Part shown: positions 1 through 64,000 of the stretch, in pieces | How positions within the stretch are numbered: the first letter of the stretch is position 1 | How the letters are laid out: each line of letters begins with the position of its first letter | Source: Bacteroidales bacterium | Lineage (GTDB): Bacteria > Bacteroidota > Bacteroidia > Bacteroidales > P3 | Length of the DNA stretch: 64,000 bases | Assembly (NCBI GenBank): GCA_045576855.1 | Contig: JAZNHG010000035.1 | Location: 1,855 to 65,854 of the forward strand | Reading direction: 5' to 3' | Made by a program: the position numbers and the translations under genes | The notes under the pieces: model-generated | What the model saw: the letters and a program-made list of their open reading frames with translations, nothing else | Told to the model about the DNA's origin: nothing | Database searches by the model: none

Positions 1-1065
1 CAGTTCGTCACCCGCCCCACCCTGGAGACCGTGAGCGGACATCCACTCTACAGCGACCTCTTCGCCTCGGGCGGCACCGAACATATCTCGCTCAAAGACT
101 GGGCCGACCTGGTAGTGGTGGCCCCCGCCACGGCCAACATCATAGGCAAGGTGGCCTCGGGCATCGCCGACGATGCGCTGAGCACCCTGCTGCTGGCCTG
201 CTCGCAGAAGCCTGTTCTCATGGCTCCAGCCATGAACAGCCTGATGTGGGCCCATCCCGCCGTGCAACGCAACATAGCCCAACTGCAGGCGTGGGGCATC
301 GCCACCGTGGGTCCCGCCGAGGGCGAGCTGGCCTGCGGCGCCAGCGGTCCCGGCCGCATGGCCGAGCCGGAAGAGATAGTCCAGTATGTTGCAACACTGT
401 TGCAACACACCCTCCCCCCCGCACTGCAAGGCCAACGATGGCTGGTCACCGCCGGACCCACCTACGAGCGCATAGACTCGGTACGCTTCATAGGCAACTA
501 CAGCAGCGGCAAGATGGGCTTCGCCCTGGCCGAGGCGCTAGCCACGGCGGGCGCCGACGTAGAGCTCGTCAGCGGACCGACCCACCTTGACAGCAGCCAC
601 CCGCAGGTGCATCTCACCCGCGTGGAGAATGCCCGCGAGATGTATGCCGCCGCCACCGCACTCTTCCCCACCTGCCGCGGGGCCATACTCTCGGCCGCCG
701 TGGCCGACTATCGGCCCGCCACATGTACCGACCACAAGCTGAAGAAGCAGGGCGACGACGGCATGACCCTGGAGCTGGTGCAGAATCCCGACATACTGGC
801 CACCCTGGGCAGCCAGAAGCAAGCGGGACAGCGTCTGGTGGGATTTGCCCTGGAGACCGACCACGAGCTGCAGAACGCACAAGGCAAGCTGCAGCGCAAA
901 CACTTGGATTATATCGTCATGAACTCGCTGCGCGACGCGGGCGCCGGATTTGGCGTAGACACCAACAAGGTGACCATCCTCGGTGCCGACGGCAGCCGCC
1001 TCGACAGCAAACTGATGAGCAAACGGGAGATAGCACAACTGATAGTCAAAACAGTCACAAGTTGA
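1..1065 (+). CDS. coaBC: bifunctional phosphopantothenoylcysteine decarboxylase / phosphopantothenate-cysteine ligase (CoaBC); 5' end lies outside the window
   Basis: The frame is open from the window edge. The translation has a flavoprotein part (VVVAPATANIIGKVASGIADD, PAMN..MW) followed by a CoaB ligase part (NYSSGKMG, AVADYRP, KLKK). The ORF-track start at 31 is only the first in-window GTG. Confidence 0.9.
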   Translation, partial: QFVTRPTLETVSGHPLYSDLFASGGTEHISLKDWADLVVVAPATANIIGKVASGIADDALSTLLLACSQKPVLMAPAMNSLMWAHPAVQRNIAQLQAWGIATVGPAEGELACGASGPGRMAEPEEIVQYVATLLQHTLPPALQGQRWLVTAGPTYERIDSVRFIGNYSSGKMGFALAEALATAGADVELVSGPTHLDSSHPQVHLTRVENAREMYAAATALFPTCRGAILSAAVADYRPATCTDHKLKKQGDDGMTLELVQNPDILATLGSQKQAGQRLVGFALETDHELQNAQGKLQRKHLDYIVMNSLRDAGAGFGVDTNKVTILGADGSRLDSKLMSKREIAQLIVKTVTS

Positions 1066-2036
1066 AGAAGATAAGTATTCTAGCCATCATACTGGCCTCT
1101 CTGGCAATAGCCGGAGAAGCCTTTATTTTTGCCACCCGCAAGGACGAGAGTGACGAGCTGCACCAACGCGCCATACGCGCCGACTACCGCATCTATGCCC
1201 CGGCGCTGCCGGACACGCTGACATTCGCCGGCGAGCGGGTGCCGATGAATCTGTACTATGTGCGCGAGAGCCTGGACCGCGAGCTGGTGAGCAACATGTA
1301 CTACCAGTCGAACACCCTCTTCTACATCAAGCGCGCCACCCGCTTCTTCCCCACCATAGAACGCATACTGCGCGAAGAGGGGGTGCCGGAAGACTTCAAA
1401 TATCTGTGCGTGGCCGAGAGCGGCCTGCAATGCGTCACTTCTCCAGCTGGGGCCCAAGGATACTGGCAGTTCATGAAGACCACCGGGCAGAAATACGGTC
1501 TGGAGGTGACCGACGACGTGGATATGCGCAACCACCTGGAGGCATCGACCCGCGCAGCCTGCCGCTACTTGAAAGACATGAAACGGCGCCTGGGAGGATG
1601 GACCGAGGCTGCGGCAGCCTACAACTGTGGCGAAAACGGACTGGGCAAACGGCTTGCGGGGCAGAAGCAGTCGAGCTACTACGAGCTGCTGCTCAACCAG
1701 GAGACCCAGCGCTACATCTTCCGCATCCTGGCCCTGAAGCTCATCATGCAGCACCCGCAGGACTACGGCTACTACGTGCGCCGCTGCGACACCTACCCCG
1801 AAGTGCCCACCACCGAGGCAGACCTCTCGGGACAGGAGGTGGACCTGGTGGACTTCGCCATTGAGCATGGCACCACCTACAAGGTGCTGCGCTCACTCAA
1901 CCCGTGGCTCAGCTCCAGCACCCTCAAGAACAAAGCCGGAAAGACCTACAAGGTAAAGCTACCGGTCAAGAAAGGGACGGAGTACAACACCATCGTAAAA
2001 GGCAAGCACGACACGACAGTGTTGGAAAGCATCTAG
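1062..2036 (+). CDS. membrane-anchored lytic murein transglycosylase (SLT domain, MltD-like)
   Basis: ORF 723-2036 overlaps coaBC in its first 340 nt. A plausible start is TTG 1062 (TTGA overlap with the coaBC stop), giving the anchor KKISILAIILASLAIAG. SLT motifs are present: CVAESGLQ, AGAQGYWQFM, AAYNCG. The start codon is uncertain. Confidence 0.75.
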   Translation: MKKISILAIILASLAIAGEAFIFATRKDESDELHQRAIRADYRIYAPALPDTLTFAGERVPMNLYYVRESLDRELVSNMYYQSNTLFYIKRATRFFPTIERILREEGVPEDFKYLCVAESGLQCVTSPAGAQGYWQFMKTTGQKYGLEVTDDVDMRNHLEASTRAACRYLKDMKRRLGGWTEAAAAYNCGENGLGKRLAGQKQSSYYELLLNQETQRYIFRILALKLIMQHPQDYGYYVRRCDTYPEVPTTEADLSGQEVDLVDFAIEHGTTYKVLRSLNPWLSSSTLKNKAGKTYKVKLPVKKGTEYNTIVKGKHDTTVLESI

Positions 2037-2038
2037 TA

Positions 2039-2854
2039 TTATTCTACATCGCGCACCAGACGGACTGCAACACCGATGGTGCGGTGGCTATAGCCTAGGC
2101 GTGCCCTTGGGAAGCCATTGTCTTGGTAGAAACGGACTGTGACGCACTCACATAGTGTGGTCGGGTGCGGCGATGCAGTGCGGTAATGTCCCCTAGAATT
2201 TGTGTCATACAGATGGTCATCCATTCTGTAGCCACTGGCAGGAAGGAATACACAACTATCCGGTATCACACCGGGGTGCTCCAACTGCTGCGTGTATCCA
2301 TCGGGGAATATGAGCAGACCGTACTGGCCATTGATACGGACATTCATGTACGAGTTGTAGAGGCAGGTGTCGCCGTCGAAGGTACGCTTGTTGAGCAGAT
2401 AGTCCCACTCCTCGGCTGTGAGAGTGCGCCACCCTTCGCCGAGGGTCGCAATGAGCTGCGGATTGGTGCCATAGTCAATAAAAGGCTCTCGATAGTACAT
2501 CCATGTATTCGCCCCGGCAGTATCTTCGTCGGTCAAGCCCCAGTTTGTATTCTCAGCACTCCAGCGGAAGAGGTCGCAGGTGTCATCGTTATAGACAGAA
2601 AGCACGTCTCCCTGATGCTCGGCGAAACGCCACTGGTGATTGATATACTGAAGGTTGCCTGGGCTGAATCTAACCTTCTGCGAGTCGCTCACCGAGAACA
2701 GCGCTGCCACAAGGGTGTCCGCTTCGACTGTCCCGCCAGGATTATCCGGTCCCGATGGCGTCGGGACAGTGCTGTTTTCTGGCTCGCAGCCTACCGCCAG
2801 TATTGCCGTCAGCAGCACAGCAACCGCATATACCAAAAGACGTTCCTTGCACAT
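2039..2854 (-). CDS. lipoprotein with a FISUMP-like (Fibrobacter succinogenes major paralogous) domain
   Basis: Lipobox LTAILAVGC. C-terminal LPASGYRMDD..YDTNSRGHYRTASP resembles the LPAAGYR..G.YWSS signature of TIGR02145-type domains. Confidence 0.55.
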   Translation of the reverse strand: MCKERLLVYAVAVLLTAILAVGCEPENSTVPTPSGPDNPGGTVEADTLVAALFSVSDSQKVRFSPGNLQYINHQWRFAEHQGDVLSVYNDDTCDLFRWSAENTNWGLTDEDTAGANTWMYYREPFIDYGTNPQLIATLGEGWRTLTAEEWDYLLNKRTFDGDTCLYNSYMNVRINGQYGLLIFPDGYTQQLEHPGVIPDSCVFLPASGYRMDDHLYDTNSRGHYRTASPHPTTLCECVTVRFYQDNGFPRARLGYSHRTIGVAVRLVRDVE

Positions 2855-2937
2855 ATTCTTTTTTTCCAGATAACACTATACAAGGTCCTTTTATTGCACA
2901 GGAAGAACTTTTTTCGCGCAAAGTCGCGGAAAATATG

Positions 2938-2945
2938 TAACTTTG
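2938..2945 (+). promoter_or_regulatory. Bacteroidota-type -7 box TAACTTTG upstream of uvrA
   Basis: Exact match to TAnnTTTG, 26 nt before the uvrA ATG. A TTTC(G) lies about 22 bp upstream in place of the -33 TTTG. Confidence 0.45.
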
Positions 2946-2970
2946 CAATTTGACTAACTGAATCAGCACG

Positions 2971-5814
2971 ATGTCCAACGACAATAGCATCAAGATATTA
3001 GGCGCGCGAGAGCACAACCTTCAGAATATAGACTTGGAGATACCCCGCAACCAACTGGTGGTATTCACCGGGCTGAGCGGCAGCGGCAAGTCGTCTCTTG
3101 CCTTCGACACCATACACGCCGAGGGGCAGCGCCGCTACATGGAAACCTTCTCGGCCTACGCACGCCGATTCATCGGTAACATGGAGCGGCCGGACGTGGA
3201 CCTGATTGAAGGCCTATCGCCTGTAATTGCCATCGAGCAAAAGAGCACCAACAACAACCCGCGTTCCACCGTGGGCACCATCACCGACACCTACGACTTT
3301 TTGCGACTGCTCTACGCCCGCATCGGTAAAGCCTACAGCCTCGATAGTGGCAAACCGATGGTGAAGTACAGCGAAGAGAAGATACTGGACATCATACGCG
3401 AGAGCTACGGCAGCCACGACATCGTGGTGTTGGCCCCGCTGGTGAAACGGCGCAAGGGTCACTACCGCGAGCTCTTCGAGCAGGTAGCCAAGAAAGGCTT
3501 CCTCAAAGTGAGGGTAGACGGAGAAATCAAGGAAATCACCTACAAGATGCAGGTAGACCGCTACAAGGTGCACGACATAGAGCTAGTGGTGGACCGCCTG
3601 CGAGCCAGAGGCAACCAGACACGCCTGCGCGAGGCCGTACAGACCGCTTTCCGTCAGGGCAAAGGCATACTGATGGTGCTGGACAACGACGAGAAAGGCA
3701 GCATACGCTACTTCAGCAAGATGCTGATGGACCCCGACACAGGACTCTCCTACCCCGAACCCGAGCCCAACACCTTCTCGTTCAACTCGCCGTACGGTGC
3801 CTGCCCTCACTGCAACGGACTGGGCGAAGTGGCGCAAATCGACATGAGCAAGCTCATTCCCAACCGAAAGAAGAGCATACGCGACGGCGCCATCGAGGTG
3901 CTGGGCAAGTACTCGCCCACGAACTACGTCTACCGCAAGCTGGAACTGATGGGCAAACACTACGACTTCACACTTGACGACCCTGTGGAGAACCTGAGCG
4001 AGGAGGCCATAAACGCCATACTCTACGGCAGCAACCACTTCACCGGCATCGAAGATCCGGAAGACCCAGGCTACCTGAGCGACTTTCAAGGTATCGTGAA
4101 CTATATCACCTCCCTTTCGTCGGAGGACAGTCCTGCCAGCCTGCAAAAATGGGCTGCCTCGTTCATGAATACTGTGCCCTGCCCCGAATGCCACGGCCAC
4201 AGGTTGAAGGCCGAAAGTCTGGCATTCCGCATCTTGGACAAAAACATCGGCCAGCTGGCCGACATGGATTTGATAGAGCTGCAAGAATGGCTACAGGGAC
4301 TCGAAGCGCAACTTGACGAACGCGATGCCGCTGTAGCTCACGATGTACTGACCGAGATACTGAAACGGCTCAACTTCCTCAACAACGTCGGCGTAGGCTA
4401 CCTCTCCATGAACCGCAGCTCGCGCAGTTTGAGTGGCGGCGAGGCGCAGCGCATACGTCTGGCCACACAGATTGGCTCGCAATTGGTCAATGTGCTCTAT
4501 ATCCTCGACGAGCCCAGCATCGGCCTGCACCAACGCGACAACCAACGCTTGATAGACAGTCTGAAGCAGCTGCGTGACCTGGGGAACTCAGTCATCGTGG
4601 TGGAACACGACCGCGACATGATGATGGCCGCCGACTTTCTGGTCGACATTGGCCCCGGGGCTGGCGTGCATGGCGGCAAAGTGTTGTTTGCTGGCAACAT
4701 AACAGACAAAAAAGAGGCCAAAACGCCATCGCTGACACTACAATATCTGTCCAGGGAGCGAGACATACCCCTGCCCAAACGGCGCAATATCAAAGGCCAT
4801 GAACACATATTATTGCGCGGCTGCACCGGCAACAACCTCCGCGGCGTAGACTTGGACCTGCCACTCGGCATGCTGGTTTGCATCACCGGTGTCAGCGGCA
4901 GCGGCAAATCCACACTCATCGGCGACACCCTCCTACCCATCCTCAGCCAACACTTCTACCATTCAATACGAACTCCGCTGCCCTACCAGTCTATCGAAGG
5001 TATCGAGCATATCGACAAAGTCATCCAGATTGACCAATCACCCATCGGCCGCACACCGCGTTCCAATCCAGCCACCTATGTCGGCCTCTTCGACGACATA
5101 CGGCGCCTCTTCGCAGAATTACCGTCGGCACGTATCCGTGGCTACAAGCCCGGCCGCTTCAGTTTCAACGTCAGCGGGGGACGATGCGAGCATTGCAAAG
5201 GTGCCGGTTTGCGTACCATCGAGATGAACTTTCTGCCCGATGTCTATGTGCAATGCGAGGTATGCGGTGGCAAACGATACAACCGCGAGACATTGGAAAT
5301 ACGCTACAAGGGGAAGTCTATCGCCGATGTGCTGGACATGACCATCGACGAGGCTGTAGACTTCTTCGAGAGCATGCCTAAACTGTACCGCAAACTGAAA
5401 ACCCTGCAGGACGTGGGACTGGGATATATCACCCTGGGGCAACAGAGTACCACCCTAAGCGGTGGCGAGGCTCAACGCGTAAAACTGGGCGCCGAACTCA
5501 GCAAAAGCGATACCGGCCGCACCCTGTACGTACTGGATGAACCCACCACCGGACTGCACTTCGAAGACATTCGCATCCTGCTGGGCGTACTGCAAAAACT
5601 GGTCGACAAAGGGAATTCTGTGCTGATTATCGAGCACAACATGGATGTCATCAAGGTGGCCGACTGGATTATCGACCTAGGTCCTGACGGTGGACGCGCC
5701 GGTGGACAAATCACATTCTGTGGGACACCCGAACAGCTGGCCCGTCAGAAAAACAACTTCACCGGCATATACCTAAAAGAAGAACTTGACGCCATGCAGA
5801 AGGTCAACGCATAA
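2971..5814 (+). CDS. uvrA: excinuclease ABC subunit A
   Basis: 947 aa. Two ABC ATPase modules (GLSGSGKSSLAF, GVSGSGKSTL, LSGGEAQR twice) and zinc-finger cysteines (CPHCNG, CPECHG, CEHCKG..CEVCGG). Confidence 0.97.
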   Translation: MSNDNSIKILGAREHNLQNIDLEIPRNQLVVFTGLSGSGKSSLAFDTIHAEGQRRYMETFSAYARRFIGNMERPDVDLIEGLSPVIAIEQKSTNNNPRSTVGTITDTYDFLRLLYARIGKAYSLDSGKPMVKYSEEKILDIIRESYGSHDIVVLAPLVKRRKGHYRELFEQVAKKGFLKVRVDGEIKEITYKMQVDRYKVHDIELVVDRLRARGNQTRLREAVQTAFRQGKGILMVLDNDEKGSIRYFSKMLMDPDTGLSYPEPEPNTFSFNSPYGACPHCNGLGEVAQIDMSKLIPNRKKSIRDGAIEVLGKYSPTNYVYRKLELMGKHYDFTLDDPVENLSEEAINAILYGSNHFTGIEDPEDPGYLSDFQGIVNYITSLSSEDSPASLQKWAASFMNTVPCPECHGHRLKAESLAFRILDKNIGQLADMDLIELQEWLQGLEAQLDERDAAVAHDVLTEILKRLNFLNNVGVGYLSMNRSSRSLSGGEAQRIRLATQIGSQLVNVLYILDEPSIGLHQRDNQRLIDSLKQLRDLGNSVIVVEHDRDMMMAADFLVDIGPGAGVHGGKVLFAGNITDKKEAKTPSLTLQYLSRERDIPLPKRRNIKGHEHILLRGCTGNNLRGVDLDLPLGMLVCITGVSGSGKSTLIGDTLLPILSQHFYHSIRTPLPYQSIEGIEHIDKVIQIDQSPIGRTPRSNPATYVGLFDDIRRLFAELPSARIRGYKPGRFSFNVSGGRCEHCKGAGLRTIEMNFLPDVYVQCEVCGGKRYNRETLEIRYKGKSIADVLDMTIDEAVDFFESMPKLYRKLKTLQDVGLGYITLGQQSTTLSGGEAQRVKLGAELSKSDTGRTLYVLDEPTTGLHFEDIRILLGVLQKLVDKGNSVLIIEHNMDVIKVADWIIDLGPDGGRAGGQITFCGTPEQLARQKNNFTGIYLKEELDAMQKVNA

Positions 5815-6196
5815 GCCATTGGCGCACCTCGTCTGGTATCACCTCTGACGAGGAGGTGCTACGACGATAGCCAGCCATAACCGTGCGGCATTCGACACAA
5901 ACATCGCCAGTATCGATGTCCACCACCTGCTGAACAACGGTGAGGCTCTTGTTTCCAAAACGTTCTATCTCGGTAGTGACATGGATCCTATCATGGTAAT
6001 GTATCTGCCGCTTGAAGTCTACATCATAGTGAACCACCATAACGGTAAAATCGCTCTTGACAGGAGAAAGTCCGCGAGATGAGAAGAATGCATCCTTGCC
6101 AAGGTCGAGATATTCCATGATGACAGCATTGTTGACGTGTCCCATCTGGTCGACATCATTGAAACGTATTTGTATTGGAATAGAGTGTATGCTCAT
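5804..6196 (-). CDS. acyl-CoA thioesterase, 4HBT/YbgC-like hot-dog fold
   Basis: 130 aa. The N-terminal IQIRFNDVDQMGHVNNAV is typical of the 4HBT family. It lies 10 nt downstream of the histidine kinase gene on the same strand. Confidence 0.75.
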   Translation of the reverse strand: MSIHSIPIQIRFNDVDQMGHVNNAVIMEYLDLGKDAFFSSRGLSPVKSDFTVMVVHYDVDFKRQIHYHDRIHVTTEIERFGNKSLTVVQQVVDIDTGDVCVECRTVMAGYRRSTSSSEVIPDEVRQWLMR

Positions 6197-6206
6197 AATT
6201 GCGTAT

Positions 6207-7058
6207 TCAATTCTTTTTTAGTGAAAGGAAGTATTCGAGACCACCTTGCGGACGATTCTTGGCATAAATCTCTCCATTATGGAATAGCACAGCATGCTTA
6301 ACAATAGAGAGTCCGAGCCCAGTGCCACCATTACGACGAGAACGACCGCTGTCGATACGTACGAAACGATCGAAAAGGCGGGCCAGGTATTCGTCAGGCA
6401 CGCCGACTCCGTCGTCATAATAATGAATATAATAGTACGAATCTGGCGGGTTCAATCGTGTAGGGTGGTAAGTGGATATGACAATCTGACAGCCTTCGCC
6501 GGCATGAGTGATCGAGTTTTCGATGAGATTGCGGAAGATACAATAGAGCAACTCATGATTGCCCAAAATGGGCATCGCATCGGACAAACGGTTATCTATC
6601 GTAATGGAGGCAGACTGGGCTCTGTCAGCGAGTTCATCTATAGCTTCACCGACCACAGCTACCACATCCACCTCGGCGCGAGGAAAGAGGTCTGCACTCT
6701 CCTCCAGCTTGTTGATTATTGAGACATCGCGTATAAGGTCTGTGAGACGCAGCGTCTGGCTATAGCAACGCTCCAAATAATAACGGCGTCGCTCGTCATC
6801 GACAGGATGGGGGCCTAGCAGCGTTTCCAGGTAGCCGCGAATGGAACTGACCGGCGTCTTCAACTCATGCGCTATATTGGATGTCAGTTCCTGCTTTAGC
6901 TGGCGGTTGCGCTGCCAAGCCGCTTCAGCATCCAACCTAAGACGGGTCGATTCGTCAGCCAACTGCCGCAGGCGCCGGTTCTTGCGCATCAAGCGAATAT
7001 AGAGCACCAGCACAGCCGCCACCGCAGCCAGCAATACCCAATCTGACAAATCCATCAT
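6207..7058 (-). CDS. sensor histidine kinase with one N-terminal TM helix and no recognisable sensor domain
   Basis: 283 aa. H-box NIAHELKTPVSSIRGY, N-box FRNLIENSITHAG, G-boxes YDDGVGVP and GGTGLGLSIV. Only about 5 residues precede the single TM segment. Confidence 0.85.
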   Translation of the reverse strand: MMDLSDWVLLAAVAAVLVLYIRLMRKNRRLRQLADESTRLRLDAEAAWQRNRQLKQELTSNIAHELKTPVSSIRGYLETLLGPHPVDDERRRYYLERCYSQTLRLTDLIRDVSIINKLEESADLFPRAEVDVVAVVGEAIDELADRAQSASITIDNRLSDAMPILGNHELLYCIFRNLIENSITHAGEGCQIVISTYHPTRLNPPDSYYYIHYYDDGVGVPDEYLARLFDRFVRIDSGRSRRNGGTGLGLSIVKHAVLFHNGEIYAKNRPQGGLEYFLSLKKN

Positions 7059-7081
7059 ACGCAGCCTCTTCTTTTGACAGT

Positions 7082-10000
7082 TTAGCGCACTACTTCGATA
7101 ACGCCGTTACGTTTGACAAGTCCGTACTGTCCCTGTGCCATGAATCGATAATAGTAGGTACCATCAGGACTACGAGTATCCAACGGATTCCAGAACTGGT
7201 CTTCCCGGCGAATATTCTTCACGTGATAAACCAAAGCTCCCGTGCGGTCGTATATCCACAACTCGTTCATCGAATAGTTACCCATCTCCAACAGATTGAC
7301 CACACGCCAAGTATCATTGGTTCCATCGCCATTGGGGCTAACAAGATTGGGAAACTGCAAATAGTCATTGGTGATGGTAACCACGTGTTCAACAGAGTCG
7401 ATACACGTGTGGGTGAAGGTTTCGTATAGCCAGACATTGCGTAACGTGCTATCAATCCAGTCGACACTATCGACCCTGAAGGCTGGCACTGTGTGGGACC
7501 AGAAAGAGAGTAGACGCACCGTATATTCACCCGCCATATTGTCACCAGCTTCTCCCCATCGGTAGAGGGGCGCCACCTCGGAGGTAGTGTCGAACATTCC
7601 ACCCTCTTGCTGCTGGATACGCCACAGGTAGTCCACCGTGTCGGGCCACGTGAGATTGACAAACTGCGTTTCCGGATTGTGCATAGCCGGCACATCGGGG
7701 TCGGTATGGAAATCAGGTATAGCGCTTTGGAGGACGAACAAAGGCCAGCTGAGCGTATCATAGCATCCTATAATATCAGTGACGACCAACGACAAGTAAG
7801 CAGTCATAGCATCTTGGCCCTCCTCGAAACGGTACGAGAAGAAAGTATCGGCCGAAGCCACCACAGTGTCGCGCATGAAGAGTTGCCAGCTGTGTGCGAC
7901 GGCGCCCTCGATGCTGTCGCGTATCTCAAGCAGCGTGGGGTCGCAGCTCTTCAGCACACTGTCGGGCTCTTGCCAATCGGTGCTGTCGAAACGGTAGAGC
8001 ACACTGAGATGGTAATTGCTGTCGCGAGCAATCAAACTGACATGTACCAAGCTGTCACAATTTTGCCGGGTGGGCAGCAATTCATCAAATACGACGGGTC
8101 CACCATAGTCTACACCGCGGTAAAGATACGGATAGCCCGGACAGATATAGATGCTATCGTTCACCTCGCTAGAGTAGTTAACAGTCAACGCAAGACGCAA
8201 CGTACTGTCGCAGTATACGCTATTGAGGCCCACTGGAGCCGTAAGTGTATCGGAGGTATAATAGACCCCACCGTGCCAACTGATACTATCGCATACCACA
8301 GCCACGGTGTCGGCCAACGAGGTGGGACGCACGCTGAGTTGCAGTACATTGATGCTATCACACGTCTCATTCGGGATAGGAACGATATGATAATACTCAC
8401 CCGCATCGGTGTACGGCTGCCCGTAGTAGAGGTAGGACTGGTTGTCACAGATGGAAACCACGGTAGTATCACTCGGGGCCATGCCGGCTGGCAATGTGAG
8501 AGTAAGTGTCATGACGGCAGTGTCTTGACATTCATCAAGCGCAATGCCACTGATAAGACGCACGGTATAAGTGCCTGGATGCGTATATACGGCATAGCCG
8601 TGGTAGTTAACCGAAGTCGTCCCATTACCGTAATCCCAATATGCCGATTCGCAATGTTCGCCCGAAAGCGGCGTCACGCCGTCGTTGCTGACACCGCTGG
8701 TATTGGTAAACGAGACATAAAAACGGCAACTATCAACCGTCATACTCGTGTCGAACGACGCCATAGGATAGCGGGTGCCACCATAAGCGCTGATGACGAA
8801 ATGACAATTAGGATTGTCCAACTTGGACACATCGCAGTAGTAGGTGATATCCTGACTGGGAACCGTGATGCTTTGACTGGTGCTGACGGTAGCGCCAGAC
8901 TGCGAAGTGTACCAGCGATAGTGGAACCCTTCGGGGGCGCTCAATGTGTTGCTGTCCACATCGCCGCAGGAGACGGTATTCATATTCTTACGCATACACT
9001 CAAGCGTAAAGTAGGCATAGCCGTAATGCGAACCCTCATTGCAGTCATACGTGGTCAAGCGGAAATAGACCTGCTCGCCGGCATGGGCCGACAAATCGAC
9101 GCCCACAGCGGTCCAGTCTTTCCACAGCACGCCATCTTCGGCCGTGTTCCAACCCAGACTCTGGTCTGCAATAAAGTCGGCACTGGTGCAGGCCGAGTCG
9201 ATGATATTGTAGTTGGTATCCAGCAGTTCCATACGGAAACGGGGCTGGTCCGAAGGTGCATGCATGGGATCCTGTAGCACAGCGGCATAGCGCAGCAGCA
9301 ACAATTCGAAGCTGCTGGTATCCACAAAGAGGCTGTAGATGACACCCTCGGCCTCGGGAGTATAGGCATTGGTACTCCAGTTGCCCAAACGCACACTACT
9401 GGTATAGCCGACCGGAATAGTACGCAACAGATTGCCCGTTCGGGGGTCACGCTGAGCCGTGTCGTAACACACGGTGTGGCGGCTATCGGGATGCTGCGAC
9501 CCGTAGTTGACAGCACCGGCATGGGCATAGGGGTTACGGTAGCTGCCCGAGAAGAATACCGCCTGAGGCGAAGCCATGTCCGTGGGGTTCACACAGCCCG
9601 TGCCGGGCGCAGGCGTGACCACAGAAAGGCTGTCGCGGTAGTTGGTTGAGCAGTAACCCGTGTCCGTGGCACTGCATTCACTCTCGAAACGGAACGTATA
9701 ATAATGCAACGTTGTCAATGGTTCTATGTGGAGCGGCGGCTCGGCATTATTGAACACCTGACTGACCTGACCGTCGTCAATGACCGAAACGGTCACATTG
9801 GGATTGCCCACATGACTCCATGTGAGGTCTATACTATTGTTGGTCAAACGCTGCACGGTGAAGTCGAATGCAGCACATGAAGTAACATAGACATCATCGA
9901 CATAGATAGAGCGCCCACCGGCCTGACGGTTGCTGCGGGCTCTGAGTGCGATGAAGTGTGCATCGTCGGGAGCAGCGCTGAATTCCACCAGCCCGTGTTG

Positions 10001-13000
10001 CCATACACCGGTCTCAAGGGGCGCCAGCGTGCGGACAGGATGGAACGTAGACATATCGGCCGGATTGCTCATCACGCCAACCACCAGACGGTCGGAGAGG
10101 TCCTCCACCTGATACCACAGACTGAGGGCCACCTTCTGGATAGAGTCGATATTGATATCGGGCGTAATCATATACGAGTTGGAAGCAATCGGCATAACAA
10201 GGCTATTGGTATCGGAATGGGCCACTGCATTCGTAGCACCGATACCGACATTGCGGGCTGTCCAACTGCGCGGAATGGTGCCAGCCCTGACGGTGTCGAA
10301 GTCGATACACGAGGGCAATTCCAGCGGCGCGGCCAGCGTCGTGACCTGTTGTTTCGGCACACAGGTGTAGCTGTTGCTGTCGCAGCGGAAATAGAAATCA
10401 TAGCGCGTCTCGGGATCGAGGATGAGGATAAGCGGAACCGAGTCGACCCTCAGGATGGTATTGGCGCCACTGCCCTGTCCATTGTCCGAATAGCCGTATT
10501 CCACATAGAAGGGCGTATGCGGACCATCTATCTTCACCCTGTTCCACCGGCTCAGCGATGCCGTGGCTCCCAGTGCACCCGGGCAGCCATCGACATACAG
10601 ATAGCGCACATCGAACCAGCTGGCATTCTGGTTCCACAGATGGTGCAGCGCTATCCATCTACCGGTATCGGCATAGGACTGGAAGTCCACGAAAGCCTGC
10701 TGAAGTGTGTCTGTGATGGTATAGGTCAGCGTGTCGACGGGGGTAAACGAAGCCGTGTCGTAGGCATCGGTCATCACACCAACCACCAACGTATCGAATA
10801 CCGACCCCGCATCGTACCTTATCTTCAGTCCGGCATGGCGAATCGAATCCACATTGAAATCCTCCAATACCGCCCACGACGAACTGTTACCATAGAAACG
10901 TGTGGCACGCTGATTATAGTTATCACGCGTCACATATCCCGGTCCCGAATGTCCACGGGCGGCATAGTGGGCAAAGCCCAACGTGTTCCAGCTTGCGTCG
11001 TAGCACCACGGCACCCCGTTACGATAGGACAGATTATACTCCCGGTTGCCCTCACAGGTGTAACCCGCCGAATCGGTTTGCAATATAGTAGCATGACCAC
11101 TGGTCAGAATATTGGTGTCATGGATGAAGAACACCGTAGTGTCCACATAGAACATCGTATCTTCGCTGCTGTTCCACGGGTTGGAATAATGCAGCCAGTA
11201 GGGGCTCGCCGTACTGGTAGTAAACTTCAGCGTGCGTGCAGCAACCAGCGAAATCTTGGGCAGCGGGTAGCCATACACGTGCATATTGAACAATCTCATA
11301 TCGGCACGGGTACGGATGGCAATCCGTTTGTCCACATACTGCGACAGCTCGACATCGGCCTGCTGCCAGTCGTTGTTGTACGACGTCCACAGCGGCAGGA
11401 ACGACGACGTGTCGGTAGCATTGTCCATCACACCGATTTGCACTCCGCCATCGGTCCAGGTATAGAAGTAGCTGTGGAGCGACATTGCCGAGTCTACAGC
11501 CAGTTCGGGCAACACGGCGTACATCCACCTGTTGTTGCCCGGGTCCATACGCAGCGAAGGGCCCCACGTGTCGAGAGACACATTGTTGGATGCATTGTTC
11601 TTGATAAACGTCCATGTGGGGGGAACCGTGAGTGTACCATTGGACACATTGAAGTCCTCGCAGTAGGGCAGCGGGATGAGGCCGCCGGTATGAATCCTGA
11701 CCACCGGACGGCACCCCTCGGTCTGGTACAGGCAACGCCAGGTGAAATAGTAGGTCTTGTCCATCTGCAGACCTGTGACGCGGAAGGGGTTGGTCTGCAC
11801 ATACATCGTCCGTTCCTCGCCGCTGGCGCTGTCGGTGACCGTCAGATAATAACTCTGCATCTGGTCGGCATCCACCGAACAATCCACCACATTGCCGTCG
11901 ACAGCAAAATGCACATGCGGGTAGTAGCTGATCTCCAGCTCGTCCAGGTCTGTCACACCCGCACCGCCACGTATCAGCAGACGGAGCGTGTCAGCCGCCA
12001 GCGCAGGCAGACGCATCATATAATATTCCCACTCGGCCCCCACCACGAAGGTATCTATCGGCACCATAGCCTGGGCCTGGGTGGTGAAAGTCGCAGCCGG
12101 AACCGGTATGCTGTCGGCCGGCAGCCAGCCGAGCAGCAGGGTGTCGCCGGGCACACTGCTGCGGGCCCTGAACGAGAAGCTCTGCCGGTCGATACCAGTC
12201 ATCGGGTGCATAGCCACCGACCCGCGGGGCCGCAGCTGCAGATAGTCGCCCGTGGTGACCAGCGTGGTACTGTCGGCCGCCCAGTGGTAGGGCAGCTCAT
12301 AGGAGAGCACATCACTAAAATTGAAGCAATAGCCGTAGCCTCCGATGCCATAGCTCAGCGTGATGGCATATCCGGCAAAGGAGCGGCAGCCACCGGCGAG
12401 CGGACGCACATAGCAGTAATAGAGCGTGCCGGTATCCAGTCCTCCGAATCCTATACTGTGGATATCGGCGGCCTGCACGGTGTCGGCAAAGGTGTTGCCA
12501 CCGCCCACCAGCGTCACCTCGACGCTGTCGGCCTGGTGCAGCCAGCTCAGGTCGAAGGCCAGCGTGTCGAATCCGGTGTGGACAACCTGCAGCGTGCCGT
12601 AGGAGGCATGCTCTATCTGCATCTCGTCGATATAGCAGCTATAGTAGGAATACTCGTAGGGGTGCTGGTAGGCCAGCACCAGACGGCCGTCGAAGAGGGT
12701 GTCGCTCGGCCGCAGCTCGTAGCTGTAGTGGCGGCGCGCATTGTTGGCACTGATATGGATAGTGTCCAGCACGCGGAAATGCTCGGCGGGCGACTGGTAG
12801 TCGTCCGGCACTGTACCCACAATCAGTGTGGACTGCGGCGCCATGTCGTAGATGTAGAAGCTGAGCACCGAAGTGCTGTCCACCTCCACGTCGGGCAGCA
12901 TGGCCATAGAGTAGTAATCCCAAGAGAAGCCCCACGACGACATCTGGAGCGAGATACTCCCGTCGCTGCCGAACGACTGGCCCACAAAGCCGGGCAAATC

Positions 13001-15244
13001 GTTCAGCTGGCGCACACGCTGCCAGTCGCCTAACGTACTGCTCCAGGCGTTTCCGTTGAGGCTCTCCAGGTCCTCGCACCACGGCAGAGTGTAGTCCTGC
13101 GTGGCCGAACGGCGCTGGTAGCGCATGTCCTCGCACGGGGTCTGGCAGGGGCGGTAGACGAAGAGGTCGTATTCTGTCGAGGGCACGAGGCCGCCGATGG
13201 AAGCGTGGTCTACGTGGTAGAAGGTGTCCACCATGCCGGAGCCGAGGGCGAAGCCGTGCGGGCCATACTGCACCAGCACCGTGTCGTAGGGCTGAGCCCA
13301 ACTGAGCTCCATGTGGGTGCCCCGGCGGTGCAGCACGCGCGGCTCCTCGATGGCGCAGCGGCTACCCGTCACCGAATGGACACGTACATCGACATACCAA
13401 CCGGGATTGCCCAGGCGGATGGCGATATGCCGACCGGTGGAATTGGTGGGCACGGTGGCGGCAAATGTGTGTCGGCCGCCGTCGCTCCACGCCGTGTCGA
13501 GGGGCACGAAGGTGGTGATATCGTCGGGATGCACCATAGTGCCCAGTATCACCATCGCCCCATTGTTCTCGCCGCTGAAGGTCACCGACACCTGCGTGCC
13601 CGGCAGCCCCGTCAGGCGCTCGCTGGCCATGTAGGCGTCCACACCACTGCAGCCGTCGCGGAAATAGACGGCACGGTCCACCAGGTTGAAGTTGCCGCCA
13701 CAGTAAGCCTGCAGCACGTTGAAGGTCCACTCCGGTGGCAGTCCCTGACTCTGGCTGAAGTTGGAGCAGTAGCCGTCGGCGGCGGTCGGCATCACGGCAG
13801 TGCGGGCCGTCACACTGCGGGCAATGTTGAGCGACCCCTGGCAGGTGGGATAGACGGTGAAGATATAGTTTGTCTCGGCGTCGAGGCCCGTGATGTCGAG
13901 CGGCGACGTGACGTTGGAGAAGCTCAGCGAGTCGACCATAGCCCCCTCGCGGCGCACACCGACGTTGCATGTGGGATTGCCGTAGCTGCTCCAGGCCAGG
14001 GTGACCCGGTCGTACTCGATATGGTAGACCCGGAGCGAGTCTATACCGCAGTTCTCGATGCCCATATCGTCGATGTACAGGCGGCGTCCGATACCGTTCT
14101 GCTGCGACTGTTGCATGCGCAACGCCAGGCGGCGGCCGTTGGATGACGGCGTCCAGGTGAAGCTGTATTCCCGCCATTGGGTGGTGTTGTCCACGTAGAA
14201 AGACTGTATCGTGGTGAAGCCGTACTGGTTATAGTCGGAGCCCGCGCTGTCGCAGGTGCCCACCTGCACATAGGTGCTGCTGTGGCTGGCGCGCAGCTGG
14301 AGGCGCACCGTGTGGCTGCCCACACCCTGCAGCGGCGGGGTGGCCACCAGGCCGAAGTGGCCCGCGGCGTCGTTGTTGCCGCAGCTGAGCATCAGCGAAC
14401 GGCTGCCCGAACTGTGGTGGGTGGCCACCACCTGGGGCAGGCTCTCCTCGTCGTCGAAGTTGACCACCTGCAGCCAGCAGCTGGGGAAGGAGCCTTCAGC
14501 CAGTCCCTCGAAGCCCTCGCGGAAGGGCATATCGGCCGAGCCGCAGGCCGTGCGCACAAAGAGGCGGTCGGCGCAGCAGCGGTTGCCGGCCGCCGCAGTG
14601 GCCACCACCGAGATGTCGTAGCTGGTGGCCGGATTGAGCCCCGTCAGGGTATGGCTCGTGCCGGTGATGCCGCTGTAGGTCTGGTCGTTGCAGACCACCG
14701 TGAAGGGGCCCGCCGCATTGGTGGCCGTCCAGCTCAAGCTGATGCTGGTGGCGGTGACGGCGGTGGTGTCGAGGCCGGTCACAGGATTGGTGCATACATC
14801 CGAGACGCCGGAGACAGACCAGTTCAGCTCGAAGCCCGAGCTGACCACCGAGCCGTCGCTATGGAAGCTCACCAGCAGCTGGCCGCGGGTGGTGCTGACG
14901 CTGACGGTGCCGGTGCCGCCCGCCTGGCTGTAGTAGGTGGTCTGGTCGTCGTGGATGGTGAGCCAGTCGCAGCACGATTCGGTCTGGTAGCTGCCGCTGA
15001 GGGTGATGGTCAGGCCCGCCGATGCCTGGATGAGCACCGCGCCGTCGAAGCCGTTGGCATAGTCCGACAGGGGGCCGCCGTTGTCGTAGATGGTGCCCGA
15101 GCCCAGGGTGCAGGCATCCAGCACAATGGTGTCGTGGGCCAGCATATAGGTAACCGACTGGGCCCGGAGCGATGCCGGCAGCAGGGCCGGAACCAGGAGC
15201 AGGACCAGAAGAAGCAGGGTATGTTTTCGTTGTGTCATTGTCAT
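7082..15244 (-). CDS. giant (about 2720 aa) modular secreted surface protein with a T9SS type-B (gliding-motility CHU_C-like) C-terminal sorting domain
   Basis: The start is taken at MTMTQRKHTLLLLVLLLVPALLPASLRAQS (ATG 15244, ATGA overlap with the upstream regulator stop). There is a CUB-like N-terminal domain. Beta-sandwich (MAM / choice-of-anchor-like) modules alternate with FN3-like modules several times. A PKD-like block (YWDYGNG..HPGTYTVRL) lies at about nt 8530-8770. The C-terminus NLVSPNGDGTNDTW...GTYYYR lies at about nt 7085-7350. Confidence 0.85.
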   Translation of the reverse strand: MTMTQRKHTLLLLVLLLVPALLPASLRAQSVTYMLAHDTIVLDACTLGSGTIYDNGGPLSDYANGFDGAVLIQASAGLTITLSGSYQTESCCDWLTIHDDQTTYYSQAGGTGTVSVSTTRGQLLVSFHSDGSVVSSGFELNWSVSGVSDVCTNPVTGLDTTAVTATSISLSWTATNAAGPFTVVCNDQTYSGITGTSHTLTGLNPATSYDISVVATAAAGNRCCADRLFVRTACGSADMPFREGFEGLAEGSFPSCWLQVVNFDDEESLPQVVATHHSSGSRSLMLSCGNNDAAGHFGLVATPPLQGVGSHTVRLQLRASHSSTYVQVGTCDSAGSDYNQYGFTTIQSFYVDNTTQWREYSFTWTPSSNGRRLALRMQQSQQNGIGRRLYIDDMGIENCGIDSLRVYHIEYDRVTLAWSSYGNPTCNVGVRREGAMVDSLSFSNVTSPLDITGLDAETNYIFTVYPTCQGSLNIARSVTARTAVMPTAADGYCSNFSQSQGLPPEWTFNVLQAYCGGNFNLVDRAVYFRDGCSGVDAYMASERLTGLPGTQVSVTFSGENNGAMVILGTMVHPDDITTFVPLDTAWSDGGRHTFAATVPTNSTGRHIAIRLGNPGWYVDVRVHSVTGSRCAIEEPRVLHRRGTHMELSWAQPYDTVLVQYGPHGFALGSGMVDTFYHVDHASIGGLVPSTEYDLFVYRPCQTPCEDMRYQRRSATQDYTLPWCEDLESLNGNAWSSTLGDWQRVRQLNDLPGFVGQSFGSDGSISLQMSSWGFSWDYYSMAMLPDVEVDSTSVLSFYIYDMAPQSTLIVGTVPDDYQSPAEHFRVLDTIHISANNARRHYSYELRPSDTLFDGRLVLAYQHPYEYSYYSCYIDEMQIEHASYGTLQVVHTGFDTLAFDLSWLHQADSVEVTLVGGGNTFADTVQAADIHSIGFGGLDTGTLYYCYVRPLAGGCRSFAGYAITLSYGIGGYGYCFNFSDVLSYELPYHWAADSTTLVTTGDYLQLRPRGSVAMHPMTGIDRQSFSFRARSSVPGDTLLLGWLPADSIPVPAATFTTQAQAMVPIDTFVVGAEWEYYMMRLPALAADTLRLLIRGGAGVTDLDELEISYYPHVHFAVDGNVVDCSVDADQMQSYYLTVTDSASGEERTMYVQTNPFRVTGLQMDKTYYFTWRCLYQTEGCRPVVRIHTGGLIPLPYCEDFNVSNGTLTVPPTWTFIKNNASNNVSLDTWGPSLRMDPGNNRWMYAVLPELAVDSAMSLHSYFYTWTDGGVQIGVMDNATDTSSFLPLWTSYNNDWQQADVELSQYVDKRIAIRTRADMRLFNMHVYGYPLPKISLVAARTLKFTTSTASPYWLHYSNPWNSSEDTMFYVDTTVFFIHDTNILTSGHATILQTDSAGYTCEGNREYNLSYRNGVPWCYDASWNTLGFAHYAARGHSGPGYVTRDNYNQRATRFYGNSSSWAVLEDFNVDSIRHAGLKIRYDAGSVFDTLVVGVMTDAYDTASFTPVDTLTYTITDTLQQAFVDFQSYADTGRWIALHHLWNQNASWFDVRYLYVDGCPGALGATASLSRWNRVKIDGPHTPFYVEYGYSDNGQGSGANTILRVDSVPLILILDPETRYDFYFRCDSNSYTCVPKQQVTTLAAPLELPSCIDFDTVRAGTIPRSWTARNVGIGATNAVAHSDTNSLVMPIASNSYMITPDINIDSIQKVALSLWYQVEDLSDRLVVGVMSNPADMSTFHPVRTLAPLETGVWQHGLVEFSAAPDDAHFIALRARSNRQAGGRSIYVDDVYVTSCAAFDFTVQRLTNNSIDLTWSHVGNPNVTVSVIDDGQVSQVFNNAEPPLHIEPLTTLHYYTFRFESECSATDTGYCSTNYRDSLSVVTPAPGTGCVNPTDMASPQAVFFSGSYRNPYAHAGAVNYGSQHPDSRHTVCYDTAQRDPRTGNLLRTIPVGYTSSVRLGNWSTNAYTPEAEGVIYSLFVDTSSFELLLLRYAAVLQDPMHAPSDQPRFRMELLDTNYNIIDSACTSADFIADQSLGWNTAEDGVLWKDWTAVGVDLSAHAGEQVYFRLTTYDCNEGSHYGYAYFTLECMRKNMNTVSCGDVDSNTLSAPEGFHYRWYTSQSGATVSTSQSITVPSQDITYYCDVSKLDNPNCHFVISAYGGTRYPMASFDTSMTVDSCRFYVSFTNTSGVSNDGVTPLSGEHCESAYWDYGNGTTSVNYHGYAVYTHPGTYTVRLISGIALDECQDTAVMTLTLTLPAGMAPSDTTVVSICDNQSYLYYGQPYTDAGEYYHIVPIPNETCDSINVLQLSVRPTSLADTVAVVCDSISWHGGVYYTSDTLTAPVGLNSVYCDSTLRLALTVNYSSEVNDSIYICPGYPYLYRGVDYGGPVVFDELLPTRQNCDSLVHVSLIARDSNYHLSVLYRFDSTDWQEPDSVLKSCDPTLLEIRDSIEGAVAHSWQLFMRDTVVASADTFFSYRFEEGQDAMTAYLSLVVTDIIGCYDTLSWPLFVLQSAIPDFHTDPDVPAMHNPETQFVNLTWPDTVDYLWRIQQQEGGMFDTTSEVAPLYRWGEAGDNMAGEYTVRLLSFWSHTVPAFRVDSVDWIDSTLRNVWLYETFTHTCIDSVEHVVTITNDYLQFPNLVSPNGDGTNDTWRVVNLLEMGNYSMNELWIYDRTGALVYHVKNIRREDQFWNPLDTRSPDGTYYYRFMAQGQYGLVKRNGVIEVVR

Positions 15245-15978
15245 GCGGTTGGGGGATTGTATCGGTATCCGAAGTGAGTTTTGTTTACTATGCAGGCGCC
15301 TTGCGCACCCATTTTCTTGCGCAGGCGGGCAATATGCACGTCGACGGCCCGCTCGCCGACCAGGGCGTCGCCCGGCCACACGGCGGCCAGTATGTCGGCC
15401 CGCGAGAAGAAGCGGCCGGGATGCGAGGCCAGCAGGTCGAGGATGCACTGCTCGCGCAGGGTGAGCAGCGGCGACTCCGCCGGCTCGGACGCACGCGCAC
15501 CGCCGCAACGCCGCAGCACGGCACGCACCCGCGCCAGCACGGTGTCGAAGGCGAACGGCTTGGCGATATAGTCGTCGGCACCCGCGTCGAAGCCCTGCAG
15601 CTGGTGGTCGTGGCTGTCCAGGGCGGTGAGGAAGATGACGGGCGTCTCGTCGCCGCGCGACCGCAGCAGGCCGGCCATCTCGAAGCCCGACATGCGGTCC
15701 ATCATCACGTCGAGCAGTATGAGGTCGTATCGCTGGCTTTGCGCCCCGATTTTCTCCAGCGCCTCCTCGGCGCTGCCGGCCGTGTCTACCCGATAGCCCT
15801 CGCTCTCCAGGTTGAAGCGCAGTATTTCGCAGAGGTCCTCCTCGTCGTCGACGACCAGCAGCCGCTGGCAGCAAGCCGCAGCCGCGCGGACGGACGGGGC
15901 CGGCTGCGGGCTGACGTCCTGGGCTGTCGTGTGCGCCGCCGGACGCAGGGGGGCGGATGATGTTTCGTTCTTTGCCAT
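15241..15978 (-). CDS. OmpR/PhoB-family response regulator
   Basis: Start taken at MAKNETSS (ATG 15978). Receiver domain (LLVVDDEEDL, ILLDVMMDRMSG, DDYIAKPF) plus a winged-helix output domain (VDVHIARLRKKMG, GYRY). Confidence 0.85.
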   Translation of the reverse strand: MAKNETSSAPLRPAAHTTAQDVSPQPAPSVRAAAACCQRLLVVDDEEDLCEILRFNLESEGYRVDTAGSAEEALEKIGAQSQRYDLILLDVMMDRMSGFEMAGLLRSRGDETPVIFLTALDSHDHQLQGFDAGADDYIAKPFAFDTVLARVRAVLRRCGGARASEPAESPLLTLREQCILDLLASHPGRFFSRADILAAVWPGDALVGERAVDVHIARLRKKMGAQGACIVNKTHFGYRYNPPTA

Positions 15979-16071
15979 ATTTCTTTTCCCATGCCGCGAC
16001 ATACGCCCATGCGCCCGTATCATACACAATACCAACCTCATGGAACCTCGGTCCAGCGGCACTTAGAAATG

Positions 16072-16100
16072 CAAATATACAGAAAAATATTTAAATCAAA
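16072..16100 (-). promoter_or_regulatory. candidate promoter of the regulator / giant protein / kinase transcription unit (-33 TTTG, -7 TATATTTG)
   Basis: The minus strand reads TTTG-17 bp-TATATTTG, which matches the Bacteroidota consensus TTTG/TAnnTTTG. It lies about 90 nt upstream of ATG 15978. Confidence 0.5.
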
Positions 16101-16220
16101 GGTCTTAAAATAAAAAAAGCAGAAAAACTCCACCCCACAACCCGACGGCGGGGCACCATGCAGCAGTTTTCGACCCGCCGTCGCCGTCCGAAACAGGCAT
16201 CCGAAATGTTAAAATGCAAG

Positions 16221-16268
16221 GATGGTGGTAGGATGGTGGTAGGTTGATGGTAGGATGGTGGTAGGATG
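16221..16268. repeat. 11-bp tandem array GATGGTGGTAG, about 4.4 units
   Basis: Read directly: gatggtggtag gatggtggtag gttgatggtag gatggtggtag gatga. Confidence 0.9.
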
Positions 16269-16283
16269 ATACCCTTCGGGTAG

Positions 16284-16322
16284 GTGTTCAGTGCTCAGTG
16301 TTCAGTGTTCGGCATTCAGTGG
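16284..16322. repeat. 7-bp tandem array GTGTTCA, about 5 units
   Basis: gtgttca gtgctca gtgttca gtgttcg gcattca gtgg. Confidence 0.9.
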
Positions 16323-16357
16323 AAAAGAGGTTGCTGTACGTATCCTACGGTCTTGAT

Positions 16358-16401
16358 ACTCAGTGTTTGACACTGAATGCTTAACACTTGGCACTGAATA
16401 A
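16358..16401. repeat. 7/14-bp periodic segment rich in CACTGAA, the inverted partner of the GTGTTCA array
   Basis: actcagt gtttgac actgaat gcttaac acttggc actgaat. Positions 16371-16380 (cactgaatgc) are the exact complement of 16312-16321 (gcattcagtg). Confidence 0.8.
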
Positions 16402-16417
16402 AGCTCGTTTCCGACTC

Positions 16418-16452
16418 TCAATTCTCAATTTTCAATTCTCAATTTTCAATTC
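16418..16452. repeat. 7-bp tandem array alternating TCAATTC/TCAATTT, 5 units
   Basis: tcaattc tcaattt tcaattc tcaattt tcaattc. Confidence 0.9.
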
Positions 16453-16622
16453 AACCCCTCTCAGCATGTTTTCGAATTTTGCAAGTAAAATATTGTTAAA
16501 CTTTCTTAAATCACATCATAAAAGACTTGTAATTACATCTACATCAGCACGTAAGCAGGTTTTACCGAGAGACAAGAAAGACACCCCCCAAACCGACGGC
16601 TTGGCGAAGGAAGAGAATAAAT

Positions 16623-16653
16623 TTTGCGGAATCAAAAAAAAAGTGTATTTTTG
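16623..16653 (+). promoter_or_regulatory. candidate promoter of the OMP gene (-33 TTTG, 19-bp spacer, -7 TATTTTTG)
   Basis: attTTTGcggaatcaaaaaaaaagtgTATTTTTGcac. The -7 box ends 25 nt before ATG 16679. Confidence 0.5.
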
Positions 16654-16678
16654 CACTTTGCAAATAAAGATAAAAAAG

Positions 16679-17470
16679 ATGAAAAAAACAGCATTTCTCA
16701 TTGCCGCAGTGGCACTTATGACGGCTGCCAACGCGCAAGTGGTAATCGGCATTCAGGGCGGCTACCACTGGCAGAAGAACACCCAATCGTATGATACAGA
16801 GAATACGCGTCTGGCCACCAACTGGCTGGGCGGACTGCAGCTGGGCTACAATATCACGCCCGAATTGTATGTCGGTGTGAGCGGCAACTACCAAGACTTT
16901 GCTACGGACACCTTCTACCTGCACAGCATCATCGACTTCGAGGGCATGATGCGCGAGGTCGACAACCGCGAGCTGAAGGGTCACCACACGGGCTGGACCG
17001 TGGGCCCGCAGGTGAAATGGGAATTTCTGAAATACGGCAACATGCACTTCCACCTGCTGCTGCAGGGCACCGTGTCGTCCACGGGCTACACCACCCTGGA
17101 CGAGACCTTCGACACCCCCTTCCGCAACAACGGCGAGCATGTGACCAAACCGGTGCTGGCCGACAGCCTGCACACCTTCACCTGGGGCGTCAGCCTGCGG
17201 CCCACGCTGACCTATGCCTTCTCGCGCCACCTGAGCGCCGAGCTGAGCCTCGACTTCCTGAGCATCGGCTACATCGACCACCGCGCCACCGACGACCACA
17301 TGCAGCCCAAGTATGACAACGAAGGCCGCCTGGAATACCTCGACGGCGACATAGTCTACACCACCACCACCCACCGCACCCGCACCATCTATGCCGGCCT
17401 GAACACGCTGATGGAGACCTTGCGCTGGGAGAGCCCCCTGCTGCGTCTGGGCTTCAACTGGACCTTTTAG
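16679..17470 (+). CDS. outer-membrane beta-barrel protein (porin/OmpW-like family)
   Basis: Start taken at MKKTAFLIAAVALMTAANAQ (signal peptide). The protein has alternating hydrophobic strand patterns and a C-terminal LRLGFNWTF. The upstream part of ORF 16388-17470 runs through repeat DNA. Confidence 0.55.
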   Translation: MKKTAFLIAAVALMTAANAQVVIGIQGGYHWQKNTQSYDTENTRLATNWLGGLQLGYNITPELYVGVSGNYQDFATDTFYLHSIIDFEGMMREVDNRELKGHHTGWTVGPQVKWEFLKYGNMHFHLLLQGTVSSTGYTTLDETFDTPFRNNGEHVTKPVLADSLHTFTWGVSLRPTLTYAFSRHLSAELSLDFLSIGYIDHRATDDHMQPKYDNEGRLEYLDGDIVYTTTTHRTRTIYAGLNTLMETLRWESPLLRLGFNWTF

Positions 17471-17620
17471 GGAGTGGAGAGTGGAGAGTGGAGAGTGGAG
17501 AGTGGAGAGTGGAGAGTGGAGAGCGGAGAGCGGAGAGTGGAGAGTGGAGAGTGGAGAGTGGAGAGTGGAGAGCGGAGAGTGGAGAGTGGAGAGTGGAGAG
17601 TGGAGAGTGGAGAGCGGAGA
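17471..17620. repeat. 7-bp tandem array GGAGAGT, 21 units with 4 GGAGAGC variants
   Basis: Units in register from 17474 to 17620. The array begins 1 nt after the OMP stop codon (TAG 17468-17470). Confidence 0.95.
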
Positions 17621-17650
17621 GCAGTTGCCGTACCCGGATACTGCTCACTG

Positions 17651-17720
17651 CCAACTATTAACTGCCAACTGCCAACTGTCAACTGCCAACTGCCAACTGC
17701 CAACTGCCAACTGCCAACTG
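17651..17720. repeat. 7-bp tandem array CCAACTG (CAACTGC), 10 units
   Basis: ccaacta ttaactg ccaactg ccaactg tcaactg ccaactg x5. The array ends 18 nt before ATG 17739. Confidence 0.95.
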
Positions 17721-17738
17721 AACATTAAACCATAAACC

Positions 17739-19328
17739 ATGTACACCAAAGAACAAGGACTGTATATAGCCCACTGCGACGAGGGAGCCCTCGCACTGGT
17801 GGGCCGCATGGCCAACCGCCACGGACTGATAGCCGGCGCCACCGGCACCGGCAAGACCGTCACCCTGCAGGTGATGGCCGAGACCTTCTGCCAAGCCGGC
17901 GTGCCCTGTTTCATGGCCGACATGAAGGGCGACCTCAGCGGCATCAGCCAGGCCGGACAGATGAGCTCGTTCATTGAGAAACGCAAGGACGCCTTCGGGG
18001 TCCCCAACCCCGAATTCCAGCCCTGTCCCGTGCGCTTCTACGACGTGTTGGGCGAACAGGGCCACCCCATCCGCGCCACCGTGAGCCAGATGGGTCCGCA
18101 GCTGCTCAGCCGCCTGCTGGGCCTGAACGAGACGCAGGACGGCGTGCTGAACATCGTGTTCCGCATCGCCGACGAGAACGGCCTGCTGCTGCTCGACATG
18201 AAGGACCTGCGCGCCATGCTCGATTTCGTGGCCCGCCACGCCAAAGAATACACCACCCAGTACGGCAACATCAGCACCGCCACCGTGGGTGCCATACAGC
18301 GCTCGCTGCTGCAACTCGACGCCCAAGGGGCCGACCGCTTCTTCGGCGAGCCCTCGTTCGACATATACGACCTGCTGCAGACCGATGGCGGCAAGGGCAT
18401 CATGAATGTGCTGGCGGCCGACAAGCTGATGCTGCAGCCCAAACTCTACAGCACCTTCCTGCTCTGGCTCCTCTCGGAACTCTACTCCACCCTGCCCGAG
18501 GTGGGCGACCAGGAGCTGCCGCGTCTGGTCTTCTTCTTCGACGAAGCCCACATGCTCTTCGAAGACACCTCCAAGGCCCTCGTCGACAAGATAGAGCAGG
18601 TGATACGCCTCATCCGCTCCAAAGGCGTGGGTATCTACTTCGTCACCCAGAGCCCGACCGACATACCGGAGAACATACTGGGCCAGCTGGGCAACCGCGT
18701 GCAGCATGCCCTGCGCGCCTATACCCCCAAGGACCAGCGCGCCGTGCGCACCGCCGCCGACACCTTCCGCCCCAATCCGAAATTCAAGACCGACGAGGCC
18801 ATCATGAACCTCGAGACCGGCGAGGCCCTGGTGAGCCTGCTCGACGAGAAAGGCGCCCCCGGCATGGTGCAGCGCGCCAAGATTCTCTTTCCCCTGAGCC
18901 AGATTGGCGCCATCACCGACAGCCAGCGCGCCGACATCATACGCGGCAGCCGCCTGTACGGCAAATACGACAAGATGGTGGATCGCGAGAGCGCCTTCGA
19001 GGTGCTGCTCCGGCAAGCCGAAGCCGCCGAAGCCGAAGAGGCCGAGCAAGCCGTGGTCGAGCAGCCGGAAGCCCCGGTAGCCACCGCCGACAAGCAGCAG
19101 CCCGCCAGAGAGAAAAAGAAGAGCGGTCTGGCCAGCAAGATACTGAAGTCGGTGCTCACCGCCGCCACCGCTACCCTGGCCACCGCCGCCGGTACCGCCG
19201 TCAGCAATGCCGTCAGCGGCAAGAAGACCAAGAGCAAGACCTCCGTCGGCCAGAAGATAGTCAAGAACACCACCAGCAGCGTGACCCGCACCCTGACGCG
19301 CGACATACTGGGCAACCTGCTGAAATAA
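17739..19328 (+). CDS. HerA-like ATPase, DUF853 (YjgR) family
   Basis: 529 aa. Walker A GATGTGKT, Walker [10 protein letters not shown], and a low-complexity Lys/Ala/Thr-rich C-terminal tail typical of DUF853 proteins. Confidence 0.8.
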
Positions 19329-19345
19329 GCGTAGCATCGTGGACT

Positions 19346-20602
19346 GTGGTTAGCTATCAGAAACATACGCTCGGCAACGGGCTGACGGTGGTCACCCACG
19401 AATCATGGGACACACCGCTAGCCACAGTCAACCTACTCTACAATGTAGGCTCGCGCGACGAGGACCCGCAGCGCACCGGATTCGCCCACCTCTTCGAGCA
19501 TCTGATGTTCGGCGGCACGCCGCAGGTGCCCGATTTCGACAGTGTGCTCAGCGCCGTCGGCGGCGACGACAATGCCTTCACCAACTGCGACTATACCAAT
19601 TATTATATCACCCTGCCCGCCGAATCACTGGCGCTGGCCCTCAACCTCGAGGCCGACCGCATGGCACACCTCGACATCAGCGACCGCACCCTCGGAGTGC
19701 AGCAACGTGTGGTGACCGAGGAATACCACCAGCGCTACATGAACCACCCCTACGGCGACATCTGGCTCCTGCTGCGTCCGCTCTGCTACACCGTGCACCC
19801 CTACCGATGGCCTACCATAGGTGCCGATATCAAGCATGTGAGCCAGGCCACACTCGACGACGTGCGCGCCTTCCACAGCCGCTACTACCGTCCCGACAAC
19901 GCCATTCTCGCCATCGCCGCCCCGCTGAAGCACAGCGAGATGTTGCACAAGGCCGAAGAGGCATGGGAGAGCCCGCAGGCGTCCGGCACCGCGCAGTCCA
20001 CAGCCACATGCCGCACCCTCGCCTACCCCTCCGAACCCGAACAGACAGCCAACCGCCTGCTGCGCGTGCAGCGCGACGTGCCGGCCTCGGCAGTCTATCT
20101 GGCTTACCCTATGGGTGACCGCTTCTCGCCCCACTTCCGCGCCTGCGACCTCATCAGCGACATACTGGGCAATGGCACCTCCAGCCGCCTGCACCGCCGC
20201 CTGGTGGTGGAGCAACAACTATTCACCGAAGCCGATGCCTGCATCAGCGGCGAGGCCGGTCCCGGACTGTTGGTACTCAACGGCAAGCTGCGCGACGGCG
20301 TCAGTCCCGACCAAGCCGCCGATGCACTGCGCTGCGAAGCGATGCTGCTGACCGAGAATCCTGTGTCGGACTATGAGTTGCAGAAGGTACAGAACAAGTA
20401 CGAGAACACCTTCGTGCTTTCGCAATACAAAGTTTCCGACCGTGCACTCTCGCTCTGCCACTACACATGGGTGGGCGATACCGATCTGGTGAACAGGGAG
20501 CCGGAGGAATACCGCCGGGTGACACCCACACTGCTGATGGAGGCTGCCCGGGCCGTGCTCGACCCCAAGAAAGAGAACTGCCTATATTACGAAAGAATAT
20601 GA
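19346..20602 (+). CDS. M16-family (pitrilysin/insulinase-like) zinc peptidase
   Basis: 418 aa with the inverted zinc motif HLFEHLMFGGT. Confidence 0.85.
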   Translation: MVSYQKHTLGNGLTVVTHESWDTPLATVNLLYNVGSRDEDPQRTGFAHLFEHLMFGGTPQVPDFDSVLSAVGGDDNAFTNCDYTNYYITLPAESLALALNLEADRMAHLDISDRTLGVQQRVVTEEYHQRYMNHPYGDIWLLLRPLCYTVHPYRWPTIGADIKHVSQATLDDVRAFHSRYYRPDNAILAIAAPLKHSEMLHKAEEAWESPQASGTAQSTATCRTLAYPSEPEQTANRLLRVQRDVPASAVYLAYPMGDRFSPHFRACDLISDILGNGTSSRLHRRLVVEQQLFTEADACISGEAGPGLLVLNGKLRDGVSPDQAADALRCEAMLLTENPVSDYELQKVQNKYENTFVLSQYKVSDRALSLCHYTWVGDTDLVNREPEEYRRVTPTLLMEAARAVLDPKKENCLYYERI

Positions 20603-21576
20603 GTCTACTGGAAAGAATAAAGACATTACCTAAACGGTTTGTGACGTGGCTATGCAACGTCAACTGGCGCCATGTGGGACGGCAGACTATCGACGGCATA
20701 GGCCGCGTGTTGCACAAGATACTGTTCAGCTGGCTTCTGCCCAAGAAGTATCGCAACATCACCAAAAGACAGATATTCGAGATTATCTTCAAAAGCGACA
20801 CGCCGGCCGGCAAGACCTTCGACGTATGGTTGCTCATCGCCATTGTCGCCAACATACTGGTGCTGGTGGCCGACAGCCTGTTCGGCAGCACCAGTACTAT
20901 CACCACTGGCGCCCATATGAGCCTCTCGTTCTGGATAATCAAGATTTTGGAATGGGGCTTCACACTGCTGTTCACTTTTGAATACTATCTGCGTATCTAC
21001 TGCCTGAAACGGCCGCTGAAATACGTCACCTCCTTCTGGGGCATTATCGACTTCCTGAGCATCTTCCCGGCCTACCTGAGCCTCTTCTGGCCCACAGGAC
21101 AGGCTCTCACCGTGCTGCGACTGCTGCGCACCATGCGTATATTCCGCATATTCCGCCTGCAGCGTTTCCAAGATGCCAGTGCAATGCTGATGAATGCACT
21201 GAAGAACAGCGCTCTGCGCATCATGGTATTCATGCTCTTTGTGCTGGTGGCCGCCATCATCATGGGTACAATGATGTACTCCATTGAAGGCAGCGTGAAC
21301 GCCGAATTCAACAACGTGCTGAGCGGTATCTACTGGGCTGTGGTGACCATCACCACCGTAGGTTATGGCGACATTGTGCCCATCACACCCGTAGGACGAT
21401 TTATAGCTGTACTTGTCATGCTCCTCGGTTACTCCATCATCGCTGTGCCTATGGGCATCGTGGCAGGCGAGACCATCAACGAGCACCAGAAAAGCAAGAA
21501 GAAACGCCATTCGCAGAAGGTTGTAGAAGATATGGAGAAGGACTTCGACGAAGAGGACGATGCCATCAGACACTAA
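20599..21576 (+). CDS. voltage-gated-type potassium channel (Ion_trans family)
   Basis: Start taken at MSLLERIK (ATGA overlap with the M16 stop). S4-like LRLLRTMRIFRIFRL and the selectivity filter TTVGYGD. Confidence 0.85.
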   Translation: MSLLERIKTLPKRFVTWLCNVNWRHVGRQTIDGIGRVLHKILFSWLLPKKYRNITKRQIFEIIFKSDTPAGKTFDVWLLIAIVANILVLVADSLFGSTSTITTGAHMSLSFWIIKILEWGFTLLFTFEYYLRIYCLKRPLKYVTSFWGIIDFLSIFPAYLSLFWPTGQALTVLRLLRTMRIFRIFRLQRFQDASAMLMNALKNSALRIMVFMLFVLVAAIIMGTMMYSIEGSVNAEFNNVLSGIYWAVVTITTVGYGDIVPITPVGRFIAVLVMLLGYSIIAVPMGIVAGETINEHQKSKKKRHSQKVVEDMEKDFDEEDDAIRH

Positions 21577-21591
21577 TAAAGCACCACACAT

Positions 21592-23985
21592 ATGGGCAAC
21601 CGCATCTACACATTCCTACTATTGTTGATTTCCTGCTGCTGCAGCTTGCGGGCCCAGACGGTCAGTGGCACCGTCAGCGATGTATCCAATGGCGAAACCC
21701 TTATCGGAGCCACCGTGCTTGAAGAAGTCAGTGGCAAAGGCACTGTCACCAATGCGCAGGGCCGCTACACCCTGACCCTTTCGAACGACACTGCACGCCT
21801 ACGCATAAGTTACATCGGATATCAGACTGTACACCATACTGTCGCCCTGCGAGGGAACCAACAGCTCAACGTACAGCTGCAGCCTTCCGTCGAACTGGAT
21901 GAAGTCTCCATCACGGCCGAACGCATCAACAGTCCGAAAGCAAGCCAGATGAGTGCTTTGGAGATGCCCGTAGAGCAACTGAAACTTGTGCCTGTCATCT
22001 TTGGAGAGACCGACGTGCTGAAAGCCATACAACTTCTGCCCGGCGTACAGGGGGGAACAGAAGGCATGAGCGGCATCTACGTCAGGGGGGGCGGGGCCGA
22101 CGAGAATCTCTTTCTGCTCGACGGGGTCCCCCTATACAATGTAAACCACCTTGGCGGGTTCTTCAGCGCATTCAATGGCGACGCTATCAAAAATGTCACC
22201 CTATACAAGGGTTCCTTCCCCGCCCGTTTTACCGGGCGTATCAGTTCGGTGCTCGACATCACTACCAACAATGGCAACGACCGCGAATGGCACGGCGGCG
22301 CGTCAGTCGGTTTGATGAGTGCCAAGGTCAATATCGAAGGACCCATAATCAAAGAAAAGACCACCCTCAGCGTCTCGCTCCGCCGTACCTATGGCGACCT
22401 GCTTCTACAGCCACTGATTATGGCTGTCACTGCCTCCCAGACTGAGGGAACAGGCACAGCCAACGCCGGATACTACTTCTACGACCTCAATGCCAAGGTG
22501 ACCCACAAGTTCAGCGACCGTTCTCGGATATATGCCATGTGGTATTCCGGCGACGACAAGGCATACATGCGCGTGCGAACCAATTACTATATGGGCGACA
22601 CGGAGCACCTCAGCCTTGGCTACCGATGGGGCAATCTCGCCACCTCGCTACGCTGGAACTACGAGCTTACGCCAAAACTCTTCATGAATGTCACGGGCTC
22701 ATACACCCGCTACCGGCAACGGCTCAGCCTGGGTGTTGAGGAGGCGTATGTGGAAGACGGTTCACCCTACCGAAGCGAGGCCGAGGCCAAACTCAACTCA
22801 GGCATCAACGACCTCACCGGTCGAGTCGATTTCGACTACACACCCTCACCAGACCACAACATACGGTTTGGGTCCTCATTCACCCACCACCTCTTCCGCC
22901 CACAGGTGCAGACCATCCGCGAAAGCGCCACCGGCGAGCAAGACTTCAACCACACTATCGGAGAGAAAGACATTGCGGCGGGTGAAGCATCGCTCTATGC
23001 CGAAGACGACTGGAGCGTCTGCGATGCCCTGAAGTTCAACAGCGGCATAGCGCTGACAGGCTTTCTTGTACAGAACCACTTCTACCCCTCCGTACAACCC
23101 CGATTCAGCGGACGCCTGATGCTCAGCGATGCCCTATCCCTTAAAGCGGGCTACAGCTACATGACGCAATACATGCACCTGCTCTCCAACAGCAACATCT
23201 CGCTGCCCTCCGACCTCTGGGTTCCGGTCACGGCCCGCATACAGCCGATGAACTCGCACCAGGTGGCCGCCGGCATATTCTACACCTGGCGGTCGCTCAT
23301 AGACTTCAGCGTCGAGGGCTACTACAAGTGGATGAACAACCTGCTGGAGTACAAACCCGGCGCCTCATTCCTCGGCAGCACCGCAGGCTGGGAGAATATG
23401 GTCAGCATGGGACGCGGCTGGGCTTATGGCATCGAGTTCCTGGCCCAGAAGAGCTTCGGCCAGATTACTGGTTGGTTTGGTTATACATGGAGCCGTACCA
23501 TGCGCCAATTCGACACCCCCGGCGAGGAGCTCAACGGAGGTCGCCCCTTCCCCGCTAAATACGACCGCATCCACGACATCAGCATCACCCTCCAGTACAA
23601 GCCCAACAAGCAGTTCGACGCTGGCATCACCTGGGTCTACTGCACAGGAAACACGGCCACCCTCGCTCTCCAGCAAATAGAGAACGTCAACGGTGGCTAT
23701 TGGGACAACAGTCTCGACTTCGTGGAAAGCCGCAACAACTTCCGCCTGCCAGCCTACCACCGCATGGACATCAGTGTCAACTTCCACAAACAGAAGAGAC
23801 ACGGCATCCGCACATGGAACATCAGCGTCTACAACCTCTACAACAGACAGAACCCCTTCCTCATCTATCCCAAGACCGAATATGCCTCCTCAACCGACGG
23901 CCAGAGTTTCCGCTCCTTCACCGGTCTCTACCAACGCTCGCTCTTCCCCATCATGCCATCCGTCTCCTACATCTATAAGTTCTAA
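21592..23985 (+). CDS. TonB-dependent receptor with a CarboxypepD_reg-like N-terminal domain
   Basis: 797 aa. Signal peptide, GTVSD..GETLIGATV, a plug region (PGV..G......VRGG..DENLFLLDGVPLYN), and a C-terminal aromatic residue (YKF). Confidence 0.85.
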   Translation: MGNRIYTFLLLLISCCCSLRAQTVSGTVSDVSNGETLIGATVLEEVSGKGTVTNAQGRYTLTLSNDTARLRISYIGYQTVHHTVALRGNQQLNVQLQPSVELDEVSITAERINSPKASQMSALEMPVEQLKLVPVIFGETDVLKAIQLLPGVQGGTEGMSGIYVRGGGADENLFLLDGVPLYNVNHLGGFFSAFNGDAIKNVTLYKGSFPARFTGRISSVLDITTNNGNDREWHGGASVGLMSAKVNIEGPIIKEKTTLSVSLRRTYGDLLLQPLIMAVTASQTEGTGTANAGYYFYDLNAKVTHKFSDRSRIYAMWYSGDDKAYMRVRTNYYMGDTEHLSLGYRWGNLATSLRWNYELTPKLFMNVTGSYTRYRQRLSLGVEEAYVEDGSPYRSEAEAKLNSGINDLTGRVDFDYTPSPDHNIRFGSSFTHHLFRPQVQTIRESATGEQDFNHTIGEKDIAAGEASLYAEDDWSVCDALKFNSGIALTGFLVQNHFYPSVQPRFSGRLMLSDALSLKAGYSYMTQYMHLLSNSNISLPSDLWVPVTARIQPMNSHQVAAGIFYTWRSLIDFSVEGYYKWMNNLLEYKPGASFLGSTAGWENMVSMGRGWAYGIEFLAQKSFGQITGWFGYTWSRTMRQFDTPGEELNGGRPFPAKYDRIHDISITLQYKPNKQFDAGITWVYCTGNTATLALQQIENVNGGYWDNSLDFVESRNNFRLPAYHRMDISVNFHKQKRHGIRTWNISVYNLYNRQNPFLIYPKTEYASSTDGQSFRSFTGLYQRSLFPIMPSVSYIYKF

Positions 23986-23989
23986 AGCC

Positions 23990-24991
23990 ATGAAAAAGCC
24001 CATCCTCTACCTATTGATAGCCTTCGGGTTGCTCACTTCCTGCGAAAAGATGATTGACCTCGACATAGAAGACCTGCAGCCGCAGCTTGTCGTCAATGCT
24101 CTGGGTGCAACCGGAGAACCATTGTCGGTCGTCCTCACCGAAAGCCGCCCAGTGTTCGGAATCCACAATTCCGACGAAGATTTCCCGCGTGTCACCGACG
24201 CCACAGTCACACTGACGGTGAACGGAGCCTCACCCCTCACCGCAAGCCGCGACAGCAACTGCTATACCCTGCCCTACATCCCACAGGCCGGAGACAGTCT
24301 GGCGCTACGGGTCGAACGCCCGGGACATACACCTGCCACAGCCTCGGCCATCATACCCAATGCCCCCACTGTCGGCCCCATCGAACAGCCCACGACAACC
24401 ACCAATGACGGGTATTACAATGAAGTGCTCACCTTCAGCATCCCGCTCTCCGACCCCGGGGCCGGCACCGACTACTACTACATTACCCTGCATCGCACCG
24501 ATACCATCATCTGCACCTACCTCGACAGCGACAACACCGTCACCGCCATCGACACCACATACAACACCAGCAACTGGTTCGAATGCCGCGACCAACTCGT
24601 GGTCACCGAGGTTGACGTGCTAGGCATGATCGACCGAATGGATGCCCCTACCTACTACGGAGAAATGCTGCTCTTCAGCGACGAACGCTTCAACGGGCAA
24701 TCACACAACATACAGATTTCCAATTACTTCTATATAGACGAATACAGCACGGGATACGATTCCTTCGACACCCGTATCGTAGTCCACTCCACCTACACCA
24801 TTGATGTGGCTTCCCTCAGCCGCGACACATACCTCTACCTCAACTCGCTCCAAGCGCTTGAGTACAGCGACGAAATCACCAGCTTCTTCTCCGAGCCGGT
24901 ACAACTCCTGACCAACGTTGACGGCGCCATCGGCATCCTGGGCATCGCCAACAAGACAAGCCATACCTGCCACTATACCCACGAACTATGA
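23990..24991 (+). CDS. DUF4249-family lipoprotein, the usual partner of this TBDR class
   Basis: Start taken at MKKPILYLLIAFGLLTSCEK (lipobox), 5 nt after the TBDR stop. The family call is from memory of the TBDR-DUF4249 gene pairing. Confidence 0.6.
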   Translation: MKKPILYLLIAFGLLTSCEKMIDLDIEDLQPQLVVNALGATGEPLSVVLTESRPVFGIHNSDEDFPRVTDATVTLTVNGASPLTASRDSNCYTLPYIPQAGDSLALRVERPGHTPATASAIIPNAPTVGPIEQPTTTTNDGYYNEVLTFSIPLSDPGAGTDYYYITLHRTDTIICTYLDSDNTVTAIDTTYNTSNWFECRDQLVVTEVDVLGMIDRMDAPTYYGEMLLFSDERFNGQSHNIQISNYFYIDEYSTGYDSFDTRIVVHSTYTIDVASLSRDTYLYLNSLQALEYSDEITSFFSEPVQLLTNVDGAIGILGIANKTSHTCHYTHEL

Positions 24992-25929
24992 CCCGCATTC
25001 TCATCTCCGACCGCACACATCCCATACTGGAAGAACGCCTGCGCCAGGCGGGCTACCACGTCAGCGTAGAGCCCGACCACGACTACCGTTCGCTGATGGC
25101 GGCCGCGCAAGGATACGACGGGCTGGTGGTGCGGAGCAAGGTGAATATAGACCGTGCCTTCATCGACGCCGTACCCACACTGCGATGCATAGGCCGCGTG
25201 GGGGCCGGCATGGAGACCATAGACACCGACTATGCCGAGAGCCGTGGCATCCGCTGCCTGAACAGTCCCGAGGGCAACCGCGACGCCGTAGGCGAGCATG
25301 CCGTGGGTCTGCTCCTGGCCCTGCTCGACAATATAGCCCGAGCCGACGCCCAGGTGCGCCGCGGACAGTGGCTGCGCGAGGCCAACCGCGGCCTCGAGCT
25401 GGGCAGCCTCACCGTGGGCATCATTGGCTACGGCAACATGGGGCGTGCCTTCGCCCAACGCCTCGGCGGCTTCGGCTGCAGGGTAATCTACTACGACAAG
25501 TACCTTGTAAGCCCTATAAGTCCTATAAGTGCCCCCATCCGCGTCAGCCTCGGGCAACTCCAGCAAGAGGCCGATGTGGTCAGCTTCCATGTGCCGCTGA
25601 CCGACGAGACGCGCCACTACCTGGACACCGCCTTCATAGCCGCTATGGCCAAGCCCTTCTTCCTGGTCAACACCGCGCGCGGTGCCGTGGTCGACACCGA
25701 GGCACTGGCCGAGGGGCTGCGCGACGGACGCATACGGGGCGCCGCACTCGACGTGCTGGAATACGAGAATATGCAGGCCGACAGCCTGGGCGACGTGCCG
25801 CCAGCCATGCAATACCTCATGCAAAGCGACCGCACGGTGCTCACCCCGCACGTGGCGGGATGGACCGCAGAATCGAAATACAAACTGGCCGCCGTGCTGG
25901 CCGATAAGATAATTGCGACACTGAGATGA
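24988..25929 (+). CDS. D-isomer-specific 2-hydroxyacid dehydrogenase family (PGDH-like)
   Basis: 313 aa. NAD-binding GIIGYGNMG, followed by VNTARG..VD and HV.G.T. ATGA overlap with the upstream gene. Confidence 0.85.
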   Translation: MTRILISDRTHPILEERLRQAGYHVSVEPDHDYRSLMAAAQGYDGLVVRSKVNIDRAFIDAVPTLRCIGRVGAGMETIDTDYAESRGIRCLNSPEGNRDAVGEHAVGLLLALLDNIARADAQVRRGQWLREANRGLELGSLTVGIIGYGNMGRAFAQRLGGFGCRVIYYDKYLVSPISPISAPIRVSLGQLQQEADVVSFHVPLTDETRHYLDTAFIAAMAKPFFLVNTARGAVVDTEALAEGLRDGRIRGAALDVLEYENMQADSLGDVPPAMQYLMQSDRTVLTPHVAGWTAESKYKLAAVLADKIIATLR

Positions 25930-26462
25930 TAATAGTAGGCAATTCAATAGTGTCCGACGATATCGCCGACCAGCGTTTCGGCTGCGACCTGTCCGTCTGC
26001 CGCGGCGCCTGCTGCGTGGAGGGCGACAGCGGTGCCCCCCTGCTCGAAGAGGAGGCGGCGCGGCTGGAGCAGGTGCTGCCCGAGGCGCTCCCGCTCATGA
26101 CGCCCGACGGGCGCGCCGCCGTCGAGGCACAAGGCGTGGCCGTGCGCAACCACGACGGCGACCTGGGCACCCCGCTCGTCGACGGCGGCATCTGCGCCTA
26201 TGCCTTCCGCACCCCCGACGGCACCGCACTCTGCGCACTGCAGCATCTCTACAAGCCCGTCAGCTGCCACCTCTACCCCATCCGCATCGAGGACTACGGC
26301 GAGTTCACCGCCGTCAACTACCACCAGTGGGACATCTGCCGCTGCGCCCGCGCCAAGGGCGAGCCTCTCTATATCGCTCTGCGCGAACCCCTCATACGCC
26401 GATTCGGCAACGAATGGTACCAAGAATTAGTCGAACAAATCAACCTACGCAACAATGGATAG
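25926..26462 (+). CDS. DUF3109-family cysteine-rich protein
   Basis: 178 aa. FGCDLSVCRGACCVEGDSGAPL matches my recollection of the DUF3109 N-terminus. ATGA overlap with the upstream gene. Confidence 0.6.
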   Translation: MIIVGNSIVSDDIADQRFGCDLSVCRGACCVEGDSGAPLLEEEAARLEQVLPEALPLMTPDGRAAVEAQGVAVRNHDGDLGTPLVDGGICAYAFRTPDGTALCALQHLYKPVSCHLYPIRIEDYGEFTAVNYHQWDICRCARAKGEPLYIALREPLIRRFGNEWYQELVEQINLRNNG

Positions 26463-27099
26463 AAAGAAACTCTCACGCCTCGTCATACTGCTGACGGCAG
26501 CCATAGTCGTCGTCGACCAGATAGTGAAAGTCCTGGTCAAGACCCACATGCAGATAGGCGACGACATAGCCGTCCTCAGCTGGCTGCACATCCATTTCGT
26601 CGAGAACGAGGGCTTTGCCTTCGGCACCACCCTGGGCGGCGTGGCAGGCAAATATGTGCTCACCCTCTTCCGTATCGTCGCCGCCGGCTTCATCGCCTTC
26701 CTCATTGCCAAGTATATACGCCACCGGCAGCGCCCCTCGCTCGTCATCAGCCTGGCGCTCATCCTTGCCGGCGCCGTGGGCAACATCATCGACAGCTGCT
26801 TCTACGGCCTCGTTTTCAACGAAAGCTACTACAGCGTGGCCTCCCTGTTCCCGCCCGAAGGCGGATACGCCGGCTTCCTGCAGGGCCGGGTGGTAGACAT
26901 GTTCTATCTGCCTCTCTTTGAGTTCGATTGGCCCAACTGGCTGCCTTTGCTGGGCGGTAAACACTTCGAATTCTTCAGCGCCATATTCAATGTGGCCGAT
27001 TCCGCGGTCACTATAGGCGTGGTGTGGCTGATTGTCGACCAACTTTTTCTTGCACCAAAAAGCTCAAAATCAGACGTCAAGGAGACAACCAACGAATAA
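26455..27099 (+). CDS. lspA: lipoprotein signal peptidase (signal peptidase II)
   Basis: 214 aa, four TM segments, VENEGFAFG and FNVADSAVTIG motifs. Confidence 0.9.
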   Translation: MDRKKLSRLVILLTAAIVVVDQIVKVLVKTHMQIGDDIAVLSWLHIHFVENEGFAFGTTLGGVAGKYVLTLFRIVAAGFIAFLIAKYIRHRQRPSLVISLALILAGAVGNIIDSCFYGLVFNESYYSVASLFPPEGGYAGFLQGRVVDMFYLPLFEFDWPNWLPLLGGKHFEFFSAIFNVADSAVTIGVVWLIVDQLFLAPKSSKSDVKETTNE

Positions 27100-27112
27100 G
27101 AGCAAAAAAAAA

Positions 27113-27144
27113 TTTGGTCAGTTCGCGAAAAGTTAGTAATTTTG
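27113..27144 (+). promoter_or_regulatory. promoter of tRNA-Phe (-33 TTTG, 20-bp spacer, -7 TAATTTTG)
   Basis: aaTTTGgtcagttcgcgaaaagttagTAATTTTGcacccg. The -7 box ends 20 nt before the tRNA 5' end. Confidence 0.6.
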
Positions 27145-27164
27145 CACCCGAAATCGAGAGAGAT

Positions 27165-27237
27165 GGCGTCGTAGCTCAGTTGGTAGAGCGAAGGACTGAA
27201 AATCCTTGCGTCACTGGTTCAAATCCAGTCGATGCCA
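27165..27237 (+). tRNA. tRNA-Phe (anticodon GAA)
   Basis: Hand-folded cloverleaf: acceptor GGCGTCG/CGATGCC, anticodon arm AAGGA-CTGAAAA-TCCTT, T-loop TTCAAAT. CCA is not encoded. Confidence 0.92.
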
Positions 27238-27240
27238 CCC

Positions 27241-27271
27241 AGAGAGACCTGACAGGGTCTCTCTTTTTTTT
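27241..27271 (+). terminator. intrinsic terminator after tRNA-Phe
   Basis: 9-bp stem agagagacc/ggtctctct with a 6-nt loop, followed by a T-run of 7-8. Confidence 0.8.
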
Positions 27272-27410
27272 GCCCCAGCGGCCGACACCATCCGCCATTC
27301 GCGCCGCCTACACCCCCACCCCGCCCTGCATACCCCGAGCCGACCGACAGCCATCGCCGTCCCACCGGTTCAACATCCACCAGTCAAACAGCCTCCCGAA
27401 ATGTTAAATA

Positions 27411-27465
27411 GGTAGGATGGTGGTAGGATGGTGGTAGGTTGATGGTACGTTGGTGGTAGGATGAC
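27411..27465. repeat. 11-bp tandem array GGTAGGATGGT, 5 units
   Basis: ggtaggatggt ggtaggatggt ggtaggttgat ggtacgttggt ggtaggatgac. Confidence 0.9.
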
Positions 27466-27503
27466 CCTAATTAGGGCGGAGGGTAGAAGGCGGAGGTTGG
27501 AGC

Positions 27504-27622
27504 GATGAATGATGAATGATAAATGATGAATATCAACTGACTACCAACTGTCAACTGTCAACTGCCAACTGCCAACTCTCAACTCTCCATTCTCAATTCT
27601 CAATTCTCAATTTTCAATTCCC
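27504..27622. repeat. continuous 7-bp register of 17 units whose sequence drifts along the array
   Basis: gatgaat gatgaat gataaat gatgaat atcaact gactacc aactgtc aactgtc aactgcc aactgcc aactctc aactctc cattctc aattctc aattctc aattttc aattccc. Confidence 0.9.
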
Positions 27623-27825
27623 ATCCTCTCAGTGTGCATCTGGATTTTGCAAGTGCAAAAATGATAAAAAATGTTAAACCTCCTCTATGCACCAGTCGGC
27701 ACGGGGTAGGGCAGACGTGGTGGACAGCGCCGTCCCCACGCCCCAAGCGGCCGTGTCCGGCCGGCAGCAAAGGCGAAAAAAGACGAAGTACCGGAAACAT
27801 GATGCGTTTGCCCGGCCTGTGGCTT

Positions 27826-28045
27826 GATTGCGGCGCGGCATATCTGGTGCATGTTATTGAAAGGAAGGCCCTACGGGCCAGATTGCGGCGCGGCGTACGG
27901 GGTGCTTGCTATTGAGAGAAAGGCCCTACGGGCCAGAATGCGGCGTGGCGTACGGGGTGCTTGCTATTGAGAGAAAGGCCCTACGGGCCAGAATGCGGCG
28001 CGGCATATCTGGTGCATGTTATTGAAAGAAAGGCCCTACGGGCCA
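27826..28045 (+). repeat. four contiguous 55-bp direct repeats in the order A-B-B'-A', each ending in the hairpin GGCCC-TAC-GGGCC
   Basis: Units 27826-27880, 27881-27935, 27936-27990 and 27991-28045. Units 1 and 4 are near-identical (..CATATCTGGTGCATGTTATTGAAAG..). Units 2 and 3 are near-identical (..CGTACGGGGTGCTTGCTATTGAGAG..). Confidence 0.9.
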
Positions 28046-28065
28046 AGACCCGACGGTTGCAAAGG

Positions 28066-28198
28066 ATGCTCCGTCAGGAGCTCCCTCTCAATAGCAAGAC
28101 CCCGAAACACACCATGCTGCTCCGTTAGGAGCTTCCTTTCAATAGCCATTCCCGCACCTGCGCCGCCGGACCCTGGCCCGTTGGACTTTGCCTTCAAT
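28066..28198 (-). repeat. two to three degenerate inverted copies of the 55-bp unit
   Basis: The reverse complement contains CGGGGTCTTGCTATTGAGAG and GGCGGCGCAGGTGCGGGAATGGCTATTGAAAGGAAG. Their terminal hairpins are GCTCC-TGAC-GGAGC and GCTCC-TAAC-GGAGC in place of GGCCC-TAC-GGGCC. Confidence 0.75.
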
Positions 28199-28335
28199 CG
28201 CCATCCATCAGTGCAAGCGACTCGGTTTCTAGGTTTAATATGCAGATAAAATTTGCAAAAAAATTTGCGCAGATGAAATTCATTTTGTACCTTTGCCGCG
28301 TCAACCGAATGTCTAATCCAAAAGCCTAACACCTG

Positions 28336-28584
28336 ATGGAGAAGCGAATAGGAACGATTACCATACTCATAAAGGAGCGGCAGCAGTCTGCTGCCATCAA
28401 TCAGATACTGTCTGAGCACTCGGATATTATACTCTGCCGACAGGGCCTGCCCTTCCACGAGCGGGCCGTGGCCGTCATCTCGCTGATAGTGGAGGGTACC
28501 GTCAACAGCATCAACGCCCTCACCGGCCAGCTGGGACGCCTGCCCGAGGTGGAGTGCAAAGCGGTGGTAACGAAGAATAATTAA
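28336..28584 (+). CDS. small TM1266-family protein (putative iron-only hydrogenase system regulator)
   Basis: 82 aa. The pattern MEKRIGTITILI..R......IN.IL......I..R.G.P......ISLIVEG....I.ALTG.LG....V matches my recollection of TIGR03959-type proteins. It sits immediately upstream of hydG. Confidence 0.65.
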   Translation: MEKRIGTITILIKERQQSAAINQILSEHSDIILCRQGLPFHERAVAVISLIVEGTVNSINALTGQLGRLPEVECKAVVTKNN

Positions 28585-28603
28585 TCCTAAAAAATATAGA
28601 GAA

Positions 28604-30034
28604 ATGAAACACCAGAACTTTATCGACCGCGACAAACTGTACGGCATGATAGACCAACCGGCCCCGACGGAGAGCGAGCTGAACGACATCCTGAACAAGG
28701 CACGCAAGCTGAAAGGCCTCAACCTGCAGGATGTGGCCCACCTGCTCAACGTCAAAGACGAAGCCGACATACAGAAGATACTGGACACCGCCGAGTACTG
28801 CAAGGACGAAATCTACGGACGCCGCCTGGTGCTCTTCGCCCCCATCTACACGGGCAACGCCTGTGTGAACAACTGCGTCTACTGCGGTTTCCGCCGCGAC
28901 AACAAGGCGCTGAAGCGCAAAATACTGACCCTGGACGAGATAGAGACCGAGACGCTGCACCTGCTGCGCATGGGACACAAGCGCGCCCTGCTGATTTGCG
29001 GCGAGAGCCCGCGCAACGACGCCAACTACATGGTGGAGGCCATACGCCGCACCTACGCCGCCAAGGACGAGAAGGGCAGCACCATACGCCGCATCAATGT
29101 CGAGCTGGCACCCATGAGCGTCGAGGACTACGCCAAGCTGAAGGCCGAGAAGATAGGCACCTACGTCTGCTTCCAGGAGACCTACGACGAGGTGGAGTAC
29201 GCCAAATTCCACCCCGCCGGCACCCCCAAGGCCGACTACCTCTACCGCCTCACCTGCATGGACCGCGCCCAGGAAGGCGGCATCAACGACGTGGGCATCG
29301 GCGCACTGTTCGGACTGGTCGACTACCGCTTCGAGATACTGGCCATCATGGAGCATGCCCGCCACCTGGAAGAGGACTACGGCTGCGGCCCCCACACCGT
29401 CTCCTTCCCCCGCATCGAGCCCGCAGAAGGCACCCCCTTCAGCCAGCGCGAGAACATACCGCACCCGGTGAGCGACAAGGACTTCATGAAGATCATCGCC
29501 ATCATCCGCATCGCCATGCCCTACACGGGCATCATCATCTCGACCCGCGAGCGGCCCGAACTGCGCGACCAGCTGGTGCGTTACGGCGTCAGCCAAATCA
29601 GCGCCGCCAGCGAGACCAACCCCGGCGGCTACGACGAAGAGGGCGACAAGACGGCCGCCAAACCCTACGAGAAGACCGGCTCCACCGGCGCCCAGTTCAC
29701 CCTTGGCGACCACCGCTCGCTGGACGAGGTTATCTCTATGATGATCGACGGCGGCTACATACCCTCGTTCTGCACCGGATGCTACCGCAAGGGACGCGTG
29801 GGCGCCGACTTCATGGACCTGGCCAAACCCGGCCTCATCAAGGAGTACTGCAAGCCCAACGCCATGTTCACCTTCCGCGAGTACCTGGAGGACTACGCCA
29901 GCCCCGCCACCAAAGAGAAAGGTCTGCGCCTGCTCAAGGAGCTCACTCAGACCTTCAGCAAGGAAGAATTGAAACGTCGCGTGGAGGGTAACCTCTGCAA
30001 AATTGGCGATGGAGAGCGCGATTTGTACTTTTGA
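28604..30034 (+). CDS. hydG: [FeFe]-hydrogenase H-cluster radical-SAM maturase HydG
   Basis: 476 aa. Radical-SAM CVNNCVYCGF plus the HydG-specific C-terminal cluster motif CTGCYR..(22 aa)..C, which distinguishes it from ThiH. Confidence 0.85.
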   Translation: MKHQNFIDRDKLYGMIDQPAPTESELNDILNKARKLKGLNLQDVAHLLNVKDEADIQKILDTAEYCKDEIYGRRLVLFAPIYTGNACVNNCVYCGFRRDNKALKRKILTLDEIETETLHLLRMGHKRALLICGESPRNDANYMVEAIRRTYAAKDEKGSTIRRINVELAPMSVEDYAKLKAEKIGTYVCFQETYDEVEYAKFHPAGTPKADYLYRLTCMDRAQEGGINDVGIGALFGLVDYRFEILAIMEHARHLEEDYGCGPHTVSFPRIEPAEGTPFSQRENIPHPVSDKDFMKIIAIIRIAMPYTGIIISTRERPELRDQLVRYGVSQISAASETNPGGYDEEGDKTAAKPYEKTGSTGAQFTLGDHRSLDEVISMMIDGGYIPSFCTGCYRKGRVGADFMDLAKPGLIKEYCKPNAMFTFREYLEDYASPATKEKGLRLLKELTQTFSKEELKRRVEGNLCKIGDGERDLYF

Positions 30035-30090
30035 GACGCCGATTTGGCCGTTTCAGCCACTTTTCGCATCGCCGTTTTCCGAAAAAGATG

Positions 30091-30098
30091 TACTTTTG
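30091..30098 (+). promoter_or_regulatory. orphan stable-RNA-type -7 box TACTTTTG with an extended GCACCCG..TTGGAG context
   Basis: gatgTACTTTTGCACCCGAATTGGAG is near-identical to the contexts upstream of tRNA-Phe, tRNA-Gln and the six-tRNA cluster. No gene lies downstream on this strand. Confidence 0.4.
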
Positions 30099-30104
30099 CA
30101 CCCG

Positions 30105-30176
30105 AATTGGAGAAAAAATGTTTTCATGGTTTTGATAGGGATGAGGCCCTGCCGTCTGGCAGGGCCCTTCTCTTTA
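30105..30176 (+). ncRNA. candidate small RNA of about 70 nt between the orphan promoter and an intrinsic terminator
   Basis: Bounded by the -7 box at 30091-30098 and the hairpin at 30145-30166 plus a T-rich tail. It has no ORF and no tRNA fold. The ends are inferred. Confidence 0.3.
30145..30176 (+). terminator. intrinsic terminator-like hairpin between the convergent hydG and luxS genes
   Basis: 9-bp GC-rich stem ggccctgcc/ggcagggcc with loop gtct, followed by cttctcttta. Confidence 0.55.
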
Positions 30177-30211
30177 TATCCGCCACGGGGCAAGACGCCG
30201 CCCCGGCTGCA

Positions 30212-30706
30212 TCATGCATCGGCGAACACCTTGCCGTCCTGCAGCGTCACCTGCAGCTTGGTGTACTCGCAGTGGAAGTCGTTCTTCAGGCGGTCCAGGT
30301 AGCGTCGGCTCTCCCATTGGCACATCGGCAAGTCGTGAAGCAAGCAGTTGCCGCAGGTCTCTGGCGTGGTGGCAGGCACCTCGGTCTGGGTCAGCACCCA
30401 CTCCAGGCACTGCATGGTCAGCAGCCGCATGTCCTCCACAGTGTAGTGCCCCGTCATGATAACGTACATTCCGGTCAGGCATCCCATAGGTCCCACATAC
30501 ACCACATCGTCCTTGGCGGCCGAATTGCGGAACCAGGTGGCCATCAGATGCTCCAGGCTGTGCATGGCCGCCGGAGCCACTGCGGGCTCGCGGTTGGGCT
30601 CGGTAATGCGCAGATCGAACGTGGTGAACCCGCGGTCTATGCGCGACACATAGATGCCCGGCTTCAGGTGCGTGTGGTCTATTGTAAAGCTTTGTATTAC
30701 TTCCAT
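30212..30706 (-). CDS. luxS: S-ribosylhomocysteine lyase
   Basis: 164 aa with the metal-binding HSLEHL motif and a conserved GCLTG region. Confidence 0.92.
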   Translation of the reverse strand: MEVIQSFTIDHTHLKPGIYVSRIDRGFTTFDLRITEPNREPAVAPAAMHSLEHLMATWFRNSAAKDDVVYVGPMGCLTGMYVIMTGHYTVEDMRLLTMQCLEWVLTQTEVPATTPETCGNCLLHDLPMCQWESRRYLDRLKNDFHCEYTKLQVTLQDGKVFADA

Positions 30707-30716
30707 AGTCGTTGGT

Positions 30717-31382
30717 TTATAACAGTTCGAGGTAATTACGGACGAAGCGGAACGAGCGGTCGCACATAGAGGCGAGGAAGTCGGCCCACTGCTGCTTGTG
30801 GTCGGGGGTGCGGCCGGGCGTGTCGCTGATGACGCGCAGGCTGAGGAAGGGCACCTTCAGCAGGTAGGCTGTCTGCGCTATGGCGGCGCTTTCCATGTCG
30901 CATGCCAGCCCGTCGGGGAAATTGCGCTTGATTTCATTCTGCCGCTCGCGGTCGGTGATGAACTGGTCGCCGGTGCAGATGAGTCCTGTCATCAGGCGTT
31001 CGTCGGCTGCACGGGGCACACGCAGGGCGGTGTCGAGCAGATGCCGGTCGGCATCGAAACGCTCGGGCAACCCCTGCACCTGCCCCCGGACACATCCCAG
31101 TCCGCCGCCGCAGTCGACGTCGTGGTAGACCGCTTGCGTGGCGGCCAGCACGTCCATCACCTGCATCTGCGGGTCGATACCGCCGGCCAGACCGGTGCTG
31201 ACGATGGCGTCGGGCCAGTGCTCCTGCATCAGCCGCATGGTGCCCACGGCGGCATTCACCTTGCCAATGCCGCACTGCCACAACACTATATCGTTGCTGC
31301 CCAGTCGGCCGGTGTCGCCTCCTATTGCATCGCGCATCTGCCGATACTCGATGTCCATTGCAATAATAACTCCTATCTTCAT
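30717..31382 (-). CDS. mtnN: 5'-methylthioadenosine / S-adenosylhomocysteine nucleosidase
   Basis: Start taken at MKIGVIIAMDIE. Motifs GIGKVNAA, TGLAGG and CDMESAAIAQ. It lies directly upstream of luxS. Confidence 0.88.
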   Translation of the reverse strand: MKIGVIIAMDIEYRQMRDAIGGDTGRLGSNDIVLWQCGIGKVNAAVGTMRLMQEHWPDAIVSTGLAGGIDPQMQVMDVLAATQAVYHDVDCGGGLGCVRGQVQGLPERFDADRHLLDTALRVPRAADERLMTGLICTGDQFITDRERQNEIKRNFPDGLACDMESAAIAQTAYLLKVPFLSLRVISDTPGRTPDHKQQWADFLASMCDRSFRFVRNYLELL

Positions 31383-31556
31383 ATTCTGTTTCGTTTGATG
31401 GCGCTTCGGGCGGCTGCCGCGATGGCCATTTTGTTGGGTTTCACGTTGCAAAGATACAACTTTTTTCCATTTCACCGCCCTGTGGCGCATAATATTTTTC
31501 CGCGGCAGGCGTTATAGTCCTATTAAAGAACAACTAACAGCAAAGTTCAGAACGTC

Positions 31557-32786
31557 ATGAAACGTTGGTTACGCATCATCATCATCTCGCTGTTTGCCCT
31601 GGCGGCCGTCAGTTTGGTGTTCATCCAAATGGTGCAGACACGCCGCACCTTCTCCATCAGTGACAATATGTTCAACATCAGCGTCTCCAGCGCAATGGAC
31701 CGGGTGGTGGAACAACTCAACGGCGAAGTGTTCCAGACGGCCAGCCATCCCGCGGCCTCGTTCAACTATCAGGAGCTGGATTCGCTCATCGTCGAGGAGC
31801 TTCTGCTGGTCGGCATCGACCAGCATCCCATCGTGGGCCTCTACGACGGCTCGCAGGGCTCGTTCCTCTACAGCTCTGACCCACAGCGCGAAAACCTGCT
31901 TGAGCAGTCGCCCTACCGCTACAGTTTCCAGCCCATTGGCGTGGTCTCCTCCAACCAGTTCTTCATCATTCTCGCCTTCTACGGCAACCTGATTCCCCGC
32001 ATCGACAGCAGCCTCTACCTTTATATGAGCCTCTTCCTCGTGGTGGTCATCGCCGTGCTGTTCATTATCTCCATCCGCACCGTGGCCAACCAGCGCCGCC
32101 TCGACCAGATGAAGACGCAGTTTATCAACAACATGACCCACGAAATCAAGACCCCCATATCCACCATATCGCTGGCCTGCGAGATGCTGCAGGACCAGTC
32201 CATAGCCCAGGACAACGCCGCCCGGCCGACCTACGTGGGCATCATAGCCGACGAGAACCAGCGCATGCGCATGCTCGTGGAGACCATACTGCAGAGCTCC
32301 AAAATGTCCGGGCGCAAGGTGAACCTGAACCTCACGGAGGTCAATGTGGACCATGTGGTGGAGAAGGTGGCGCAGAGCTTCCAGCTCACGCTGAGCAACC
32401 GCAACGGACGGCTCGAGACGCACCTCGACGCCCAGCCCTCCACCCTAGTCGCCGACGAGCTGCACCTGACCAATATGATATACAATCTGGTGGACAACGG
32501 CATCAAATACTCGCCCACAACGCCACACATCATCGTCAGCACCCGCCACGATGGCAACCGCTTCGTCATCAGCGTCCGCGACCACGGCATGGGCATAGCC
32601 AAGGCCGATCAGAAGCACGTCTTCGAGAAATTCTACCGCGTGTCGACCGGCAATGTGCACAATGTAAAGGGCTTCGGCATCGGGTTGAACTATGTGGCCC
32701 AGGTGGTCCGCCTGCATCATGGCACCATCAGTCTCGAAAGCGAACCCGGCCAGGGCTCCACATTCACCATATCGCTGCCAGCCTAG
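31557..32786 (+). CDS. sensor histidine kinase with two TM segments and no adjacent response regulator
   Basis: 409 aa. H-box FINNMTHEIKTPIS, N-box YNLVDNGIKYS, G-boxes VRDHGMGI and GFGIGLNYV. Confidence 0.85.
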   Translation: MKRWLRIIIISLFALAAVSLVFIQMVQTRRTFSISDNMFNISVSSAMDRVVEQLNGEVFQTASHPAASFNYQELDSLIVEELLLVGIDQHPIVGLYDGSQGSFLYSSDPQRENLLEQSPYRYSFQPIGVVSSNQFFIILAFYGNLIPRIDSSLYLYMSLFLVVVIAVLFIISIRTVANQRRLDQMKTQFINNMTHEIKTPISTISLACEMLQDQSIAQDNAARPTYVGIIADENQRMRMLVETILQSSKMSGRKVNLNLTEVNVDHVVEKVAQSFQLTLSNRNGRLETHLDAQPSTLVADELHLTNMIYNLVDNGIKYSPTTPHIIVSTRHDGNRFVISVRDHGMGIAKADQKHVFEKFYRVSTGNVHNVKGFGIGLNYVAQVVRLHHGTISLESEPGQGSTFTISLPA

Positions 32787-32853
32787 ACCTGTCGGCAGGC
32801 ACTTCCGGCGGTGCAACGCTCTGCCAAACAGTACAGAAACACGACACTAAACC

Positions 32854-32887
32854 CTTACCAACACCTACCGTGGTAGGTGTTGGTAAG
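32854..32887. repeat. perfect 16-bp inverted repeat (hairpin) 68 nt after the kinase stop
   Basis: cttaccaacacctacc-gt-ggtaggtgttggtaag. The right arm runs straight into the 11-mer array. There is no U-tract. Confidence 0.85.
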
Positions 32888-32934
32888 GAGTTGGTAAGGA
32901 GTTGGTAAGGAGTTGGCAAGGAGATGGTAGGTTG
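32869..32934. repeat. 11-bp tandem array TTGGTAAGGAG, about 6 units including diverged end units
   Basis: gtggtaggtgt ttggtaaggag ttggtaaggag ttggtaaggag ttggcaaggag atggtaggttg. Confidence 0.9.
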
Positions 32935-33050
32935 GGAGCCTGACGTTCAGCGGGTTACAAGGGCCGTTTTTCGCGTCACAACAGGTGGGGGTATTTTTTC
33001 CAACATGCCGCCACACGGGACCAGACACCGCTGCCCTGACGGCTGCAAGT
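32924..33050 (+). repeat. dispersed element, copy 1 (inverted homologue at about 41255-41395)
   Basis: GATGGTAGGTTGGGAGCCTGACGTTCAGCGGGTTACAAGGGCCGTTTTTCGCGTCACAACAGGTGGGGG compared with the reverse complement of 41326-41394, GATGGTAGGTTGAGGGCTTGAGGTTCAGTGGGTTACAAGGGCGTTTTTTCGCGTCACAACAGGCAGGGG. Confidence 0.8.
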
Positions 33051-33053
33051 CAT

Positions 33054-33089
33054 ACAAAAATCCCCGTGCAACCGCTGCTGCACGGGGAT
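33054..33089 (-). terminator. intrinsic terminator after the C10 peptidase gene
   Basis: On the minus strand, an 11-bp stem atccccgtgca/tgcacggggat followed by TTTTT. Confidence 0.75.
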
Positions 33090-33115
33090 TTACAGGTATA
33101 ACTGCCACGCTTCGG

Positions 33116-34618
33116 TTATCGAACTATAAACTTGCCGTGGGCATCGCCCATGCGGTAGATATAGATGCCCGAAGGCAGAGCGGCCACGGGGAGGACCACC
33201 TCGCCCTCGCCGGCCTGTACGGGACGGCTCTCGACCAGCCGGCCGTCGATGCTGTAAACCTTCAACTCAGCCGCCTGGCGGGTGGCATAGGGCAGCGTGA
33301 TGCTGAGGGTGGCAGGGTTGGGATAGGCGGCGCCGAGACGGCTGCTGCCGTCGGCCACCTCGGACACACCGACGTAGATGGGGCGGTCGGTGGAGTCGGC
33401 CGGGGGAAGCATATTGTAGATAATCTGCTGGTCGCGGACGAAGTCGTAGCCGCCGGCGCTCATATTGTTGTTGGCCAACGTGGAGAGGTTGAAGTATCCG
33501 TCGCTGCTGCCGCCCCAGCCCCAGTTCATGTGGTAGTGGGTCTCGTTGGCGGTATTGTAGCCGTCACACACCCAGGCATGTCCGGCTGCGTCGCGGCCAC
33601 TGCCCGTACGGCTGGAACCGGCCATATAGAGCGGGCGTTTCATCATCAGCTCGCGGCGGATGGTGTTCACAAAATGCGTGTCGGTGCTGCCGTTGCGGGT
33701 GAGGACCTGTCCACGGCTGTACTTGAAGTTGGTGGCCATACCCTCGAGGGCACTGTTATTGTTGGAGCCGCTGCCGTCGGGCGAGAAGGACATCTTGACC
33801 GCCAGGCCGAGGTAGTAACCCAGACGCGACACCTCGTAGCGACGGGCATAGTTGACGTTGGTATTGCCGTTCCAGGTGACGGTGATGGAATTGGGCATCG
33901 TGTCGTAGTTGAAGGCTGCCGAATCGTCGAAGCGGGCACCCAGCTGTTTCGACTTGGTGACACCGTTCTCCCGATAGTACCAAGTGTAGAAAAGACGGCC
34001 GGTGGCCTTCTTGGGATAGGCATAGTACTTGCAGATCTGGGCCAGAGCGGTGGCTACGCAGCCGGTGGGGCACACGCTGTCGTTGACCACCGGGGCCAAC
34101 ATATTGTAGTCGATACCGCGTTCGTCGCCCTGGTTCCAGGTGGTGCTGAGCAGTTTGATCATCGCTTTGGGGGCTGGAGCCGACTGTTCGCTGGCAAGGA
34201 TGTCGGCCCATTCGGGATTCTCCTCGAGGGCCTTCTCGGCGTCGGCTGTCTGCACACCACTGACGAGTTCATTGTATCCACGCAACCACCAATCGGCTTG
34301 GGGCGGCACATTGCTGACATCGAAGACATTGTCGTCGGAGAAAGCGACGACAGGTTCCGTGGCTGTGCAGGCGGCAATGATAATCCAACCCGCCTCGGGG
34401 GCGGAGAAGAGATACATGGAGGGTACATTGAGTTCAGCGTTGTACCACTGGTAAGTCAGTGTCAACTGGTCGGCAGTGAGACGGCTGAGGTTGGTGTTCT
34501 GTCGCAGATAGATGGCTGCGACACGCTGGGCCTGGTCGACGGGGACCTGCTCGGCGCGCACTGCACCGGCTCCCATCAGGGTCATGGCTACCAGAACGGA
34601 GGTGATGACTTTTTTCAT
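33116..34618 (-). CDS. C10-family (streptopain-like) cysteine peptidase with an N-terminal propeptide/inhibitor-like region and a T9SS type-A C-terminal domain
   Basis: 500 aa. Signal peptide, catalytic Cys context CPTGCVATALAQI, His context GHAWVCDGY, and a C-terminal AYPNPA...LPSGIYIYR sorting domain. Confidence 0.8.
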   Translation of the reverse strand: MKKVITSVLVAMTLMGAGAVRAEQVPVDQAQRVAAIYLRQNTNLSRLTADQLTLTYQWYNAELNVPSMYLFSAPEAGWIIIAACTATEPVVAFSDDNVFDVSNVPPQADWWLRGYNELVSGVQTADAEKALEENPEWADILASEQSAPAPKAMIKLLSTTWNQGDERGIDYNMLAPVVNDSVCPTGCVATALAQICKYYAYPKKATGRLFYTWYYRENGVTKSKQLGARFDDSAAFNYDTMPNSITVTWNGNTNVNYARRYEVSRLGYYLGLAVKMSFSPDGSGSNNNSALEGMATNFKYSRGQVLTRNGSTDTHFVNTIRRELMMKRPLYMAGSSRTGSGRDAAGHAWVCDGYNTANETHYHMNWGWGGSSDGYFNLSTLANNNMSAGGYDFVRDQQIIYNMLPPADSTDRPIYVGVSEVADGSSRLGAAYPNPATLSITLPYATRQAAELKVYSIDGRLVESRPVQAGEGEVVLPVAALPSGIYIYRMGDAHGKFIVR

Positions 34619-34684
34619 TGATAAATTATTGTTTGTTGTTATTTTTCAATTTTAGTATTTAGTATCCTTAATTGTCGTTTTCTT

Positions 34685-36157
34685 TCACTTCGCACGGAAC
34701 AACAACGGTTCCACCCCCTGCCACATGACGAGCAGGGCGCGATAGTTGGCATAGTCCTTGGCCTCCACAATGGTGGGCTCAAGCTTGAGGCTGCGCACGA
34801 CGCGCAGCTTGTTGCCACTCTGTTTCACACTGACCTTCACCTGCCCGATACCTTCATGGCTGAGACTGCGGTCTATGCTGCCGCCGAGTAGTTTCACTCC
34901 TTTGGGCAGCAGGTAAGTGACGTCGCTCTGTATGTCGCAGGCAGTTCCCTGCAGCGGGGCCACACGGGTAAGAGCCAGCCGGCTGGCGCGAAGAGTGGGG
35001 CTTCCCTGGACGGCAGGCAGCACCATGCGGAAGAAGCCGTCGCCCAGCGTGTCGAGCACGGCGTCGACCGTGCGCTTGTCTGTGACGGTACTCACCTCGT
35101 CGCGGGCTTCGCCATTGAGGGCGATGGGCGTTTTGGCACGCACACCGAGACGGTACTCCAGGGTGTCGACCATGATGCCCACCTCGTCGCATGCATCGCC
35201 AATGACGCGGGCTGTGTAGCCCACCTGGTTGAGCAAGGCGGCCAGCAGCACGGCCTTGTCGGTGGCGGTGCCGCACCCGGTCTGCCACACTTCGGCCGCG
35301 GTGGCGTGGGTATAGCCCAGATGCTCGGGGCTGATATCATTGAGGTGGATATTGTCGACCACAAAGTCGCGCAGGGTGACAGCATTGTCTCGCGGGTCAC
35401 TGCTGTTGAGTTGCTGCATGGCAGCATCTTCGGCTGCAGGCAGACCGCGGTTGTCGAAAGCGGGCAGATACTCCGGCACACTATTGTAGAAATGGAGCGT
35501 GGGATAGATTGTCTGCGGAGCGGGCAGGTAACTGTCCACATAGTTCTGCGGCACGTTGACGGCATGCAGGCTGTAGCTGGTGGCGGTCTGCTCCACCGTG
35601 GGGTGGAACGAGAGGTACTCCGGGTTGCTGAGCGTCACGCCCAATTCCTGGTCAGCCGGCACGCGCACGTTGATTTCCAGCCGCTCTATGGGGCATTCAC
35701 GGACGAGTGTCATCGTCTGGTTGAGCACATTGTAGCGGCGATGGACGGTGTAGTCGACCACCACGGTGCAACCAATCTCCATACCGGTATGCACCATTGC
35801 CAGTTCACGCATGTGGTTGAAGCGTCCGCAGTCGGCGCATTCGGAGGGCAGCTGATAGATGAAAGCATTCTGTGGCATATCGACGCGGGTACCGTCTTTC
35901 TGCAATGTGTACACCTCGTTGACCGTCACCTCTTCGAAATCCGGATTGTACACCACAAAAGTCTCCCCCTTGTCAGCATAGGCCACCAGGGCGCGGTTGC
36001 GCAGTATCTGCACCTCGTGGCGGTAGTGGTAGTCGCTGGTGCCGTCGGCATTGACAGTCCATTCCTGTCGCAGCAGCTTGAAAACAGCATCCGGGTTCTG
36101 AGCAAACGACACCGTGCAGAGCAGGGCCGTCAGAATGGAAAGGAATATCTTTTTCAT
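34685..36157 (-). CDS. secreted DUF3857/DUF3858-type protein with a transglutaminase-like core
   Basis: 490 aa. Signal peptide, and a GCGTATDKAVLLAALLNQVGYTARV segment resembling the Cys-containing transglutaminase-like core. Confidence 0.5.
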   Translation of the reverse strand: MKKIFLSILTALLCTVSFAQNPDAVFKLLRQEWTVNADGTSDYHYRHEVQILRNRALVAYADKGETFVVYNPDFEEVTVNEVYTLQKDGTRVDMPQNAFIYQLPSECADCGRFNHMRELAMVHTGMEIGCTVVVDYTVHRRYNVLNQTMTLVRECPIERLEINVRVPADQELGVTLSNPEYLSFHPTVEQTATSYSLHAVNVPQNYVDSYLPAPQTIYPTLHFYNSVPEYLPAFDNRGLPAAEDAAMQQLNSSDPRDNAVTLRDFVVDNIHLNDISPEHLGYTHATAAEVWQTGCGTATDKAVLLAALLNQVGYTARVIGDACDEVGIMVDTLEYRLGVRAKTPIALNGEARDEVSTVTDKRTVDAVLDTLGDGFFRMVLPAVQGSPTLRASRLALTRVAPLQGTACDIQSDVTYLLPKGVKLLGGSIDRSLSHEGIGQVKVSVKQSGNKLRVVRSLKLEPTIVEAKDYANYRALLVMWQGVEPLLFRAK

Positions 36158-36170
36158 AGTATAGTTTGCT

Positions 36171-38186
36171 TTACTTGGTCAAAATAACAGGGGTTTCAGA
36201 CACCTTGAGCTGGGCCATTGCCGAGGCACGGAACGGTATCCAATCCTTGGCCTCGTAGCGGCGCTTGCTGAAGACAGCTTGCTCGCCGAAAGTGAGCTTG
36301 GCACCTTCGAGTTGGAAGCCGCAGCCGAAAGATGCAGCAGGGTCGGCCACACCGTCCACCATCGGATAGTGCAACTGTGAGGGCGCGAACGGCAGCTGTA
36401 TCGTTTCGCGGATGTCGACCAGTCGCGAGCAGCGGTCGCTGAAGGGTTGGGTTCGCTTCGTCTGGCTGAGGTCAAAATTGAGGTGTCCCATCGCACGCTG
36501 ATAGAAGTTACGCGCCGTGAGGGGGATGAATTCGATTACATCCTTGGTCACCGTGGCATACTCCGGGATGACGTACTGGTAGGTAATCTGCACGGGTTGC
36601 TCCAGGTAGCGGTCAGGGTCCGTGTATTGTATATCGACGATTTTAGCATTGGGAGCAATACGAAGCAATTCCAGTTCCAGATTGCGGCGCCATTCGCTCT
36701 GGCGGGCGCTGAAGATGCCGCGCACGGCAGCATCACTTTGCCCCTCGGCCGTGACAACGATAGAGCCGGCGAGGTTGCCCTCCTGGTCTATTCGGCTTTC
36801 GCCAAGGATGCGGACATAATGGTCTTCGGCAGGCGACACAGGGGTCTCCATCAGGTCACAGCCCTCGGCTGTGCCTATCAGGTAGCCCTGCTGCTGCTCA
36901 GCGCTGCTCCACAACTCTCGCACATTGGGCACCCACGTGGGGTCGAGCATGCGGAAACTGCCGTCGTGCAGCTGCACGGCACATACGGAGTGGTTGAACT
37001 GGTCGGCCGGGATGCGGTCTATACGTTCGCCAGCCATCGTCATAGCGGCGTAAGCCTTGAAACCGGCAGCACGCAACATAGCAATCAGCGTAGAAGCCTT
37101 GTCCTTGCATACGCCGCAACGGTCGGTGAAGTTCATTTCGGCATTGTGCAGCGTAAAGCCCTCGCCCTCGCCCATTGAGATGCCTGCATAGCGGATATTG
37201 TCAGCCACCCAGTGGGTCAGCGCGGCAATAGAGTCCATCTCTGTCTTGCAGTCTCGCACCAGTTCATTTACCTTTTTCCGCATAGCGGGAGTGGGGACGA
37301 ATGAACCGTAGTCCTCGTTGACGCCGTAGAACCAGCGGCTTTTGGCCTGCCAGTCGGGGCTGGTGCTGAGGAGGAGCTTGCACTGGATATCATTGTCAGC
37401 CCAAGCGCGGGGTTCGCGCCTGAGGGGCATGATCTCATCCTTGTTGGTGAAGGTGTAGAGGCTGCGGCCCTCTTCGTCGGCGGCTTCGCGACGTATGTCC
37501 AGCTGGTCATTCTTAAGCATCCCGTGGAAGTAGACCTGATACTGCAGCTGCTTGCTGTCCAGTATATTCAACTGATAGACACGCTTCTGCACCGGCTGGT
37601 CGCTCCAGAAGGGGACGATGTCGTAGAAGTGGCCCTTCATCGGCGGCACATAGCGGGCATCATCCTCGGGCAGGGCGGCAAAAGTGCCGTTCAGAGAAGG
37701 CTGCTCGTCGGCCAACAGAGCGTAGGTGTACCCCTTTTTGTAGGTCCACACCTCCAACTCGTCGTTGAGGTACAGCCTGCCAACCTCGACCATCTTCTGG
37801 CTGGCGCCCCAGTAAATCATACGTGCAGGAGCGATATAGTCGTACACCGGGACGTTGTTCTCGCGGCCAGGCCACACCAGCGTGTCCACCTTGTCGGTGG
37901 CGGCGCGGTGCACCAGCACATGGCTGATTTCACAATATGCCGACAGCGGGTCGTAGTCCACCTTGATAGTGCTGAGGCGTGCGGCGCCGGCATAGCTCAC
38001 CACGCGGGTCCGCCAGTGCTTAAGCACATGACTCAGACCCGACTCTTCCATATACACACCCGTCGAATCGAAGAGCGTGACAGTCTGCATACCGGCATAT
38101 CTACCCGGCAGGGCACGTTGCTGGGCATGGCCCGCAACACTGAAAAGTGCCACCAATGCGACAATTGCAAAGACTTTCTTCATCAT
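36171..38186 (-). CDS. secreted DUF3857 / transglutaminase-like / DUF3858 protein
   Basis: Start taken at MMKKVFAIVALVALFSVAGHAQ. The core is RCGVCKDKASTLIAMLRAAGFKAYA. Confidence 0.6.
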   Translation of the reverse strand: MMKKVFAIVALVALFSVAGHAQQRALPGRYAGMQTVTLFDSTGVYMEESGLSHVLKHWRTRVVSYAGAARLSTIKVDYDPLSAYCEISHVLVHRAATDKVDTLVWPGRENNVPVYDYIAPARMIYWGASQKMVEVGRLYLNDELEVWTYKKGYTYALLADEQPSLNGTFAALPEDDARYVPPMKGHFYDIVPFWSDQPVQKRVYQLNILDSKQLQYQVYFHGMLKNDQLDIRREAADEEGRSLYTFTNKDEIMPLRREPRAWADNDIQCKLLLSTSPDWQAKSRWFYGVNEDYGSFVPTPAMRKKVNELVRDCKTEMDSIAALTHWVADNIRYAGISMGEGEGFTLHNAEMNFTDRCGVCKDKASTLIAMLRAAGFKAYAAMTMAGERIDRIPADQFNHSVCAVQLHDGSFRMLDPTWVPNVRELWSSAEQQQGYLIGTAEGCDLMETPVSPAEDHYVRILGESRIDQEGNLAGSIVVTAEGQSDAAVRGIFSARQSEWRRNLELELLRIAPNAKIVDIQYTDPDRYLEQPVQITYQYVIPEYATVTKDVIEFIPLTARNFYQRAMGHLNFDLSQTKRTQPFSDRCSRLVDIRETIQLPFAPSQLHYPMVDGVADPAASFGCGFQLEGAKLTFGEQAVFSKRRYEAKDWIPFRASAMAQLKVSETPVILTK

Positions 38187-38274
38187 TTCTTTCGTCATTA
38201 TTGAGGTGCAAAAATACAAATAAATTATGAATTGGAGGAAAAAATCTGCATTTCATCTCTTCCAATGTTCAGAC

Positions 38275-38306
38275 ACAAAGAAAAGAGCACTGAAAATCAG
38301 TGCTCT
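38275..38306 (-). terminator. intrinsic terminator after tRNA-Gln
   Basis: 9-bp stem agagcactg/cagtgctct with a 5-nt loop, T-rich on the minus strand. Confidence 0.75.
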
Positions 38307-38309
38307 TTG

Positions 38310-38380
38310 TTGTCCTACCTGGATTCGAACCAAGACAAGCTGATCCAGAGTCAGATGTGCTACCGTTACACCATAGGACA
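38310..38380 (-). tRNA. tRNA-Gln (anticodon CTG)
   Basis: Hand fold: acceptor TGTCCTA/TAGGACA, anticodon loop CTCTGGA, T-loop TTCGAAT. Confidence 0.85.
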
Positions 38381-38409
38381 TTGTCGTTTCGTCTCTTCGA
38401 AAACGGGTG

Positions 38410-38417
38410 CAAAAGTA
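38410..38417 (-). promoter_or_regulatory. -7 box TACTTTTG upstream of tRNA-Gln
   Basis: The minus strand reads aaaatgttagTACTTTTGCACCCGTTTTCGAAGAG. Confidence 0.5.
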
Positions 38418-38462
38418 CTAACATTTTCCAATATGGCCAAATTTTTTTTAGCCCCGAAGGCG

Positions 38463-38528
38463 AGAATTGGAAATTGAAATCTATCAATCAACTAGTTGCG
38501 GACTAAAAAATTTTCAATTTCCAATCCC
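38463..38528. repeat. inverted repeat built from TCAATTT-type heptamers (16-bp arms with 1 mismatch, 32-nt loop)
   Basis: gaattggaaattgaaa (38465-38480) against tttcaatttccaatcc (38513-38528). It lies between the TBDR stop and the tRNA-Gln promoter. Confidence 0.8.
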
Positions 38529-38541
38529 CCGCAAAGCCCGA

Positions 38542-41175
38542 TTACAGGGTGTCTCCGGCTTCGCTCGAGCCCTCTTTGGCCTCTTTTTCGAGCTCCATCT
38601 TGCCAAAGCGGAGGGTGATGCCGGCCGAGATATAACGGCTGTTGGTCATCTTGTTGGTGCTGCTGCTGAGGAAGTAGGGGTTGGTATTCTCCGAACCGGA
38701 ACCAAAGCGACCGCCCCAATTGAAGATATCCTGCACATTGACAAAGACAGAGAGCTTGCGCTTGAAGAAGTCGCTCCGCACGCCCATATTGAGCGAATAG
38801 CGCGCTTTGCGGACACTCAGCAGGCCGAGGGTGGGCGAATTATAGTTGGCCGAGAGGTGCACCTGATACTGATTGAATATCTTGGCCCAGGCATTGAGGC
38901 GGACACTCCACGACAACATGCTGGTATCTATCACCTGATGCACACCCGAGCGGTCGTACTCCATGTGGTAGCCGTAGTCGTAGACGTTGGCATAGAGGCG
39001 CACATTGAAGAAGCCCGAGGGGCGATAGGTCATATTGAGGCTGGCCCCGTAGCGCCACGACGAGCCCATATTGTACGGCACCGCGTAGCTGACGATGCGG
39101 TCGAGATAGTCGTCGTACTCGGCATCGGTCAGCGAATTAATCTCATTGGTGCTCAGACGGCCATAGCCTTCGATGCCGATATTGCCGAATCGCTCGAAGT
39201 ATTTCTGCCATCCAGCCTCCACGTTGTGGGTGTAGCTGTCCTTCAGATTGGGGTTGCCGGTGCTGTAGCTGTCGTCGCCGTAGCGGCGGAAGGTGCTGAT
39301 TTGCTCCCCTTCGGGGGTGCGCATACGCATCGAGTAGTTGAGCTTGAAGTTGTGCATGTCGTCGGTACGGTAGGTGAGGTGCACCGAGGGGCGGAGGGTG
39401 AAGCCGGGGAACGAGCCGCTGTCGGCGAAGTCCATAGCGCTACGGTAGCAGTAGTCCTCGTTGTCCACGCCCACACCCAAGCCGCTGCTGAGGGTGAATC
39501 CGCCCCAGCGGTGGGTCCAGTTGACGTCGGCATTTACCTCGGCGGTACCACCCACAAAGCGGTAGCTGCGCAGGGTGTCGACCAGCGTGCCAAGGCTGTC
39601 GTTGTAGCGCCGGTAGTCGTTGTCCTGACGATTGACGTCGGCCCGCAGGCCATAGCTCATCTCGCCGTCCTTGGAATAAGGGCGGTTGTAGCGGGCATCG
39701 AGGCTGCCACCGTAGCTATAGCTGCGCGTAAGCAGGTAGCGGTGCTCGTCCAGGTCGGTATAGGTGGTGTAGGTGCGGTCGTACCACTGGTCGTCGGCAT
39801 TGTGCGACAGGCGGGTGTTGACGCCCAGACGCAGGTTGTGCCCCTCCTGGTCGAACTTCTTCGTGTAGTCGGCACCCAGGTGGCCCATCATGGACTGTGC
39901 GCTGCTACGGTTGCCTATGCCGTAGTCCAGCACACTGTCCGCCAGCCCCGTGCGGTAGAATTCCTGCAGTGTGGAGCGGTCGCTGAAGGAGCTGTTGTAG
40001 TTGTAGAAGCCGCCTCCGTCGACCGAGAGCTCGCTCATCGAGTCTATTTCGTAGTTCATGCTGGCGAAGAAGTTGCCGCTGTAGGAGCGGTTGTCGCTGC
40101 TCGAGGTGTCTTCCTGGTACATGGTGGTGTCGTAGCCATCGCCGGCGGCATTGTCCTGCCGACGCATCGACCAGCTGCTGCTCGTATTGCGACGGTCGCT
40201 GTAGCGCCCCGAGGCGAAGAGGTTGAAGCTCAGCCGCTCCTTGGCCCACATGTAGCTGATCCAGGGGCTGGCGAAGGGCTGGTTGCTGCCATTGACGCCG
40301 AAGCTCACGAACTGGTTGCTCTTGATATGGGCCGAGGTGATGATATTGATGACCGCCTCGGCGTCGGTGGCATACTTGGCCGAGGGGTTGGTGATGGTCT
40401 CTATGCGGGCCAGCGCGTTGGCCGGCAGGGTCTGCAGATAGGTCTTCAGGTTCTCCTCGGTCAGTTTCGACGGCTTGTCGTTGATCCATATCTCCACCGA
40501 GCTCACGCCGCGCAGCGTGATGTTGCCCTCCACATCGACCTCCACGCCGGGCGCATTTTGAAGGGCGTCCTCGGTGGTGCCGGTCTGGATGGAGGGGTCT
40601 TCACTGACGTTGTAGACCAGTTTCTCGCCATCCATCGCGTAGAGGGGCTTCTCGGCCGTGATTTTCACCTCGCTCAGCGTGGTGGCGCCGGGCTTGAGGC
40701 GCAGCGTGCCGAGGGCGGTGTTGTTGCTCACTCGGAAGGGAACGAGCCGGTTCTGGTAGCCGATGGCGCTCACTCGCAGCAGGTAGGCCCCGGCCGGCAC
40801 CTCGGTCAACTCGAACAGGCCGTCGAAGTTGGTCGACGCACCCTTGACGAAACTCGAGTCGGTCGAATCGAGCACCGCCACATTGACGAAGGCCAGAAAC
40901 TCGCCGCTCACCGAGTCGCGCAGCGAACCCACCACCTTGAAGGTGTCGCCCTCCTTCACTTTCTTCTTCTGCTTCACCTGGCTGGCCTGCTGGCTGTCGC
41001 CCATTTGGCTCCAGTCGCGGTTGCCGCCGGGGCGCTGTCCGGGCCGCCCACCGCCCATCGGGGGCCGGCCGCCGGGCCCGCCACCGGGGCCGCCGGGCTG
41101 TGCTTCACTGTAGGTCGCCGCCATCAACATCACGGCCACCAGACATATCACTCGCTTCACATTGTTCCGTTTCAT
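38542..41175 (-). CDS. TonB-dependent receptor-like outer-membrane beta-barrel protein with a CarboxypepD_reg-like domain
   Basis: Start taken at MKRNNVKRVICLVAVMLMAATYSEAQ. A Gly/Pro-rich linker (PGGPGGGPGGRPPMGGGRPG) is followed by FKVVGSLRDSVSGEFLAFVNV, plug-like and barrel regions, and a C-terminal TLRFGK. Confidence 0.8.
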   Translation of the reverse strand: MKRNNVKRVICLVAVMLMAATYSEAQPGGPGGGPGGRPPMGGGRPGQRPGGNRDWSQMGDSQQASQVKQKKKVKEGDTFKVVGSLRDSVSGEFLAFVNVAVLDSTDSSFVKGASTNFDGLFELTEVPAGAYLLRVSAIGYQNRLVPFRVSNNTALGTLRLKPGATTLSEVKITAEKPLYAMDGEKLVYNVSEDPSIQTGTTEDALQNAPGVEVDVEGNITLRGVSSVEIWINDKPSKLTEENLKTYLQTLPANALARIETITNPSAKYATDAEAVINIITSAHIKSNQFVSFGVNGSNQPFASPWISYMWAKERLSFNLFASGRYSDRRNTSSSWSMRRQDNAAGDGYDTTMYQEDTSSSDNRSYSGNFFASMNYEIDSMSELSVDGGGFYNYNSSFSDRSTLQEFYRTGLADSVLDYGIGNRSSAQSMMGHLGADYTKKFDQEGHNLRLGVNTRLSHNADDQWYDRTYTTYTDLDEHRYLLTRSYSYGGSLDARYNRPYSKDGEMSYGLRADVNRQDNDYRRYNDSLGTLVDTLRSYRFVGGTAEVNADVNWTHRWGGFTLSSGLGVGVDNEDYCYRSAMDFADSGSFPGFTLRPSVHLTYRTDDMHNFKLNYSMRMRTPEGEQISTFRRYGDDSYSTGNPNLKDSYTHNVEAGWQKYFERFGNIGIEGYGRLSTNEINSLTDAEYDDYLDRIVSYAVPYNMGSSWRYGASLNMTYRPSGFFNVRLYANVYDYGYHMEYDRSGVHQVIDTSMLSWSVRLNAWAKIFNQYQVHLSANYNSPTLGLLSVRKARYSLNMGVRSDFFKRKLSVFVNVQDIFNWGGRFGSGSENTNPYFLSSSTNKMTNSRYISAGITLRFGKMELEKEAKEGSSEAGDTL

Positions 41176-41254
41176 ATCGTAATCTGTATATTGTATTGTA
41201 TCATTGCCGCTTATAACGCGTATTAACATTTATTAGTATGCCCGCCCCCCCACT

Positions 41255-41395
41255 TTCTTGCAAAAAATATTTCAAATTTTCGCACCGGCAGCCAAACCCG
41301 CACAATCGCCATTTTCCCCCAATTGCCCCTGCCTGTTGTGACGCGAAAAAACGCCCTTGTAACCCACTGAACCTCAAGCCCTCAACCTACCATCT
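41255..41395 (-). repeat. dispersed element, copy 2 (inverted homologue of 32924-33050)
   Basis: See the copy 1 alignment. This copy lies between the divergent TBDR and OMP genes. Confidence 0.8.
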
Positions 41396-41440
41396 ACTTA
41401 CCAACGACTTACCAACGACTTACCAACGACTTACCAACAC
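41385..41440. repeat. 11-bp tandem array ACTTACCAACG, about 4-5 units (complement TTGGTAAGT..)
   Basis: acttaccaacg acttaccaacg acttaccaacg acttaccaaca, preceded by aacctaccatct. A partner aaggtgtt follows 17 nt later, allowing a hairpin with aacacctt. Confidence 0.9.
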
Positions 41441-41623
41441 CTTCTACAGTAGTAGTTGATAAGGTGTTAGCACGTATTTCGTCACCCGATGGAATGCCCT
41501 CTTCCTGACGGTGGCGCCGGGCACTCCACCCCCGGTGCGGAGGTGGACACAAACTTTTTTTCCACCGCGGGTGTAAGATTCGGCCACCTTCGTGCGACTT
41601 ATATACGACGAATCAAACCGACG

Positions 41624-42250
41624 ATGACAATGAAAAAGCACCTTCTACTCGTATTGGCGCTGCTGGGCGGCGCCGTCAGCGCACAGCCCGACGGCTTGCG
41701 CCCCTTCGCCGAGCTGCAGGCCGGACTGCTCGCTTCGCGCCATGCCACCACCCCGGTCTTCGGCGCCACCCTCGGCCTGCGCTGCGGCCACCTCGGCGTC
41801 GGCCTGCGCTACCGCAGTTCGCTTTCGCCCCTGCACGAAGCCGAACCCGTGCGCGACCTCTCGCTGATGGTGCAGTACAGCCAGCCGCTGGCCCCGCGAC
41901 TGGAGCTCTACGGCGGCGTGGCCACCGGTTTCGCACTGGAACACATGCGGTTGACCTCCGGCAAAGCCACACCCCTGCAGCTCTGTACCGAGCTGAACCT
42001 CGGCCTGCGCTATTATGTGTCGGACAACATAGCCCTCACCCTCAACCTCGGCTACGGGGCCCGGATGAGCGCTTCCGACTGGGCCTCCCTGGCCAAGCAG
42101 CTGCCCTACGACCCGCGCACCATCCCCACCCACGCTACCGCCACGGGCGGCGTCAGCATCGGCATACCTCCCAAAGTGAAGAAAATCAACCTGCCGCAGC
42201 AGCTCATCGTCGACGGCGCAGCCCCCATCCTGACGGCCTACAGCGACTGA
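41624..42250 (+). CDS. small outer-membrane beta-barrel protein (hypothetical)
   Basis: Start taken at MTMKKHLLLVLALLGGAVSAQ. Strand-like repeats are present (GLRYYVSDNIALTLNLGYG). Function is unknown. Confidence 0.45.
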   Translation: MTMKKHLLLVLALLGGAVSAQPDGLRPFAELQAGLLASRHATTPVFGATLGLRCGHLGVGLRYRSSLSPLHEAEPVRDLSLMVQYSQPLAPRLELYGGVATGFALEHMRLTSGKATPLQLCTELNLGLRYYVSDNIALTLNLGYGARMSASDWASLAKQLPYDPRTIPTHATATGGVSIGIPPKVKKINLPQQLIVDGAAPILTAYSD

Positions 42251-42960
42251 CCGTGCCTGGACTGCACCACAATCTGCACCGAGTCCGAGCACGACACCTT
42301 CAGGTCGCCGTCGTACTGCTGTGGCGTGACCACGATGGCCTCGAGCGGTGTGTCGAGGGCATGCAGCTGAAAGAAAGCGGGATTGGCCCGCAGGTCGAGT
42401 CGGCGTATCTGCGTGCCGCGGATGTAGAGCGTCGTCAGCCGCGGACAAGGCGAGAGGTCAAGTTCCGACAATGGACTGAAGATTAGCAAGAGCGACTCCA
42501 ACTCGGCGAAGGGGTGCAGGTCGAACTCGGCGAGGTGCGTGTAGCTCAGCTGCAGGTGCTTCAGGTGGCGACAGCTGTCAAGGGCCACGCGCTCCAGCGG
42601 CAGGTTGAGGCCATAGAGGCGCCGCAAGTTGGGGAGGCCGTTGAGGTCCAGCTCCGCCAGCGGGTTGTCGCTGCAGACCACCTCCTCCAGCTGGGGAAAC
42701 ATCTCGATGCCGCGCAGACTGTGAATGTCCTTGCCGTAGCACTCCAGCGTCGTCAGGGCGCACCCTTCGGGGGTGGGCTTCATTCGGTGGCCGCCGACCT
42801 TGGCGGCATAACCCCTCTCCAGCAGCAGTTCGCGAAAGGCCCTGTCCGGCACGCTGACCGCCCGGCGGCAGTCGCAGGCGGCCTCACCCCCACCCTGCCG
42901 CGTAGCCGCACAAGCAGTCAGCAGCAGGGTGGCAGCAAGGCAGAGCAGCAGCCGTCTCAT
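42238..42960 (-). CDS. leucine-rich-repeat lipoprotein
   Basis: Start taken at MRRLLLCLAATLLLTACA (ATGA overlap with the BlaR1-like stop). About 22-residue LRR units are present (L..L.L....L..LDL..C..L..L). Confidence 0.7.
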   Translation of the reverse strand: MRRLLLCLAATLLLTACAATRQGGGEAACDCRRAVSVPDRAFRELLLERGYAAKVGGHRMKPTPEGCALTTLECYGKDIHSLRGIEMFPQLEEVVCSDNPLAELDLNGLPNLRRLYGLNLPLERVALDSCRHLKHLQLSYTHLAEFDLHPFAELESLLLIFSPLSELDLSPCPRLTTLYIRGTQIRRLDLRANPAFFQLHALDTPLEAIVVTPQQYDGDLKVSCSDSVQIVVQSRHGQSL

Positions 42961-44555
42961 GACAGCTTGAAGACGATGGGCAGGTGGTATTGCACGCGGA
43001 CGGCCTTGCCCTGGTTCCGTCCGGGCTTCCACTTGGGCATGGCCTCGACCACCCGCACGGCCTCCTCGTCGCAGCCGCCGCCGATGCCGCGCAGCACCTT
43101 GATATTGGAGAGCCGACCGTCGGCCTCCACCACGAAGGCCACATACACCCTGCCCTCGACGCCCTCTTCCTTGGCCTTCGCGGGATAGTGGATGTTCTCA
43201 CTCAGGAACTTGTACATAGCCTCCATTCCACCAGGGTACTCGGGCGTCTCTTCGACCACCTGGTACACCTCGTCCGACTGACCCATGACTATCCGCACGG
43301 GCTCCTTGGCAGCGTCCACCTCGACCACCCACAGCTTGATGACGGCATCGCCCTGTTGGTTCCCGTCCTGCCAGGCGGCGGCGAAGCACAGGGTGACATC
43401 GCCGTTGTCGGTCTTCACGGTGGTGGTGTGGTCAGTGGTGCCGCTGGAGTGTCCTCGCCGCAGTTCGCGGTCGACGGCCTGGATGACTTTCTTCTCATTG
43501 CGGCTCAGCACCTGGCCGTCGACCACCCCCCGCGAGGTCGGAAGCTGGTCGATCTCCCAGGCGCCGTAGCTGTGCTCGGCCCCTTCGCCCTTACAGTCCA
43601 CCCGCACTTCTTGCAGCGTCAGGCTAGCCTGGCTATGGATACTGTTGTAGCCTATGCCGCCGAACGGGAGCGGCTTGCCTCCGGTCCGGTGATAGGTCAC
43701 GGTCAGCAGGCATTCGCCCGTCTGCACCCCGGCAGGCTCGGCATTGGCCGTCCGGCAACCCACCATCATCAATACGACCACCAGCGGCAGGGCCGCCAGC
43801 GGCTTCCACGCGCCGAAGCGCGATTTCGTTTTGTTCATCATAACGATACGGTTTTTAAGGTTAATACTGTTGAAATTATGGGTGATATGGCCATATCCGA
43901 ATCCAGTGGCCTGCCGGTAGAGCAGGCGCAGATAGTCCTCCTTGGCGCAACGCGACAGCACCGCCGCGTCGGCCTGCCGCTCGTGGACGGCCAGCAAGTC
44001 GCGCAGCATCAGCCACGCGAAGGGGTTGAACCAGGCCACACAGCACAGCAGGCGCATCAAGAGCACATCCTCCGTATGGTGCAGCCGCACATGCTCGCGC
44101 TCGTGGGCCAGGATGCATTGCAGTTCGCCGTCGGCATAGTCCCCTTCGGGCAGCACAACGTGGCGGAAGAACGAGAACGGCCCGCCATAGCCGCGGCGCA
44201 CCATCCGGAGCGTCCGCGCCAGCTGCACCGTCAGCACCGCCAGGGAGAGCAGCACGCCCGCCAGGTATATTATGGTAGGGATGTGGCGTGCCGCTTCCGC
44301 AGCCGGCCGCGAGGCATCAGCCACCTCGACCGCAGGCAGGACACCACCCGTCCCCGCCCCGGCAGCCGTCAGGCCCATCCGCGACGGCAGCGAGAACTCC
44401 GGCAGCGGCACCAACGGATAGACCAGGCTGAACACCAAGGAGATAATCAAATAGAAGCGCGAGAGCTGCAACCACCCGTCGCGCCGCAACAGCAACCGGT
44501 AGAGCCCCCAGAAGAGCCCCGCCGCCACCACAGAGAAAAGAACCCAGTGCACCAT
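42957..44555 (-). CDS. BlaR1/MecR1-type M56 metallopeptidase sensor fused to a C-terminal TonB domain
   Basis: 532 aa. TM segments, HEXXH (ILAHEREHVRLHH), an uncharacterised middle domain of about 170 aa, and the TonB_C signature PEYPGG..A...FL..NI.YP..A...G..G.V.V.FVV..DG.... Confidence 0.85.
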   Translation of the reverse strand: MVHWVLFSVVAAGLFWGLYRLLLRRDGWLQLSRFYLIISLVFSLVYPLVPLPEFSLPSRMGLTAAGAGTGGVLPAVEVADASRPAAEAARHIPTIIYLAGVLLSLAVLTVQLARTLRMVRRGYGGPFSFFRHVVLPEGDYADGELQCILAHEREHVRLHHTEDVLLMRLLCCVAWFNPFAWLMLRDLLAVHERQADAAVLSRCAKEDYLRLLYRQATGFGYGHITHNFNSINLKNRIVMMNKTKSRFGAWKPLAALPLVVVLMMVGCRTANAEPAGVQTGECLLTVTYHRTGGKPLPFGGIGYNSIHSQASLTLQEVRVDCKGEGAEHSYGAWEIDQLPTSRGVVDGQVLSRNEKKVIQAVDRELRRGHSSGTTDHTTTVKTDNGDVTLCFAAAWQDGNQQGDAVIKLWVVEVDAAKEPVRIVMGQSDEVYQVVEETPEYPGGMEAMYKFLSENIHYPAKAKEEGVEGRVYVAFVVEADGRLSNIKVLRGIGGGCDEEAVRVVEAMPKWKPGRNQGKAVRVQYHLPIVFKLS

Positions 44556-44596
44556 TTTAACTTTTAACTTTTAACTTTTAACTCTTAACTTTCAAT
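44555..44596. repeat. 7-bp tandem array TTTTAAC (GTTAAAA on the coding strand), about 6 units, filling the blaI-blaR1 junction
   Basis: ttttaac x4, then tcttaac and tttcaat. It spans from the last base of the blaR1-like ATG through the 29-nt spacer into the last blaI-like codons. Confidence 0.9.
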
Positions 44597-44950
44597 CCCC
44601 TTGGTGATAGCCTCGAGGTCTTCGAGCGAGACCTCCTTCTTGTCGACCAGAAACGACACCAGCGCCCGCGCCGACGAGCCGAAGAAGCGGTGCGCGATGC
44701 TGCCCAGCATACGCTGCATATACTCCTCGCGACTGATGAGCGGATAGTAGCGGTTGGCACGGTTGAAGGTCTCGTGGGCCACAAATCCCTTCTGCTCCAG
44801 CGTGCGCACCACGGTGAGCACCGTATTGTAGGCCACGTCGGCATCGACCGCCGCAACCACCTCGTTGGCAAACCCTTGGCCCACTTTCCACACCGCCTGC
44901 ATCACCTGCTCCTCGGCCTTGGTCAACTCTTTAATCTCTTTTGTTTCCAT
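44585..44950 (-). CDS. BlaI/MecI/CopY-family transcriptional repressor
   Basis: 121 aa with a winged-helix N-terminus (LTKAEEQVMQAVW...TVLTVVRTLEQKGFV). It lies directly upstream of the BlaR1-like gene. Confidence 0.88.
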   Translation of the reverse strand: METKEIKELTKAEEQVMQAVWKVGQGFANEVVAAVDADVAYNTVLTVVRTLEQKGFVAHETFNRANRYYPLISREEYMQRMLGSIAHRFFGSSARALVSFLVDKKEVSLEDLEAITKGIES

Positions 44951-45228
44951 AATTATATCGTATTGTCATTAATTATATTTCTAGTTACATAACGGCATAA
45001 TGCATTACGTATTGTATGATAGTGATATTTTTTTCAAAAAAAAATTTGTATTGGGCGGAGTTTTGAAGCAAGAAAAAAAACATCGTGCACGACATAACCG
45101 CCTTACTGACATGGGGTCGCACCATCGAGAGAAAGGTGTCGAATGGGGCAAAAATACAGGCAAATGTGGGTCATAACCCCATAAACATCAGTATTTCTAC
45201 ACAATTCATCCGACAAAAAACCGACTGC

Positions 45229-45280
45229 AGTCGGACTTCAGTCGGACATGAGTCGGACATGAGTCGGACATGAATCGGTG
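45229..45280. repeat. 11-bp tandem array AGTCGGACATG, about 4.7 units
   Basis: agtcggacttc agtcggacatg agtcggacatg agtcggacatg aatcggtg, preceded by the palindrome ccgactgcagtcgg. Confidence 0.9.
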
Positions 45281-45378
45281 TTGAACAGGGGTTGTCAGAG
45301 GGGTGTGGCGAAATAGGTCGCACGCGATATAATTAACATCTGAGCATGTCGCCAGGGGTGTCGTCAGGGGGTTGAAAA

Positions 45379-46134
45379 TCATTCGCACCGACCGTCGGGG
45401 GTGCAGACGCGGGAGGCGTAGGAGAGGGTGTCGACGCGGCCGAAGTCCAGCTCGGTGACAGGGACGGTGATATCGCGGATGTCGGTGGGCTCGAGCAGGG
45501 CGGTGGTGTCGTTATAGATGGTGTAAGTGCACTTCATGCGCCCCTTGGGGTCGAGCATCACGGTGGTTGGAGTGCCGTTGGGGCCGGTGATGGGCTGGCG
45601 CTGCGGAGCGATGGCATTGACGATGTTGTTCTGGCGGTCGTCAGCCTCTTCCCAGCCCAACTCCTCGAAGCTCTTGCCGTAGTTCCAAATCATATTCCAT
45701 GCCACCGTCCACATGTTCCTCACCATCAGCGGACGGAATTGCGGCAGCGTGTCGTCGATCCAGTAGCGGGGCGAGTCGATATGGTAGGTACGGAAGACTT
45801 TGTCCATGTATTGTGCCGAGCTGTAGTCGGTCTCCACGAAGTACCAGCGCACCCGACTGCTGTCGCACTCGGCCATCTTGCGCGGGTAGACGTCGCGCAT
45901 GGCCAGTTCGCAGGGGCCGCAGCAGGAACTGGTCAGTACCACCACCTTATAGTGTGTGGTGTCGGCGGACACCATCTGCCGCAACTGCTCCACAGTGACG
46001 GGCGTGAGGTTGCTCATCGCGGAGACCTTGCGGTAGTTCTTCACCGTGGGTTTCTGCATCATGCAGCCCGCGAGCAGCAGAGAGGTCACTATGGGCAGGA
46101 GGAAGGTCCACTTTCTTTTTTTAGGGGTTTTCAT
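45379..46134 (-). CDS. thioredoxin-fold lipoprotein (CGPC motif)
   Basis: 251 aa. Lipobox LLLAGC, and VVVLTSSCCGPCE resembles a TlpA/redoxin-like active site. Confidence 0.55.
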   Translation of the reverse strand: MKTPKKRKWTFLLPIVTSLLLAGCMMQKPTVKNYRKVSAMSNLTPVTVEQLRQMVSADTTHYKVVVLTSSCCGPCELAMRDVYPRKMAECDSSRVRWYFVETDYSSAQYMDKVFRTYHIDSPRYWIDDTLPQFRPLMVRNMWTVAWNMIWNYGKSFEELGWEEADDRQNNIVNAIAPQRQPITGPNGTPTTVMLDPKGRMKCTYTIYNDTTALLEPTDIRDITVPVTELDFGRVDTLSYASRVCTPDGRCE

Positions 46135-46219
46135 AAGGCAATAACTATTAATACTTCTTTATTATAATATCGCGAAAGTGGCCCAAATCTTACACCCTTC
46201 TATGAAAAAAGTTCAGACC

Positions 46220-46642
46220 TTAGATATCCATGGGATGAAATACATGGGGATAGTAGTCCTCGATAGTGAGGGTAAGGGTGTCGCCCATGATCTCATAGTG
46301 GAACGGTATGCCTTCGTCGCCGAAGATGGTGCCGGAGCTGACGCCGTCGAAAGTGTAGGTCGTCTCAATGGTTCTTGCTCCGGTAAGTTCCCCTTCGAAG
46401 ATGGCCTTGCGGAAGAGCAACGCTATGCTGTCGGACATAAAGACGAGTTCTTCCTCCCAGTAGGTGTCATCAAACGTCGGGTTTTCCATCCTACCCTGCC
46501 ATGCGGTATGTGCCAGCGATATTTTTCCGTCATTATCGTTCGGCTGGACGGGTGTGTTTTCTTTCTCGCAGCCAACGGTGGCCGTCAGCAGCATCGCGCC
46601 CAGTGCGATGACGGTGAAGATTTTGATGATGTGGCGTTGCAT
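46220..46642 (-). CDS. small lipoprotein, hypothetical (paralogue of the next gene)
   Basis: 140 aa. Lipobox LTATVGC. It shares the pattern SL..TAW........D......F....G..YTFDG with 46667-47143. Confidence 0.45.
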   Translation of the reverse strand: MQRHIIKIFTVIALGAMLLTATVGCEKENTPVQPNDNDGKISLAHTAWQGRMENPTFDDTYWEEELVFMSDSIALLFRKAIFEGELTGARTIETTYTFDGVSSGTIFGDEGIPFHYEIMGDTLTLTIEDYYPHVFHPMDI

Positions 46643-46666
46643 ATTGGAGGTGTTTTTGATGGTTCG

Positions 46667-47143
46667 TTATTCCGCCAGCGGATGGTAAGTTCGATTTAAA
46701 TCGGTGGTGATGGTAGTGTCGGCGGGATTGTAGCTGAAGGAAATCGGATTTTCAGGATGGGTGGTGAGCCAATAGGCACCCTCCAGCGTGAGGCCGTCGA
46801 AACGGTACTTGATGTCGTCGAGAGATTCAATAATTACCTGCCCGTTACTGCTTAAGAGGCCATAATCCGTCCCTGTGCTATCGGTGACGAAACGCAAAAC
46901 GTCCTTGTCAGTAACATTGCCGTCCACACTCAAATTTTCCCACGCAGTGCCGACGAGCGACACAGGCTGTGGGTCGGGTTGTTGCGGCACGGTATCGGTG
47001 GGGATAGTGTCGTTAATGTTGAACATATCGTCCGGGTCGCAGGCAACCAGCAGCATTGCGCCCAAGGCGAGTGTGAAGAAAGTCCGGTGGACTTTCGATA
47101 GCGAAGCGGAGAACAAAAGGGATTTGATGATGTTGTGTGTCAT
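46667..47143 (-). CDS. small lipoprotein, hypothetical (paralogue of the previous gene)
   Basis: 158 aa with lipobox-like MLLVAC. Confidence 0.45.
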   Translation of the reverse strand: MTHNIIKSLLFSASLSKVHRTFFTLALGAMLLVACDPDDMFNINDTIPTDTVPQQPDPQPVSLVGTAWENLSVDGNVTDKDVLRFVTDSTGTDYGLLSSNGQVIIESLDDIKYRFDGLTLEGAYWLTTHPENPISFSYNPADTTITTDLNRTYHPLAE

Positions 47144-47164
47144 ATAATATGTGTTTTTGATGAT

Positions 47165-48976
47165 TTATTTCATTACTATTACTTTCTGTGCTGGGCGGTC
47201 GCCGACTTTGACCAGGTAGAGGCCAGCAGGCAACGCCTCATTGCGTAGGCTACGGCCCATTGCGTCGAACACCTGTACTGTCTCGCCCTCGGCACCCTCG
47301 ACGATGATGCGGCCGGCGAGGGTATAGACCTTCAGGCCGTCGCCCTCCGCGTCGTCGATGCTTCCGCAGTCCTCAACCATCTTGTCGGCATAGCGGCCCC
47401 AGTAGACGTGGTCGGTCCACTCATCCAAATAGCCACAGGGGATATAGATGCGCCCGAGGCTGCCCATCTGCTCGAGGGGCCCTTCGCCGACGACAGCGGG
47501 TGGGAGACCGGCGGCGAAGCGGATGTTGGCAAGGTTGGCACCGGAGAAGACATAGCTGCCCATCGTGTCGAGCGGGCCGTTGAAGTGGACGTCGCGCAGG
47601 CTGTTGTTGCAGGCGCCGAAGACGGCCTCGCCGATTCGCCTCAGGGTCGCCGGGAGGTCGAGGGTGGTGACGTGGGAACTGCTCATCTGCGACAGCGCCC
47701 AGAAGGCATAGTCGCCGATCTCCTCGACGGCATTGCCCCAGGTGACGGAGCTGAGCTTGATGCACGAATTGAACGCCTCCTTGGGGATGACGCGCAGCGA
47801 GTCAGGAATGACGATGGAGGTCAACGCATAGCAGTGCTCAAACGCCCCCTGCCCCAGGGAGAGCAGCGTCTGCGGCATGGTGACGCTGGCCAGGCGGTCG
47901 TTCTCGGAGAAGGCTTTCCGGCCGATGGAGTGCATGTGGAGCGGCAGGGCGATGGTGGTAATCTGGCAGCCGTTGAAGCAGTTGTCGAGGATGTCGGTCA
48001 CACTCTCGGGGATGGCGATGTTCCGTACCCACGTGTTGTTTTCGAAGCCACCGAGGACCTTCACATTGGGGTTCAGTGTCACGGTGGCGCCCGACTTGTG
48101 GCACGAGACGAGGGTGTCATAGTCGGCGCTGTAGACCATCAGGCCGTCCATCACGTAGTGGGTGTTGCCGGGGGCGATTGAGAGGTTGTTCATCTGTGGG
48201 CAATAGGAGAAAGGGCAGAGTCCGATGCGAGATACCGTGGCGGGGATAACTATGCCATCGACCGCCGAGCAGCAGTTGAAGGCGAAGTCGCCGATGGAGG
48301 CCAACCCCTCGGGGAACGCCACGGCGGTGATGCGGCTGCAGAAGCCGAAGGCCATCGGCCCCAGGTGGCGCACATACGGCGGCACGCTGACGGCGCCCGT
48401 CGTCCCGGAGGGCACGAGGCAGAGCGTCAGGCTGTCGCGGCTGTAGAGCCAGCCGCCGATGGAGCGGTAGTGCGGGCTAGCCTCGTCGACAGTGACGCTC
48501 GTCAGGTTCCTCAACCAGAAAGCACACTCGCCGAAGGACTCGAAACAGGCCGGCAGGTGCAACGTCTCGACGCGGGAGTAGAGGAAGGCGTGGTCGTCGA
48601 TGTGGCGCAGCGAGTCGGGCAGCTGCAGGGCGGTGAAGGTGCAGTTGTAGAAGCAGTACGCGCCGATGCGGCGGATGGTAGGCGGCAGGGTGAGGCTTGT
48701 GACGGTGGTGCAGCCCTCGAAGGCCGACTCGGCCAGAGCCGTCACAGTATAGGCAGCGTCGTCCAGCTCGACCGTCTGCGGGATGGCGATTGCACCGCTG
48801 TAGGGGCTGGACTGCAGCTCCTGCACGTAGTAGTGGGGCAACACTTCGGCGGTGTGCTCCGCGGACGAGGTGATGCCATAGGCGATGCCGTCCACTTCAT
48901 AGTATTGCGCCGAAGCGACGGACGGGAGGGTGGTCAGCACTGCGCAGAGTGCCAGAAGGGGGATGATGTGTCTCAT
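47165..48976 (-). CDS. BspA-type leucine-rich-repeat surface protein with a T9SS type-A C-terminal domain
   Basis: Start taken at MRHIIPLLALCAVLTTLPSVASAQ. It has repeated ..I..AF..C..L.S...P..... units and a C-terminal LKVYTLAGRII...LPAGLYLVKV sorting domain. Confidence 0.8.
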   Translation of the reverse strand: MRHIIPLLALCAVLTTLPSVASAQYYEVDGIAYGITSSAEHTAEVLPHYYVQELQSSPYSGAIAIPQTVELDDAAYTVTALAESAFEGCTTVTSLTLPPTIRRIGAYCFYNCTFTALQLPDSLRHIDDHAFLYSRVETLHLPACFESFGECAFWLRNLTSVTVDEASPHYRSIGGWLYSRDSLTLCLVPSGTTGAVSVPPYVRHLGPMAFGFCSRITAVAFPEGLASIGDFAFNCCSAVDGIVIPATVSRIGLCPFSYCPQMNNLSIAPGNTHYVMDGLMVYSADYDTLVSCHKSGATVTLNPNVKVLGGFENNTWVRNIAIPESVTDILDNCFNGCQITTIALPLHMHSIGRKAFSENDRLASVTMPQTLLSLGQGAFEHCYALTSIVIPDSLRVIPKEAFNSCIKLSSVTWGNAVEEIGDYAFWALSQMSSSHVTTLDLPATLRRIGEAVFGACNNSLRDVHFNGPLDTMGSYVFSGANLANIRFAAGLPPAVVGEGPLEQMGSLGRIYIPCGYLDEWTDHVYWGRYADKMVEDCGSIDDAEGDGLKVYTLAGRIIVEGAEGETVQVFDAMGRSLRNEALPAGLYLVKVGDRPAQKVIVMK

Positions 48977-49044
48977 GTCGTTTGGTATTAAGGGGTTCAT
49001 GCCTATATAATACCCACTTGGAAGGCCAAATCTGACAGAGGGCA

Positions 49045-49075
49045 TAAAAAAACATCCCCGAAGGGTTCGGGGATG
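49045..49075 (-). terminator. intrinsic terminator after rplI
   Basis: On the minus strand, a 10-bp stem catccccgaa/ttcggggatg with a 3-nt loop, followed by TTTTTTT. Confidence 0.8.
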
Positions 49076-49102
49076 CTTGACTATTGCTTGTCTATCTGGC
49101 GA

Positions 49103-49546
49103 TTACTCGGCGACGACCTCGAGGTTGAGTTCGGCCTTAATCTCTTTGTAGACATTGACCTTGGCGGTGTAATTACCGACGGCCTTGATGGGCTCGACAA
49201 CGATGTCCTTGCGGTCCACATCGTAGTTGTGCTGCTCCTTGAGAGCCTCGGCAACCATGATGTTGTTGATGCCACCGAAAAGCTGGCCATTCTCACCCAC
49301 CTTGACGATGAGCTTCACGGTCTTGCCGTTGAGGGCGGCCTGCTGGGTCTCGGCGTTTTTGCGGAGGGCTTCCTCCTTGTGGGCGCGCTGGCGCAGGTTC
49401 TCGGCATGAATTTTCTTGTTCACCGGAGTGGCGATGATAGCCTTACCCTGAGGAAGGAGGTAGTTGTTGGCATAGCCATTCTTCACTTTGACGATATCGT
49501 CCTTGTAGCCGAGGTTGGCCACATCCTGTTTCAGTATGATTTCCAT
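49103..49546 (-). CDS. rplI: 50S ribosomal protein L9
   Basis: 147 aa. MEIILKQDV.NLG.K.DIV.VK.GYA.NYL.P.G.A is the canonical L9 N-terminus. Confidence 0.93.
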   Translation of the reverse strand: MEIILKQDVANLGYKDDIVKVKNGYANNYLLPQGKAIIATPVNKKIHAENLRQRAHKEEALRKNAETQQAALNGKTVKLIVKVGENGQLFGGINNIMVAEALKEQHNYDVDRKDIVVEPIKAVGNYTAKVNVYKEIKAELNLEVVAE

Positions 49547-49565
49547 CTATTCTTCCTCCTTATTA

Positions 49566-49832
49566 TTATTTGAGACAATCGGCAACGTAGGGCATCAGGG
49601 CGATGTGACGGGCGCGCTTGATGGCCTGCGAGACCTTTTTCTGGTACTTGTTCGAGGTGCCGGTGATGCGGCGGGGCAGAATCTTGCCCTGCTCGTTGAC
49701 GAACTTCAGCAAGAAGTCGGCATCCTTGTAGTCAATATATTTAATACCGAGCTTTTTGAAGCGGCAGTATTTCTTACGCTGAGTCTCCACGGCAATGGGA
49801 GTCAGATATTTGATTTCGCTTTCGTTAGCCAT
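49566..49832 (-). CDS. rpsR: 30S ribosomal protein S18
   Basis: 88 aa with the motifs IDYKD...L..F....GKILPRR.TG......Q......IKRAR..ALL. Confidence 0.93.
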
Positions 49833-49870
49833 AACAAATTCTTAATTCTTGATTCTAAACTCTTAATTAA

Positions 49871-50239
49871 TTATGCCTCGGCGGGAGTCTCGACAGCAGC
49901 GGGAGCCTCAGCCTTTTTGGCACGCTTTTTCTCGTTGTAAGCCACGGCATGCTTGTCGAGACTGACGGTGAGGAAGCGGAGCAGACGCTCATCGCGCTTG
50001 TAGGCGACTTCGAGGTCATTGATAACGCTACCCTCGGCGCGGAACTCAATAAGATAATAGAAGCCGGTGGTCTTTTTGCGGATAGGATAGGCCAGCTTAC
50101 GCATGCCCCAATTGTTCTCGTACACGATCTCGGCACCCTTCTCGGTGAGAAGATCTTTGTACTTCTTGACCGTTTCCTTCATCTGTTCTTCAGACAAAAC
50201 GGGAGTTGCAATGAAAACGGTTTCGTACTGTTTTACCAT
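49871..50239 (-). CDS. rpsF: 30S ribosomal protein S6
   Basis: 122 aa. YETVFI..P.....Q........K......GA.I......WG.R.LAY.I. Confidence 0.93.
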
Positions 50240-50267
50240 TACTGTGTTGTTTTGTTGTTATTGTTTT

Positions 50268-50298
50268 AAATAAAAAAGGCAGAACACCATGTTCTGCC
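50268..50298 (-). terminator. intrinsic terminator-like hairpin between tRNA-Thr and rpsF
   Basis: On the minus strand, an 8-bp stem ggcagaac/gttctgcc with a 5-nt loop, followed by TTTTTTATTT. It lies only about 30 nt upstream of the rpsF ATG. Confidence 0.7.
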
Positions 50299-50315
50299 TA
50301 TCTGTTTCGTTTTCG

Positions 50316-50388
<73 letters not shown>

Positions 50389-50405
50389 GGCTTTTGCGGT
50401 TTGTG

Positions 50406-50479
50406 TCGGGGTGAGAAGACTCGAACTTCCGGCCTCCACGTCCCGAACGTGGCGCGCTAGCCAACTGCGCTACACCCCG
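50406..50479 (-). tRNA. tRNA-Pro (anticodon CGG)
   Basis: Hand fold: CGGGGTG/CACCCCG acceptor, CCACG-TTCGGGA-CGTGG anticodon arm. Confidence 0.9.
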
Positions 50480-50487
50480 CGATGTTG

Positions 50488-50560
50488 TGTCCTGGCAGGG
50501 ATTCGAACCCTGGACCCATTGATTAAGAGTCAATTGCTCTACCAGCTGAGCTACCAAGAC
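50488..50560 (-). tRNA. tRNA-Lys (anticodon CTT)
   Basis: Hand fold: GTCTTGG/CCAGGAC acceptor, ATTGA-CTCTTAA-TCAAT anticodon arm. Confidence 0.9.
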
Positions 50561-50672
50561 ATTTATTCTCTTTCGCTTGTGTTTTACGACAACCTCATCG
50601 GCCTTTCTTCGAAGGCGTATTGAACATGGACTTTGACATTGTCGTGCATTATTTCAAGTTACTCTTTCTTCT

Positions 50673-50748
<76 letters not shown>

Positions 50749-50761
50749 ATCATGTCAATCG

Positions 50762-50844
50762 TACTCCGGGTGGGACTTGAACCCACACGCCCTTGCGGGC
50801 AAGGGATTTTAAGTCCCTCGTGTCTACCATTCCACCACCAGAGC
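50762..50844 (-). tRNA. tRNA-Leu (anticodon TAA), long variable arm
   Basis: Hand fold: AGGGA-CTTAAAA-TCCCT anticodon arm, variable arm TGCCCGCAAGGGCG. The acceptor needs G-U pairs, so the ends are within about 1 nt. Confidence 0.85.
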
Positions 50845-50866
50845 CTCTCCTCTGATTTTGGAGTCC

Positions 50867-50942
<76 letters not shown>

Positions 50943-50968
50943 GTGCTTTTTTACCTCGAAAGCGGGTG

Positions 50969-50976
50969 CAAAAGTA
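50969..50976 (-). promoter_or_regulatory. -7 box TACTTTTG upstream of the six-tRNA cluster
   Basis: The minus strand reads aaaatgtttgTACTTTTGCACCCGCTTTCGAGG. It ends about 26 nt before the first tRNA-Gly. Confidence 0.5.
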
Positions 50977-51006
50977 CAAACATTTTTGAAACTGGAAAAA
51001 TTTTTT

Positions 51007-53640
51007 TCACTTTTTTACTACAATTTTTTTAATCTCATTGAGTTTCAGCAACGCTTCTATCGGCGTAAGTGTATCAATATCAATGTCGAGAAGGATGTCT
51101 TTTATCTGATACAACGTTGGATCATCCAACTGGATAAAACTAAGTTGAAGTCCCTCTGTCGGGCTGTTTTCGGACTCTTTTTTTGACGTTTTTTTACTTT
51201 TTTGCCCCTCCGTTGCGCGACTATTTTGTTGCTCCAATTGTTGCAACATTGCATCGGCACGGTTAACCACTTGCGGTGGCATACCTGCCAATCTAGCCAC
51301 ATGGATACCAAAGCTATGCTCACTGCCTCCTGGTAGTAACTTGCGCAGGAAAATAACCCGTCCGTCAACCTCCTTAACACTGACATGATAATTCTTTATA
51401 CGTGCATACTGGTTCTCCATCTCTATCAATTCATGATAGTGTGTAGCAAACATCACCTTAGGATGAGCCTTCTTGTTATTGTGAAGGTATTCAGTGATTG
51501 CCCAGGCTATGGAGATACCATCGTAAGTAGAGGTACCACGACCTATTTCATCAAGCAATACCAGAGACCGGTCACTCACATTATTAAGAATGCTCGCAGT
51601 CTCGTTCATCTCGACCATGAATGTCGACTCACCACTGCTGATATTGTCACTCGCGCCCACACGGGTGAATATCTTATCTACAATACCAATAGATGCCTGC
51701 TTGGCCGGACAATAACATCCCATCTGTGCCATCAAAACTATGAGTGCGGTCTGGCGCAACAAAGCCGACTTACCGCTCATATTGGGCCCGGTGATAATTA
51801 CTATCTGCTGATGGTCTCGATCTAGAGAAACATCATTGCTGACATATTGCTCGCCCGGCTGCATCTGAGTCTCGATGACAGGATGGCGACCTTCGAGAAT
51901 ATGTATGGTATCGCTGTCGTTCAATTCAGGTCGGCAGTAGTTGTTCCTGAGTGCGACTTCAGCAAAGCTCTGCAGGCAGTCCAACCGCGCCACCTGCTGT
52001 GCATCGTATTGAACCGGCTGCACGTATTCTGTCACAGCAGCCATTAGACGGGAGTACAACTGCTGTTCCAACGTCAGAATCCGGTCTTCAGCGCCCAGTA
52101 TCTTATCTTCATATTCTTTCAGTTCGGGTGTGATATACCGTTCGGCATTGGTAAGAGTTTGTTTACGAACCCACTCTGCCGGCACCTTATCTTTATGAGT
52201 GTTATAAACCTCAAAATAATAACCAAAGATATTGTTGAATCCCACCCGAAGCGACGGTATGCCAGTCGCCTCTACTTCACGATGTTGCAATTGCACAAGG
52301 TAATCCTTGCCCGAACCTGCCATCTTTCGTAACTCATCAAGTTCTTCGTCTACACCATCGGCTATCACACCACCTTTCTCCACTTTGGCCGGAGGTTCTT
52401 CCTTTATCTCGCGACCAATTCTGTCAGCCAACATCATGCAAGGGTTAATCTGTTCTGCCACATTTCGCAGCCCTTCGTTGTCGCTTTCGCCACATATACG
52501 TTTCACTTCGGCCACCGCCTGTAGAGAACGGCGCAACTGCTGCATCTCTCTGGGATTGATTCGGCCAACAGCAGCCTTGGTGACCAAGCGTTCCAAATCA
52601 CCTATAGCTTTTATATGTAACGCCAGCTGTTCTCGCAAATCGGAATCGCGTACCAATATATCTACAACAGATAGCCGATCCTCTACCAGTTCTCTCTCCT
52701 TGAGCGGCATCAGCACCCATCGACGCAACAGCCGTGATCCCATCGGGGTGAGCGTCTCGTCCAACACATCTAATAATGTACGAGCCTTTTCATTAGGAGA
52801 GGACACCAACTCTAGATTACGCACCGTAAAACGGTCGAGCCAAACATAGCGGTCACGTTCCACGCGACTAAGCCTTGTAATATTGGCCGTTTGGTTGTGT
52901 TGCGTATCCTGCAAATAATAGAGCACTGCACCAGCGGCAATGATACCCATATCCAAATCGTCCACACCAAAACCTTTCAGCGAATTGGTACCAAACTGTT
53001 TCAGGAGTAGCTCATGGGCAAAATCGGGAGCAAAAACCCAGTCATCAAATGTGTTACAGTAGTATTTTTCGGAGAATCGCTCCATAAACCAGCGTTGCTT
53101 CTTCCGCTGAAGAACAACTTCCGAGGGGTGGAAATTGGCCATTAATTTGTCAATGTAAGCCCAATCACCCTGAGCAACATAGAACTCGCCCGTTGATACA
53201 TCCAAGAAACTCACTCCATGTATCTTATCCGTCAGGTGCAATCCACACAGGAAGTTATTCTCCTTTACCTCAAGCACCATATCATTATAAGCCACCCCGG
53301 GAGTAACCAATTCCGTGATCCCTCGTTTCACCAAGCCCTTGGCCGTTTTGGGGTCTTCCAATTGTTCACAAATAGCCACACGATAACCTGCCCGAACCAA
53401 TCGTGGAAGGTATTGTTCCACTGCATGATATGGCACACCGGCCAAATCGGTATATTCGCCCCCACCGGCCGTCTTCCGAGTCAGGGTGAGTCCCAACACA
53501 CTGGAAGCCACACGTGCATCCTCGCCAAATGTCTCATAAAAGTCACCCACACGGAACAGAAGTATCGCATCGGGAAACTTCTTCTTCAACTCAGCATGTT
53601 GCTTCATCAAAGGCGAGCTATCGTCAGTCTTCTTTGCCAT
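51007..53640 (-). CDS. mutS: DNA mismatch repair protein MutS
   Basis: Start taken at [15 protein letters not shown]. Motifs FYE.F..DA, Walker [21 protein letters not shown] and TH.HEL. Confidence 0.96.
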
Positions 53641-53700
53641 GTCTTTATCTTTATGTCTATCAAGCGTGTAAATTAGATACAATCACGTTACATTTTGTTG

Positions 53701-53708
53701 CAAAGTTA
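53701..53708 (-). promoter_or_regulatory. -7 box TAACTTTG upstream of mutS
   Basis: Exact TAnnTTTG match on the minus strand about 60 nt upstream of ATG 53640. No well-spaced -33 TTTG was seen. Confidence 0.35.
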
Positions 53709-53750
53709 CACAAATTTTCTTAATCGCGCATCGTTATTACAAAACTAAAA

Positions 53751-55655
53751 TCAAGCTTCCGCCAATACAACCGCCTCTTCCCATTCCTCCATCTTGCGCT
53801 CCAACTGCTGTTTGAGTTGCTGATATTCGTCGTAGAAAGTTGCATCTTGAGGCAATCCCTCCGCCAACAGCGCATCTTTTGCGGCAATCTGATTCTCCAA
53901 TTCTTCTATCTCTTTTTCTTTCTGAGCCACAGCATTCTGTAACTTCCGTCGCTCGCGCTCGCGCTCTTTACCCTCTTCATAAGCAACCTTACTCGCAGTT
54001 TTTGTCGTATTCACTGGAGTAGCCGTAGGTATAGATGCAGTCAAGCCTGCCTGATATTTCTCCAGAAACTCCATGATATCACACTTGAATTCACGCACGC
54101 CACCGTCACGGAACTCATACAACTCATTGGTAAGCCCACTCAAAAAGTCGCGGTCGTGACTAACCACAATCAGGGTTCCCGTGTACTGCAACAAGGCATT
54201 CTTCAGCACATCTTTACTATTCATGTCCAGATGGTTAGTGGGCTCGTCAAGTATCAATAGATTGCTGGGCGTAAGCAACAATTTCGCCAATGCCAGGCGA
54301 GCCTTCTCTCCTCCACTGAGCACCTTCACCTTCTTGTCGATATCATCCTCGTCAAACAGAAAACTCCCCAGTATTGTGCGTATCTTGGGGCGAATATCAC
54401 CTAGTGCTATGTCATCAATCGTTTCAAAGACTGTCTTATTTGGATTAAGCATAGTCGCTTGATTCTGAGCATAATACCCCAGTACCATACCCTGCCCTAG
54501 GCGGAAACTGCCAGTATAGTCGCGAATCTCGCCCACAATCACTTTAGCCATAGTCGACTTACCCTCTCCATTACGCCCCACAAATGCAACCTTTCGTCCA
54601 GCCGTGAGCAACATATCAACTCCGTCAAATACTTGATGGTCACCAAAAGCCTTACCCAAATGTTGCGCTTCTACTACTATCTTTCCACTATGTGGGGCTG
54701 GGGGAAACTGGAAATGAATACTATCCGTACTCACCTCGTCAACCGTGATTTTATCCATGCGTTCCAACATCTTCACCCTGCTTTGCACCTGCTTAGCCTT
54801 AGTTGCTTTGTAGCGGAAGCGTTCAATAAAAGCCTCTATCTGCGCCACTTGACGCTGTTGATTGGTCAACTGCGCCATCTGGCTGGCGCGGCGTTCTTGC
54901 ATCTGCACCACATACTCCGAATAGGGACACTTGTAATCATAGATGCGACCAGCAGTTATTTCTATAGTCCGTTTGGTAATATTATCCAAAAAGGTACGGT
55001 CGTGACTCACCAACACCACTGCGCCGGGATAGCCTTGCAGATAGTTCTCCAACCACTGTATCGACTCTATATCCAGGTGATTGGTGGGTTCGTCCAACAA
55101 AAGGAAATCCGGATGGCTCAACAGCAACTTGGCCAGTTCCACACGCATTTGCCAGCCTCCGCTAAACACAGCTGCCGGTCGGTTGAAATCATCATGCCGG
55201 AAGCCCAGACCGAGCAATACTTTCTCGGCAGCCTCGCGTCGCCGGCCACTCCCCAGCATAGCCAAATGCTCGGTCACCTCATTGTGCCGTTCCAAAAGCC
55301 TTGTATAGTCAGCGCTCTCGTAGTCGCTCCGTTCGGCAATCTCTTGCGTCAAACGTTCCTGCTCTCGTTCCAACTCATCAAGCTGGCTGAAAGCAGTCAT
55401 CGCTTCGTCAATTACCGTACCGATGGCATCGGGTACCATTTCTTGTGGCAGATACCCCACAGTTTGTCCATTGGCAACGACTATGGTTCCTCCTTCAGGT
55501 TCTTGCCATCCACACAGAATCTTCAACAGCGTCGACTTCCCCGCACCATTCATACCCACCAGACCCACACGGTCATGGTCTGCGATATTGAATGTGACAT
55601 TCGAAAACAGATTGGTGCCAGTAAACTGCACCGAAAGATTATTTACACTAATCAT
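53751..55655 (-). CDS. ABC-F family ATPase (two ABC cassettes, no TM domain)
   Basis: Start taken at MISVNNLSVQF. Two Walker A motifs (GMNGAGKST, GRNGEGKST), two LSGG signatures, and a coiled-coil C-terminal extension. Confidence 0.9.
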   Translation of the reverse strand: MISVNNLSVQFTGTNLFSNVTFNIADHDRVGLVGMNGAGKSTLLKILCGWQEPEGGTIVVANGQTVGYLPQEMVPDAIGTVIDEAMTAFSQLDELEREQERLTQEIAERSDYESADYTRLLERHNEVTEHLAMLGSGRRREAAEKVLLGLGFRHDDFNRPAAVFSGGWQMRVELAKLLLSHPDFLLLDEPTNHLDIESIQWLENYLQGYPGAVVLVSHDRTFLDNITKRTIEITAGRIYDYKCPYSEYVVQMQERRASQMAQLTNQQRQVAQIEAFIERFRYKATKAKQVQSRVKMLERMDKITVDEVSTDSIHFQFPPAPHSGKIVVEAQHLGKAFGDHQVFDGVDMLLTAGRKVAFVGRNGEGKSTMAKVIVGEIRDYTGSFRLGQGMVLGYYAQNQATMLNPNKTVFETIDDIALGDIRPKIRTILGSFLFDEDDIDKKVKVLSGGEKARLALAKLLLTPSNLLILDEPTNHLDMNSKDVLKNALLQYTGTLIVVSHDRDFLSGLTNELYEFRDGGVREFKCDIMEFLEKYQAGLTASIPTATPVNTTKTASKVAYEEGKERERERRKLQNAVAQKEKEIEELENQIAAKDALLAEGLPQDATFYDEYQQLKQQLERKMEEWEEAVVLAEA

Positions 55656-55760
55656 GAGTACAACAAATAGAGTCGTAGTGTGACAAAAGAAAACGGTCAA
55701 AGGCTACTGAACACGTCAGCGCCTTTAACCGTCAGGCTTATTACCGCCAAACAGGTTGTA

Positions 55761-56447
55761 TTATTGCAGGTTGAAGCTGACCGGCAGGTTGAACTGCACA
55801 CGCACAGCCTTGCCACGCTGCTTACCGGGAGTCCACTTAGGCATGGTTTTCACCACGCGGATAGCCTCTTGGCCACAGCCGCCGCCAATGTCTTTCAACA
55901 CACGCGGATTGGCAATCGATCCGTCCCTCTCCACCACGAAAGTGACATACACTTTACCGGTGATGTTGTTGTCGCGGGCCAGCGAAGGATACTTAATATT
56001 CTCTCGCAGATATTTGTACAGGGCTTCCATACCGCCAGGGAACTCGGGGTCATTTTCCACGACGGTGAAAATCTGCACATCTTCTTCCTCTTCTTCTTCT
56101 TCAATCTTGACCGGAGTAATCTCGATGTTCTTCGTATCATCGGTCACCTCGGCATTGACGACCAGTTCGGTCTTGATTTCGGCATCATCCTCAACCACCT
56201 CAAACTCGGTGGTCACCTCGGGAGTCTCAGGAGGAGGGGGAGGAGGCAGTTCTTCCGGCTTCGTCTGGATGATAACGTCTTCAATTTCCTCGCTGGCTTG
56301 ACGCTCGACCTGCTCCTTTTCCTCTTTGTCATACGTCTTCACGTTGAAGGCAACCAGTGCAGCCACAAGAATCACCACCAGACCAATCTCCAGATAGAGT
56401 CCTCGACGATTTTCGAGGTCAGCCTTTGGATTTTTCTTCAGTTCCAT
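55761..56447 (-). CDS. tonB: energy transducer TonB
   Basis: 228 aa. N-terminal TM anchor, an acidic/Pro-rich linker (PEELPPPPPPETPE) and the TonB_C motif PEFPGGMEALYKYL.ENI.YP..A....I.GKVYV.FVV..DG. Confidence 0.85.
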   Translation of the reverse strand: MELKKNPKADLENRRGLYLEIGLVVILVAALVAFNVKTYDKEEKEQVERQASEEIEDVIIQTKPEELPPPPPPETPEVTTEFEVVEDDAEIKTELVVNAEVTDDTKNIEITPVKIEEEEEEEDVQIFTVVENDPEFPGGMEALYKYLRENIKYPSLARDNNITGKVYVTFVVERDGSIANPRVLKDIGGGCGQEAIRVVKTMPKWTPGKQRGKAVRVQFNLPVSFNLQ

Positions 56448-56565
56448 ATTTTTGACTTTTAATTATTTATTCTACATTTTACAGGATTTTCAATCCCTCT
56501 TTTCGCACCGCTAAAATACGAAAAAAAACTGAATTACCAACAAGAAAATGTGAAAAACCCATTTT

Positions 56566-59500
56566 TTAACATTTGATAACCTCCCGCACACGGATATCGG
56601 GCAACAGATAAACGAGCCAACCCGACACCCGGGGGTAGCCCATCTCGACCATAGCACGGCAATAGCGGAGCACCTGTCGGTCGTGTTCTTCACCCTGGTC
56701 GCGACCCGTCTTGAAATCAACCACCCAAGTCTCATCAGGGGTTATCACCACACGGTCCGGACGACAAACACCCTCAGCATCACACAGGTCACACTCCGTT
56801 TTAGCCTCGTATTCCGGACGGAAGAAGCGTTCACTATCAGGATGCCTAACCACATTCCGAGCCAACTCTCCCAACTGCGTTCTCATTTCATCATCCAGCT
56901 TCTCCTCATTGGCCAGTTTTACCACAGCATTCTCGACATCGTCGGCATGCCGCACCCTCGACAACAGGTCGTGTGCCATATTGCCCAGGCGCACACTGGC
57001 CTCCTGCATCGGCGACAGCGCCCGCTCAGCAGCCGATGCCACCTGAACTTTCTTGATCCATTCTGCAAACGACAAGCGATTCAACGACACCTCGTTGCGC
57101 CGAGCATCCTCGTCTGTCTGACAGAACGCATGACAGAATCCGGCATCACCCATATCGGGTTTCTTTTCGTCTATATATTGCTGAATTAGCGCCGAGTAAC
57201 TCAACTCACCGGAAGCACTTTTCTTAGGAGTGGGACAAACAACAAACAGTTGTTCTTTGGGACGCGTGAGCGCCACATACAGTACGTTCAGCTGATCCAC
57301 CTCGCTGAGTCTCTTCTCTGCATCACGTACGGAATCAAAGCGAGACATGCTTTTGCGACTCAACTCCACAAAGGCTGCAGGCAGGCGTCCTTCACCGACA
57401 GTCGCCAGTTGGCCGTCCAGGTTCACCCAGAGGCTGAATCCATGCGTATCAGGCGCACCAAAAGGACATATCACCACCGGAGCCTCCAACCCCTTTGCCT
57501 TATGAATAGTAAGCAGTCGCACTGCATCCACGCCTTCGGGACTTGCGGCCGAAAGCTGCTTGTGACGCACATCGCCAGCATCGGCGCTGGCATTGTCGTC
57601 GAACCATTTCAGGAAGTCGGCCACCCCGCCATGCTGCCGCTGCACAAAAGCAGCCACACGGCTCAGAAACGACCCTAGATAAGCGGTGTCGATACCGTCC
57701 AGATGCAGTTCGCGAATCAGCGCCTCACAGCAGTCGTACAGGTCGAGTGCCGCCAGCTCGTCCGGCCTGAAGTCAAACCCGCGGTGTTCATCGCGCAATA
57801 TCCGGGCCACGTCGATAGGTCCTTCTGTGCCATAAGTCTCCGTATGCAGATTTTCTGCCAGTCCCAGATTGACCATTCGCTGCATCAGGTCGGCCGCCGC
57901 AACACGGTCCGACGGGTCGGCCAGCAGCCGCAACGCCGCCACCACCGCCATCACGGCATGGCTGCGCACCAAAAAGAAAGACTCGCTGGAACTCACCTCG
58001 ATACGCAATTCCCCGGGATGCCCCTGCAGATAGGTACTCACATAATCCAGCTCGCGCTTGCTGCGCCCCAGCACCATGATGTCGCTCTGGCGGTAGCCCT
58101 GCTTTGTCACCAGCCGCACGATGGTCTGGCGGATGCATTCTCCCACAGCATCGGAGTCGTCGGAATCCACAAAGCTCACCCCCACATGCCCCACGGCCGG
58201 CACTTTACCGGCGGGCAACTGCTGCCACAACTCGGCATGCCCCTCCTTGTCACGACTTCCCACATAGATTTGCTGTGCCAGCGGATTGCTGGCAAAAGGC
58301 TCACGCTCCATGAGCCAGCTGAAGAATCCGTTGTTGAAATTCACCACACTCGACGCCGTGCGGTAGTTGGTATCCAGCGGATCGAAGCTGTAATTGCCCG
58401 GCAACGCCAGCGTCTGCCCGTGGAGTGGCATACCGTCCACCCGCGGCAGCGCCACAAACTGACGCACGTCGCCCTGACGGAAACGATAGATGGCCTGCTT
58501 GCCATCGCCCACCACCAGCGACTCCATGCGCTGCGACACTCCGTTTTCCAATAGCGGCACCAGATTGTGCCACTGCAATACAGAGGTGTCCTGAAACTCG
58601 TCGATCAGGAAATGATGGTATCGGTTACCCAGGCGCTCATAAATAAACGGCGCAGGTTGCTCAGTGACGATAGCGTTTATCATGCGGTTGAACTCGGAGA
58701 GGTGTACCACGTCGTTCTCCCGCGAATAGAGACGCAACTGCTCAGCCAGTTCGTTGAGCAAAGCCATAGAATAGAGATTCTTGAGCAGCACCGCACGCGT
58801 ATTGTAGTCGCGCAGTGCTCCGCCCTCAGTATACGAGGTGACGTCAGCCACCCCCAACAACTCCCGGGCCTCTTCATACCGTTGCTGCAGCGCGCCTGCC
58901 ATACCGTCGAGAGCGGCCTGCTGCTGCACCGGACACTTGGCGCTGTACAGCTTGCCAGCCTCGAACGCCTTGACCACGGTGGCGGTCAGTGGACGGGGCT
59001 CACCCGTCGACAGCGAACGGAAGAAGCCATAATACCCCCTGCCGCCCCCTGCACAATCGGCCTCGTCCACCCCAGCCTCGCGCAACAAGGTCATGACGGC
59101 GGAACCACAGGCGTGCACCTTCTGTTCGAAGGCCCGGTTCTCCTGCGTCATCTTCTTGTGCAATTCGACGAAATCACTCAGTTTCATCTCCGAAAGCGCC
59201 GAAAGGAAAGGCTCGGTATCTTCCCTGAACAATTGTCCGGCCAAGCTCGTCAACGCCCCTTCCACCCGATAGCTCTTGCTGTCTTCCATCCTACTCTCGG
59301 AGAAGGCCCGCATCACCTCCGTAAGCTCCTCGTGCCCCGGCGTACCCACCAGCGACATCAGCTGCGACACTGCCTGGTTGACCATCTCCTCCTGGTCAAT
59401 CATCACCTCGAAGTTGACCGGTCGGTTCAGGTCGTGGGCAAAGGTGCGGACGATGCGGTGCATGAAGCTGTCTATCGTGCACACCGACAGGTCGCTGAAA

Positions 59501-59901
59501 TGGTGCAACACTGCCGAGCGCACCATCTCGGCCATCCAGCGCAAATCGCTCTCGTCCAGCGGACGCCGCTGGTAACAGGGCTGCTGGTTCAGCGCTTCGA
59601 GCAGCGGGGCTCCCATGCGCGACCACTCGGGGTCGGCACCGTAGCGGGCCATCTGCTCCAGATAGTCCATGATACGGCCCTTCATCTCGCCTGCAGCCTT
59701 GTTGGTGAAGGTGATGGCCAGTATGCCGCGGAAGCGGGTCCGCAGCGCACGACGGAAGTCCTCGTTCTGCCGGTCGAACGGCATGCCCGGCACCGTCATG
59801 GCCAGCTTCAGATACACCTTCACCAGGGTGAACGTCTTGCCGCTGCCGGCGGCAGCACGACATATAACAAACGGATTCAGTGTATTCTGCGCATTATCCA
59901 T
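56566..59901 (-). CDS. UvrD/PcrA-type helicase fused to a C-terminal PD-(D/E)XK nuclease (AddA/RecB-like)
   Basis: Start taken at MDNAQNTLNPFVICRAAAGSGKTFTLV (Walker A), preceded by a TACCTTTG -7 box. Motifs FLIDEFQDTS, TIHKAKGLE, and a C-terminal CRPDRVV...VVDFKTG nuclease motif. Confidence 0.85.
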   Translation of the reverse strand: MDNAQNTLNPFVICRAAAGSGKTFTLVKVYLKLAMTVPGMPFDRQNEDFRRALRTRFRGILAITFTNKAAGEMKGRIMDYLEQMARYGADPEWSRMGAPLLEALNQQPCYQRRPLDESDLRWMAEMVRSAVLHHFSDLSVCTIDSFMHRIVRTFAHDLNRPVNFEVMIDQEEMVNQAVSQLMSLVGTPGHEELTEVMRAFSESRMEDSKSYRVEGALTSLAGQLFREDTEPFLSALSEMKLSDFVELHKKMTQENRAFEQKVHACGSAVMTLLREAGVDEADCAGGGRGYYGFFRSLSTGEPRPLTATVVKAFEAGKLYSAKCPVQQQAALDGMAGALQQRYEEARELLGVADVTSYTEGGALRDYNTRAVLLKNLYSMALLNELAEQLRLYSRENDVVHLSEFNRMINAIVTEQPAPFIYERLGNRYHHFLIDEFQDTSVLQWHNLVPLLENGVSQRMESLVVGDGKQAIYRFRQGDVRQFVALPRVDGMPLHGQTLALPGNYSFDPLDTNYRTASSVVNFNNGFFSWLMEREPFASNPLAQQIYVGSRDKEGHAELWQQLPAGKVPAVGHVGVSFVDSDDSDAVGECIRQTIVRLVTKQGYRQSDIMVLGRSKRELDYVSTYLQGHPGELRIEVSSSESFFLVRSHAVMAVVAALRLLADPSDRVAAADLMQRMVNLGLAENLHTETYGTEGPIDVARILRDEHRGFDFRPDELAALDLYDCCEALIRELHLDGIDTAYLGSFLSRVAAFVQRQHGGVADFLKWFDDNASADAGDVRHKQLSAASPEGVDAVRLLTIHKAKGLEAPVVICPFGAPDTHGFSLWVNLDGQLATVGEGRLPAAFVELSRKSMSRFDSVRDAEKRLSEVDQLNVLYVALTRPKEQLFVVCPTPKKSASGELSYSALIQQYIDEKKPDMGDAGFCHAFCQTDEDARRNEVSLNRLSFAEWIKKVQVASAAERALSPMQEASVRLGNMAHDLLSRVRHADDVENAVVKLANEEKLDDEMRTQLGELARNVVRHPDSERFFRPEYEAKTECDLCDAEGVCRPDRVVITPDETWVVDFKTGRDQGEEHDRQVLRYCRAMVEMGYPRVSGWLVYLLPDIRVREVIKC

Positions 59902-60013
59902 AGCGAGCGTTTTGAGTGCAAAGGTACACATTTTTCCCGAAACACACAAGTAGTCGCCGCTACAACTGCCGCAATAATTGCCCCACATTGCGCATGGCTG
60001 TCCGGCACATTTC

Positions 60014-60068
60014 AACCATCGTTTAACCATCGTTCTACCATCCATGATGGTCGAACAATGGTAGAACG
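60014..60068. repeat. 11-bp periodic segment of 5 units containing a perfect 11-bp inverted repeat, in the ACCATC/GATGGT family
   Basis: aaccatcgttt aaccatcgttc taccatccatg atggtcgaaca atggtagaacg. cgttctaccat (60031-60041) is the complement of atggtagaacg (60058-60068). Confidence 0.85.
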
Positions 60069-60255
60069 ATAGACGTACAACAGTCGAAAAGAGTGCGGAT
60101 GCACCAAGCTGTATGACGGCAAACCGGAGCCAAACGCCACCGAAACGACCACCAAACGGCGCGCCTGTGGCGCGGCCCTGCCGCCTCACCCCCCTGCCGA
60201 CAGCCGCCCGGCAAAGCGGACCGGCATCGGAAAAATCCCGGAACCGCACTAAATA

Positions 60256-60287
60256 ATTTGATACAATAATATTTTTTCGTATCTTTG
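60256..60287 (+). promoter_or_regulatory. candidate promoter of the mutase small-subunit operon (-33 TTTG, 20-bp spacer, -7 TATCTTTG)
   Basis: aaTTTGatacaataatattttttcgTATCTTTGc. The -7 box ends 36 nt before ATG 60324. Confidence 0.5.
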
Positions 60288-60323
60288 CTTTTTCAAGACG
60301 AAAAGAACAAACGATACAATATA

Positions 60324-62189
60324 ATGGAAAACAACAAATTATTCAGCGAATTCCCGCCCGTTTCGACCGAAAAATGGGAAGAGGTAATCAACAAAGACCT
60401 CAAGGGAGCCGACTACGACAAGAAACTGGTATGGCACACCATCGAAGGCTTCAACGTGCGCCCCTACTATCGAGCCGAGAACCTCGAAGGGCTGGACTAT
60501 CTGGAGTCGAACCCCGGCGAGAAGCCCTACACCCGCGGCCACCAGAAGGGCGGCAACGAGTGGGAGGTGCGCCAGGACATTCACGTGCCCGACATGGCCG
60601 AAGCCAACCGCATAGCCCTCGATGCCGTGGAGCGCGGTGCCACCGCCCTCGGCCTCTGCGCCAAGCAGGTCTCGTCCGTCGACGACTTGGCAGTCCTGCT
60701 CAAAGGCATCTATATCAATGCCGTGAGCATCAACTTCATGTGCTCGCAGGACTACCTGCAGCTCCTCAAACTCTATGTTGAATATGCCCGTCGCGAAGGC
60801 TACGACACCAAGGAACTCCGCGGCTCTACCGACTTCGACCCCTTCCGCTATGCGCTGCATCATGGACGGTTCCACCGTGGCGAGGAAGGCGACCTGCAGA
60901 TGGCCCGCCAGCTGGTAGAATATGCCCACGAGGAGCTGCCCGGCTTCCGCGTGCTGACGGTGAACAGCGTCGTGCTGCACAATGCCGGCGCCAACATCGT
61001 CCAGGAGCTCGGCTTCGGCCTGGCCGCCGCCAACGAGCTGGTTGCTCGCCTGACCGATATGGGCTGCAAGATGGAGCACGCCGGCCGCTCTATCGTGCTC
61101 AACGTGGGTGTGGGCAGCACCTACTTCATGGAGATTGCCAAGATACGCGCCGCCCGTCTGCTCTGGAGCAAGATAGTGGAACAGTACAAGCCCGAGTGCG
61201 ACTGCCCCTACAAACTCTTCATCAACGCCACCACCAGCCGCTGGAACCAGTCGGTCTACGACCCCTACGTCAACATGCTGCGCAGCACCACCGAAGCCAT
61301 GTCCTCGGCCGTGGCCGGTGCCGACTCCATATCGGTGCTGCCCTTCGACAACGCCTACAAGCAAGCCGACGACTTCGGCTACCGCATTGCCCGCAACCAG
61401 CAGTTGCTCCTCAAGGAGGAGAGCTACCTCGACAAGATTGTCGACCCCGCCGCCGGCAGTTACTATATCGAAAACCTCACCGACAAGATAGCCCAGGGCG
61501 CCTGGCAGCACTTCCTGAAAGTGGAAGAAGCCGGCGGCTTCTGCAAGGCCATCCGCCAGGGTCTGGTGCAGGACGAGGTGATGGAGACCGCCCGCAAGCG
61601 CGACCTCGACATCGCCACCCGCAAGACCACCATCCTCGGCACCAACCAGTATCCCAACCTGCTGGAGCAGATGGGCGACAAGGTGGGCGCAGAAACCCAC
61701 AAGGGCTGCTGTTGCCACTGCGCCGAGCAGGGCAACGAGGTGAAGGTGCTGCACGACTATCGCGGCGCCGAGCCCTTCGAGCAGCTGCGTCTGCAGACCG
61801 AGCATGCCGCTCATCGCCCCAAGGTGTTCCTGCTCACCTACGGCAACCTCACCATGCGCAAGGCTCGCTCCGGCTTCGCCACCAACTTCTTCGGCGTGGC
61901 CGGCTATGAGATTATCGACAACCCCGGCTTCGCCACCCCCGAGGAGGGCGCCAAGGCCGCCCTCGAAAGCGGCGCCGAGGTGGTGGTGCTCTGCTCCAGC
62001 GACGACGAATATGCCGAGCTGACCGAGCCCGCCTGCAAGCTCCTCAAGGGCAAGGTGAAGAGCATCGTCCTCGCCGGCTTCCCCAAGGAGATGGTGGACA
62101 CCTACCGCGGCTATGGCGTCGACGAGTTCATCCACGTCAAGACAAACGCCCTGCAGTGTTTACAGGAATTCCAGAAAAAACTTCTGTAA
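60324..62189 (+). CDS. mutA: methylmalonyl-CoA mutase small (beta) subunit
   Basis: Start taken at MENNKLFSEFPP.S.E.W. It has a mutase barrel-like region and a C-terminal Rossmann-like VVVLCSSDDEY without the DxHxxG cobalamin-ligand motif, as expected for the non-catalytic subunit. Confidence 0.8.
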   Translation: MENNKLFSEFPPVSTEKWEEVINKDLKGADYDKKLVWHTIEGFNVRPYYRAENLEGLDYLESNPGEKPYTRGHQKGGNEWEVRQDIHVPDMAEANRIALDAVERGATALGLCAKQVSSVDDLAVLLKGIYINAVSINFMCSQDYLQLLKLYVEYARREGYDTKELRGSTDFDPFRYALHHGRFHRGEEGDLQMARQLVEYAHEELPGFRVLTVNSVVLHNAGANIVQELGFGLAAANELVARLTDMGCKMEHAGRSIVLNVGVGSTYFMEIAKIRAARLLWSKIVEQYKPECDCPYKLFINATTSRWNQSVYDPYVNMLRSTTEAMSSAVAGADSISVLPFDNAYKQADDFGYRIARNQQLLLKEESYLDKIVDPAAGSYYIENLTDKIAQGAWQHFLKVEEAGGFCKAIRQGLVQDEVMETARKRDLDIATRKTTILGTNQYPNLLEQMGDKVGAETHKGCCCHCAEQGNEVKVLHDYRGAEPFEQLRLQTEHAAHRPKVFLLTYGNLTMRKARSGFATNFFGVAGYEIIDNPGFATPEEGAKAALESGAEVVVLCSSDDEYAELTEPACKLLKGKVKSIVLAGFPKEMVDTYRGYGVDEFIHVKTNALQCLQEFQKKLL

Positions 62190-62199
62190 ACACATGCAA

Positions 62200-62232
62200 G
62201 TGTTCAGTGTTTAGTGTTCAGTGTTCAGTTTA
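62200..62232 (+). repeat. 7-bp tandem array GTGTTCA, 4 units plus a partial one
   Basis: gtgttca gtgttta gtgttca gtgttca gttta. It starts 11 nt after the mutA stop and ends 19 nt before ATG 62251. Confidence 0.95.
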
Positions 62233-62250
62233 GCATAGCGTAAAACAATC

Positions 62251-62622
62251 ATGGGAGAAAGCGTATTAAGCGAAAAGAGCTTTGATTTTGCTTTATCAAT
62301 CGTGAACACCTATAAGACATTACGCGAGCAGGGGGAATATGTATTGTCGAAACAGATGCTACGTTCGGGGACAAGTATAGGCGCAAACGTAGCTGAAGCG
62401 AATATGGCACAGACCCTTGCTGATTTCTCTTCCAAAATGTATATTGCCCTGAAAGAAGCAAACGAAACGTCATACTGGCTAAAACTACTGGGAAGGGCCG
62501 GATATTTGAACCAAGCCGAATCCAACGAACTGACAGAAAAATGTCATGAGTTATTGAGAATGCTAATAGCAACCACAAAGAAAACTGCACCGCGTCAGCA
62601 AAAACCAAACACTGAACACTAA
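62251..62622 (+). CDS. four-helix-bundle protein of the 23S rRNA intervening-sequence protein / Avd-like family (TIGR02436/PF05635-like)
   Basis: 123 aa. S..FA..I......L.......L..Q.LRSGTSIGANV.EA.......DF..K..IALKEA.ET.YWL.LL is the hallmark pattern of this family. Confidence 0.8.
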   Translation: MGESVLSEKSFDFALSIVNTYKTLREQGEYVLSKQMLRSGTSIGANVAEANMAQTLADFSSKMYIALKEANETSYWLKLLGRAGYLNQAESNELTEKCHELLRMLIATTKKTAPRQQKPNTEH

Positions 62623-62705
62623 ACACTGAACACTGAACACTGAACACTGAACACTGAACACTGAACACTAAACACTAAACACTGAACACTAAACACTGAA
62701 CACTA
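62608..62705 (+). repeat. 7-bp tandem array AACACTG/AACACTA, 14 units, the reverse complement of the upstream GTGTTCA array
   Basis: Units in register from 62608 to 62705. The array starts inside the last 4 codons of the four-helix-bundle ORF and ends 2 nt before the TTG start of the next gene. Confidence 0.95.
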
Positions 62706-62707
62706 AA

Positions 62708-63790
62708 TTGAAAAGGATCGACAGTTACATCTTAGCCAAGTACCTCAAGACCTTCTTGTTGGCCTTGGCTTTGATTATTGTCATCGTCATCACCTTCGAC
62801 GTCAGCGAAAAGCTGGACAAGTTCATCTCCCACCATGCCACGCTGGGACAGGTGGTATTCGACTACTACCTCAACTTCATACCCGGCTTCGTCAATCTCT
62901 ATTCGCCACTCTTCATCTTCATCTCCGTGCTCTTCTTCACCTCCAAGATGGCTGGCAACACGGAGATTATAGCCATCCTCGGGTCGGGCATCAGCTACCG
63001 CCGTTTGCTGCGACCCTACACCTACGGCTCCGTCCTCGTGGCCCTCACGGTGCTGCTGCTGGGCAACTTCGTCATCCCGGTCTCCAACCGGCACCTGATC
63101 GACTTCGAGGAGCAGTACGTCAAATCCAAAGCCACCAGCTACTACAGCAACCTGCACTTCCAATCCGAGCCCGGCGTGCAGGTCTATGCCGAAAGCTACG
63201 ACGTGAAGAAAGCCCGCGCCGTCAAGTTCTGCCGCGAAGCGCTGAAGCCCGATGGTAGCCTCACCCGCCGCGAGACCGCCGACATCATCCTCTACGACAG
63301 CGCCTCCAGCAGCTGGCGCTGCATAGGCTACACCCTGCGCACCATCGACGACCAGGGCCGCGAGCACCTGGAGCGCCAGAGCCACTACAACGCCGACTTC
63401 GGCATCGAGCCCGACGACTTCGACCTGCTCTCCAAGCGCATCGAGACCATGACCACGCCACAGCTGCTGCGCCACATCGAGCGCGAACGCATACGCGGCA
63501 CCGGCACCGTCAAGGAAGCTCTCATCGAGCTCTACCAGCGCCTGCTCAACCCGCTGGCCATCGTGGTCATGACCTTCATCGGCGTAGCCATAGCCTCGCG
63601 CAAGACCCGCGGCGGCATCGGAATGCATCTGGCCATCGGCATCACCCTGGCCTTCGGATTCATCGTCTTCATGAAAATCACAACCGTCTTTTCCACCGGC
63701 GGCAACCTCTCGCCCTTCATGGCCGTGCTGCTCCCGCAGCTCGTCTTCGGCATCGCCGCCGCCTACCTCATTCACAAAGCATCCAAATGA
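62708..63790 (+). CDS. LptF/LptG-family LPS export permease
   Basis: 360 aa. The N-terminus (L)KRIDSYILAKYLKTFLLAL is typical of YjgP/YjgQ permeases, and there are six TM segments. The start appears to be TTG. Confidence 0.8.
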   Translation: MKRIDSYILAKYLKTFLLALALIIVIVITFDVSEKLDKFISHHATLGQVVFDYYLNFIPGFVNLYSPLFIFISVLFFTSKMAGNTEIIAILGSGISYRRLLRPYTYGSVLVALTVLLLGNFVIPVSNRHLIDFEEQYVKSKATSYYSNLHFQSEPGVQVYAESYDVKKARAVKFCREALKPDGSLTRRETADIILYDSASSSWRCIGYTLRTIDDQGREHLERQSHYNADFGIEPDDFDLLSKRIETMTTPQLLRHIERERIRGTGTVKEALIELYQRLLNPLAIVVMTFIGVAIASRKTRGGIGMHLAIGITLAFGFIVFMKITTVFSTGGNLSPFMAVLLPQLVFGIAAAYLIHKASK

Positions 63791-64000
63791 CAATACAGGA
63801 AACATCACAACAAATCATCGACGAATTCGCCAACTTCGACGAATGGCTCGACCGCTACGCCTATCTTATCGACCTCGGACGCGACTGCCCCGCCATCGAC
63901 GAGCACGACAAAACCGAGCAGAACCTCATACGCGGATGCCAAAGCCGCGTATGGCTCGCCTGCTCCTGCGACGACCACGGACATCTGCACTTCCGCGCCG
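63787..64000 (+). CDS. SufE-like sulfur acceptor protein; 3' end lies outside the window
   Basis: ATG 63787 (ATGA overlap with the permease stop). MTIQETSQQIIDEF..F..W.DRY.YLIDLG........E..K.E.NLI.GCQS.VWL. The frame is open to the window edge. Confidence 0.7.
   Translation, partial: MTIQETSQQIIDEFANFDEWLDRYAYLIDLGRDCPAIDEHDKTEQNLIRGCQSRVWLACSCDDHGHLHFRA

Follow-up and report, generated by a model that had tools for sequence, protein, structure and literature searches.

A dispersed, apparently new repeat family with fast-changing 7- and 11-nt arrays in uncultured Bacteroidales

Introduction

To our knowledge, most descriptions of dispersed mosaic repeats of the REP/BIME, BOX and Correia types come from a few well-studied groups. 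The BOX elements of Streptococcus pneumoniae are built as boxA-boxB(n)-boxC with internal units of 45 nt, and we know of no transposase for them. In Leptospira and Coxiella, intervening sequences (IVSs) of the 23S rRNA contain an ORF of the PF05635 family. Short direct repeats also serve as protein-binding sites: in parC of plasmid R1, ParR binds 11-bp iterons arranged in two groups of five, the direct repeats recognized by the regulators PhoB, PhoP and ArcA are phased by 11 bp, and the omega protein binds arrays of 7-bp heptads. The 7-bp repeats upstream of the hmw genes of Haemophilus influenzae are a precedent for phase variation. The REP/BIMEs of enterobacteria and pseudomonads are high-copy, intergenic mosaics with hairpin parts, for which roles in termination, mRNA 3'-end protection and protein binding have been proposed (PMC2817692, PMC3333891, PMC3116915). 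Tandem heptamers, including GGGAATC / GGGGAYT (Rehm 2015, PMC4692102) and TAACTGA (PMC4679880), have been reported in some Bacteroidetes, the TAACTGA repeats being intergenic and directly upstream of start codons (MacGregor 2015, PMC4679880). Such intergenic heptamer arrays, including those of Bacteroidetes, are still without explanation (PMC4679880, PMC4692102).

Here, we describe two ~300-bp look-alikes with a common non-repeat scaffold, copy A (core 16195-16501) and copy B (core 27390-27679), in 64,000 nt of Bacteroidales DNA (the whole stretch analysed, hereafter the window), together with their relatives at other sites. Like REP/BIMEs, these elements are intergenic, non-coding and high-copy, and they are mosaics of short motifs with hairpin parts in combinations that vary by site. 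Unlike REP/BIMEs, they lack the 20-40-nt imperfect palindrome with a GTAG or CGTC tag, the sequence ahead of the hairpins varying by copy (GGGTAG, GGGTCA, GGGTAA, GGGGTG), and no RAYT was seen in the window. Their hairpin arms are tandem heptamers, their core is a fixed 11-mer array, and many copies are located not at 3' ends but in intergenic regions that contain promoters. With BOX they have in common conserved terminal modules around variable internal repeats, and intergenic dispersal. Nevertheless, there is no sequence relation, the phylum is another one, the internal units are of 7 and 11 nt, and the arrays alter their unit sequence and not their copy number alone.

As in the cyanobacterial STRR and the TAACTGA and GGGAATC heptamers, the 7-nt tandem units are intergenic, occupy the same gene gaps in relatives, differ in length and sequence between close relatives, form stem-loops when inverted and sometimes lie right before start codons. 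However, the Bacteroidales heptamers are modules of a larger element, one that also has an 11-mer array and conserved ends of non-repeat sequence, and that combines several heptamer families in a fixed order. Similar to the 23S rRNA IVSs, an inverted-repeat stem encloses a four-helix-bundle gene whose presence differs between relatives, but this cassette lies between protein-coding genes, its arms are tandem heptamers, and 'empty' hairpins form part of the mosaic element. Lastly, the ~5 direct 11-bp units and the direct and inverted 7-bp units recall iteron and centromere arrays, which are single plasmid loci with a known binder, in contrast with the dozens of chromosomal copies and several unit families found here. 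We found no match to the element family in the literature; with no earlier description located for Bacteroidales, it appears to be new.

Two copies of the element in the window

Copies A and B present the same order of scaffold parts: GCNTCCGAAATGTTAAA, a 4.6-unit 11-mer array ending in AGGATGA, a short C/G hairpin, heptamer arrays, and CCTCTCAG-N11-ATTTTGCAAGT followed by the closing motif TGTTAAAC.

Copy A
16195..16218, + strand: left end module GCATCCGAAATGTTAAA with the 5-nt leader ATGCA; exact 13-mer at 16201-16213; start of the homology to copies elsewhere
16219..16269, + strand: 11-mer array of 4.6 units, AGGATGGTGGT x2, AGGTTGATGGT, AGGATGGTGGT, AGGATGA
16270..16282, + strand: short hairpin TACCC-TTC-GGGTA directly after the array
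16284..16403, + strand: heptamer-armed hairpin with GTGTTCA-type arm, conserved loop, TGAACAC-type arm and the end TGAATAAAGC
16416..16452, + strand: TCTCAAT/TTTCAAT heptamer array; L034 has this array too, at the same position of its second element
16457..16501, + strand: right end module CCTCTCAG-N10-AATTTTGCAAGT-N7-TGTTAAAC; homology to other copies ends at 16500-16509

Copy B
27307..27386, + strand: outer C-rich left arm, B-type only; homologous to L027 297-367, a different genomic site
27390..27413, + strand: left end module CTCCCGAAATGTTAAA with leader TAGGT; homology to copies at other sites begins at ~27390
27414..27464, + strand: 11-mer array, AGGATGGTGGT x2, AGGTTGATGGT, ACGTTGGTGGT, AGGATGA; of GGTGCA type instead in the 98%-identical relative L013
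27465..27476, + strand: short palindromic hairpin CCCTAATTAGGG; identical in L013 though the arrays on either side differ
27477..27624, + strand: internal arrays, GGCGGAGG x2, GATGAAT x4, CAACTGN grading into CAATTCT heptamers
27625..27679, + strand: right end module CCTCTCAG-N10-GATTTTGCAAGT-N17-TGTTAAAC
27680..27792, + strand: outer right extension, B-type only; the blastn match to L027 continues to 27792

The window has the 13-mer CCGAAATGTTAAA at two positions only, 16201 and 27396. The combination TTTTCAATTC-N4-CCTCTCAG is also present twice (16443 and 27611), and two or more matches were obtained in none of 100 shuffles. Both 11-mer arrays are 51 nt long and contain the internal variant AGGTTGATGGT. 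The ordered modules that the first-pass annotation had listed for the two segments hold in coordinates and sequence, except for the first one, a C-rich left part with TCGCCGTCC and AAACAG. For this part, the best local alignment is of 13 nt with a score of 21, which is at chance level (shuffles 16.6 ± 2.5, maximum 25). The left boundary shifts by ~70 nt to the right, to ~16195 and ~27390, where homology to copies at other sites starts.

The copies had also been thought to differ mostly by which heptamer families are expanded. Instead, they represent two distinct module architectures that each recur elsewhere, A with a GTGTTCA hairpin module (also in L034) and B with GATGAAT and CAACTGN arrays and outer arms common to L027 (B-type also in L019, L022, L027 and L037; same order of internal arrays in L019, L022/L028, L027 and L037). 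The outer left arm aligns with L027 at a local score of 36, versus 20.8 ± 3.0 for shuffles, and positions 27316-27344 and 27695-27723 of the outer arms form a 29-nt inverted repeat with 76% complementarity.

In copy A, the perfect 10-nt stem reported earlier is exact: gcattcagtg (16312-16321) is the reverse complement of cactgaatgc (16371-16380), across a 49-nt loop. It is part of a wider hairpin with 32-nt arms (16295-16326 / 16366-16397, 78% complementary). Folding of 16270-16410 as DNA gave z = -4.75, with 0 of 200 shuffles folding as well. This stem had been called cargo-less; its loop is not arbitrary and consists of a ~30-nt piece, GCGGAAAAGAGGCTGCCGCA..ATCCTAC, conserved in at least six copies at other sites. 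The hairpin module with a homologous loop is found in L020, L034, L038, L039, L040 and L047.

Reading frames within the arrays were considered and rejected: starting from ATGTTAAA, copy A reads 13 codons and copy B stops after 4, so that small ORFs or leader peptides are not conserved between them, and nothing points to a gene product. The contiguity of the 7-mer and 11-mer units, which have no spacers, also led us to reject a CRISPR array.

Copies at other sites

Contigs of relatives (L numbers) were reached via homologues of the window proteins, exact-protein look-ups having given no match. The metagenome scan matched 33 contigs, 2 of which are chance matches and 31 real; our own estimate, set beforehand, was ~2 matches expected by chance. 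The 31 contigs, probably mostly of ruminant gut origin, have ~25 distinct left flanks, and a third copy lies ~2 kb beyond the window end in the relative L055/L056, whose LptG protein is 99% identical. The family is dispersed, as the first-pass annotation had proposed in preference to two independent microsatellites, with copies in many unrelated flanks and a common scaffold that matches outside the simple repeats. A scan for the right module CCTCTCAG-N9-13-ATTTTGCAAGT in the contigs of GTDB representatives returned 12 matches in unrelated taxa, about the number expected by chance; either the source species is missing from these representatives or its sequence deviates in this module. Viral contigs gave no matches to the element, and a phage origin was rejected on this basis.

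Across 32 aligned copies, the left-end consensus G(G/C)CNTCCGAAATGTTAAA is kept, and 30 have the same spacing between CCGAAATGTTAAA and GGATGA. The right-end consensus of the family is CCCTCAGYGTGC..GGATTTTGCAAG..TGTTAAA. The elements measure 70 to 700 bp, and their modules join in different combinations at different sites: we found short forms (L015, L018, L021, L043 and L046), tandem doubles (L017, L024, L027 and L034) and the two full-length architectures of A and B. Copies adjoin unrelated housekeeping genes, including a tRNA gene and rplU, in all gene orientations.

Heptamer-armed modules and their possible mobility

The commonest tandem period is 7 (110 arrays in 321 kb). Two heptamer modules outside copies A and B can be followed in relatives.

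17472..17740, + strand: module in the OMP-HerA spacer, GAGTGGA x21, hairpin GAGCAGT..ACTGCTC, ACTGCCA x10
62190..62707, + strand: insertion cassette with arms of the GTGTTCA family and a PF05635 four-helix-bundle gene inside (62251-62622)

L013 has a shorter OMP-HerA module, L014 has unrelated sequence in its place, and L048, L049 and L051 lack it, with a spacer of 3-14 nt. The PF05635 cassette, whose arms indeed belong to the same family as the GTGTTCA arms of copy A, is absent, arms and gene, from L057 (LptG 85% identical), in which 3 nt separate the mutase stop from the LptG start. Heptamer-armed hairpins are thus gained and lost as discrete insertions. They might spread as small mobile cassettes with an enzyme supplied in trans, for which we saw no candidate: none of the 29 window ORFs scanned has a transposase, integrase or Y1/RAYT domain.

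The elements resemble MITEs in being small, non-coding and present at many unrelated sites, but they have no terminal inverted repeats. The two ends repeat one motif in direct orientation: (G/A)AA(A/T/G)TGTTAAA stands at the left end and, in 11 copies, at the right end as well. Inverted end copies were limited to L046 and, in a weaker form, L042, and the only inverted outer ends are the B-type arms. No target-site duplication could be defined at site B of L053, in the OMP-HerA spacer or at the L057 cassette site, the filled and empty sequences being too diverged to reveal one. The TGTTAAA pair is direct and not inverted as in attC (RYYYAAC ... GTTRRRY) or Xer/dif sites (two 11-bp arms around a 6-bp spacer), and the 17 nt upstream of GTTAAAC/T are neither palindromic nor conserved beyond GCNT. 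GTTAAAC/T fits the attC core GTTRRRY, and ATGTTAAAT is similar to the XerD arm of dif in E. coli. Likenesses to a CsrA site (CAAGGAUGG), to Chi (GATGGTGG compared with GNTGGTGG), to sigma-54 promoters, G-quadruplexes, Rho rut sites on the C-rich strand and attC/dif half-sites were judged by inspection alone, and none fits all copies or both array flavours; we keep them as leads only.

Turnover of the arrays

The interior of copy B (27409-27624, 11-mer array included) is 64% identical to that of L013, versus 98% in the flanks; the HerA genes of the window and L013 are 98.1% identical at the nucleotide level. Similarly, the 11-mer array of copy A is 84% identical to its L013 orthologue, versus 97% for the rest of the element. 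These changes are GT<->CA double substitutions that recur at one position of the unit. The turnover of the arrays is at least 10 times that of scaffold and flanks. L053/L054 have an empty site B. Array elements occupy sites A and B in most relatives with HerA identities as low as 88%, a pattern that fits long residence better than recent mobility.

The site A orthologues of L048, L050, L051, L052 and L053 each have a different 11-mer unit, in 3 to 6.7 copies, and the array at this site is of about 5 units in 4 of 6 relatives. In L050, sites A and B have the unit TACGGTGCATG in common, as A and B of the window have another. A single genome contains several distinct 11-mer families, and those with unrelated units have 4.1-4.9 units in the relatives, or 4.1-5.5 with the window included. 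Identical spacing in 30 of 32 copies is more uniformity of array length than free slippage would leave, and the near-constant unit number of unrelated families hints at a length constraint, hence at a function. A mosaic repeat does not by itself supply that function.

It is conceivable, if doubtful, that the 7-nt and 11-nt arrays are working parts, namely cassette termini and a length-constrained platform that co-evolves with a trans-acting protein or template. The termini would be those of the heptamer-armed hairpin cassette, which carries the 23S-IVS-type four-helix-bundle gene or travels empty, and the platform would be the 5 x 11-nt array, its unit sequence rewritten in concert across the sites of one genome. 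If true, this would be a mobility and homogenization system not described before, and it might account for the heptamer repeats of Bacteroidetes, cyanobacteria and Beggiatoaceae.

We regard as rather unlikely that the array is a phased protein-binding platform. Its 5 x 11 bp would put the core GGTARG or GTGCAWG on one helix face for a cooperative binder, such as an OmpR-type response regulator like that encoded beside copy A at 15241-16002 on the minus strand, or a ribbon-helix-helix protein; the element would then carry its operator to many intergenic regions, the unit sequence co-evolving with the binder. The 11-bp period is that of the DNA helix, the unit number is near-constant in this and in unrelated 11-mer families, site A keeps an array whose unit differs in each relative, sites A and B of a genome can have one unit in common, and the array centre is often palindromic (GATGCATC or GGTACC in the aligned copies). 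R1 parC with ParR, PhoB, PhoP, ArcA and omega provide precedents by analogy. Nevertheless, the binder is a candidate only, and several binders would be needed for the several 11-mer families of one genome. Furthermore, copies lie beside tRNA, rplU and other unrelated genes in all orientations, and flanking modules and hairpins conserved family-wide are a trait of repeat elements rather than of operators.

RNA structure and expression signals

Unlikely as well is a role at the RNA level, either as a structured non-coding RNA or as a processing or insulation signal whose heptamer stems would be cut by RNase III in read-through transcripts, the latter after the model of the 23S rRNA IVSs with the same PF05635 gene in their loop. 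The long stems formed by inverted heptamer arms, and the enclosure of the gene for a 23S rRNA intervening-sequence protein by the same arms, are consistent with such roles. In addition, full-length copies mostly point to a downstream gene start and are co-oriented with transcription in the three clear tandem contexts (copy B of the window, L027 and L028). Other heptamer arrays of the window fill operon spacers up to start codons (44555-44592 and 49837-49868), as TAACTGA repeats do (PMC4679880). Short forms, however, occur in every orientation relative to genes. Rfam 15 yielded only sub-threshold chance matches over 15900-17900 and 27000-28700, tRNA-Phe excepted. Whole-element folds were no better than those of shuffles (z = -1.6 and -0.9), on which ground whole-element RNA structure was rejected. 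We also rejected strand-specific RNA hairpins, as the hairpin modules fold to a similar degree on both strands, without any consistent G-U bias, and found no convincing promoter of the Bacteroidetes type (TAnnTTTG) or terminator inside the element. The right module GGATTTTGCAAG contains the TTTG of the Bacteroidetes -7 box, with the TA missing.

A C-run/G-run hairpin of variable stem sequence follows the array in about three-quarters of the copies, with z < -1.5 in only 6 of 31; its statistical support is modest, and any C-run/G-run composition folds in this manner. Pairing of the C-rich left part with the G-rich array was rejected (duplex mean z = -0.33 relative to composition-matched shuffles, 2 of 28 copies below -2).

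The setting of copy A

Copy A lies between two divergent promoters of surface-protein genes, those of the regulator/giant-protein operon and of the OMP gene, in agreement with the first-pass annotation. The promoter boxes could be read directly: TATATTTG at ~16072-16079 on the minus strand, upstream of the response-regulator start at 16002, and TATTTTTG at ~16636-16643, ahead of the OMP start at 16679. The copy also stands between the two units of a 24-nt direct repeat, which are 83% identical and 451 nt apart. Heptamer slippage at this position might switch the OMP gene and the giant surface-protein operon, and heptamer unit sequence and copy number do differ between close strains. Phase variation is nevertheless very improbable, given that the arrays of copy A are nearly identical in the window, L013 and L014 and are separated from both -7 boxes by more than 110 nt, and that the same element adjoins tRNA, rplU and other housekeeping genes. 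Finally, a local segmental duplication or two independent microsatellite clusters, suggested by the presence of only two copies in the 64-kb window, can be dismissed in view of the 31 further contigs with their different flanks, the non-repeat scaffold common to A and B, and the unrelated flanks of the two.

Discussion

On balance, copies A and B probably belong to a non-coding, non-autonomous, lineage-specific mosaic repeat family of uncultured Bacteroidales, of which a BIME/BOX-like mosaic repeat made of hairpin modules is the best description; we infer its function and its mode of spreading. An element is assembled from the left end module GCNTCCGAAATGTTAAA, a ~50-nt 11-mer array, usually of 4.6 units, a short C/G hairpin, optional hairpin modules with inverted tandem heptamer arms, and a right end module in which the TGTTAAA ending comes again. 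Replication slippage together with short-tract gene conversion between copies would change the arrays, with the conserved end modules as homology anchors. The effect on the host is the most tentative part of this account. It would be structural, hairpins on DNA or on read-through RNA being potential processing, termination or insulation sites that would separate neighbouring transcription units, as REP/BIME elements and rRNA intervening sequences do.

In practice, these elements fragment metagenome assemblies and produce false ORF extensions: the assemblies of L055, L056 and L014 all stop inside arrays, and the end of the DUF4249 gene in L027 is an example of spurious extension. One modular element unites a fixed-length 11-mer array, several heptamer families and the widespread four-helix-bundle gene of the '23S IVS protein'. 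It offers natural comparisons, both filled and empty sites and strain pairs with rewritten arrays between 98%-identical flanks, with which the origin, movement and homogenization of the arrays become testable.

Genomic setting of the two copies

The window carries ordinary chromosomal genes, and the closest named homologues of its proteins are annotated 'MAG: Bacteroidales bacterium'. No transposase, integrase or reverse-transcriptase domains were found in the 29 window ORFs scanned. The following features are relevant here:

16195–16501, core of copy A, flanked by the start of an OmpR-type response regulator gene (minus strand), which is the first gene of the giant CHU_C surface-protein operon
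16679, plus strand, outer-membrane beta-barrel gene on the other side of copy A
27164–27241, tRNA-Phe, followed by its terminator and then by copy B
27390–27679, core of copy B
62190–62707, 518-bp unit with GTGTTCA-family inverted arms enclosing a PF05635 four-helix-bundle gene

Copy A does lie between divergent promoters, as first proposed: both flanking genes have a Bacteroidetes-type TAnnTTTG box of their own, located beyond the limits of the element.

A 24-nt imperfect direct repeat, CACCCCACAACCCGACGGCGGGGC (16131–16154) and CACCCCCCAAACCGACGGCTTGGC (16582–16605), 83% identical and spaced by 451 nt, flanks copy A. Copy B has a weaker counterpart (27273–27297 and 27742–27766, 72% identical). 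CCGACGG/CCGTCGG motifs were repeatedly found near other family copies.

Sequence shared by copies A and B

The first-pass annotation described two segments, 16125–16500 and 27310–27680, with the same ordered modules. This is correct. Sequence other than simple repeats is common to both, beyond the tandem arrays. The 13-mer CCGAAATGTTAAA, absent from the searchable literature, occurs exactly twice in the window, once per copy. TTTTCAATTC-N4-CCTCTCAG also has two occurrences, a number not reached in any of 100 shuffles. In both copies ATTTTGCAAGT is located 11 nt downstream of CCTCTCAG, and TGTTAAAC closes the sequence. The 11-mer array is 51 nt long (4.6 units) in each, with the internal variant AGGTTGATGGT, already noticed as common to both, at an equal position. 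The proposed C-rich left module was not recovered, the best local alignment being 13 nt, no better than shuffled controls. The predicted 10-nt perfect stem of copy A (16312–16321/16371–16380) is present within a larger hairpin with 32-nt arms, 78% complementary (DNA fold z = -4.75).

A modular, dispersed family

Scanning metagenomes with CCGAAATGTTAAA-N5-AGGATGG yielded 33 contigs, two of which are chance matches (L031 and L033; L numbers denote the related or metagenome contigs compared with the window). When the 145-nt sequences preceding the copies were clustered, ~25 unrelated left contexts were obtained. With many further copies in unrelated contexts and common non-repeat sequence, the initial view of a dispersed element rather than two separate microsatellites holds. 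Within the window, a left-module profile detected copies A and B alone; it gave a third copy in L055/L056, ~2 kb past the window end; LptG of these contigs is 99% identical to that of the window. The genome-contig scan returned chance matches only, and thus no GTDB representative of the species has this exact module. No matches were found in viral contigs, and no Rfam family matches the element. Several public contigs terminate inside 11-mer or heptamer arrays (L014 at its start and end, L055 and L056 at their starts). The elements thus evidently break short-read assemblies, so that metagenome copy numbers are underestimated.

Homology among copies at different sites begins at G(G/C)CNTCCGAAATGTTAAA and stops at TGTTAAA(C), and the structure in between is modular. 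The minimal form, composed of the left module, an 11-mer array ending in AGGATGA and a short C-run/G-run hairpin, stands alone by promoters or gene ends in L015, L018, L021, L043 and L046. Tandem doubles consist of 'GGTGCA-type' and 'GGTGGT-type' units linked via a GGAGGTN/CCGACCT heptamer hairpin (L017, L024, L027, L034). Full-length forms are extended by either of two interiors, followed by the right module, CCCTCAGYGTGC..GGATTTTGCAAG..TGTTAAA. The A-type interior, found in copy A and in L020, L034, L038, L039, L040 and L047, consists of a hairpin with GTGTTCA arms and a conserved loop of ~30 nt, and has the tail TGAATAAAGCCC. The B-type interior harbours GATGAAT followed by CAACTGN/CAATTCT arrays (copy B, L019, L022/L028, L027 and L037). 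Thus, rather than one element differing by heptamer expansion, as originally suggested, A and B represent two recurrent architectures of one family. Relative to genes, short forms are in mixed orientations, and full-length forms mostly point toward a downstream gene start, based on heuristic gene calls.

The outer arms of copy B (27307–27386 and 27680–27792), including a 29-nt inverted repeat, are shared with L027, where the element is flanked by a DUF4249 gene and rplU. There, the C-rich outer arm (297–339) overlaps with the DUF4249-like ORF upstream of it, at the 3' end, apparently lengthening this ORF by ~15 codons (..NPDTLTTTPQPIPLLTD*). Family elements can therefore change the C-termini of called genes.

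Array turnover, gain and loss

L013 belongs to the same species as the window (HerA 98.1% identical at the nucleotide level) and carries copies A and B at the corresponding positions. Flanks and the non-repeat scaffold are 95.5–98% identical between the two, in contrast with 64% for the copy B interior and 84% for the copy A 11-mer array. The arrays are evolving at a much higher rate than the sequence around them. Rather than isolated point mutations spread over the arrays, the differences comprise one GT<->CA double substitution that recurs at the same position of several units, accompanied by correlated changes that produce a central GATGCATC palindrome. In copy B, CAACTGC units replace CAATTCT units, with the small inter-array hairpin unchanged. 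These patterns may be read as slippage and short-tract conversion among units and among copies.

Site B is empty in L053/L054, where the tRNA terminator directly joins the leader of the next gene. In the window, the OMP–HerA spacer is occupied by a heptamer module of 270 bp; it contains a shorter variant in L013 and unrelated sequence in L014, and is reduced to 3–14 nt in L048, L049 and L051. The 518-bp PF05635 unit is absent from L057, in which 3 nt separate the stop codon of the mutase gene from the start codon of LptG. Based on these empty and filled sites, heptamer-armed hairpins behave as discrete insertions. The arms at 62190–62707 are of the GTGTTCA family, in agreement with the earlier assignment of the copy A stem to the arm family bracketing the four-helix-bundle gene; this stem is an 'empty' member of a family that carries a gene elsewhere. 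Other hairpin loops hold a terminator-like hairpin (L024) or a different short sequence (L026).

The unrelated 140-bp spacer of L014 (1262–1400), a strain with 99% HerA identity, has its own long hairpin (AAGCTGCAAGTTT ... AAACTTGCAGCTT). Given this swap for the heptamer module, the OMP–HerA spacer is evidently a site of repeated landing or replacement.

Length regularity of the 11-mer arrays

Tandem periods of 7 and 11 dominate in 321 kb of window and related loci (110 and 73 arrays, respectively). Heptamer arrays have 2 to 21 copies, and 11-mer arrays nearly always 4.1–4.9, including those with unrelated unit sequences. Examples occur in the window at 32871, 41388 and 45229, and in the relatives L048, L050, L051, L052 and L053. 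Of 32 aligned family members, 30 have the same array length; L035 and L036 are exceptions, as is the additional copy in L055. The orthologous site A is occupied by 11-mer arrays in every relative examined (3 to 6.7 units; ~5 in four of six), each with a different unit sequence. One unit type is common to sites A and B in L050, and another to both sites in the window; a GGTARG-like core is kept in many units. Such comparisons suggest a length constraint combined with concerted change, which a plain 'selfish repeat' reading leaves without explanation and which is the main reason to retain the alternative of a protein platform.

Other arrays are present in the window. A second 11-mer family occurs in opposite orientations at 32840–32990 and 41320–41450, with a TGGTAAGGAGT/AGTCGTTGGTAAG array of ~5 units that starts with a perfect 17-bp hairpin (32854–32888) and is attached to a common ~45-nt non-repeat part, GTTCAGYGGGTTACAAGGGCGTTTTTCGCGTCACAACAGG. 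The AGTCGGACATG array (x4.5) at 45229 (region 45200–45300) is another case of the ~5-unit rule; in region 60000–60160, a TTCAACCATCG 11-mer array is followed by its inverted partner (60011–60067). Both are further cases of this rule and of arrays starting or ending with a short inverse copy. At 27829–28150, a 55-bp unit is present in 3.9 tandem copies followed by two inverted relatives; a terminator-like hairpin, GGCCCGTAGGGCC then TTTCTTTCAATAG (minus strand), is contained in each unit. L013 has one fewer unit. Relatives of the unit adjoin family members in L030, with others in L017 and L045. These units appear to form a second family of dispersed repeats that accompanies the mosaic elements.

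Relation to known repeats

Intergenic heptamer repeats of cyanobacteria are known as STRR. Such repeats are also documented for Beggiatoaceae, along with a few Bacteroidetes (PMC4679880). For Xanthomonas and Nostoc, they were reported together with conserved positions and strongly variable sequence and length between relatives (PMC4692102). The heptamer parts of the element belong to this known class. Two window arrays, GTTAAAA x5 between BlaI-like and BlaR1-like genes (44555–44592) and AAGAATT-type heptamers after rpsF (49837–49868), fill operon spacers up to the downstream start codon, a placement like that of the TAACTGA repeats in MacGregor 2015 (PMC4679880).

Candidate readings that were excluded are a conserved small ORF in the 11-mer array, specific pairing of upstream C-rich DNA with that array, a whole-element fold better than random, strand-specific hairpins, and promoters or terminators inside the element. 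Membership tests excluded CRISPR and attC/dif, and argue against REP and MITE. BIME/REP mosaics and pneumococcal BOX elements are the closest by functional resemblance, but the element fails the sequence-level definitions of both. The gene-carrying hairpin at 62190–62707 resembles 23S rRNA intervening sequences with the same gene family.

Overall, the finding of the first-pass annotation is real and its interpretation essentially right. The element belongs to an apparently undescribed family of mosaic repeats in uncultured Bacteroidales, the mode of spreading and any function of which are inferred.

Follow-up and report, generated by a model that had tools for sequence, protein, structure and literature searches.

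Why do almost all sizeable non-coding gaps in a stretch of bacterial DNA hold short tandem arrays of 7 or 11 bp, and what are these arrays? The stretch that raises the question, the window, is 64,000 nt of a rumen Bacteroidales chromosome, and an array is present in about 8 of the 11 gaps that exceed 100 nt.

Occurrence and placement of the arrays

At a threshold of at least 3 copies and a score of at least 40, Tandem Repeats Finder reports eight period-7, five period-11 and one period-55 arrays in the window, compared with 3 arrays of any period in total in 50 windows simulated with a third-order Markov model of the same DNA, and chance is therefore excluded as their origin. Nearly all of the 16 arrays that a first-pass annotation had found by hand are recovered in place (Table 1); the program misses two of them, 16358-16401 and 38463-38528, owing to their degeneracy or small size, and folding confirms their inverted arms (z = -3.8 and -3.3). 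The annotation had missed the heptamer array between rpsF and rpsR and, at 27829-28045, a tandem repeat of 55 bp. The arrays are not assembly artefacts, since equivalent ones are present in relatives that were assembled independently. All arrays fall in the gaps of a Pfam-based gene map; the sole overlaps, three in number, are with the C-terminal tail of IVP, the stop of BlaI and the start of BlaR. The claim that only two periods occur holds for the window and fails as a genome rule, with a period-9 array just beyond the window in the same species (contig L169). Period 7 also dominates the HerA loci of rumen relatives (Bacteroidales and Prevotella, 701 kb in all), with 45 arrays versus at most 11 for any other period, and periods 4, 5, 8 and 10 are rare or absent.

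Table 1 Repeat arrays and associated features of the window
Feature	Coordinates	Strand	Basis and context
11-mer element, head GAAATGTTAAAATGCAAGGATGGTG then (GGTAGGATGGT) x4.5	16201..16268	+	Tandem Repeats Finder (array 16219-16268)
Gene-less hairpin, (GTGTTCA) x5.4, ~36-nt loop, degenerate (TGAACAC)-type arm	16284..16401	+	Tandem Repeats Finder (16284-16321); folding z = -3.8
(CAATTCT/CAATTTT) x5.3, downstream-arm type	16416..16452	+	Tandem Repeats Finder
(GGAGAGT) x21.4, 96% matches	17472..17621	+	Tandem Repeats Finder; directly after stop of outer-membrane beta-barrel (OMP) gene
(CAACTGC) x10.6	17647..17720	+	Tandem Repeats Finder; ends 18 nt before HerA start
Second GAAATGTTAAAATGCAAGGATGGTG-headed 11-mer element, x4.8	27396..27463	+	Tandem Repeats Finder (27411-27463); downstream of tRNA-Phe terminator
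Composite heptamer tract: GGNGGAG-type, (GATGAAT) x4, CAACTGY > CAACTCT > CAATTCT > CAATTTT	27470..27620	+	Tandem Repeats Finder (27504-27531, 27540-27620)
16-17-bp hairpin, (TTGGTAAGGAG) x5.5, ~55-nt conserved non-repeat flank	32845..32985	+	Tandem Repeats Finder (32871-32929); folding z = -3.8
Short gene-less hairpin, AATTGRA-type arms	38463..38528	+	Folding z = -3.3; downstream of TonB-dependent receptor gene
Second, inverted copy of 32845-32985 element, unit TTGGTAAGTCG	41332..41465	-	Tandem Repeats Finder (41388-41438)
(GTTAAAA) x5.4	44555..44592	-	Tandem Repeats Finder; fills 29-nt BlaI-BlaR1 junction, overlapping BlaI stop and BlaR start
(CATGTCCGACT) x4.5	45221..45278	-	Tandem Repeats Finder (45229-45278); folding
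(AAGAATT) x4.6	49837..49868	-	Tandem Repeats Finder; in 38-nt rpsF-rpsR gap
Palindromic 11-mer arrays, (TTCAACCATCG) x3 facing about 2 inverted units	60011..60067	+	Tandem Repeats Finder; folding z = -4.1
Upstream arm (AGTGTTC) x4.4	62199..62229	+	Tandem Repeats Finder; between mutase stop (62189) and IVP start (62251)
IVP gene, four-helix-bundle protein	62251..62622	+	PF05635, TIGR02436, PDB 2RLD matches; in cassette loop
Downstream arm (RAACACT) x13.9	62608..62704	+	Tandem Repeats Finder; reverse complement of upstream arm

The cores and units said to be shared among arrays prove real when the window arrays are compared. AGTGTTC is found at two loci, as are CAATTCT and CAACTGC, the latter at 17647-17720 and again at 27544-27584; TTTCAATYCC occurs 3 times versus 0.18 expected, and array 16416-16452 is 95% identical to 27582-27620. 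The overall description of the arrays as mutually related, non-random DNA outside coding sequence is supported.

A scan for the Bacteroidota -7 promoter motif TAnnTTTG finds none at 17471-17738, 44556-44584, 49833-49870, or in the two gaps flanking the IVP gene, 62190-62250 and 62623-62707, nor is there a terminator-like site where these gaps were scanned, OMP-HerA included; the arrays there therefore very probably lie inside operon transcripts. The proposal that arrays must be part of mRNAs stands to that extent for these five gaps, and does not apply to the divergent gaps 16028-16679 and 59893-60323, where the arrays sit between two outward-facing promoter motifs.

An IVP gene between heptamer arms

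Several arrays are inverted-repeat arms, contrary to the initial impression that clear terminal inverted repeats are missing, and one pair, (AGTGTTC)x4 and (GAACACT)x14, brackets a gene that had not been recognised. Its product matches PF05635 (1.7e-29), TIGR02436 (5e-31) and PDB 2RLD (9e-30) and belongs to the S23p or 23S rRNA intervening-sequence protein (IVP) family, to which Avd of the diversity-generating retroelements also belongs. The gene is wedged between two co-directional housekeeping genes (mutase and LptF/G), the downstream array supplies its final codons, and that array ends 3 nt short of the LptF/G start. Codon changes relative to L083, one of the relatives' loci, comprise 57 synonymous and 32 non-synonymous, which indicates purifying selection. 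The upstream arm is conserved in L081, L083, L086 and L181, and folding predicts that the two arms pair into a stem of ~35 bp (z = -5.8).

Relatives present this junction in three states. The full cassette is found in L081, L083-L086 and L089 as well as in the window; L181-L188 have these arms around an internally deleted IVP pseudogene, a 53-nt remnant whose translation, LKEANESLYWIK...TEH*, matches the IVP HMM at 1.4e-5; and L171-L180 have a clean, empty 27-nt gap. It follows from full, internally deleted and empty states at a single junction that gene-less heptamer hairpins can derive from cassettes. The IVP gene itself shows exchange: at the DNA level the window copy shares 98.1% identity with its L081 counterpart, against 85-87% for the flanking genes, and only 69% with its L083 counterpart, although the L083 flanks are equally close. 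Copy number had been suspected to vary, and does so between strains and species, both in the downstream arm (14 in the window, 4 in L081, L083 and L086, at least 9 in L082, with the same-species contigs L169 and L170 breaking inside the array) and in an 11-mer, ATATGACGCCY (2, 4 or 5 copies, or unresolved N-gaps, among contigs encoding an identical LptF protein).

The arrangement recurs elsewhere: a scan of unrelated metagenomes finds a significant bracketing inverted repeat at 57 of 81 IVP genes, compared with 3 of 185 control genes taken from the same loci. Of the 57, 24 have arms of period 7 and 18 have arms of period 14, together 42, and the arms co-vary, since at least 38 different units are used among IVP loci. 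Co-direction with both neighbours is seen for 38 of 51 IVP genes, the gaps on the two sides having medians of 36 and 54 nt. Four of the ten heptamer units of the window match metagenome IVP-arm units exactly (3.5-8.6% expected per unit), a statistic that rests on four units related to one another; the units of 16416-16452 are exact matches, and the AATTGRA-type units of 38463-38528 belong to the commonest IVP-arm class. Mismatches between the arms show no excess of would-be G.U pairs in the sense transcript (57 versus 54), so that selection on the stem at the RNA rather than the DNA level is unsupported here.

The window's other heptamers range from hairpins to unpaired arrays. Hairpin 16284-16401 is built from the cassette unit and is 92-96% identical to the cassette arms; no IVP remnant is detectable in its loop or in the window's other gene-less hairpins, and such hairpins, with loops of 8-70 nt, are common in relatives. 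The two arrays at the OMP-HerA junction are not complementary and give no joint fold (z = +0.8), and relatives have different heptamers there or no array, the length ranging from 0 to 21 units across species. No significant fold is found for the composite tract 27470-27620 (z = 0.2), and the motif-free array at BlaI-BlaR1 is likewise unstructured (z = +1.1). The 64 kb of the window hold a single IVP gene, and the 701 kb of HerA loci, where three quarters of the 45 heptamer arrays have no inverted partner, hold none; a cassette is therefore missing from the majority of arrays.

These last findings suit an account in which the arrays are ordinary long simple-sequence repeats, generated where they stand by a slipping polymerase that inherently favours 7-nt units, devoid of function and of any relation to IVP; as neither 7 nor 11 is divisible by 3, they would be lost from genes and last only between them, and IVP cassettes would merely occupy gaps where repeats build up. 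Slippage fits the variable copy number, the presence of arrays in every gap type, transcribed or not, the wholly different OMP-HerA units between species, one of which has no array, and the many arrays in relatives without an inverted partner or nearby IVP gene; slippage has also been proposed in the literature for a heptamer excess (Mrazek 2007, as cited in PMC4679880 and PMC4692102). It does not explain why a genome has identical units, non-repeat flanks included, at more than one locus, nor the inverted-pair architecture, or the bracketing of one gene family by co-varying arms, and periods 4, 5, 8 and 10, equally out of frame, should not then be so scarce. We consider slippage a possible but unlikely explanation.

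The 11-mer arrays and proposals of function

The 11-mers show no link to IVP. Element 16201-16268 is 91% identical over 69 nt to 27396-27464 and has a third copy in L169, at 3117-3205. Two loci carry the TTGGTAAG element and share, besides the repeat, 55 nt of flanking sequence; 41332-41465 is 86% identical over 111 nt to 32875-32985, its unit TTGGTAAGTCG being homogenised within the array. Terminator-like tails are found at 45221-45234, where the array's final unit serves as 5' arm in a terminator-like hairpin (CCGACTGCAGTCGG then T6), and at 32852-32889, element 32845-32985 having a 17-pair terminator-like stem on the minus strand. The palindromic array 60011-60067 lies between the UvrD-like and mutase promoter motifs; it has orthologues in L083, L086 and L089, and copy number varies among strains L171-L180. 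An array, a loop and one or more inverted units make up the 11-mer architecture in the window, L001, L002, L004, L072, L083, L086 and L089.

Both families could be read as binding platforms, iterated putative sites at which an RNA- or DNA-binding factor (candidates are the pentameric IVP protein and an S1- or Csp-type protein) would tune translation or transcription of the neighbours. Consistent with this, several arrays end a few nt from a start codon (HerA, BlaR, rpsR, IVP and LptF), as is also reported for TAACTGA repeats (PMC4679880), NNARTTG-type heptamers recur across unrelated metagenomes, upstream arms are strongly C-poor (7% C) and so polar relative to transcription, and several species keep the palindromic 11-mer array at one and the same site away from the promoters. 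The units are nevertheless not conserved at orthologous sites, one junction ranges from 0 to 21 of them, and the neighbours are unrelated housekeeping genes, and we hold the idea to be improbable. Contingency switching, in which copy-number change would toggle surface-protein genes, is more doubtful still: copy number is variable and some neighbours encode outer-membrane or TonB-dependent proteins, but no array lies between promoter elements or within a reading frame, arrays also occupy the rpsF-rpsR, mutase-LptF and UvrD-mutase gaps, and 7- and 11-nt units are unlike the usual switch design. We give least credence to DNA-structure elements (putative G-quadruplexes, helically phased bends or cruciforms organising promoter regions), despite the GG-rich GGTAGGATGGT arrays, the G4-forming heptamer repeats of Xanthomonas and Nostoc (PMC4692102) and the folding of whole divergent gaps in L083, L086 and L089 as nested palindromes, as most heptamers and 4 of the 6 period-11 arrays are not G-rich and the two-tetrad quadruplex once suggested for the 11-mers could apply to at most 2 of those 6.

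Origin of the arrays and known systems

The explanation that we favour, with modest confidence, is that the heptamer arrays are arms of cassettes of the intervening-sequence (IVS) type and the 11-mers a separate family, both being most simply selfish or neutral DNA. The arrays would be the arms of intact, decayed or orphaned hairpin cassettes. Such cassettes are widespread; they come and go and are swapped through recombination. Deletion within the IVP gene leaves a gene-less hairpin, which further decay would reduce to a solo array; units recur at several genomic sites, and slippage makes the arrays longer or shorter. Such descent is demonstrated at the mutase-LptF junction only, and we infer it for the window's other heptamer arrays; the reverse order, in which cassettes settle into or recruit pre-existing arrays, is equally possible. 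The choice of periods 7 and 11 is left unaccounted for by this explanation.

Paired arms in an operon transcript would form long double-stranded RNA, for which RNase III cleavage is the obvious fate; the suggested RNase III stems are the best analogy for the window's inverted pairs, for which such processing is proposed only by analogy with their rRNA-borne relatives, where experiments have demonstrated the cleavage. Unpaired, C-poor and A/U-rich arrays just 5' of start codons may be tolerated as unstructured leaders. The 11-mers may reflect tandem amplification of one hairpin arm, in some cases terminator-like, in promoter-distal spacers, where arrays are kept at orthologous sites, homogenised internally and variable in copy number between strains. 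Both families would have structural side-effects rather than act as dedicated regulators, and probably have no dedicated function.

The first-pass annotation knew of no described class that fits, but intergenic heptamer repeats are a described, though unexplained, class, reported from Xanthomonas and Nostoc (PMC4692102), from Beggiatoaceae, Cyanobacteria and some Bacteroidetes (PMC4679880) and, in general terms, by Mrazek 2007 as both papers cite it. What is new is their link to an IVP gene otherwise known from rRNA-gene insertions, which ties together two poorly understood bacterial oddities. In the 23S IVS of Coxiella, an S23p ORF is enclosed by terminal inverted repeats that form a 28-bp stem and contain heptamer repeats, strain-variable GACAGAT heptamers precede the start codon, and RNase III cleaves at the first repeat (PMC4990558). 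The window cassette and this rRNA insertion have a common layout, an IVP gene within heptamer-bearing inverted arms.

Tandem arrays in the window and its relatives

Tandem Repeats Finder recovers nearly all of the arrays listed in the first-pass annotation, with the same coordinates, and returns ten period-7 arrays of up to 21.4 copies. At thresholds of at least three copies and a score of at least 40, the window holds eight period-7 arrays, five period-11 arrays and one period-55 array, compared with three arrays in total in 50 third-order Markov simulations of the window. Two arrays absent from the original list are a heptamer array in the rpsF-rpsR gap and a 55-bp repeat. As had been claimed, every array lies in a gap of the gene map, with three touching gene ends only, and about eight of the 11 gaps longer than 100 nt contain an array. 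The further claim that only two periods occur holds for the window but not for the genome, since a 9-mer array stands 2 kb past the window end in L169, a contig of the same species (LptF 99% identical). The unit of this array, TAAGTCCTA, is also found in a window gene, so that a period-9 family exists, with one unit common to gene and gap.

A lineage sample of 701 kb around HerA genes from 80 related species reveals the period-7 excess that had been proposed as a check, with 45 of about 100 arrays having this period, and 11, 8 and 7 arrays having periods of 9, 11 and 8, respectively. A crude ORF map, one that assigns too much sequence to coding, leaves ≈9% of these related loci as non-coding, and this fraction holds at least 56% of their heptamer arrays; heptamer length and sequence vary at conserved positions among relatives. 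Short-read contigs end inside arrays (L082, L169, L170) and scaffolds show N-gaps there (L173, L179); as a practical matter, arrays that break assemblies in this way are probably under-represented and shortened in metagenome-assembled genomes (MAGs).

The window comes from the chromosome of an uncultured Bacteroidales bacterium of the rumen; its G+C content is ~57%, and its HerA-like protein is most similar (87% identity) to proteins of rumen MAGs, e.g., UBA3834 and RGIG10247. The genes are ordinary ones for housekeeping and the envelope, among them uvrA, mutS, rpsF-rpsR-rplI, lspA, a gene of the methylmalonyl-CoA-mutase type, lptF/G, a pair resembling blaI/blaR1 and genes for TonB-dependent receptors; also encoded are SusC-like receptors, DUF4249 and signal domains for type IX secretion. 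An Rfam search of the window at E ≤ 1 gives tRNAs only (eight genes), with no rRNA and no known RNA family over any array or its flanks. The 55-bp repeat shares one 1.4-kb gap with 7- and 11-mer arrays; on the minus strand, a GGCCCGTAGGGCC hairpin and, after it, a T-rich tail make each unit terminator-like, so that four such hairpins stand in series, with no minus-strand gene evident upstream.

Transcription was assessed with a map of TAnnTTTG, the Bacteroidota −7 promoter motif, in place of a sigma-70 scan, the model for which is unsuited to Bacteroidota. The motif is missing from five gaps, and no terminator-like site is found between HerA and the upstream outer-membrane beta-barrel protein gene (OMP); the arrays in these gaps therefore very probably belong to operon transcripts. 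The arrays of two divergent gaps sit between outward-facing motifs and are thus not transcribed from those promoters, so that the earlier assertion that arrays must be part of mRNAs very probably holds for the five motif-free gaps but does not hold for the two divergent ones. Every kind of gap, transcribed or not, holds arrays.

Coordinates of features in the window (unmarked) and in compared loci or contigs (L handles)
Feature	Position	Details
Large ORF	7082-16027	2981 residues; one fibronectin type III domain and a CHU_C type IX secretion signal; no family match in the remainder
Divergent gaps	16028-16679; 59893-60323	
Gaps without TAnnTTTG	17471-17738; 44556-44584; 49831-49870; 62190-62250; 62623-62707	
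rpsF-rpsR heptamer array	49837-49868	38-nt gap
Gene-less hairpin	16284-16401	same unit as the IVP cassette
Short hairpin	38463-38528	AATTGRA arms
CAACTGY and CAATTYT units	16416; 17647; 27540-27620	
11-mer element 1	16201; 27396; L169	head GAAATGTTAAAATGCAAGGATGGTG, then array
11-mer element 2	32845; 41332 (inverted)	hairpin, array, 55-nt flank
Terminator-like 11-mer hairpins	45221-45234; 32852-32889	
AATGTTAAA	16205; 27400; 27670; L169 ~3195; L171 ~775 and 915	
9-mer TAAGTCCTA, in gene	25508-25530	2.6 copies in a 2-hydroxyacid dehydrogenase gene, encoding SPISPIS
9-mer TAAGTCCTA, intercistronic	L169 1899-1982	9.3 copies
55-bp tandem repeat	27829-28045	3.9 copies, 88% matches
tRNA cluster	50315-50942, minus strand	Thr, Pro, Lys, Gly, Leu, Gly; tRNA-Gly(GCC) twice; array-free gap
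IVP gene	62251-62622	
IVP upstream arm	62199-62229	(AGTGTTC) x4.4
IVP downstream arm	62608-62704	(GAACACT) x13.9, reverse complement
Tract near-identical to L081	~62100-62820	95-100% identity
Palindromic 11-mers	L083 330-470; L086 280-530; L089 1760-1990	flanked by C-rich and G-rich tracts
IVP cassette, unrelated metagenome	L161 1838-4357	

The IVP cassette at the mutase-lptF/G junction and in metagenomes

The ORF between the mutase and lptF/G genes encodes a "23S rRNA intervening-sequence protein" (S23p, here IVP), matching PF05635 at 1.7e-29, the four-helix-bundle family TIGR02436 at 5e-31 and the structure 2RLD at 9e-30. The gene lies between inverted heptamer arms that are predicted to fold into a stem of ~35 bp around it (z = −5.8). 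This cassette is co-oriented with its two neighbors and has no promoter motif of its own, and purifying selection acts on its ORF. The accessory protein of diversity-generating retroelements, Avd, belongs to the same Pfam family; it binds nucleic acid and is a pentamer with a four-helix-bundle fold. Unlike Avd, the window IVP has no adjacent reverse transcriptase, template or variable repeat, its neighbors being MM_CoA_mutase and LptF_LptG, nor is a retroelement reverse transcriptase of this type found in the syntenic loci.

Exact-sequence look-ups of the window IVP, S6 and BlaI proteins return no match, and the strain-level comparison was made through LptF homologs, which reveal three states of the junction: a full cassette (window, L081, L083-L086, L089), the same arms around a 53-nt remnant (L181-L188), and a clean, array-free gap of 27 nt (L171-L180). 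The remnant, which matches the IVP HMM at 1.4e-5, translates as LKEANESLYWIK...TEH*, the conserved motif of IVP fused to its tail; gene-less heptamer hairpins thus do arise from IVP cassettes. At the DNA level, the window IVP gene shares 98.1% identity with that of the relative L081, with three synonymous differences in 124 codons and flanking genes at 85-87%, and only 69% with that of L083, although the L083 flanks are equally close. These comparisons indicate that the IVP allele has its own history, apart from the flanking genes. Since the tract that is nearly identical in L081 overruns the arms by extending ~100 nt into each flanking gene, it points to recent import by homologous recombination; arm-mediated transposition was rejected, as the tract boundaries are not at the arms.

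A metagenome scan with an IVP alignment gives 80 loci of 46-59% identity and 25% to 64% G+C, which, with three syntenic relatives added and two loci with too-short flanks removed, form a test set of 81 IVP genes. Of these, 57 are bracketed by a significant inverted repeat, with one arm in the 120 nt upstream and the other at the 3′ end or in the 120 nt beyond it; among the other genes of these loci, 3 of 185 are bracketed by the same criterion. The arms have a period of 7 in 24 loci, 14 in 18, 8 in two and none clear in 13, with at least 38 different units in use; that so many units occur while arms stay complementary establishes that the arms co-vary. Most IVP genes (38 of 51) are co-directional with both neighbors, and the gaps to these have medians of 36 and 54 nt. 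Read on the sense strand, upstream arms in the 57 loci (among L081-L168) are 38% A, 32% T, 23% G and 7% C, and the downstream arms are correspondingly G-poor, a polarity that a symmetric DNA palindrome would not require. In L161, from an unrelated metagenome, an IVP cassette follows a mutase-family gene only 33% identical to that of the window, which could be coincidence or a preference for such a neighborhood.

A strand-specific G·U test of the 57 cassette stems shows no excess, with 57 sense-compatible versus 54 antisense-compatible mismatches. Excision of the window cassette from its transcript by RNase III is therefore suggested by analogy with rRNA elements, and not by these sequences.

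Origin of the other arrays

Several heptamer arrays resemble parts of such cassettes. The gene-less hairpin that carries the cassette unit and the short hairpin with AATTGRA arms both fit descent from cassettes, and gene-less heptamer hairpins with loops of 8-70 nt are common in relatives. Three array sites have CAACTGY and CAATTYT units in common, and solo arrays in the window have the same polarity relative to transcription as the C-poor upstream arms of IVP genes. Four of ten window unit types exactly match IVP-arm units from unrelated metagenomes, where 3.5-8.6% is expected per unit, a match that is suggestive only, as the four units are mutually related. Against descent, the GGAGAGT x21 and CAACTGC x10 arrays of the OMP-HerA junction do not pair with one another (z = +0.8), and this junction has unrelated heptamers or none in relatives. 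Folding of 27465-27625 and of the BlaI-BlaR array gives no significant structure, no IVP remnant is found in the gene-less hairpins of the window or in a 403-nt spacer of L006, and the 701 kb of HerA loci contain no IVP gene despite their 45 heptamer arrays. An inverted pair in the compared locus L036, inside a long gene, was set aside as a chance match. On balance, descent from a cassette can be read directly at one site, the mutase-lptF junction, and we infer it for the other heptamer arrays.

The 11-mers have no link to IVP. Their cores are shared, as the first-pass annotation had it, with five of the six period-11 arrays containing a GATGGTAG/TTGGTAAG core. Non-repeat sequence together with an array defines each of two dispersed elements, and the unit of the second differs consistently between its two copies, a case of concerted evolution. 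The usual layout is an array, a loop and one or more inverted units, as also found in L001, L002, L004, L072, L083, L086 and L089; two 11-mer hairpins are terminator-like. Four species or more keep a palindromic array, built from related units, between the promoters of UvrD and the mutase, and to call these orthologous units unrelated is too strong, given a GTTCTW core common to the window, L083, L086 and L089. This array has two, four or five copies among contigs of one species that encode identical LptF, which bears out the expected copy-number variation, with the array lying in an unresolved N-gap in some of them. With its palindromic 11-mers set between a C-rich tract on one side and a G-rich tract on the other, the whole UvrD/mutase gap folds as one nested hairpin in L083 (z = −12.4), L086 (z = −5.0) and L089; in the window, C-rich tracts upstream of GGTAGGATGGT arrays pair only weakly with them (z = −1.3 and −1.9). 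The motif AATGTTAAA is present in four copies in the window versus 0.21 expected, and bounds composite 11-mer/heptamer elements as a direct repeat; in another species, inverted copies of it flank the 11-mer array. The motif could mark the end of an element or be a target-site duplication.

The explanation that we favor, with moderate confidence, is that heptamer arrays are the arms and relics of IVP hairpin cassettes, their length changing by slippage, and that the 11-mers form a family of their own, made of amplified hairpin arms with strain-variable copy number, both probably selfish or neutral. The first-pass observation thus stands, and its interpretation is supported in part. The main alternative, that all of these are plain slippage repeats with no relation to IVP cassettes, would accommodate the differing heptamers of the OMP-HerA junction and the IVP-free HerA loci, but seems less likely beside the bracketed metagenomic genes. 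The reverse order, in which IVP cassettes settle into pre-existing heptamer arrays, is possible. Copy-number contingency switches, as once proposed, find little footing, as no array lies in a gene body and the TAnnTTTG map places arrays outside promoters. Assembly artefact is rejected because independent assemblies carry arrays, insertion-sequence ends are rejected on anatomy, and the earlier exclusion of CRISPR is upheld by contiguous 7- or 11-nt units versus 23-47-nt repeats with unique spacers.

A bolder version of the cassette explanation, which we regard as rather doubtful, would make IVP cassettes autonomous, cross-phylum selfish elements, with IVP, their only protein and a pentameric, Avd-like four-helix bundle, recognizing heptamer stems and promoting their maintenance, exchange or spread, and with gene-less hairpins and solo arrays as non-autonomous derivatives, perhaps including the heptamers of Xanthomonas, Nostoc and Beggiatoaceae.

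Relation to known repeats and intervening sequences

For decades, two puzzles have lacked a mechanism: the excess of intergenic 7-nt tandem repeats in bacterial genomes, and the nature of the "S23p" genes inside rRNA intervening sequences (IVSs). The locus and the metagenome survey show heptamers and S23p/IVP co-occurring as one cassette architecture far from rRNA genes, and at one junction such cassettes decay into gene-less heptamer hairpins. Were IVP cassettes autonomous elements, both the heptamer excess and the origin of rRNA IVSs would be explained; were the arrays only neutral slippage, they would extend a known phenomenon, with good documentation, to a new lineage.

The heptanucleotide repeats of Calothrix are short tandemly repeated repetitive (STRR) sequences. 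Like these and the intergenic heptamers GGGAATC of Xanthomonas and GGGGAYT of Nostoc (PMC4692102), the window arrays have a period of 7, occur between genes and also within operons, and keep their positions while length and sequence vary widely among relatives; as in Xanthomonas, convergent pairs able to form stem-loops are frequent. Heptamers are also reported for Beggiatoaceae, Cyanobacteria and some Bacteroidetes (PMC4679880), and Mrazek 2007, as cited in these two papers, is a general report of "long SSRs". The published repeats likewise include inverted pairs and operon-internal arrays of conserved position and variable length, and the two accounts (PMC4692102, PMC4679880) make no mention of IVP genes. 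Matching this class in period, excess, location and variation, the window arrays are a new lineage's version of it, and the initial view that no described class fits is withdrawn. They differ in belonging to another phylum and in having many units versus one dominant unit, and they add a second class of period 11, a link to IVP cassettes of the IVS type outside rRNA, and evidence of leftover heptamer hairpins.

The TAACTGA repeats, which resemble the CAACTGY units of the window, also stand immediately upstream of start codons, ribosomal-protein operons included; that work describes a single unit, mostly in 2-6 copies, proposed as a translational regulator, with inverted pairs rare and no associated gene reported, and notes other heptamers in gaps of Gramella and Aequorivita (PMC4679880). 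Like MITEs and REP/BIME elements, our arrays are short, non-coding, dispersed and hairpin-forming, with modular copies that share flanks and with presence or absence at orthologous sites. Of MITE features, we observe inverted arms, presence or absence at one junction, 2-3 copies per family in ~70 kb and a AATGTTAAA direct repeat flanking one family. Unlike MITEs and REP/BIME, the arms are tandem arrays and not unique terminal repeats, and no transposase or RAYT-type partner for the arrays was identified.

A close likeness is to the 23S rRNA IVSs of Coxiella burnetii and Leptospira. The Coxiella IVS holds an S23p ORF within a 28-bp stem of terminal inverted repeats, is cleaved by RNase III at the first repeat, and has GACAGAT heptamers ahead of the start codon, two or three depending on the strain (PMC4990558); within the collection searched, we found no literature generalizing this layout. 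The window cassette shares with these IVSs a loop that encodes one and the same protein family, a stem of ~28-35 bp formed by terminal inverted repeats, number-variable heptamers directly upstream of the start codon, and a promoter-less design that makes expression dependent on the host transcript, and IVSs are regarded as selfish (PMC4990558). Unlike IVSs, which are inserted in 23S rRNA (helix 25 or 45; helix 45 in the comparison here), the window cassette lies between protein genes of an operon, both of its arms are multi-copy arrays of up to 14 units, and its ORF is maintained by purifying selection, whereas that of the Coxiella IVS is decaying.

Follow-up and report, generated by a model that had tools for sequence, protein, structure and literature searches.

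Tandem arrays of seven-nucleotide units located between genes have been noticed for decades in cyanobacteria and other bacteria, and their role is still unproven. They lie near start or stop codons, vary between relatives and are mostly transcribed (PMC4679880, PMC4692102). According to Mrazek 2007 as cited in PMC4679880, long simple-sequence repeats are most often heptamers, for which slippage has been proposed as the cause. Like the spacer described below, the TAACTGA repeats of marine Beggiatoaceae, cyanobacteria and some Bacteroidetes (MacGregor 2015, PMC4679880) are built of head-to-tail 7-nt units near start or stop codons, form long arrays (up to 43 copies), may stand next to a different heptamer array within one Bacteroidetes spacer, are replaced by shorter repeat-free spacers in closest relatives that keep the gene neighbourhood, and have no proven function, a role as translational signal having been proposed for those of Beggiatoaceae. 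The cyanobacterial STRR and the GGGNATC repeats of Xanthomonas and Nostoc (Rehm 2015, PMC4692102), together with the LSSRs of Mrazek 2007 in so far as PMC4679880 cites them, are likewise heptamers enriched in the non-coding DNA that separates same-strand genes, at most about 50 bp from stop or start codons; they comprise 2-26 units, are mostly transcribed and have been attributed to slippage. A literature search on Prevotella or Bacteroidales heptamer repeats yielded no specific result.

Intercistronic palindromes of the REP/BIME type are known from enterobacteria, e.g. at the malE-malF junction, where one conserved sequence is dispersed and mobilised by RAYT transposases. The intervening sequences of 23S rRNA carry the IVP ORF, and CsrB-type RNAs present GGA motifs in hairpin loops.

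The spacer analysed in this work separates an outer-membrane protein gene from a HerA_C ATPase gene in an uncultured rumen Bacteroidales, and belongs with the intergenic heptamer repeats known from cyanobacteria, Xanthomonas, Beggiatoaceae and some Bacteroidetes, extending the phenomenon to this group. It shows the copy excess, the non-coding position near gene ends, the polymorphism of unit number and the abundance (over 64 kb and 80 related loci) of intergenic heptanucleotide simple-sequence repeats. It differs from the TAACTGA system in its units (GGAGAGT and CAACTGC, with no dominant unit in the 64-kb window, the whole stretch of DNA analysed), in the conserved hairpin that its arrays flank and in its host, a rumen Bacteroidales lineage outside PMC4679880. 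The GGGNATC type has GGG/GGGG tracts that form G-quadruplexes and prefers four units, whereas GGAGAGT offers GG doublets only and shows no four-unit preference.

The gene of the outer-membrane beta-barrel protein (OMP; Pfam OMP_b-brl) occupies 16679-17470 on the + strand and encodes 263 amino acids, beginning ATGAAAAAAACAGC. Its start is probably ATG 16679 rather than the TTG 16388 of the mechanical ORF, since the homologues have 263 aa and their starts align. Upstream of this ATG a Bacteroidetes-type -7 promoter box (TAnnTTTG), TATTTTTG, is located at 16646-16653 (+), and according to the motif scan it is the final one on the + strand until 27137. The OMP gene ends with TAG (17468-17470); after a gap of 268 nt follows ATG 17739 of the HerA_C/DUF853 P-loop ATPase gene (17739-19328, +, 529 aa; Pfam HerA_C, E = 1.8e-207), with M16 peptidase genes 17 nt further downstream. 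Neither a TAnnTTTG box nor a sigma-70-like promoter was found on the + strand in or beside the spacer, and a scan of 17471-17738 for an intrinsic terminator did not find a hairpin with a T-run. Because the spacer holds no box and no terminator, and the two genes stand 3 or 6 nt apart in sister species, the co-transcription of both genes proposed in an earlier note on this DNA is plausible; the absence of a TAnnTTTG box after the arrays, also claimed there, agrees with the + strand scan. Judged from the sequence, the arrays are probably transcribed within the OMP-HerA_C mRNA. A rho-independent terminator was rejected, as the stem-loop in 17471-17738 has no U-tract: right after the spacer hairpin, where the tract would be needed, comes ACTGCCAACT.

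The earlier note had described the gap as a GGAGAGT array, a linker with a 7-bp hairpin and a second array of about 10 heptamers ending 18 nt before the ATG, and unit parsing, the coordinates and TRF all bear out this three-part layout. Array 1 (17471-17622, +) opens with the 5-nt partial unit GGAGT (17471-17475), followed at 17476-17622 by 21 full units, 16 of them GGAGAGT and five GGAGAGC (full units 7, 8, 14, 20 and 21); TRF delimits it at 17472-17621, with period 7, 21.4 copies, 96% matches and a score of 272. The C variants had been listed as units 8, 9, 15 and 21, positions which are right if the partial unit is taken as unit 1 and the final GGAGAGC is put into the linker, but there are five such variants and not four. 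The window contains (GGAGAGT)x3 at 10 places and 100 shuffles contain it at none, so array 1 is not due to chance.

The core stem-loop (17614-17651, +), delimited by folding and comparison of alleles, contains a 7-bp stem at 17619-17646 and flanking pairs. Its arms, GAGCAGT (17619-17625) and ACTGCTC (17640-17646), are exact reverse complements, as is GCAGTTG (17621-17627) of the heptamer CAACTGC, both as previously noted. The extended core at 17600-17670 has a predicted folding energy of -28.5 kcal/mol (z = -3.6 versus shuffles). Even when up to 3 mismatches were tolerated, the 64-kb window showed no second copy of the linker hairpin, and a metagenome scan with it returned one contig, at the OMP-HerA_C locus (record L090). 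Array 2 (17647 to about 17720-17723, +) comprises 10 ACTGCCA-type units, with variants ACTATTA and ACTGTCA, and a terminal ACTGAAC; TRF gives 17647-17720, period 7, 10.6 copies, 88% matches and a score of 120. Directly upstream of the HerA_C ATG lies a non-repetitive A-rich leader, AACATTAAACCATAAACC (17721-17738, +), identical across all array-bearing alleles; adenines upstream are described as a start signal of Bacteroidia in PMC13000457. In the window allele array 2 is complementary to array 1 at only about 4/7 positions, the entire 268-nt spacer is predicted to fold no more stably than its shuffles (z = +0.6), and (GGAGAGU)n and (CAACUGC)n should have little structure of their own.

The repeat-peptide ORF at 17474-17728 matched no Pfam family. 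Since the array ORFs lack a Pfam match and most differences between the allele lengths (268 nt in the window, 170 nt in L082, 163 nt, and 149 nt in L084) are not divisible by 3, the arrays are non-coding, in agreement with the previous dismissal of these ORFs as artefacts, and a coding repeat was rejected for the spacer arrays. Rfam returned no match over the spacer at the gathering score or at E <= 10, the only rows obtained being tRNAs and two chance matches. A CRISPR array was also rejected, the 7-nt units being contiguous without intervening spacers (CRISPR repeats have 23-50 nt), and so was a phase-variation (contingency) repeat, as the arrays lie between stop codon and leader in a spacer without promoter boxes.

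Exact-protein look-up of the window HerA_C and P0126 matched no record; contigs of the same species were found through the cluster of OMP homologues. The alleles compared were all taken from metagenome assemblies of short reads, in which arrays may be collapsed or mis-resolved, so that exact unit counts may be off while the polymorphism itself is not affected. Five array-bearing contigs share 99.2-99.6% (OMP) and 97.6-98.1% (HerA) nucleotide identity with the window. The five array alleles, the window included, have 21/10, 8/9, 8/5, 10/6 and 11/6 units in arrays 1 and 2, i.e. 8-11 and 5-9 units in the other strains. The array edges, the hairpin, the leader and the first two units of array 2 are constant and the array interiors vary; no array-bearing allele lacks the core hairpin, in which L084/L085 differ by one loop substitution. 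In the other strains array 1 is mixed with GAATAGT, GAAGAGT and GGAAAGT, and GGA is lost, to GAATAGT or GAAGAGT, from 3-7 of the 8-11 units (about a third to a half). Array 2 unit ACTATTA matches the reverse complement of GAATAGT at 6/7 positions, and the short spacer of L082 is predicted to form a long imperfect hairpin (z = -2.7).

The same species also has an array-free allele (L081, L091-L093), in which the spacer is 137 nt long and contains a 16-bp stem; L081 is as close to the window in nucleotide identity as are the array alleles, and L091-L093 share 96.5%. Two A-T to G-C double changes and one wobble preserve the pairing of this stem, and the stop codons of the two spacer types differ (TAG versus TGA). 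Among sister species the OMP-HerA_C spacer measures 3 nt in L094/L095 and 6 nt in L004; in L001 and L002 it has 41-50 nt and includes 2-3 unrelated heptamers, and in L099 and L003 it has 102-170 nt and contains other hairpins. The filler is different in each related lineage. The same locus without arrays, named by the earlier note as evidence that would count against its reading, thus exists in same-species contigs as well as in sister species, as far as presence and absence are concerned. The comparison suggests that the arrays are dispensable for the locus and that their copy number and unit composition are strain-specific. It also yields a natural allele series at a single junction, with a 137-nt hairpin or 149-268-nt arrays in one species and 3-6 nt in sisters, with which an effect of intergenic heptamer repeats on mRNA can be tested.

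Arrays with 7-nt and 11-nt units abound in non-coding gaps throughout this lineage, and the OMP-HerA_C spacer is one case among them. TRF reported 11 period-7 and 8 period-11 rows in the 64-kb window, whereas 20 dinucleotide shuffles gave 0 and 0-2. None of the window's 10 non-redundant period-7/14 arrays lies in a long open frame, several of the period-7 ones are at operon junctions, and 7 is the commonest TRF period in 80 related loci (700 kb). The distance from array end to start codon in the window is often 0-21 nt: one array fills the BlaI-BlaR1 junction up to 44556 and abuts the BlaR1 ATG, and another (49837-49868) ends about 5 nt from an ATG. A composite element that combines 11-mer and heptamer arrays over about 300 nt is present in two copies, at 16200-16520 and 27398-27690. 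In relatives, inverted heptamer arrays form perfect 26-34-bp stems right after stop codons (z = -11 in L027, -10 in L056 and about -5.6 in L054 and L057).

At 62199-62704 inverted heptamer arrays enclose a 23S_rRNA_IVP gene (PF05635, 62251-62622), the only IVP gene found in a search of all collected loci. It is bracketed by (AGTGTTC)4 and (GAACACT)14, which would form a stem of about 31 bp (z = -5.1). The arrangement, a PF05635 gene within the long stem of flanking inverted repeats, is that of 23S rRNA intervening sequences; unlike them, it is found in an mRNA operon junction, between the genes of methylmalonyl-CoA mutase and LptF/G, and has heptamer arrays as the arms of its stem, while the arrays of the OMP-HerA_C spacer enclose no gene. 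As the units around the IVP gene are unchanged across species with 67-74% protein identity, some heptamer arrays of the lineage are under selection, and neutrality therefore cannot be assumed for the OMP-HerA_C spacer.

Taken with the allele comparison, these observations make it probable, in our judgement, that the spacer is an intercistronic stem-loop whose arms have grown by slippage into heptanucleotide simple-sequence repeats, which is co-transcribed in all likelihood and acts, if at all, through structure and not through a specific sequence. A small stem-loop at the OMP-HerA_C junction would have expanded on each flank into a heptamer repeat, slipped-strand mispairing during replication creating and altering the arrays, which would then be carried in the OMP-HerA_C mRNA. 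No sequence-specific partner would be involved, and any effect would depend on the length of the spacer and on its stem-loop or long imperfect hairpin. As REP-type hairpins between cistrons suggest by analogy, the spacer may decouple the expression of the two genes and shield the OMP message upstream of it or take part in its processing. The parallel with REP/BIME would be functional only, i.e. a stable stem-loop at an operon junction where the gene of an abundant envelope protein precedes a lower-expressed one; the hairpin described here is single in the 64-kb window and is flanked by tandem arrays. Tolerance of the 21 GGAG motifs could be explained by the failure of Bacteroidia ribosomes to recognise Shine-Dalgarno sequences. 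The conservation of the hairpin, of the first two array 2 units and of the array edges leaves room for a functional core. Complementarity within palindromes can be maintained by templated repair instead of selection on RNA. If the arrays were merely tolerated products of slippage, the finding would be an ordinary one.

A stronger structural role, with the two arrays as the arms, by now diverged, of a stem of inverted heptamer arrays which an RNase III-like enzyme cleaves or which blocks exonucleases, arm length setting the OMP:HerA ratio and copy-number variation serving as adaptive tuning, seems to us rather unlikely. The perfect array stems after stop codons in relatives, the stem with conserved units around the IVP gene, the compensatory changes in the 16-bp stem of the array-free allele, the near-complementarity of ACTATTA and GAATAGT and the predicted hairpin of L082 speak for such a role, but the arms of the window allele pair poorly in a spacer with no excess of folding stability, they are very unequal (21 against 10 units), and junctions of 3-6 nt suffice in sister species. 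Still more tentative is the generalisation that rumen Bacteroidales use inverted heptamer-array stems as an evolvable signal for RNA processing or stability at operon junctions, comparable to the stems found in intervening sequences of rRNA, with the OMP-HerA_C spacer as one member in which slippage changes the unit number and so tunes the cistron ratio. The conserved IVP stem and the perfect array hairpins of relatives provide the examples of it. We give little credence to a mobile or recombining cassette (MITE- or REP-like) that would account for the whole spacer, array and array-free alleles being alternative insertions at a hotspot junction. Two unrelated spacers with different stop codons between near-identical flanks in one species, a filler that changes with each related lineage and the twice-present composite element fit a cassette; on the other hand, the linker hairpin is single-copy in 64 kb, neither terminal inverted repeats nor target duplications nor a transposase gene could be recognised, and the arrays vary by whole units, as expected from slippage.

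It appears improbable, too, that the arrays are a cis-acting translational signal on which S1, Csp or a similar RNA-binding protein, or the ribosome, is loaded near the start of the downstream gene. Their frequent proximity to start codons (array 2 ends at 17720, before ATG 17739), the identical geometry in MacGregor 2015 (PMC4679880) and the barely structured units would suit such loading, but units of different loci have no common motif, orthologous genes of close relatives lack arrays, and the invariant A-rich leader already separates array 2 from the ATG. A shared ACTG/CAGT core, as in TAACTGA and STRR units, was not enriched among the array units, whose commonest 4-mers, TGAA, TCAA and AGAG, each occur in 20-27% of units. 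CsrA-like proteins are among the candidates named for heptamer repeats by MacGregor 2015 (PMC4679880), and PMC9976891 reports that Bacteroidia ribosomes free of bS21 gain Shine-Dalgarno recognition. The earlier note had likened an RNA with 21 evenly spaced GGA/GGAG motifs to a sponge of the CsrB/RsmZ type, which would titrate an RNA-binding protein; in a variant, Shine-Dalgarno-competent ribosomes without bS21 would be titrated. Multiple GGA-containing motifs at 7-nt spacing in a single, probably transcribed and weakly structured RNA are indeed shared with these regulators. The proposal is not supported, however, and we consider it very improbable in either form: the array is missing from strains of the same species (L081, L091-L093) and from sister species, GGA is lost from many units of the other array alleles, the spacer is no stand-alone gene with its own promoter, terminator or Rfam match, its GGA motifs stand in a simple tandem repeat or a long imperfect hairpin and not in hairpin loops as in CsrB-type RNAs, and numerous nearby arrays in the window have unrelated units. 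To our knowledge no partner protein of CsrB/RsmZ is known in this phylum.

The spacer can be used as a hypervariable marker for strain tracking. For annotation the locus carries a warning, as the repeat-peptide ORFs predicted from such arrays are artefacts and contigs tend to end at the arrays: two of the short-read contigs end inside array 1.

The 268-nt spacer between the stop codon of the OMP (OMP_b-brl) gene (TAG, 17468-17470) and the start codon of the HerA_C/DUF853 ATPase gene (ATG, 17739), both on the plus strand, is built of two heptamer arrays around a hairpin. This layout agrees with the earlier note, apart from small differences in how units are counted. A 5-nt partial unit GGAGT (17471-17475, plus strand like all spacer elements) precedes array 1, which comprises 21 full heptamers (17476-17622), 16 of them GGAGAGT and five GGAGAGC (units 7, 8, 14, 20 and 21). 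A linker of 24 nt separates it from array 2 (17647-17716), composed of ten ACTGCCA-type units with the variants ACTATTA and ACTGTCA, directly followed by a degenerate unit ACTGAAC and, as the last part before the ATG, an A-rich leader of 18 nt. The exact inverted repeat GAGCAGT/ACTGCTC (17619-17625/17640-17646) bridges the end of array 1 and the linker. The trimer (GGAGAGT)x3 is present at ten places in the window, and 100 dinucleotide shuffles yielded none.

For the OMP gene, ATG 16679 is the most likely start, giving 263 amino acids as in its homologues, with a Bacteroidetes-type -7 box, TATTTTTG, upstream at 16646 (plus strand). No TAnnTTTG box was found on the plus strand between 16646 and 27137, and the spacer contains neither a sigma-70-like site on this strand nor a hairpin with a T-run. 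Since promoter and terminator signals are absent from the spacer and some relatives have junctions of 3-6 nt, the two genes are likely co-transcribed, as had been proposed previously; the dismissal of ORFs running through the arrays as artefacts is likewise supported.

Same-species contigs, reached via the OMP homologue cluster (99% amino acid identity), share 99.2-99.6% nucleotide identity with the window in OMP and 97.6-98.1% in HerA, and provide a series of spacer alleles. Where the window has 21 units in array 1 and 10 in array 2, the other alleles have 8 and 9 (L082/L083, 170 nt), 11 and 6 (L089, 170 nt), 10 and 6 (L088/L090, 163 nt) or 8 and 5 (L084/L085, 149 nt). All array-bearing alleles agree in the partial unit at the start, the final GGAGAGC, the hairpin, units 1-2 of array 2 and the leader, and their array interiors vary in the number and type of units (GAATAGT, GAAGAGT, GGAAAGT). 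Two contigs break off within array 1, which is what one would see if short reads cannot be assembled across it. Four further contigs (L081, L091-L093) carry a wholly different, array-free spacer of 137 nt (L081:1263-1399, L091:1195-1331, also in L093) behind a TGA instead of a TAG stop codon; in nucleotide identity to the window L081 equals the array alleles, and L091-L093 reach 96.5%. The array-free spacer bears a 16-bp stem, TTAAGCTGCAAGTTTC/GAAACTTGCAGCTTAA. L081 and L091, which differ at 15 of 137 positions, both keep this stem: at two of its pairs A-T in one corresponds to G-C in the other, a compensatory change, and one further pair is a G-U wobble.

In sister species (OMP 75-77% amino acid identity) the two genes are either 3 nt apart, TAGGCCATG, or separated by 102 nt that hold two small hairpins, and more distant relatives have 6 nt, 41-50 nt with 2-3 unrelated heptamers, or some 170 nt that include a 12-bp hairpin. 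OMP/HerA_C therefore forms an operon junction whose filling differs from lineage to lineage, and by these comparisons the spacer arrays are dispensable and fast-evolving. The lineage abounds in arrays of this kind, and here hypervariable heptanucleotide repeats lie on both sides of a conserved stem-loop, within an operon-junction spacer that is itself dispensable.

The suggestion of the earlier note that the spacer RNA sequesters a protein in the manner of CsrB/RsmZ is not supported, as the array is not conserved. Many units in other alleles have lost GGA, the spacer has no promoter or terminator of its own, and its predicted fold leaves the motifs outside hairpin loops; the lack of an Rfam match to the spacer also counts against such a role. 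A functional stem, for which the conserved core and selected array stems at other loci speak, is unlikely. The hairpin core (17600-17670) has a predicted energy of -28.5 kcal/mol (z = -3.6), and in the short L082 allele the arrays are predicted to pair imperfectly around it (z = -2.7), ACTATTA of array 2 matching the reverse complement of GAATAGT at 6/7 positions. In the window allele, with its expanded and uniform GGAGAGT, the arms match at only 4/7 positions, and the fold predicted for the whole spacer gains no stability over shuffles (z = +0.6).

In related rumen Bacteroidales, inverted heptamer arrays form perfect or nearly perfect stems of 26-34 bp directly 3' of stop codons, in L027:5190-5310 (-62.7 kcal/mol, z = -11), L056:4505-4600 (z = -10), L054:5570-5670 and L057:3145-3260 (both z ~ -5.6); none of these four hairpins is followed by a U-tract. 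The window itself contains, at 62251-62622, a 23S_rRNA_IVP gene of the four-helix-bundle type (PF05635, E = 1.7e-29; locus with arrays 62199-62704), with the methylmalonyl-CoA mutase gene on one side and LptF/G on the other. Inverted arrays (AGTGTTC)4 and (GAACACT)14 flank the IVP gene and could pair over about 31 bp into a stem enclosing all of it (predicted z = -5.1). Comparison with L104, L106, L109-L111 and L116 showed that gene order and array units, the latter in differing copy numbers (2-9), persist across species whose IVP proteins are only 67-74% identical, therefore some array stems in the lineage are under selection. In architecture the locus resembles rRNA intervening sequences, although the operon junction that holds it belongs to an mRNA. 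Heptamer-array stems might even serve as signals for RNA processing throughout the lineage, although this is improbable.

In the reading that we prefer, the arrays would arise by slipped-strand mispairing, perhaps seeded by the stem-loop arms; they would be transcribed, and any effect would be exerted via length and structure, not via a sequence-specific partner. Ribosomes of Bacteroidia do not read Shine-Dalgarno sequences (PMC7797042 and PMC9976891), which may be why 21 GGAG motifs are tolerated here.

Heptamer repeats are known from other bacteria. In Beggiatoaceae, cyanobacteria and five Bacteroidetes, intergenic TAACTGA heptamers closely precede start codons, some long arrays adjoin other heptamer arrays, some relatives' spacers lack repeats, and S1, Csp and CsrA have been considered as binding partners (MacGregor 2015, PMC4679880). 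GGGNATC heptamers of Xanthomonas and Nostoc (2-26 units, mostly transcribed) are located between same-strand genes, at most 50 bp from stops or starts (Rehm 2015, PMC4692102). According to Mrazek 2007, as cited in PMC4679880, heptamers are the commonest long simple-sequence repeat, and polymerase slippage was proposed; a Nostoc preprint describes effects of heptamer repeats on expression, with no partner identified there. The OMP/HerA_C spacer extends this type to a lineage for which we found no report in the literature on Prevotella or Bacteroidales, and stands out by the hairpin at its centre and by an allele series of unusual clarity.

Tandem Repeats Finder (TRF) rows in the 64 kb include 11 of period 7 and 8 of period 11 (0 and 0-2 in 20 shuffles), and all ten non-redundant period-7/14 arrays of the window lie outside long open frames. 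The unit sequences are diverse and lack a common core motif. Period 7 is also the commonest in 80 related loci from rumen Bacteroidales metagenome-assembled genomes (HerA_C identity up to 87%). On the minus strand, (GTTAAAA)5 (44556-44592) fills the junction between the BlaI-type repressor and BlaR1 (TonB_C) genes, touching the BlaR1 ATG, a second heptamer array within a classical two-gene operon, and (AAGAATT)n (49837-49868) lies 5 nt upstream of an ATG. Two copies of a composite, non-coding element, each some 300 nt long, lie at 16200-16520 and 27398-27690, the first also found in same-species contig L081 with unit-level differences. The element contains CCGAAATGTTAAA, an 11-mer array (GGTAGGATGGT)n, a small hairpin and several heptamer arrays (units GTGTTCA, TCTCAAT, GATGAAT, CAACTCT, ACTGCCA), finishing with (TCTCAAT)n and then CCTCTCAG...GATTTTGCAAGT...GTTAAAC. 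Period-11 arrays of 4.5-5.5 copies, GGTAAGGAGTT (32860-32929), TACCAACGACT (41388-41470) and AGTCGGACATG (45220-45278), illustrate that 11-mer arrays mostly adjoin a small hairpin with an arm similar to the repeat unit, as in CCGACTGCAGTCGG followed by (AGTCGGACATG)4. Farther downstream, past a tRNA gene and the composite element, 55-nt units are repeated in tandem (27829-28045; 3.9 copies, 88% matches), and each of them holds a small hairpin, GGCCCTACGGGCC.

In three relatives (L050:4290-4360, L055:4300-4360, L067:4300-4345) the HerA_C gene itself is longer by about 20-25 codons, inserted in frame around residues 85-110 and containing heptamer arrays (CAATGGT, TCCACCT, CAACTCT), therefore arrays also enter a variable coding loop with the frame intact. 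The minus strand of the window also carries seven tRNA genes clustered in about 630 nt (50316-50942) and an ORF of 2981 amino acids (7082-16027) with fn3 and a CHU_C type IX secretion signal, whose 5' part may be two genes read as one, because in same-species contigs a response-regulator gene (253 amino acids) is called between the giant-ORF gene and the OMP gene.
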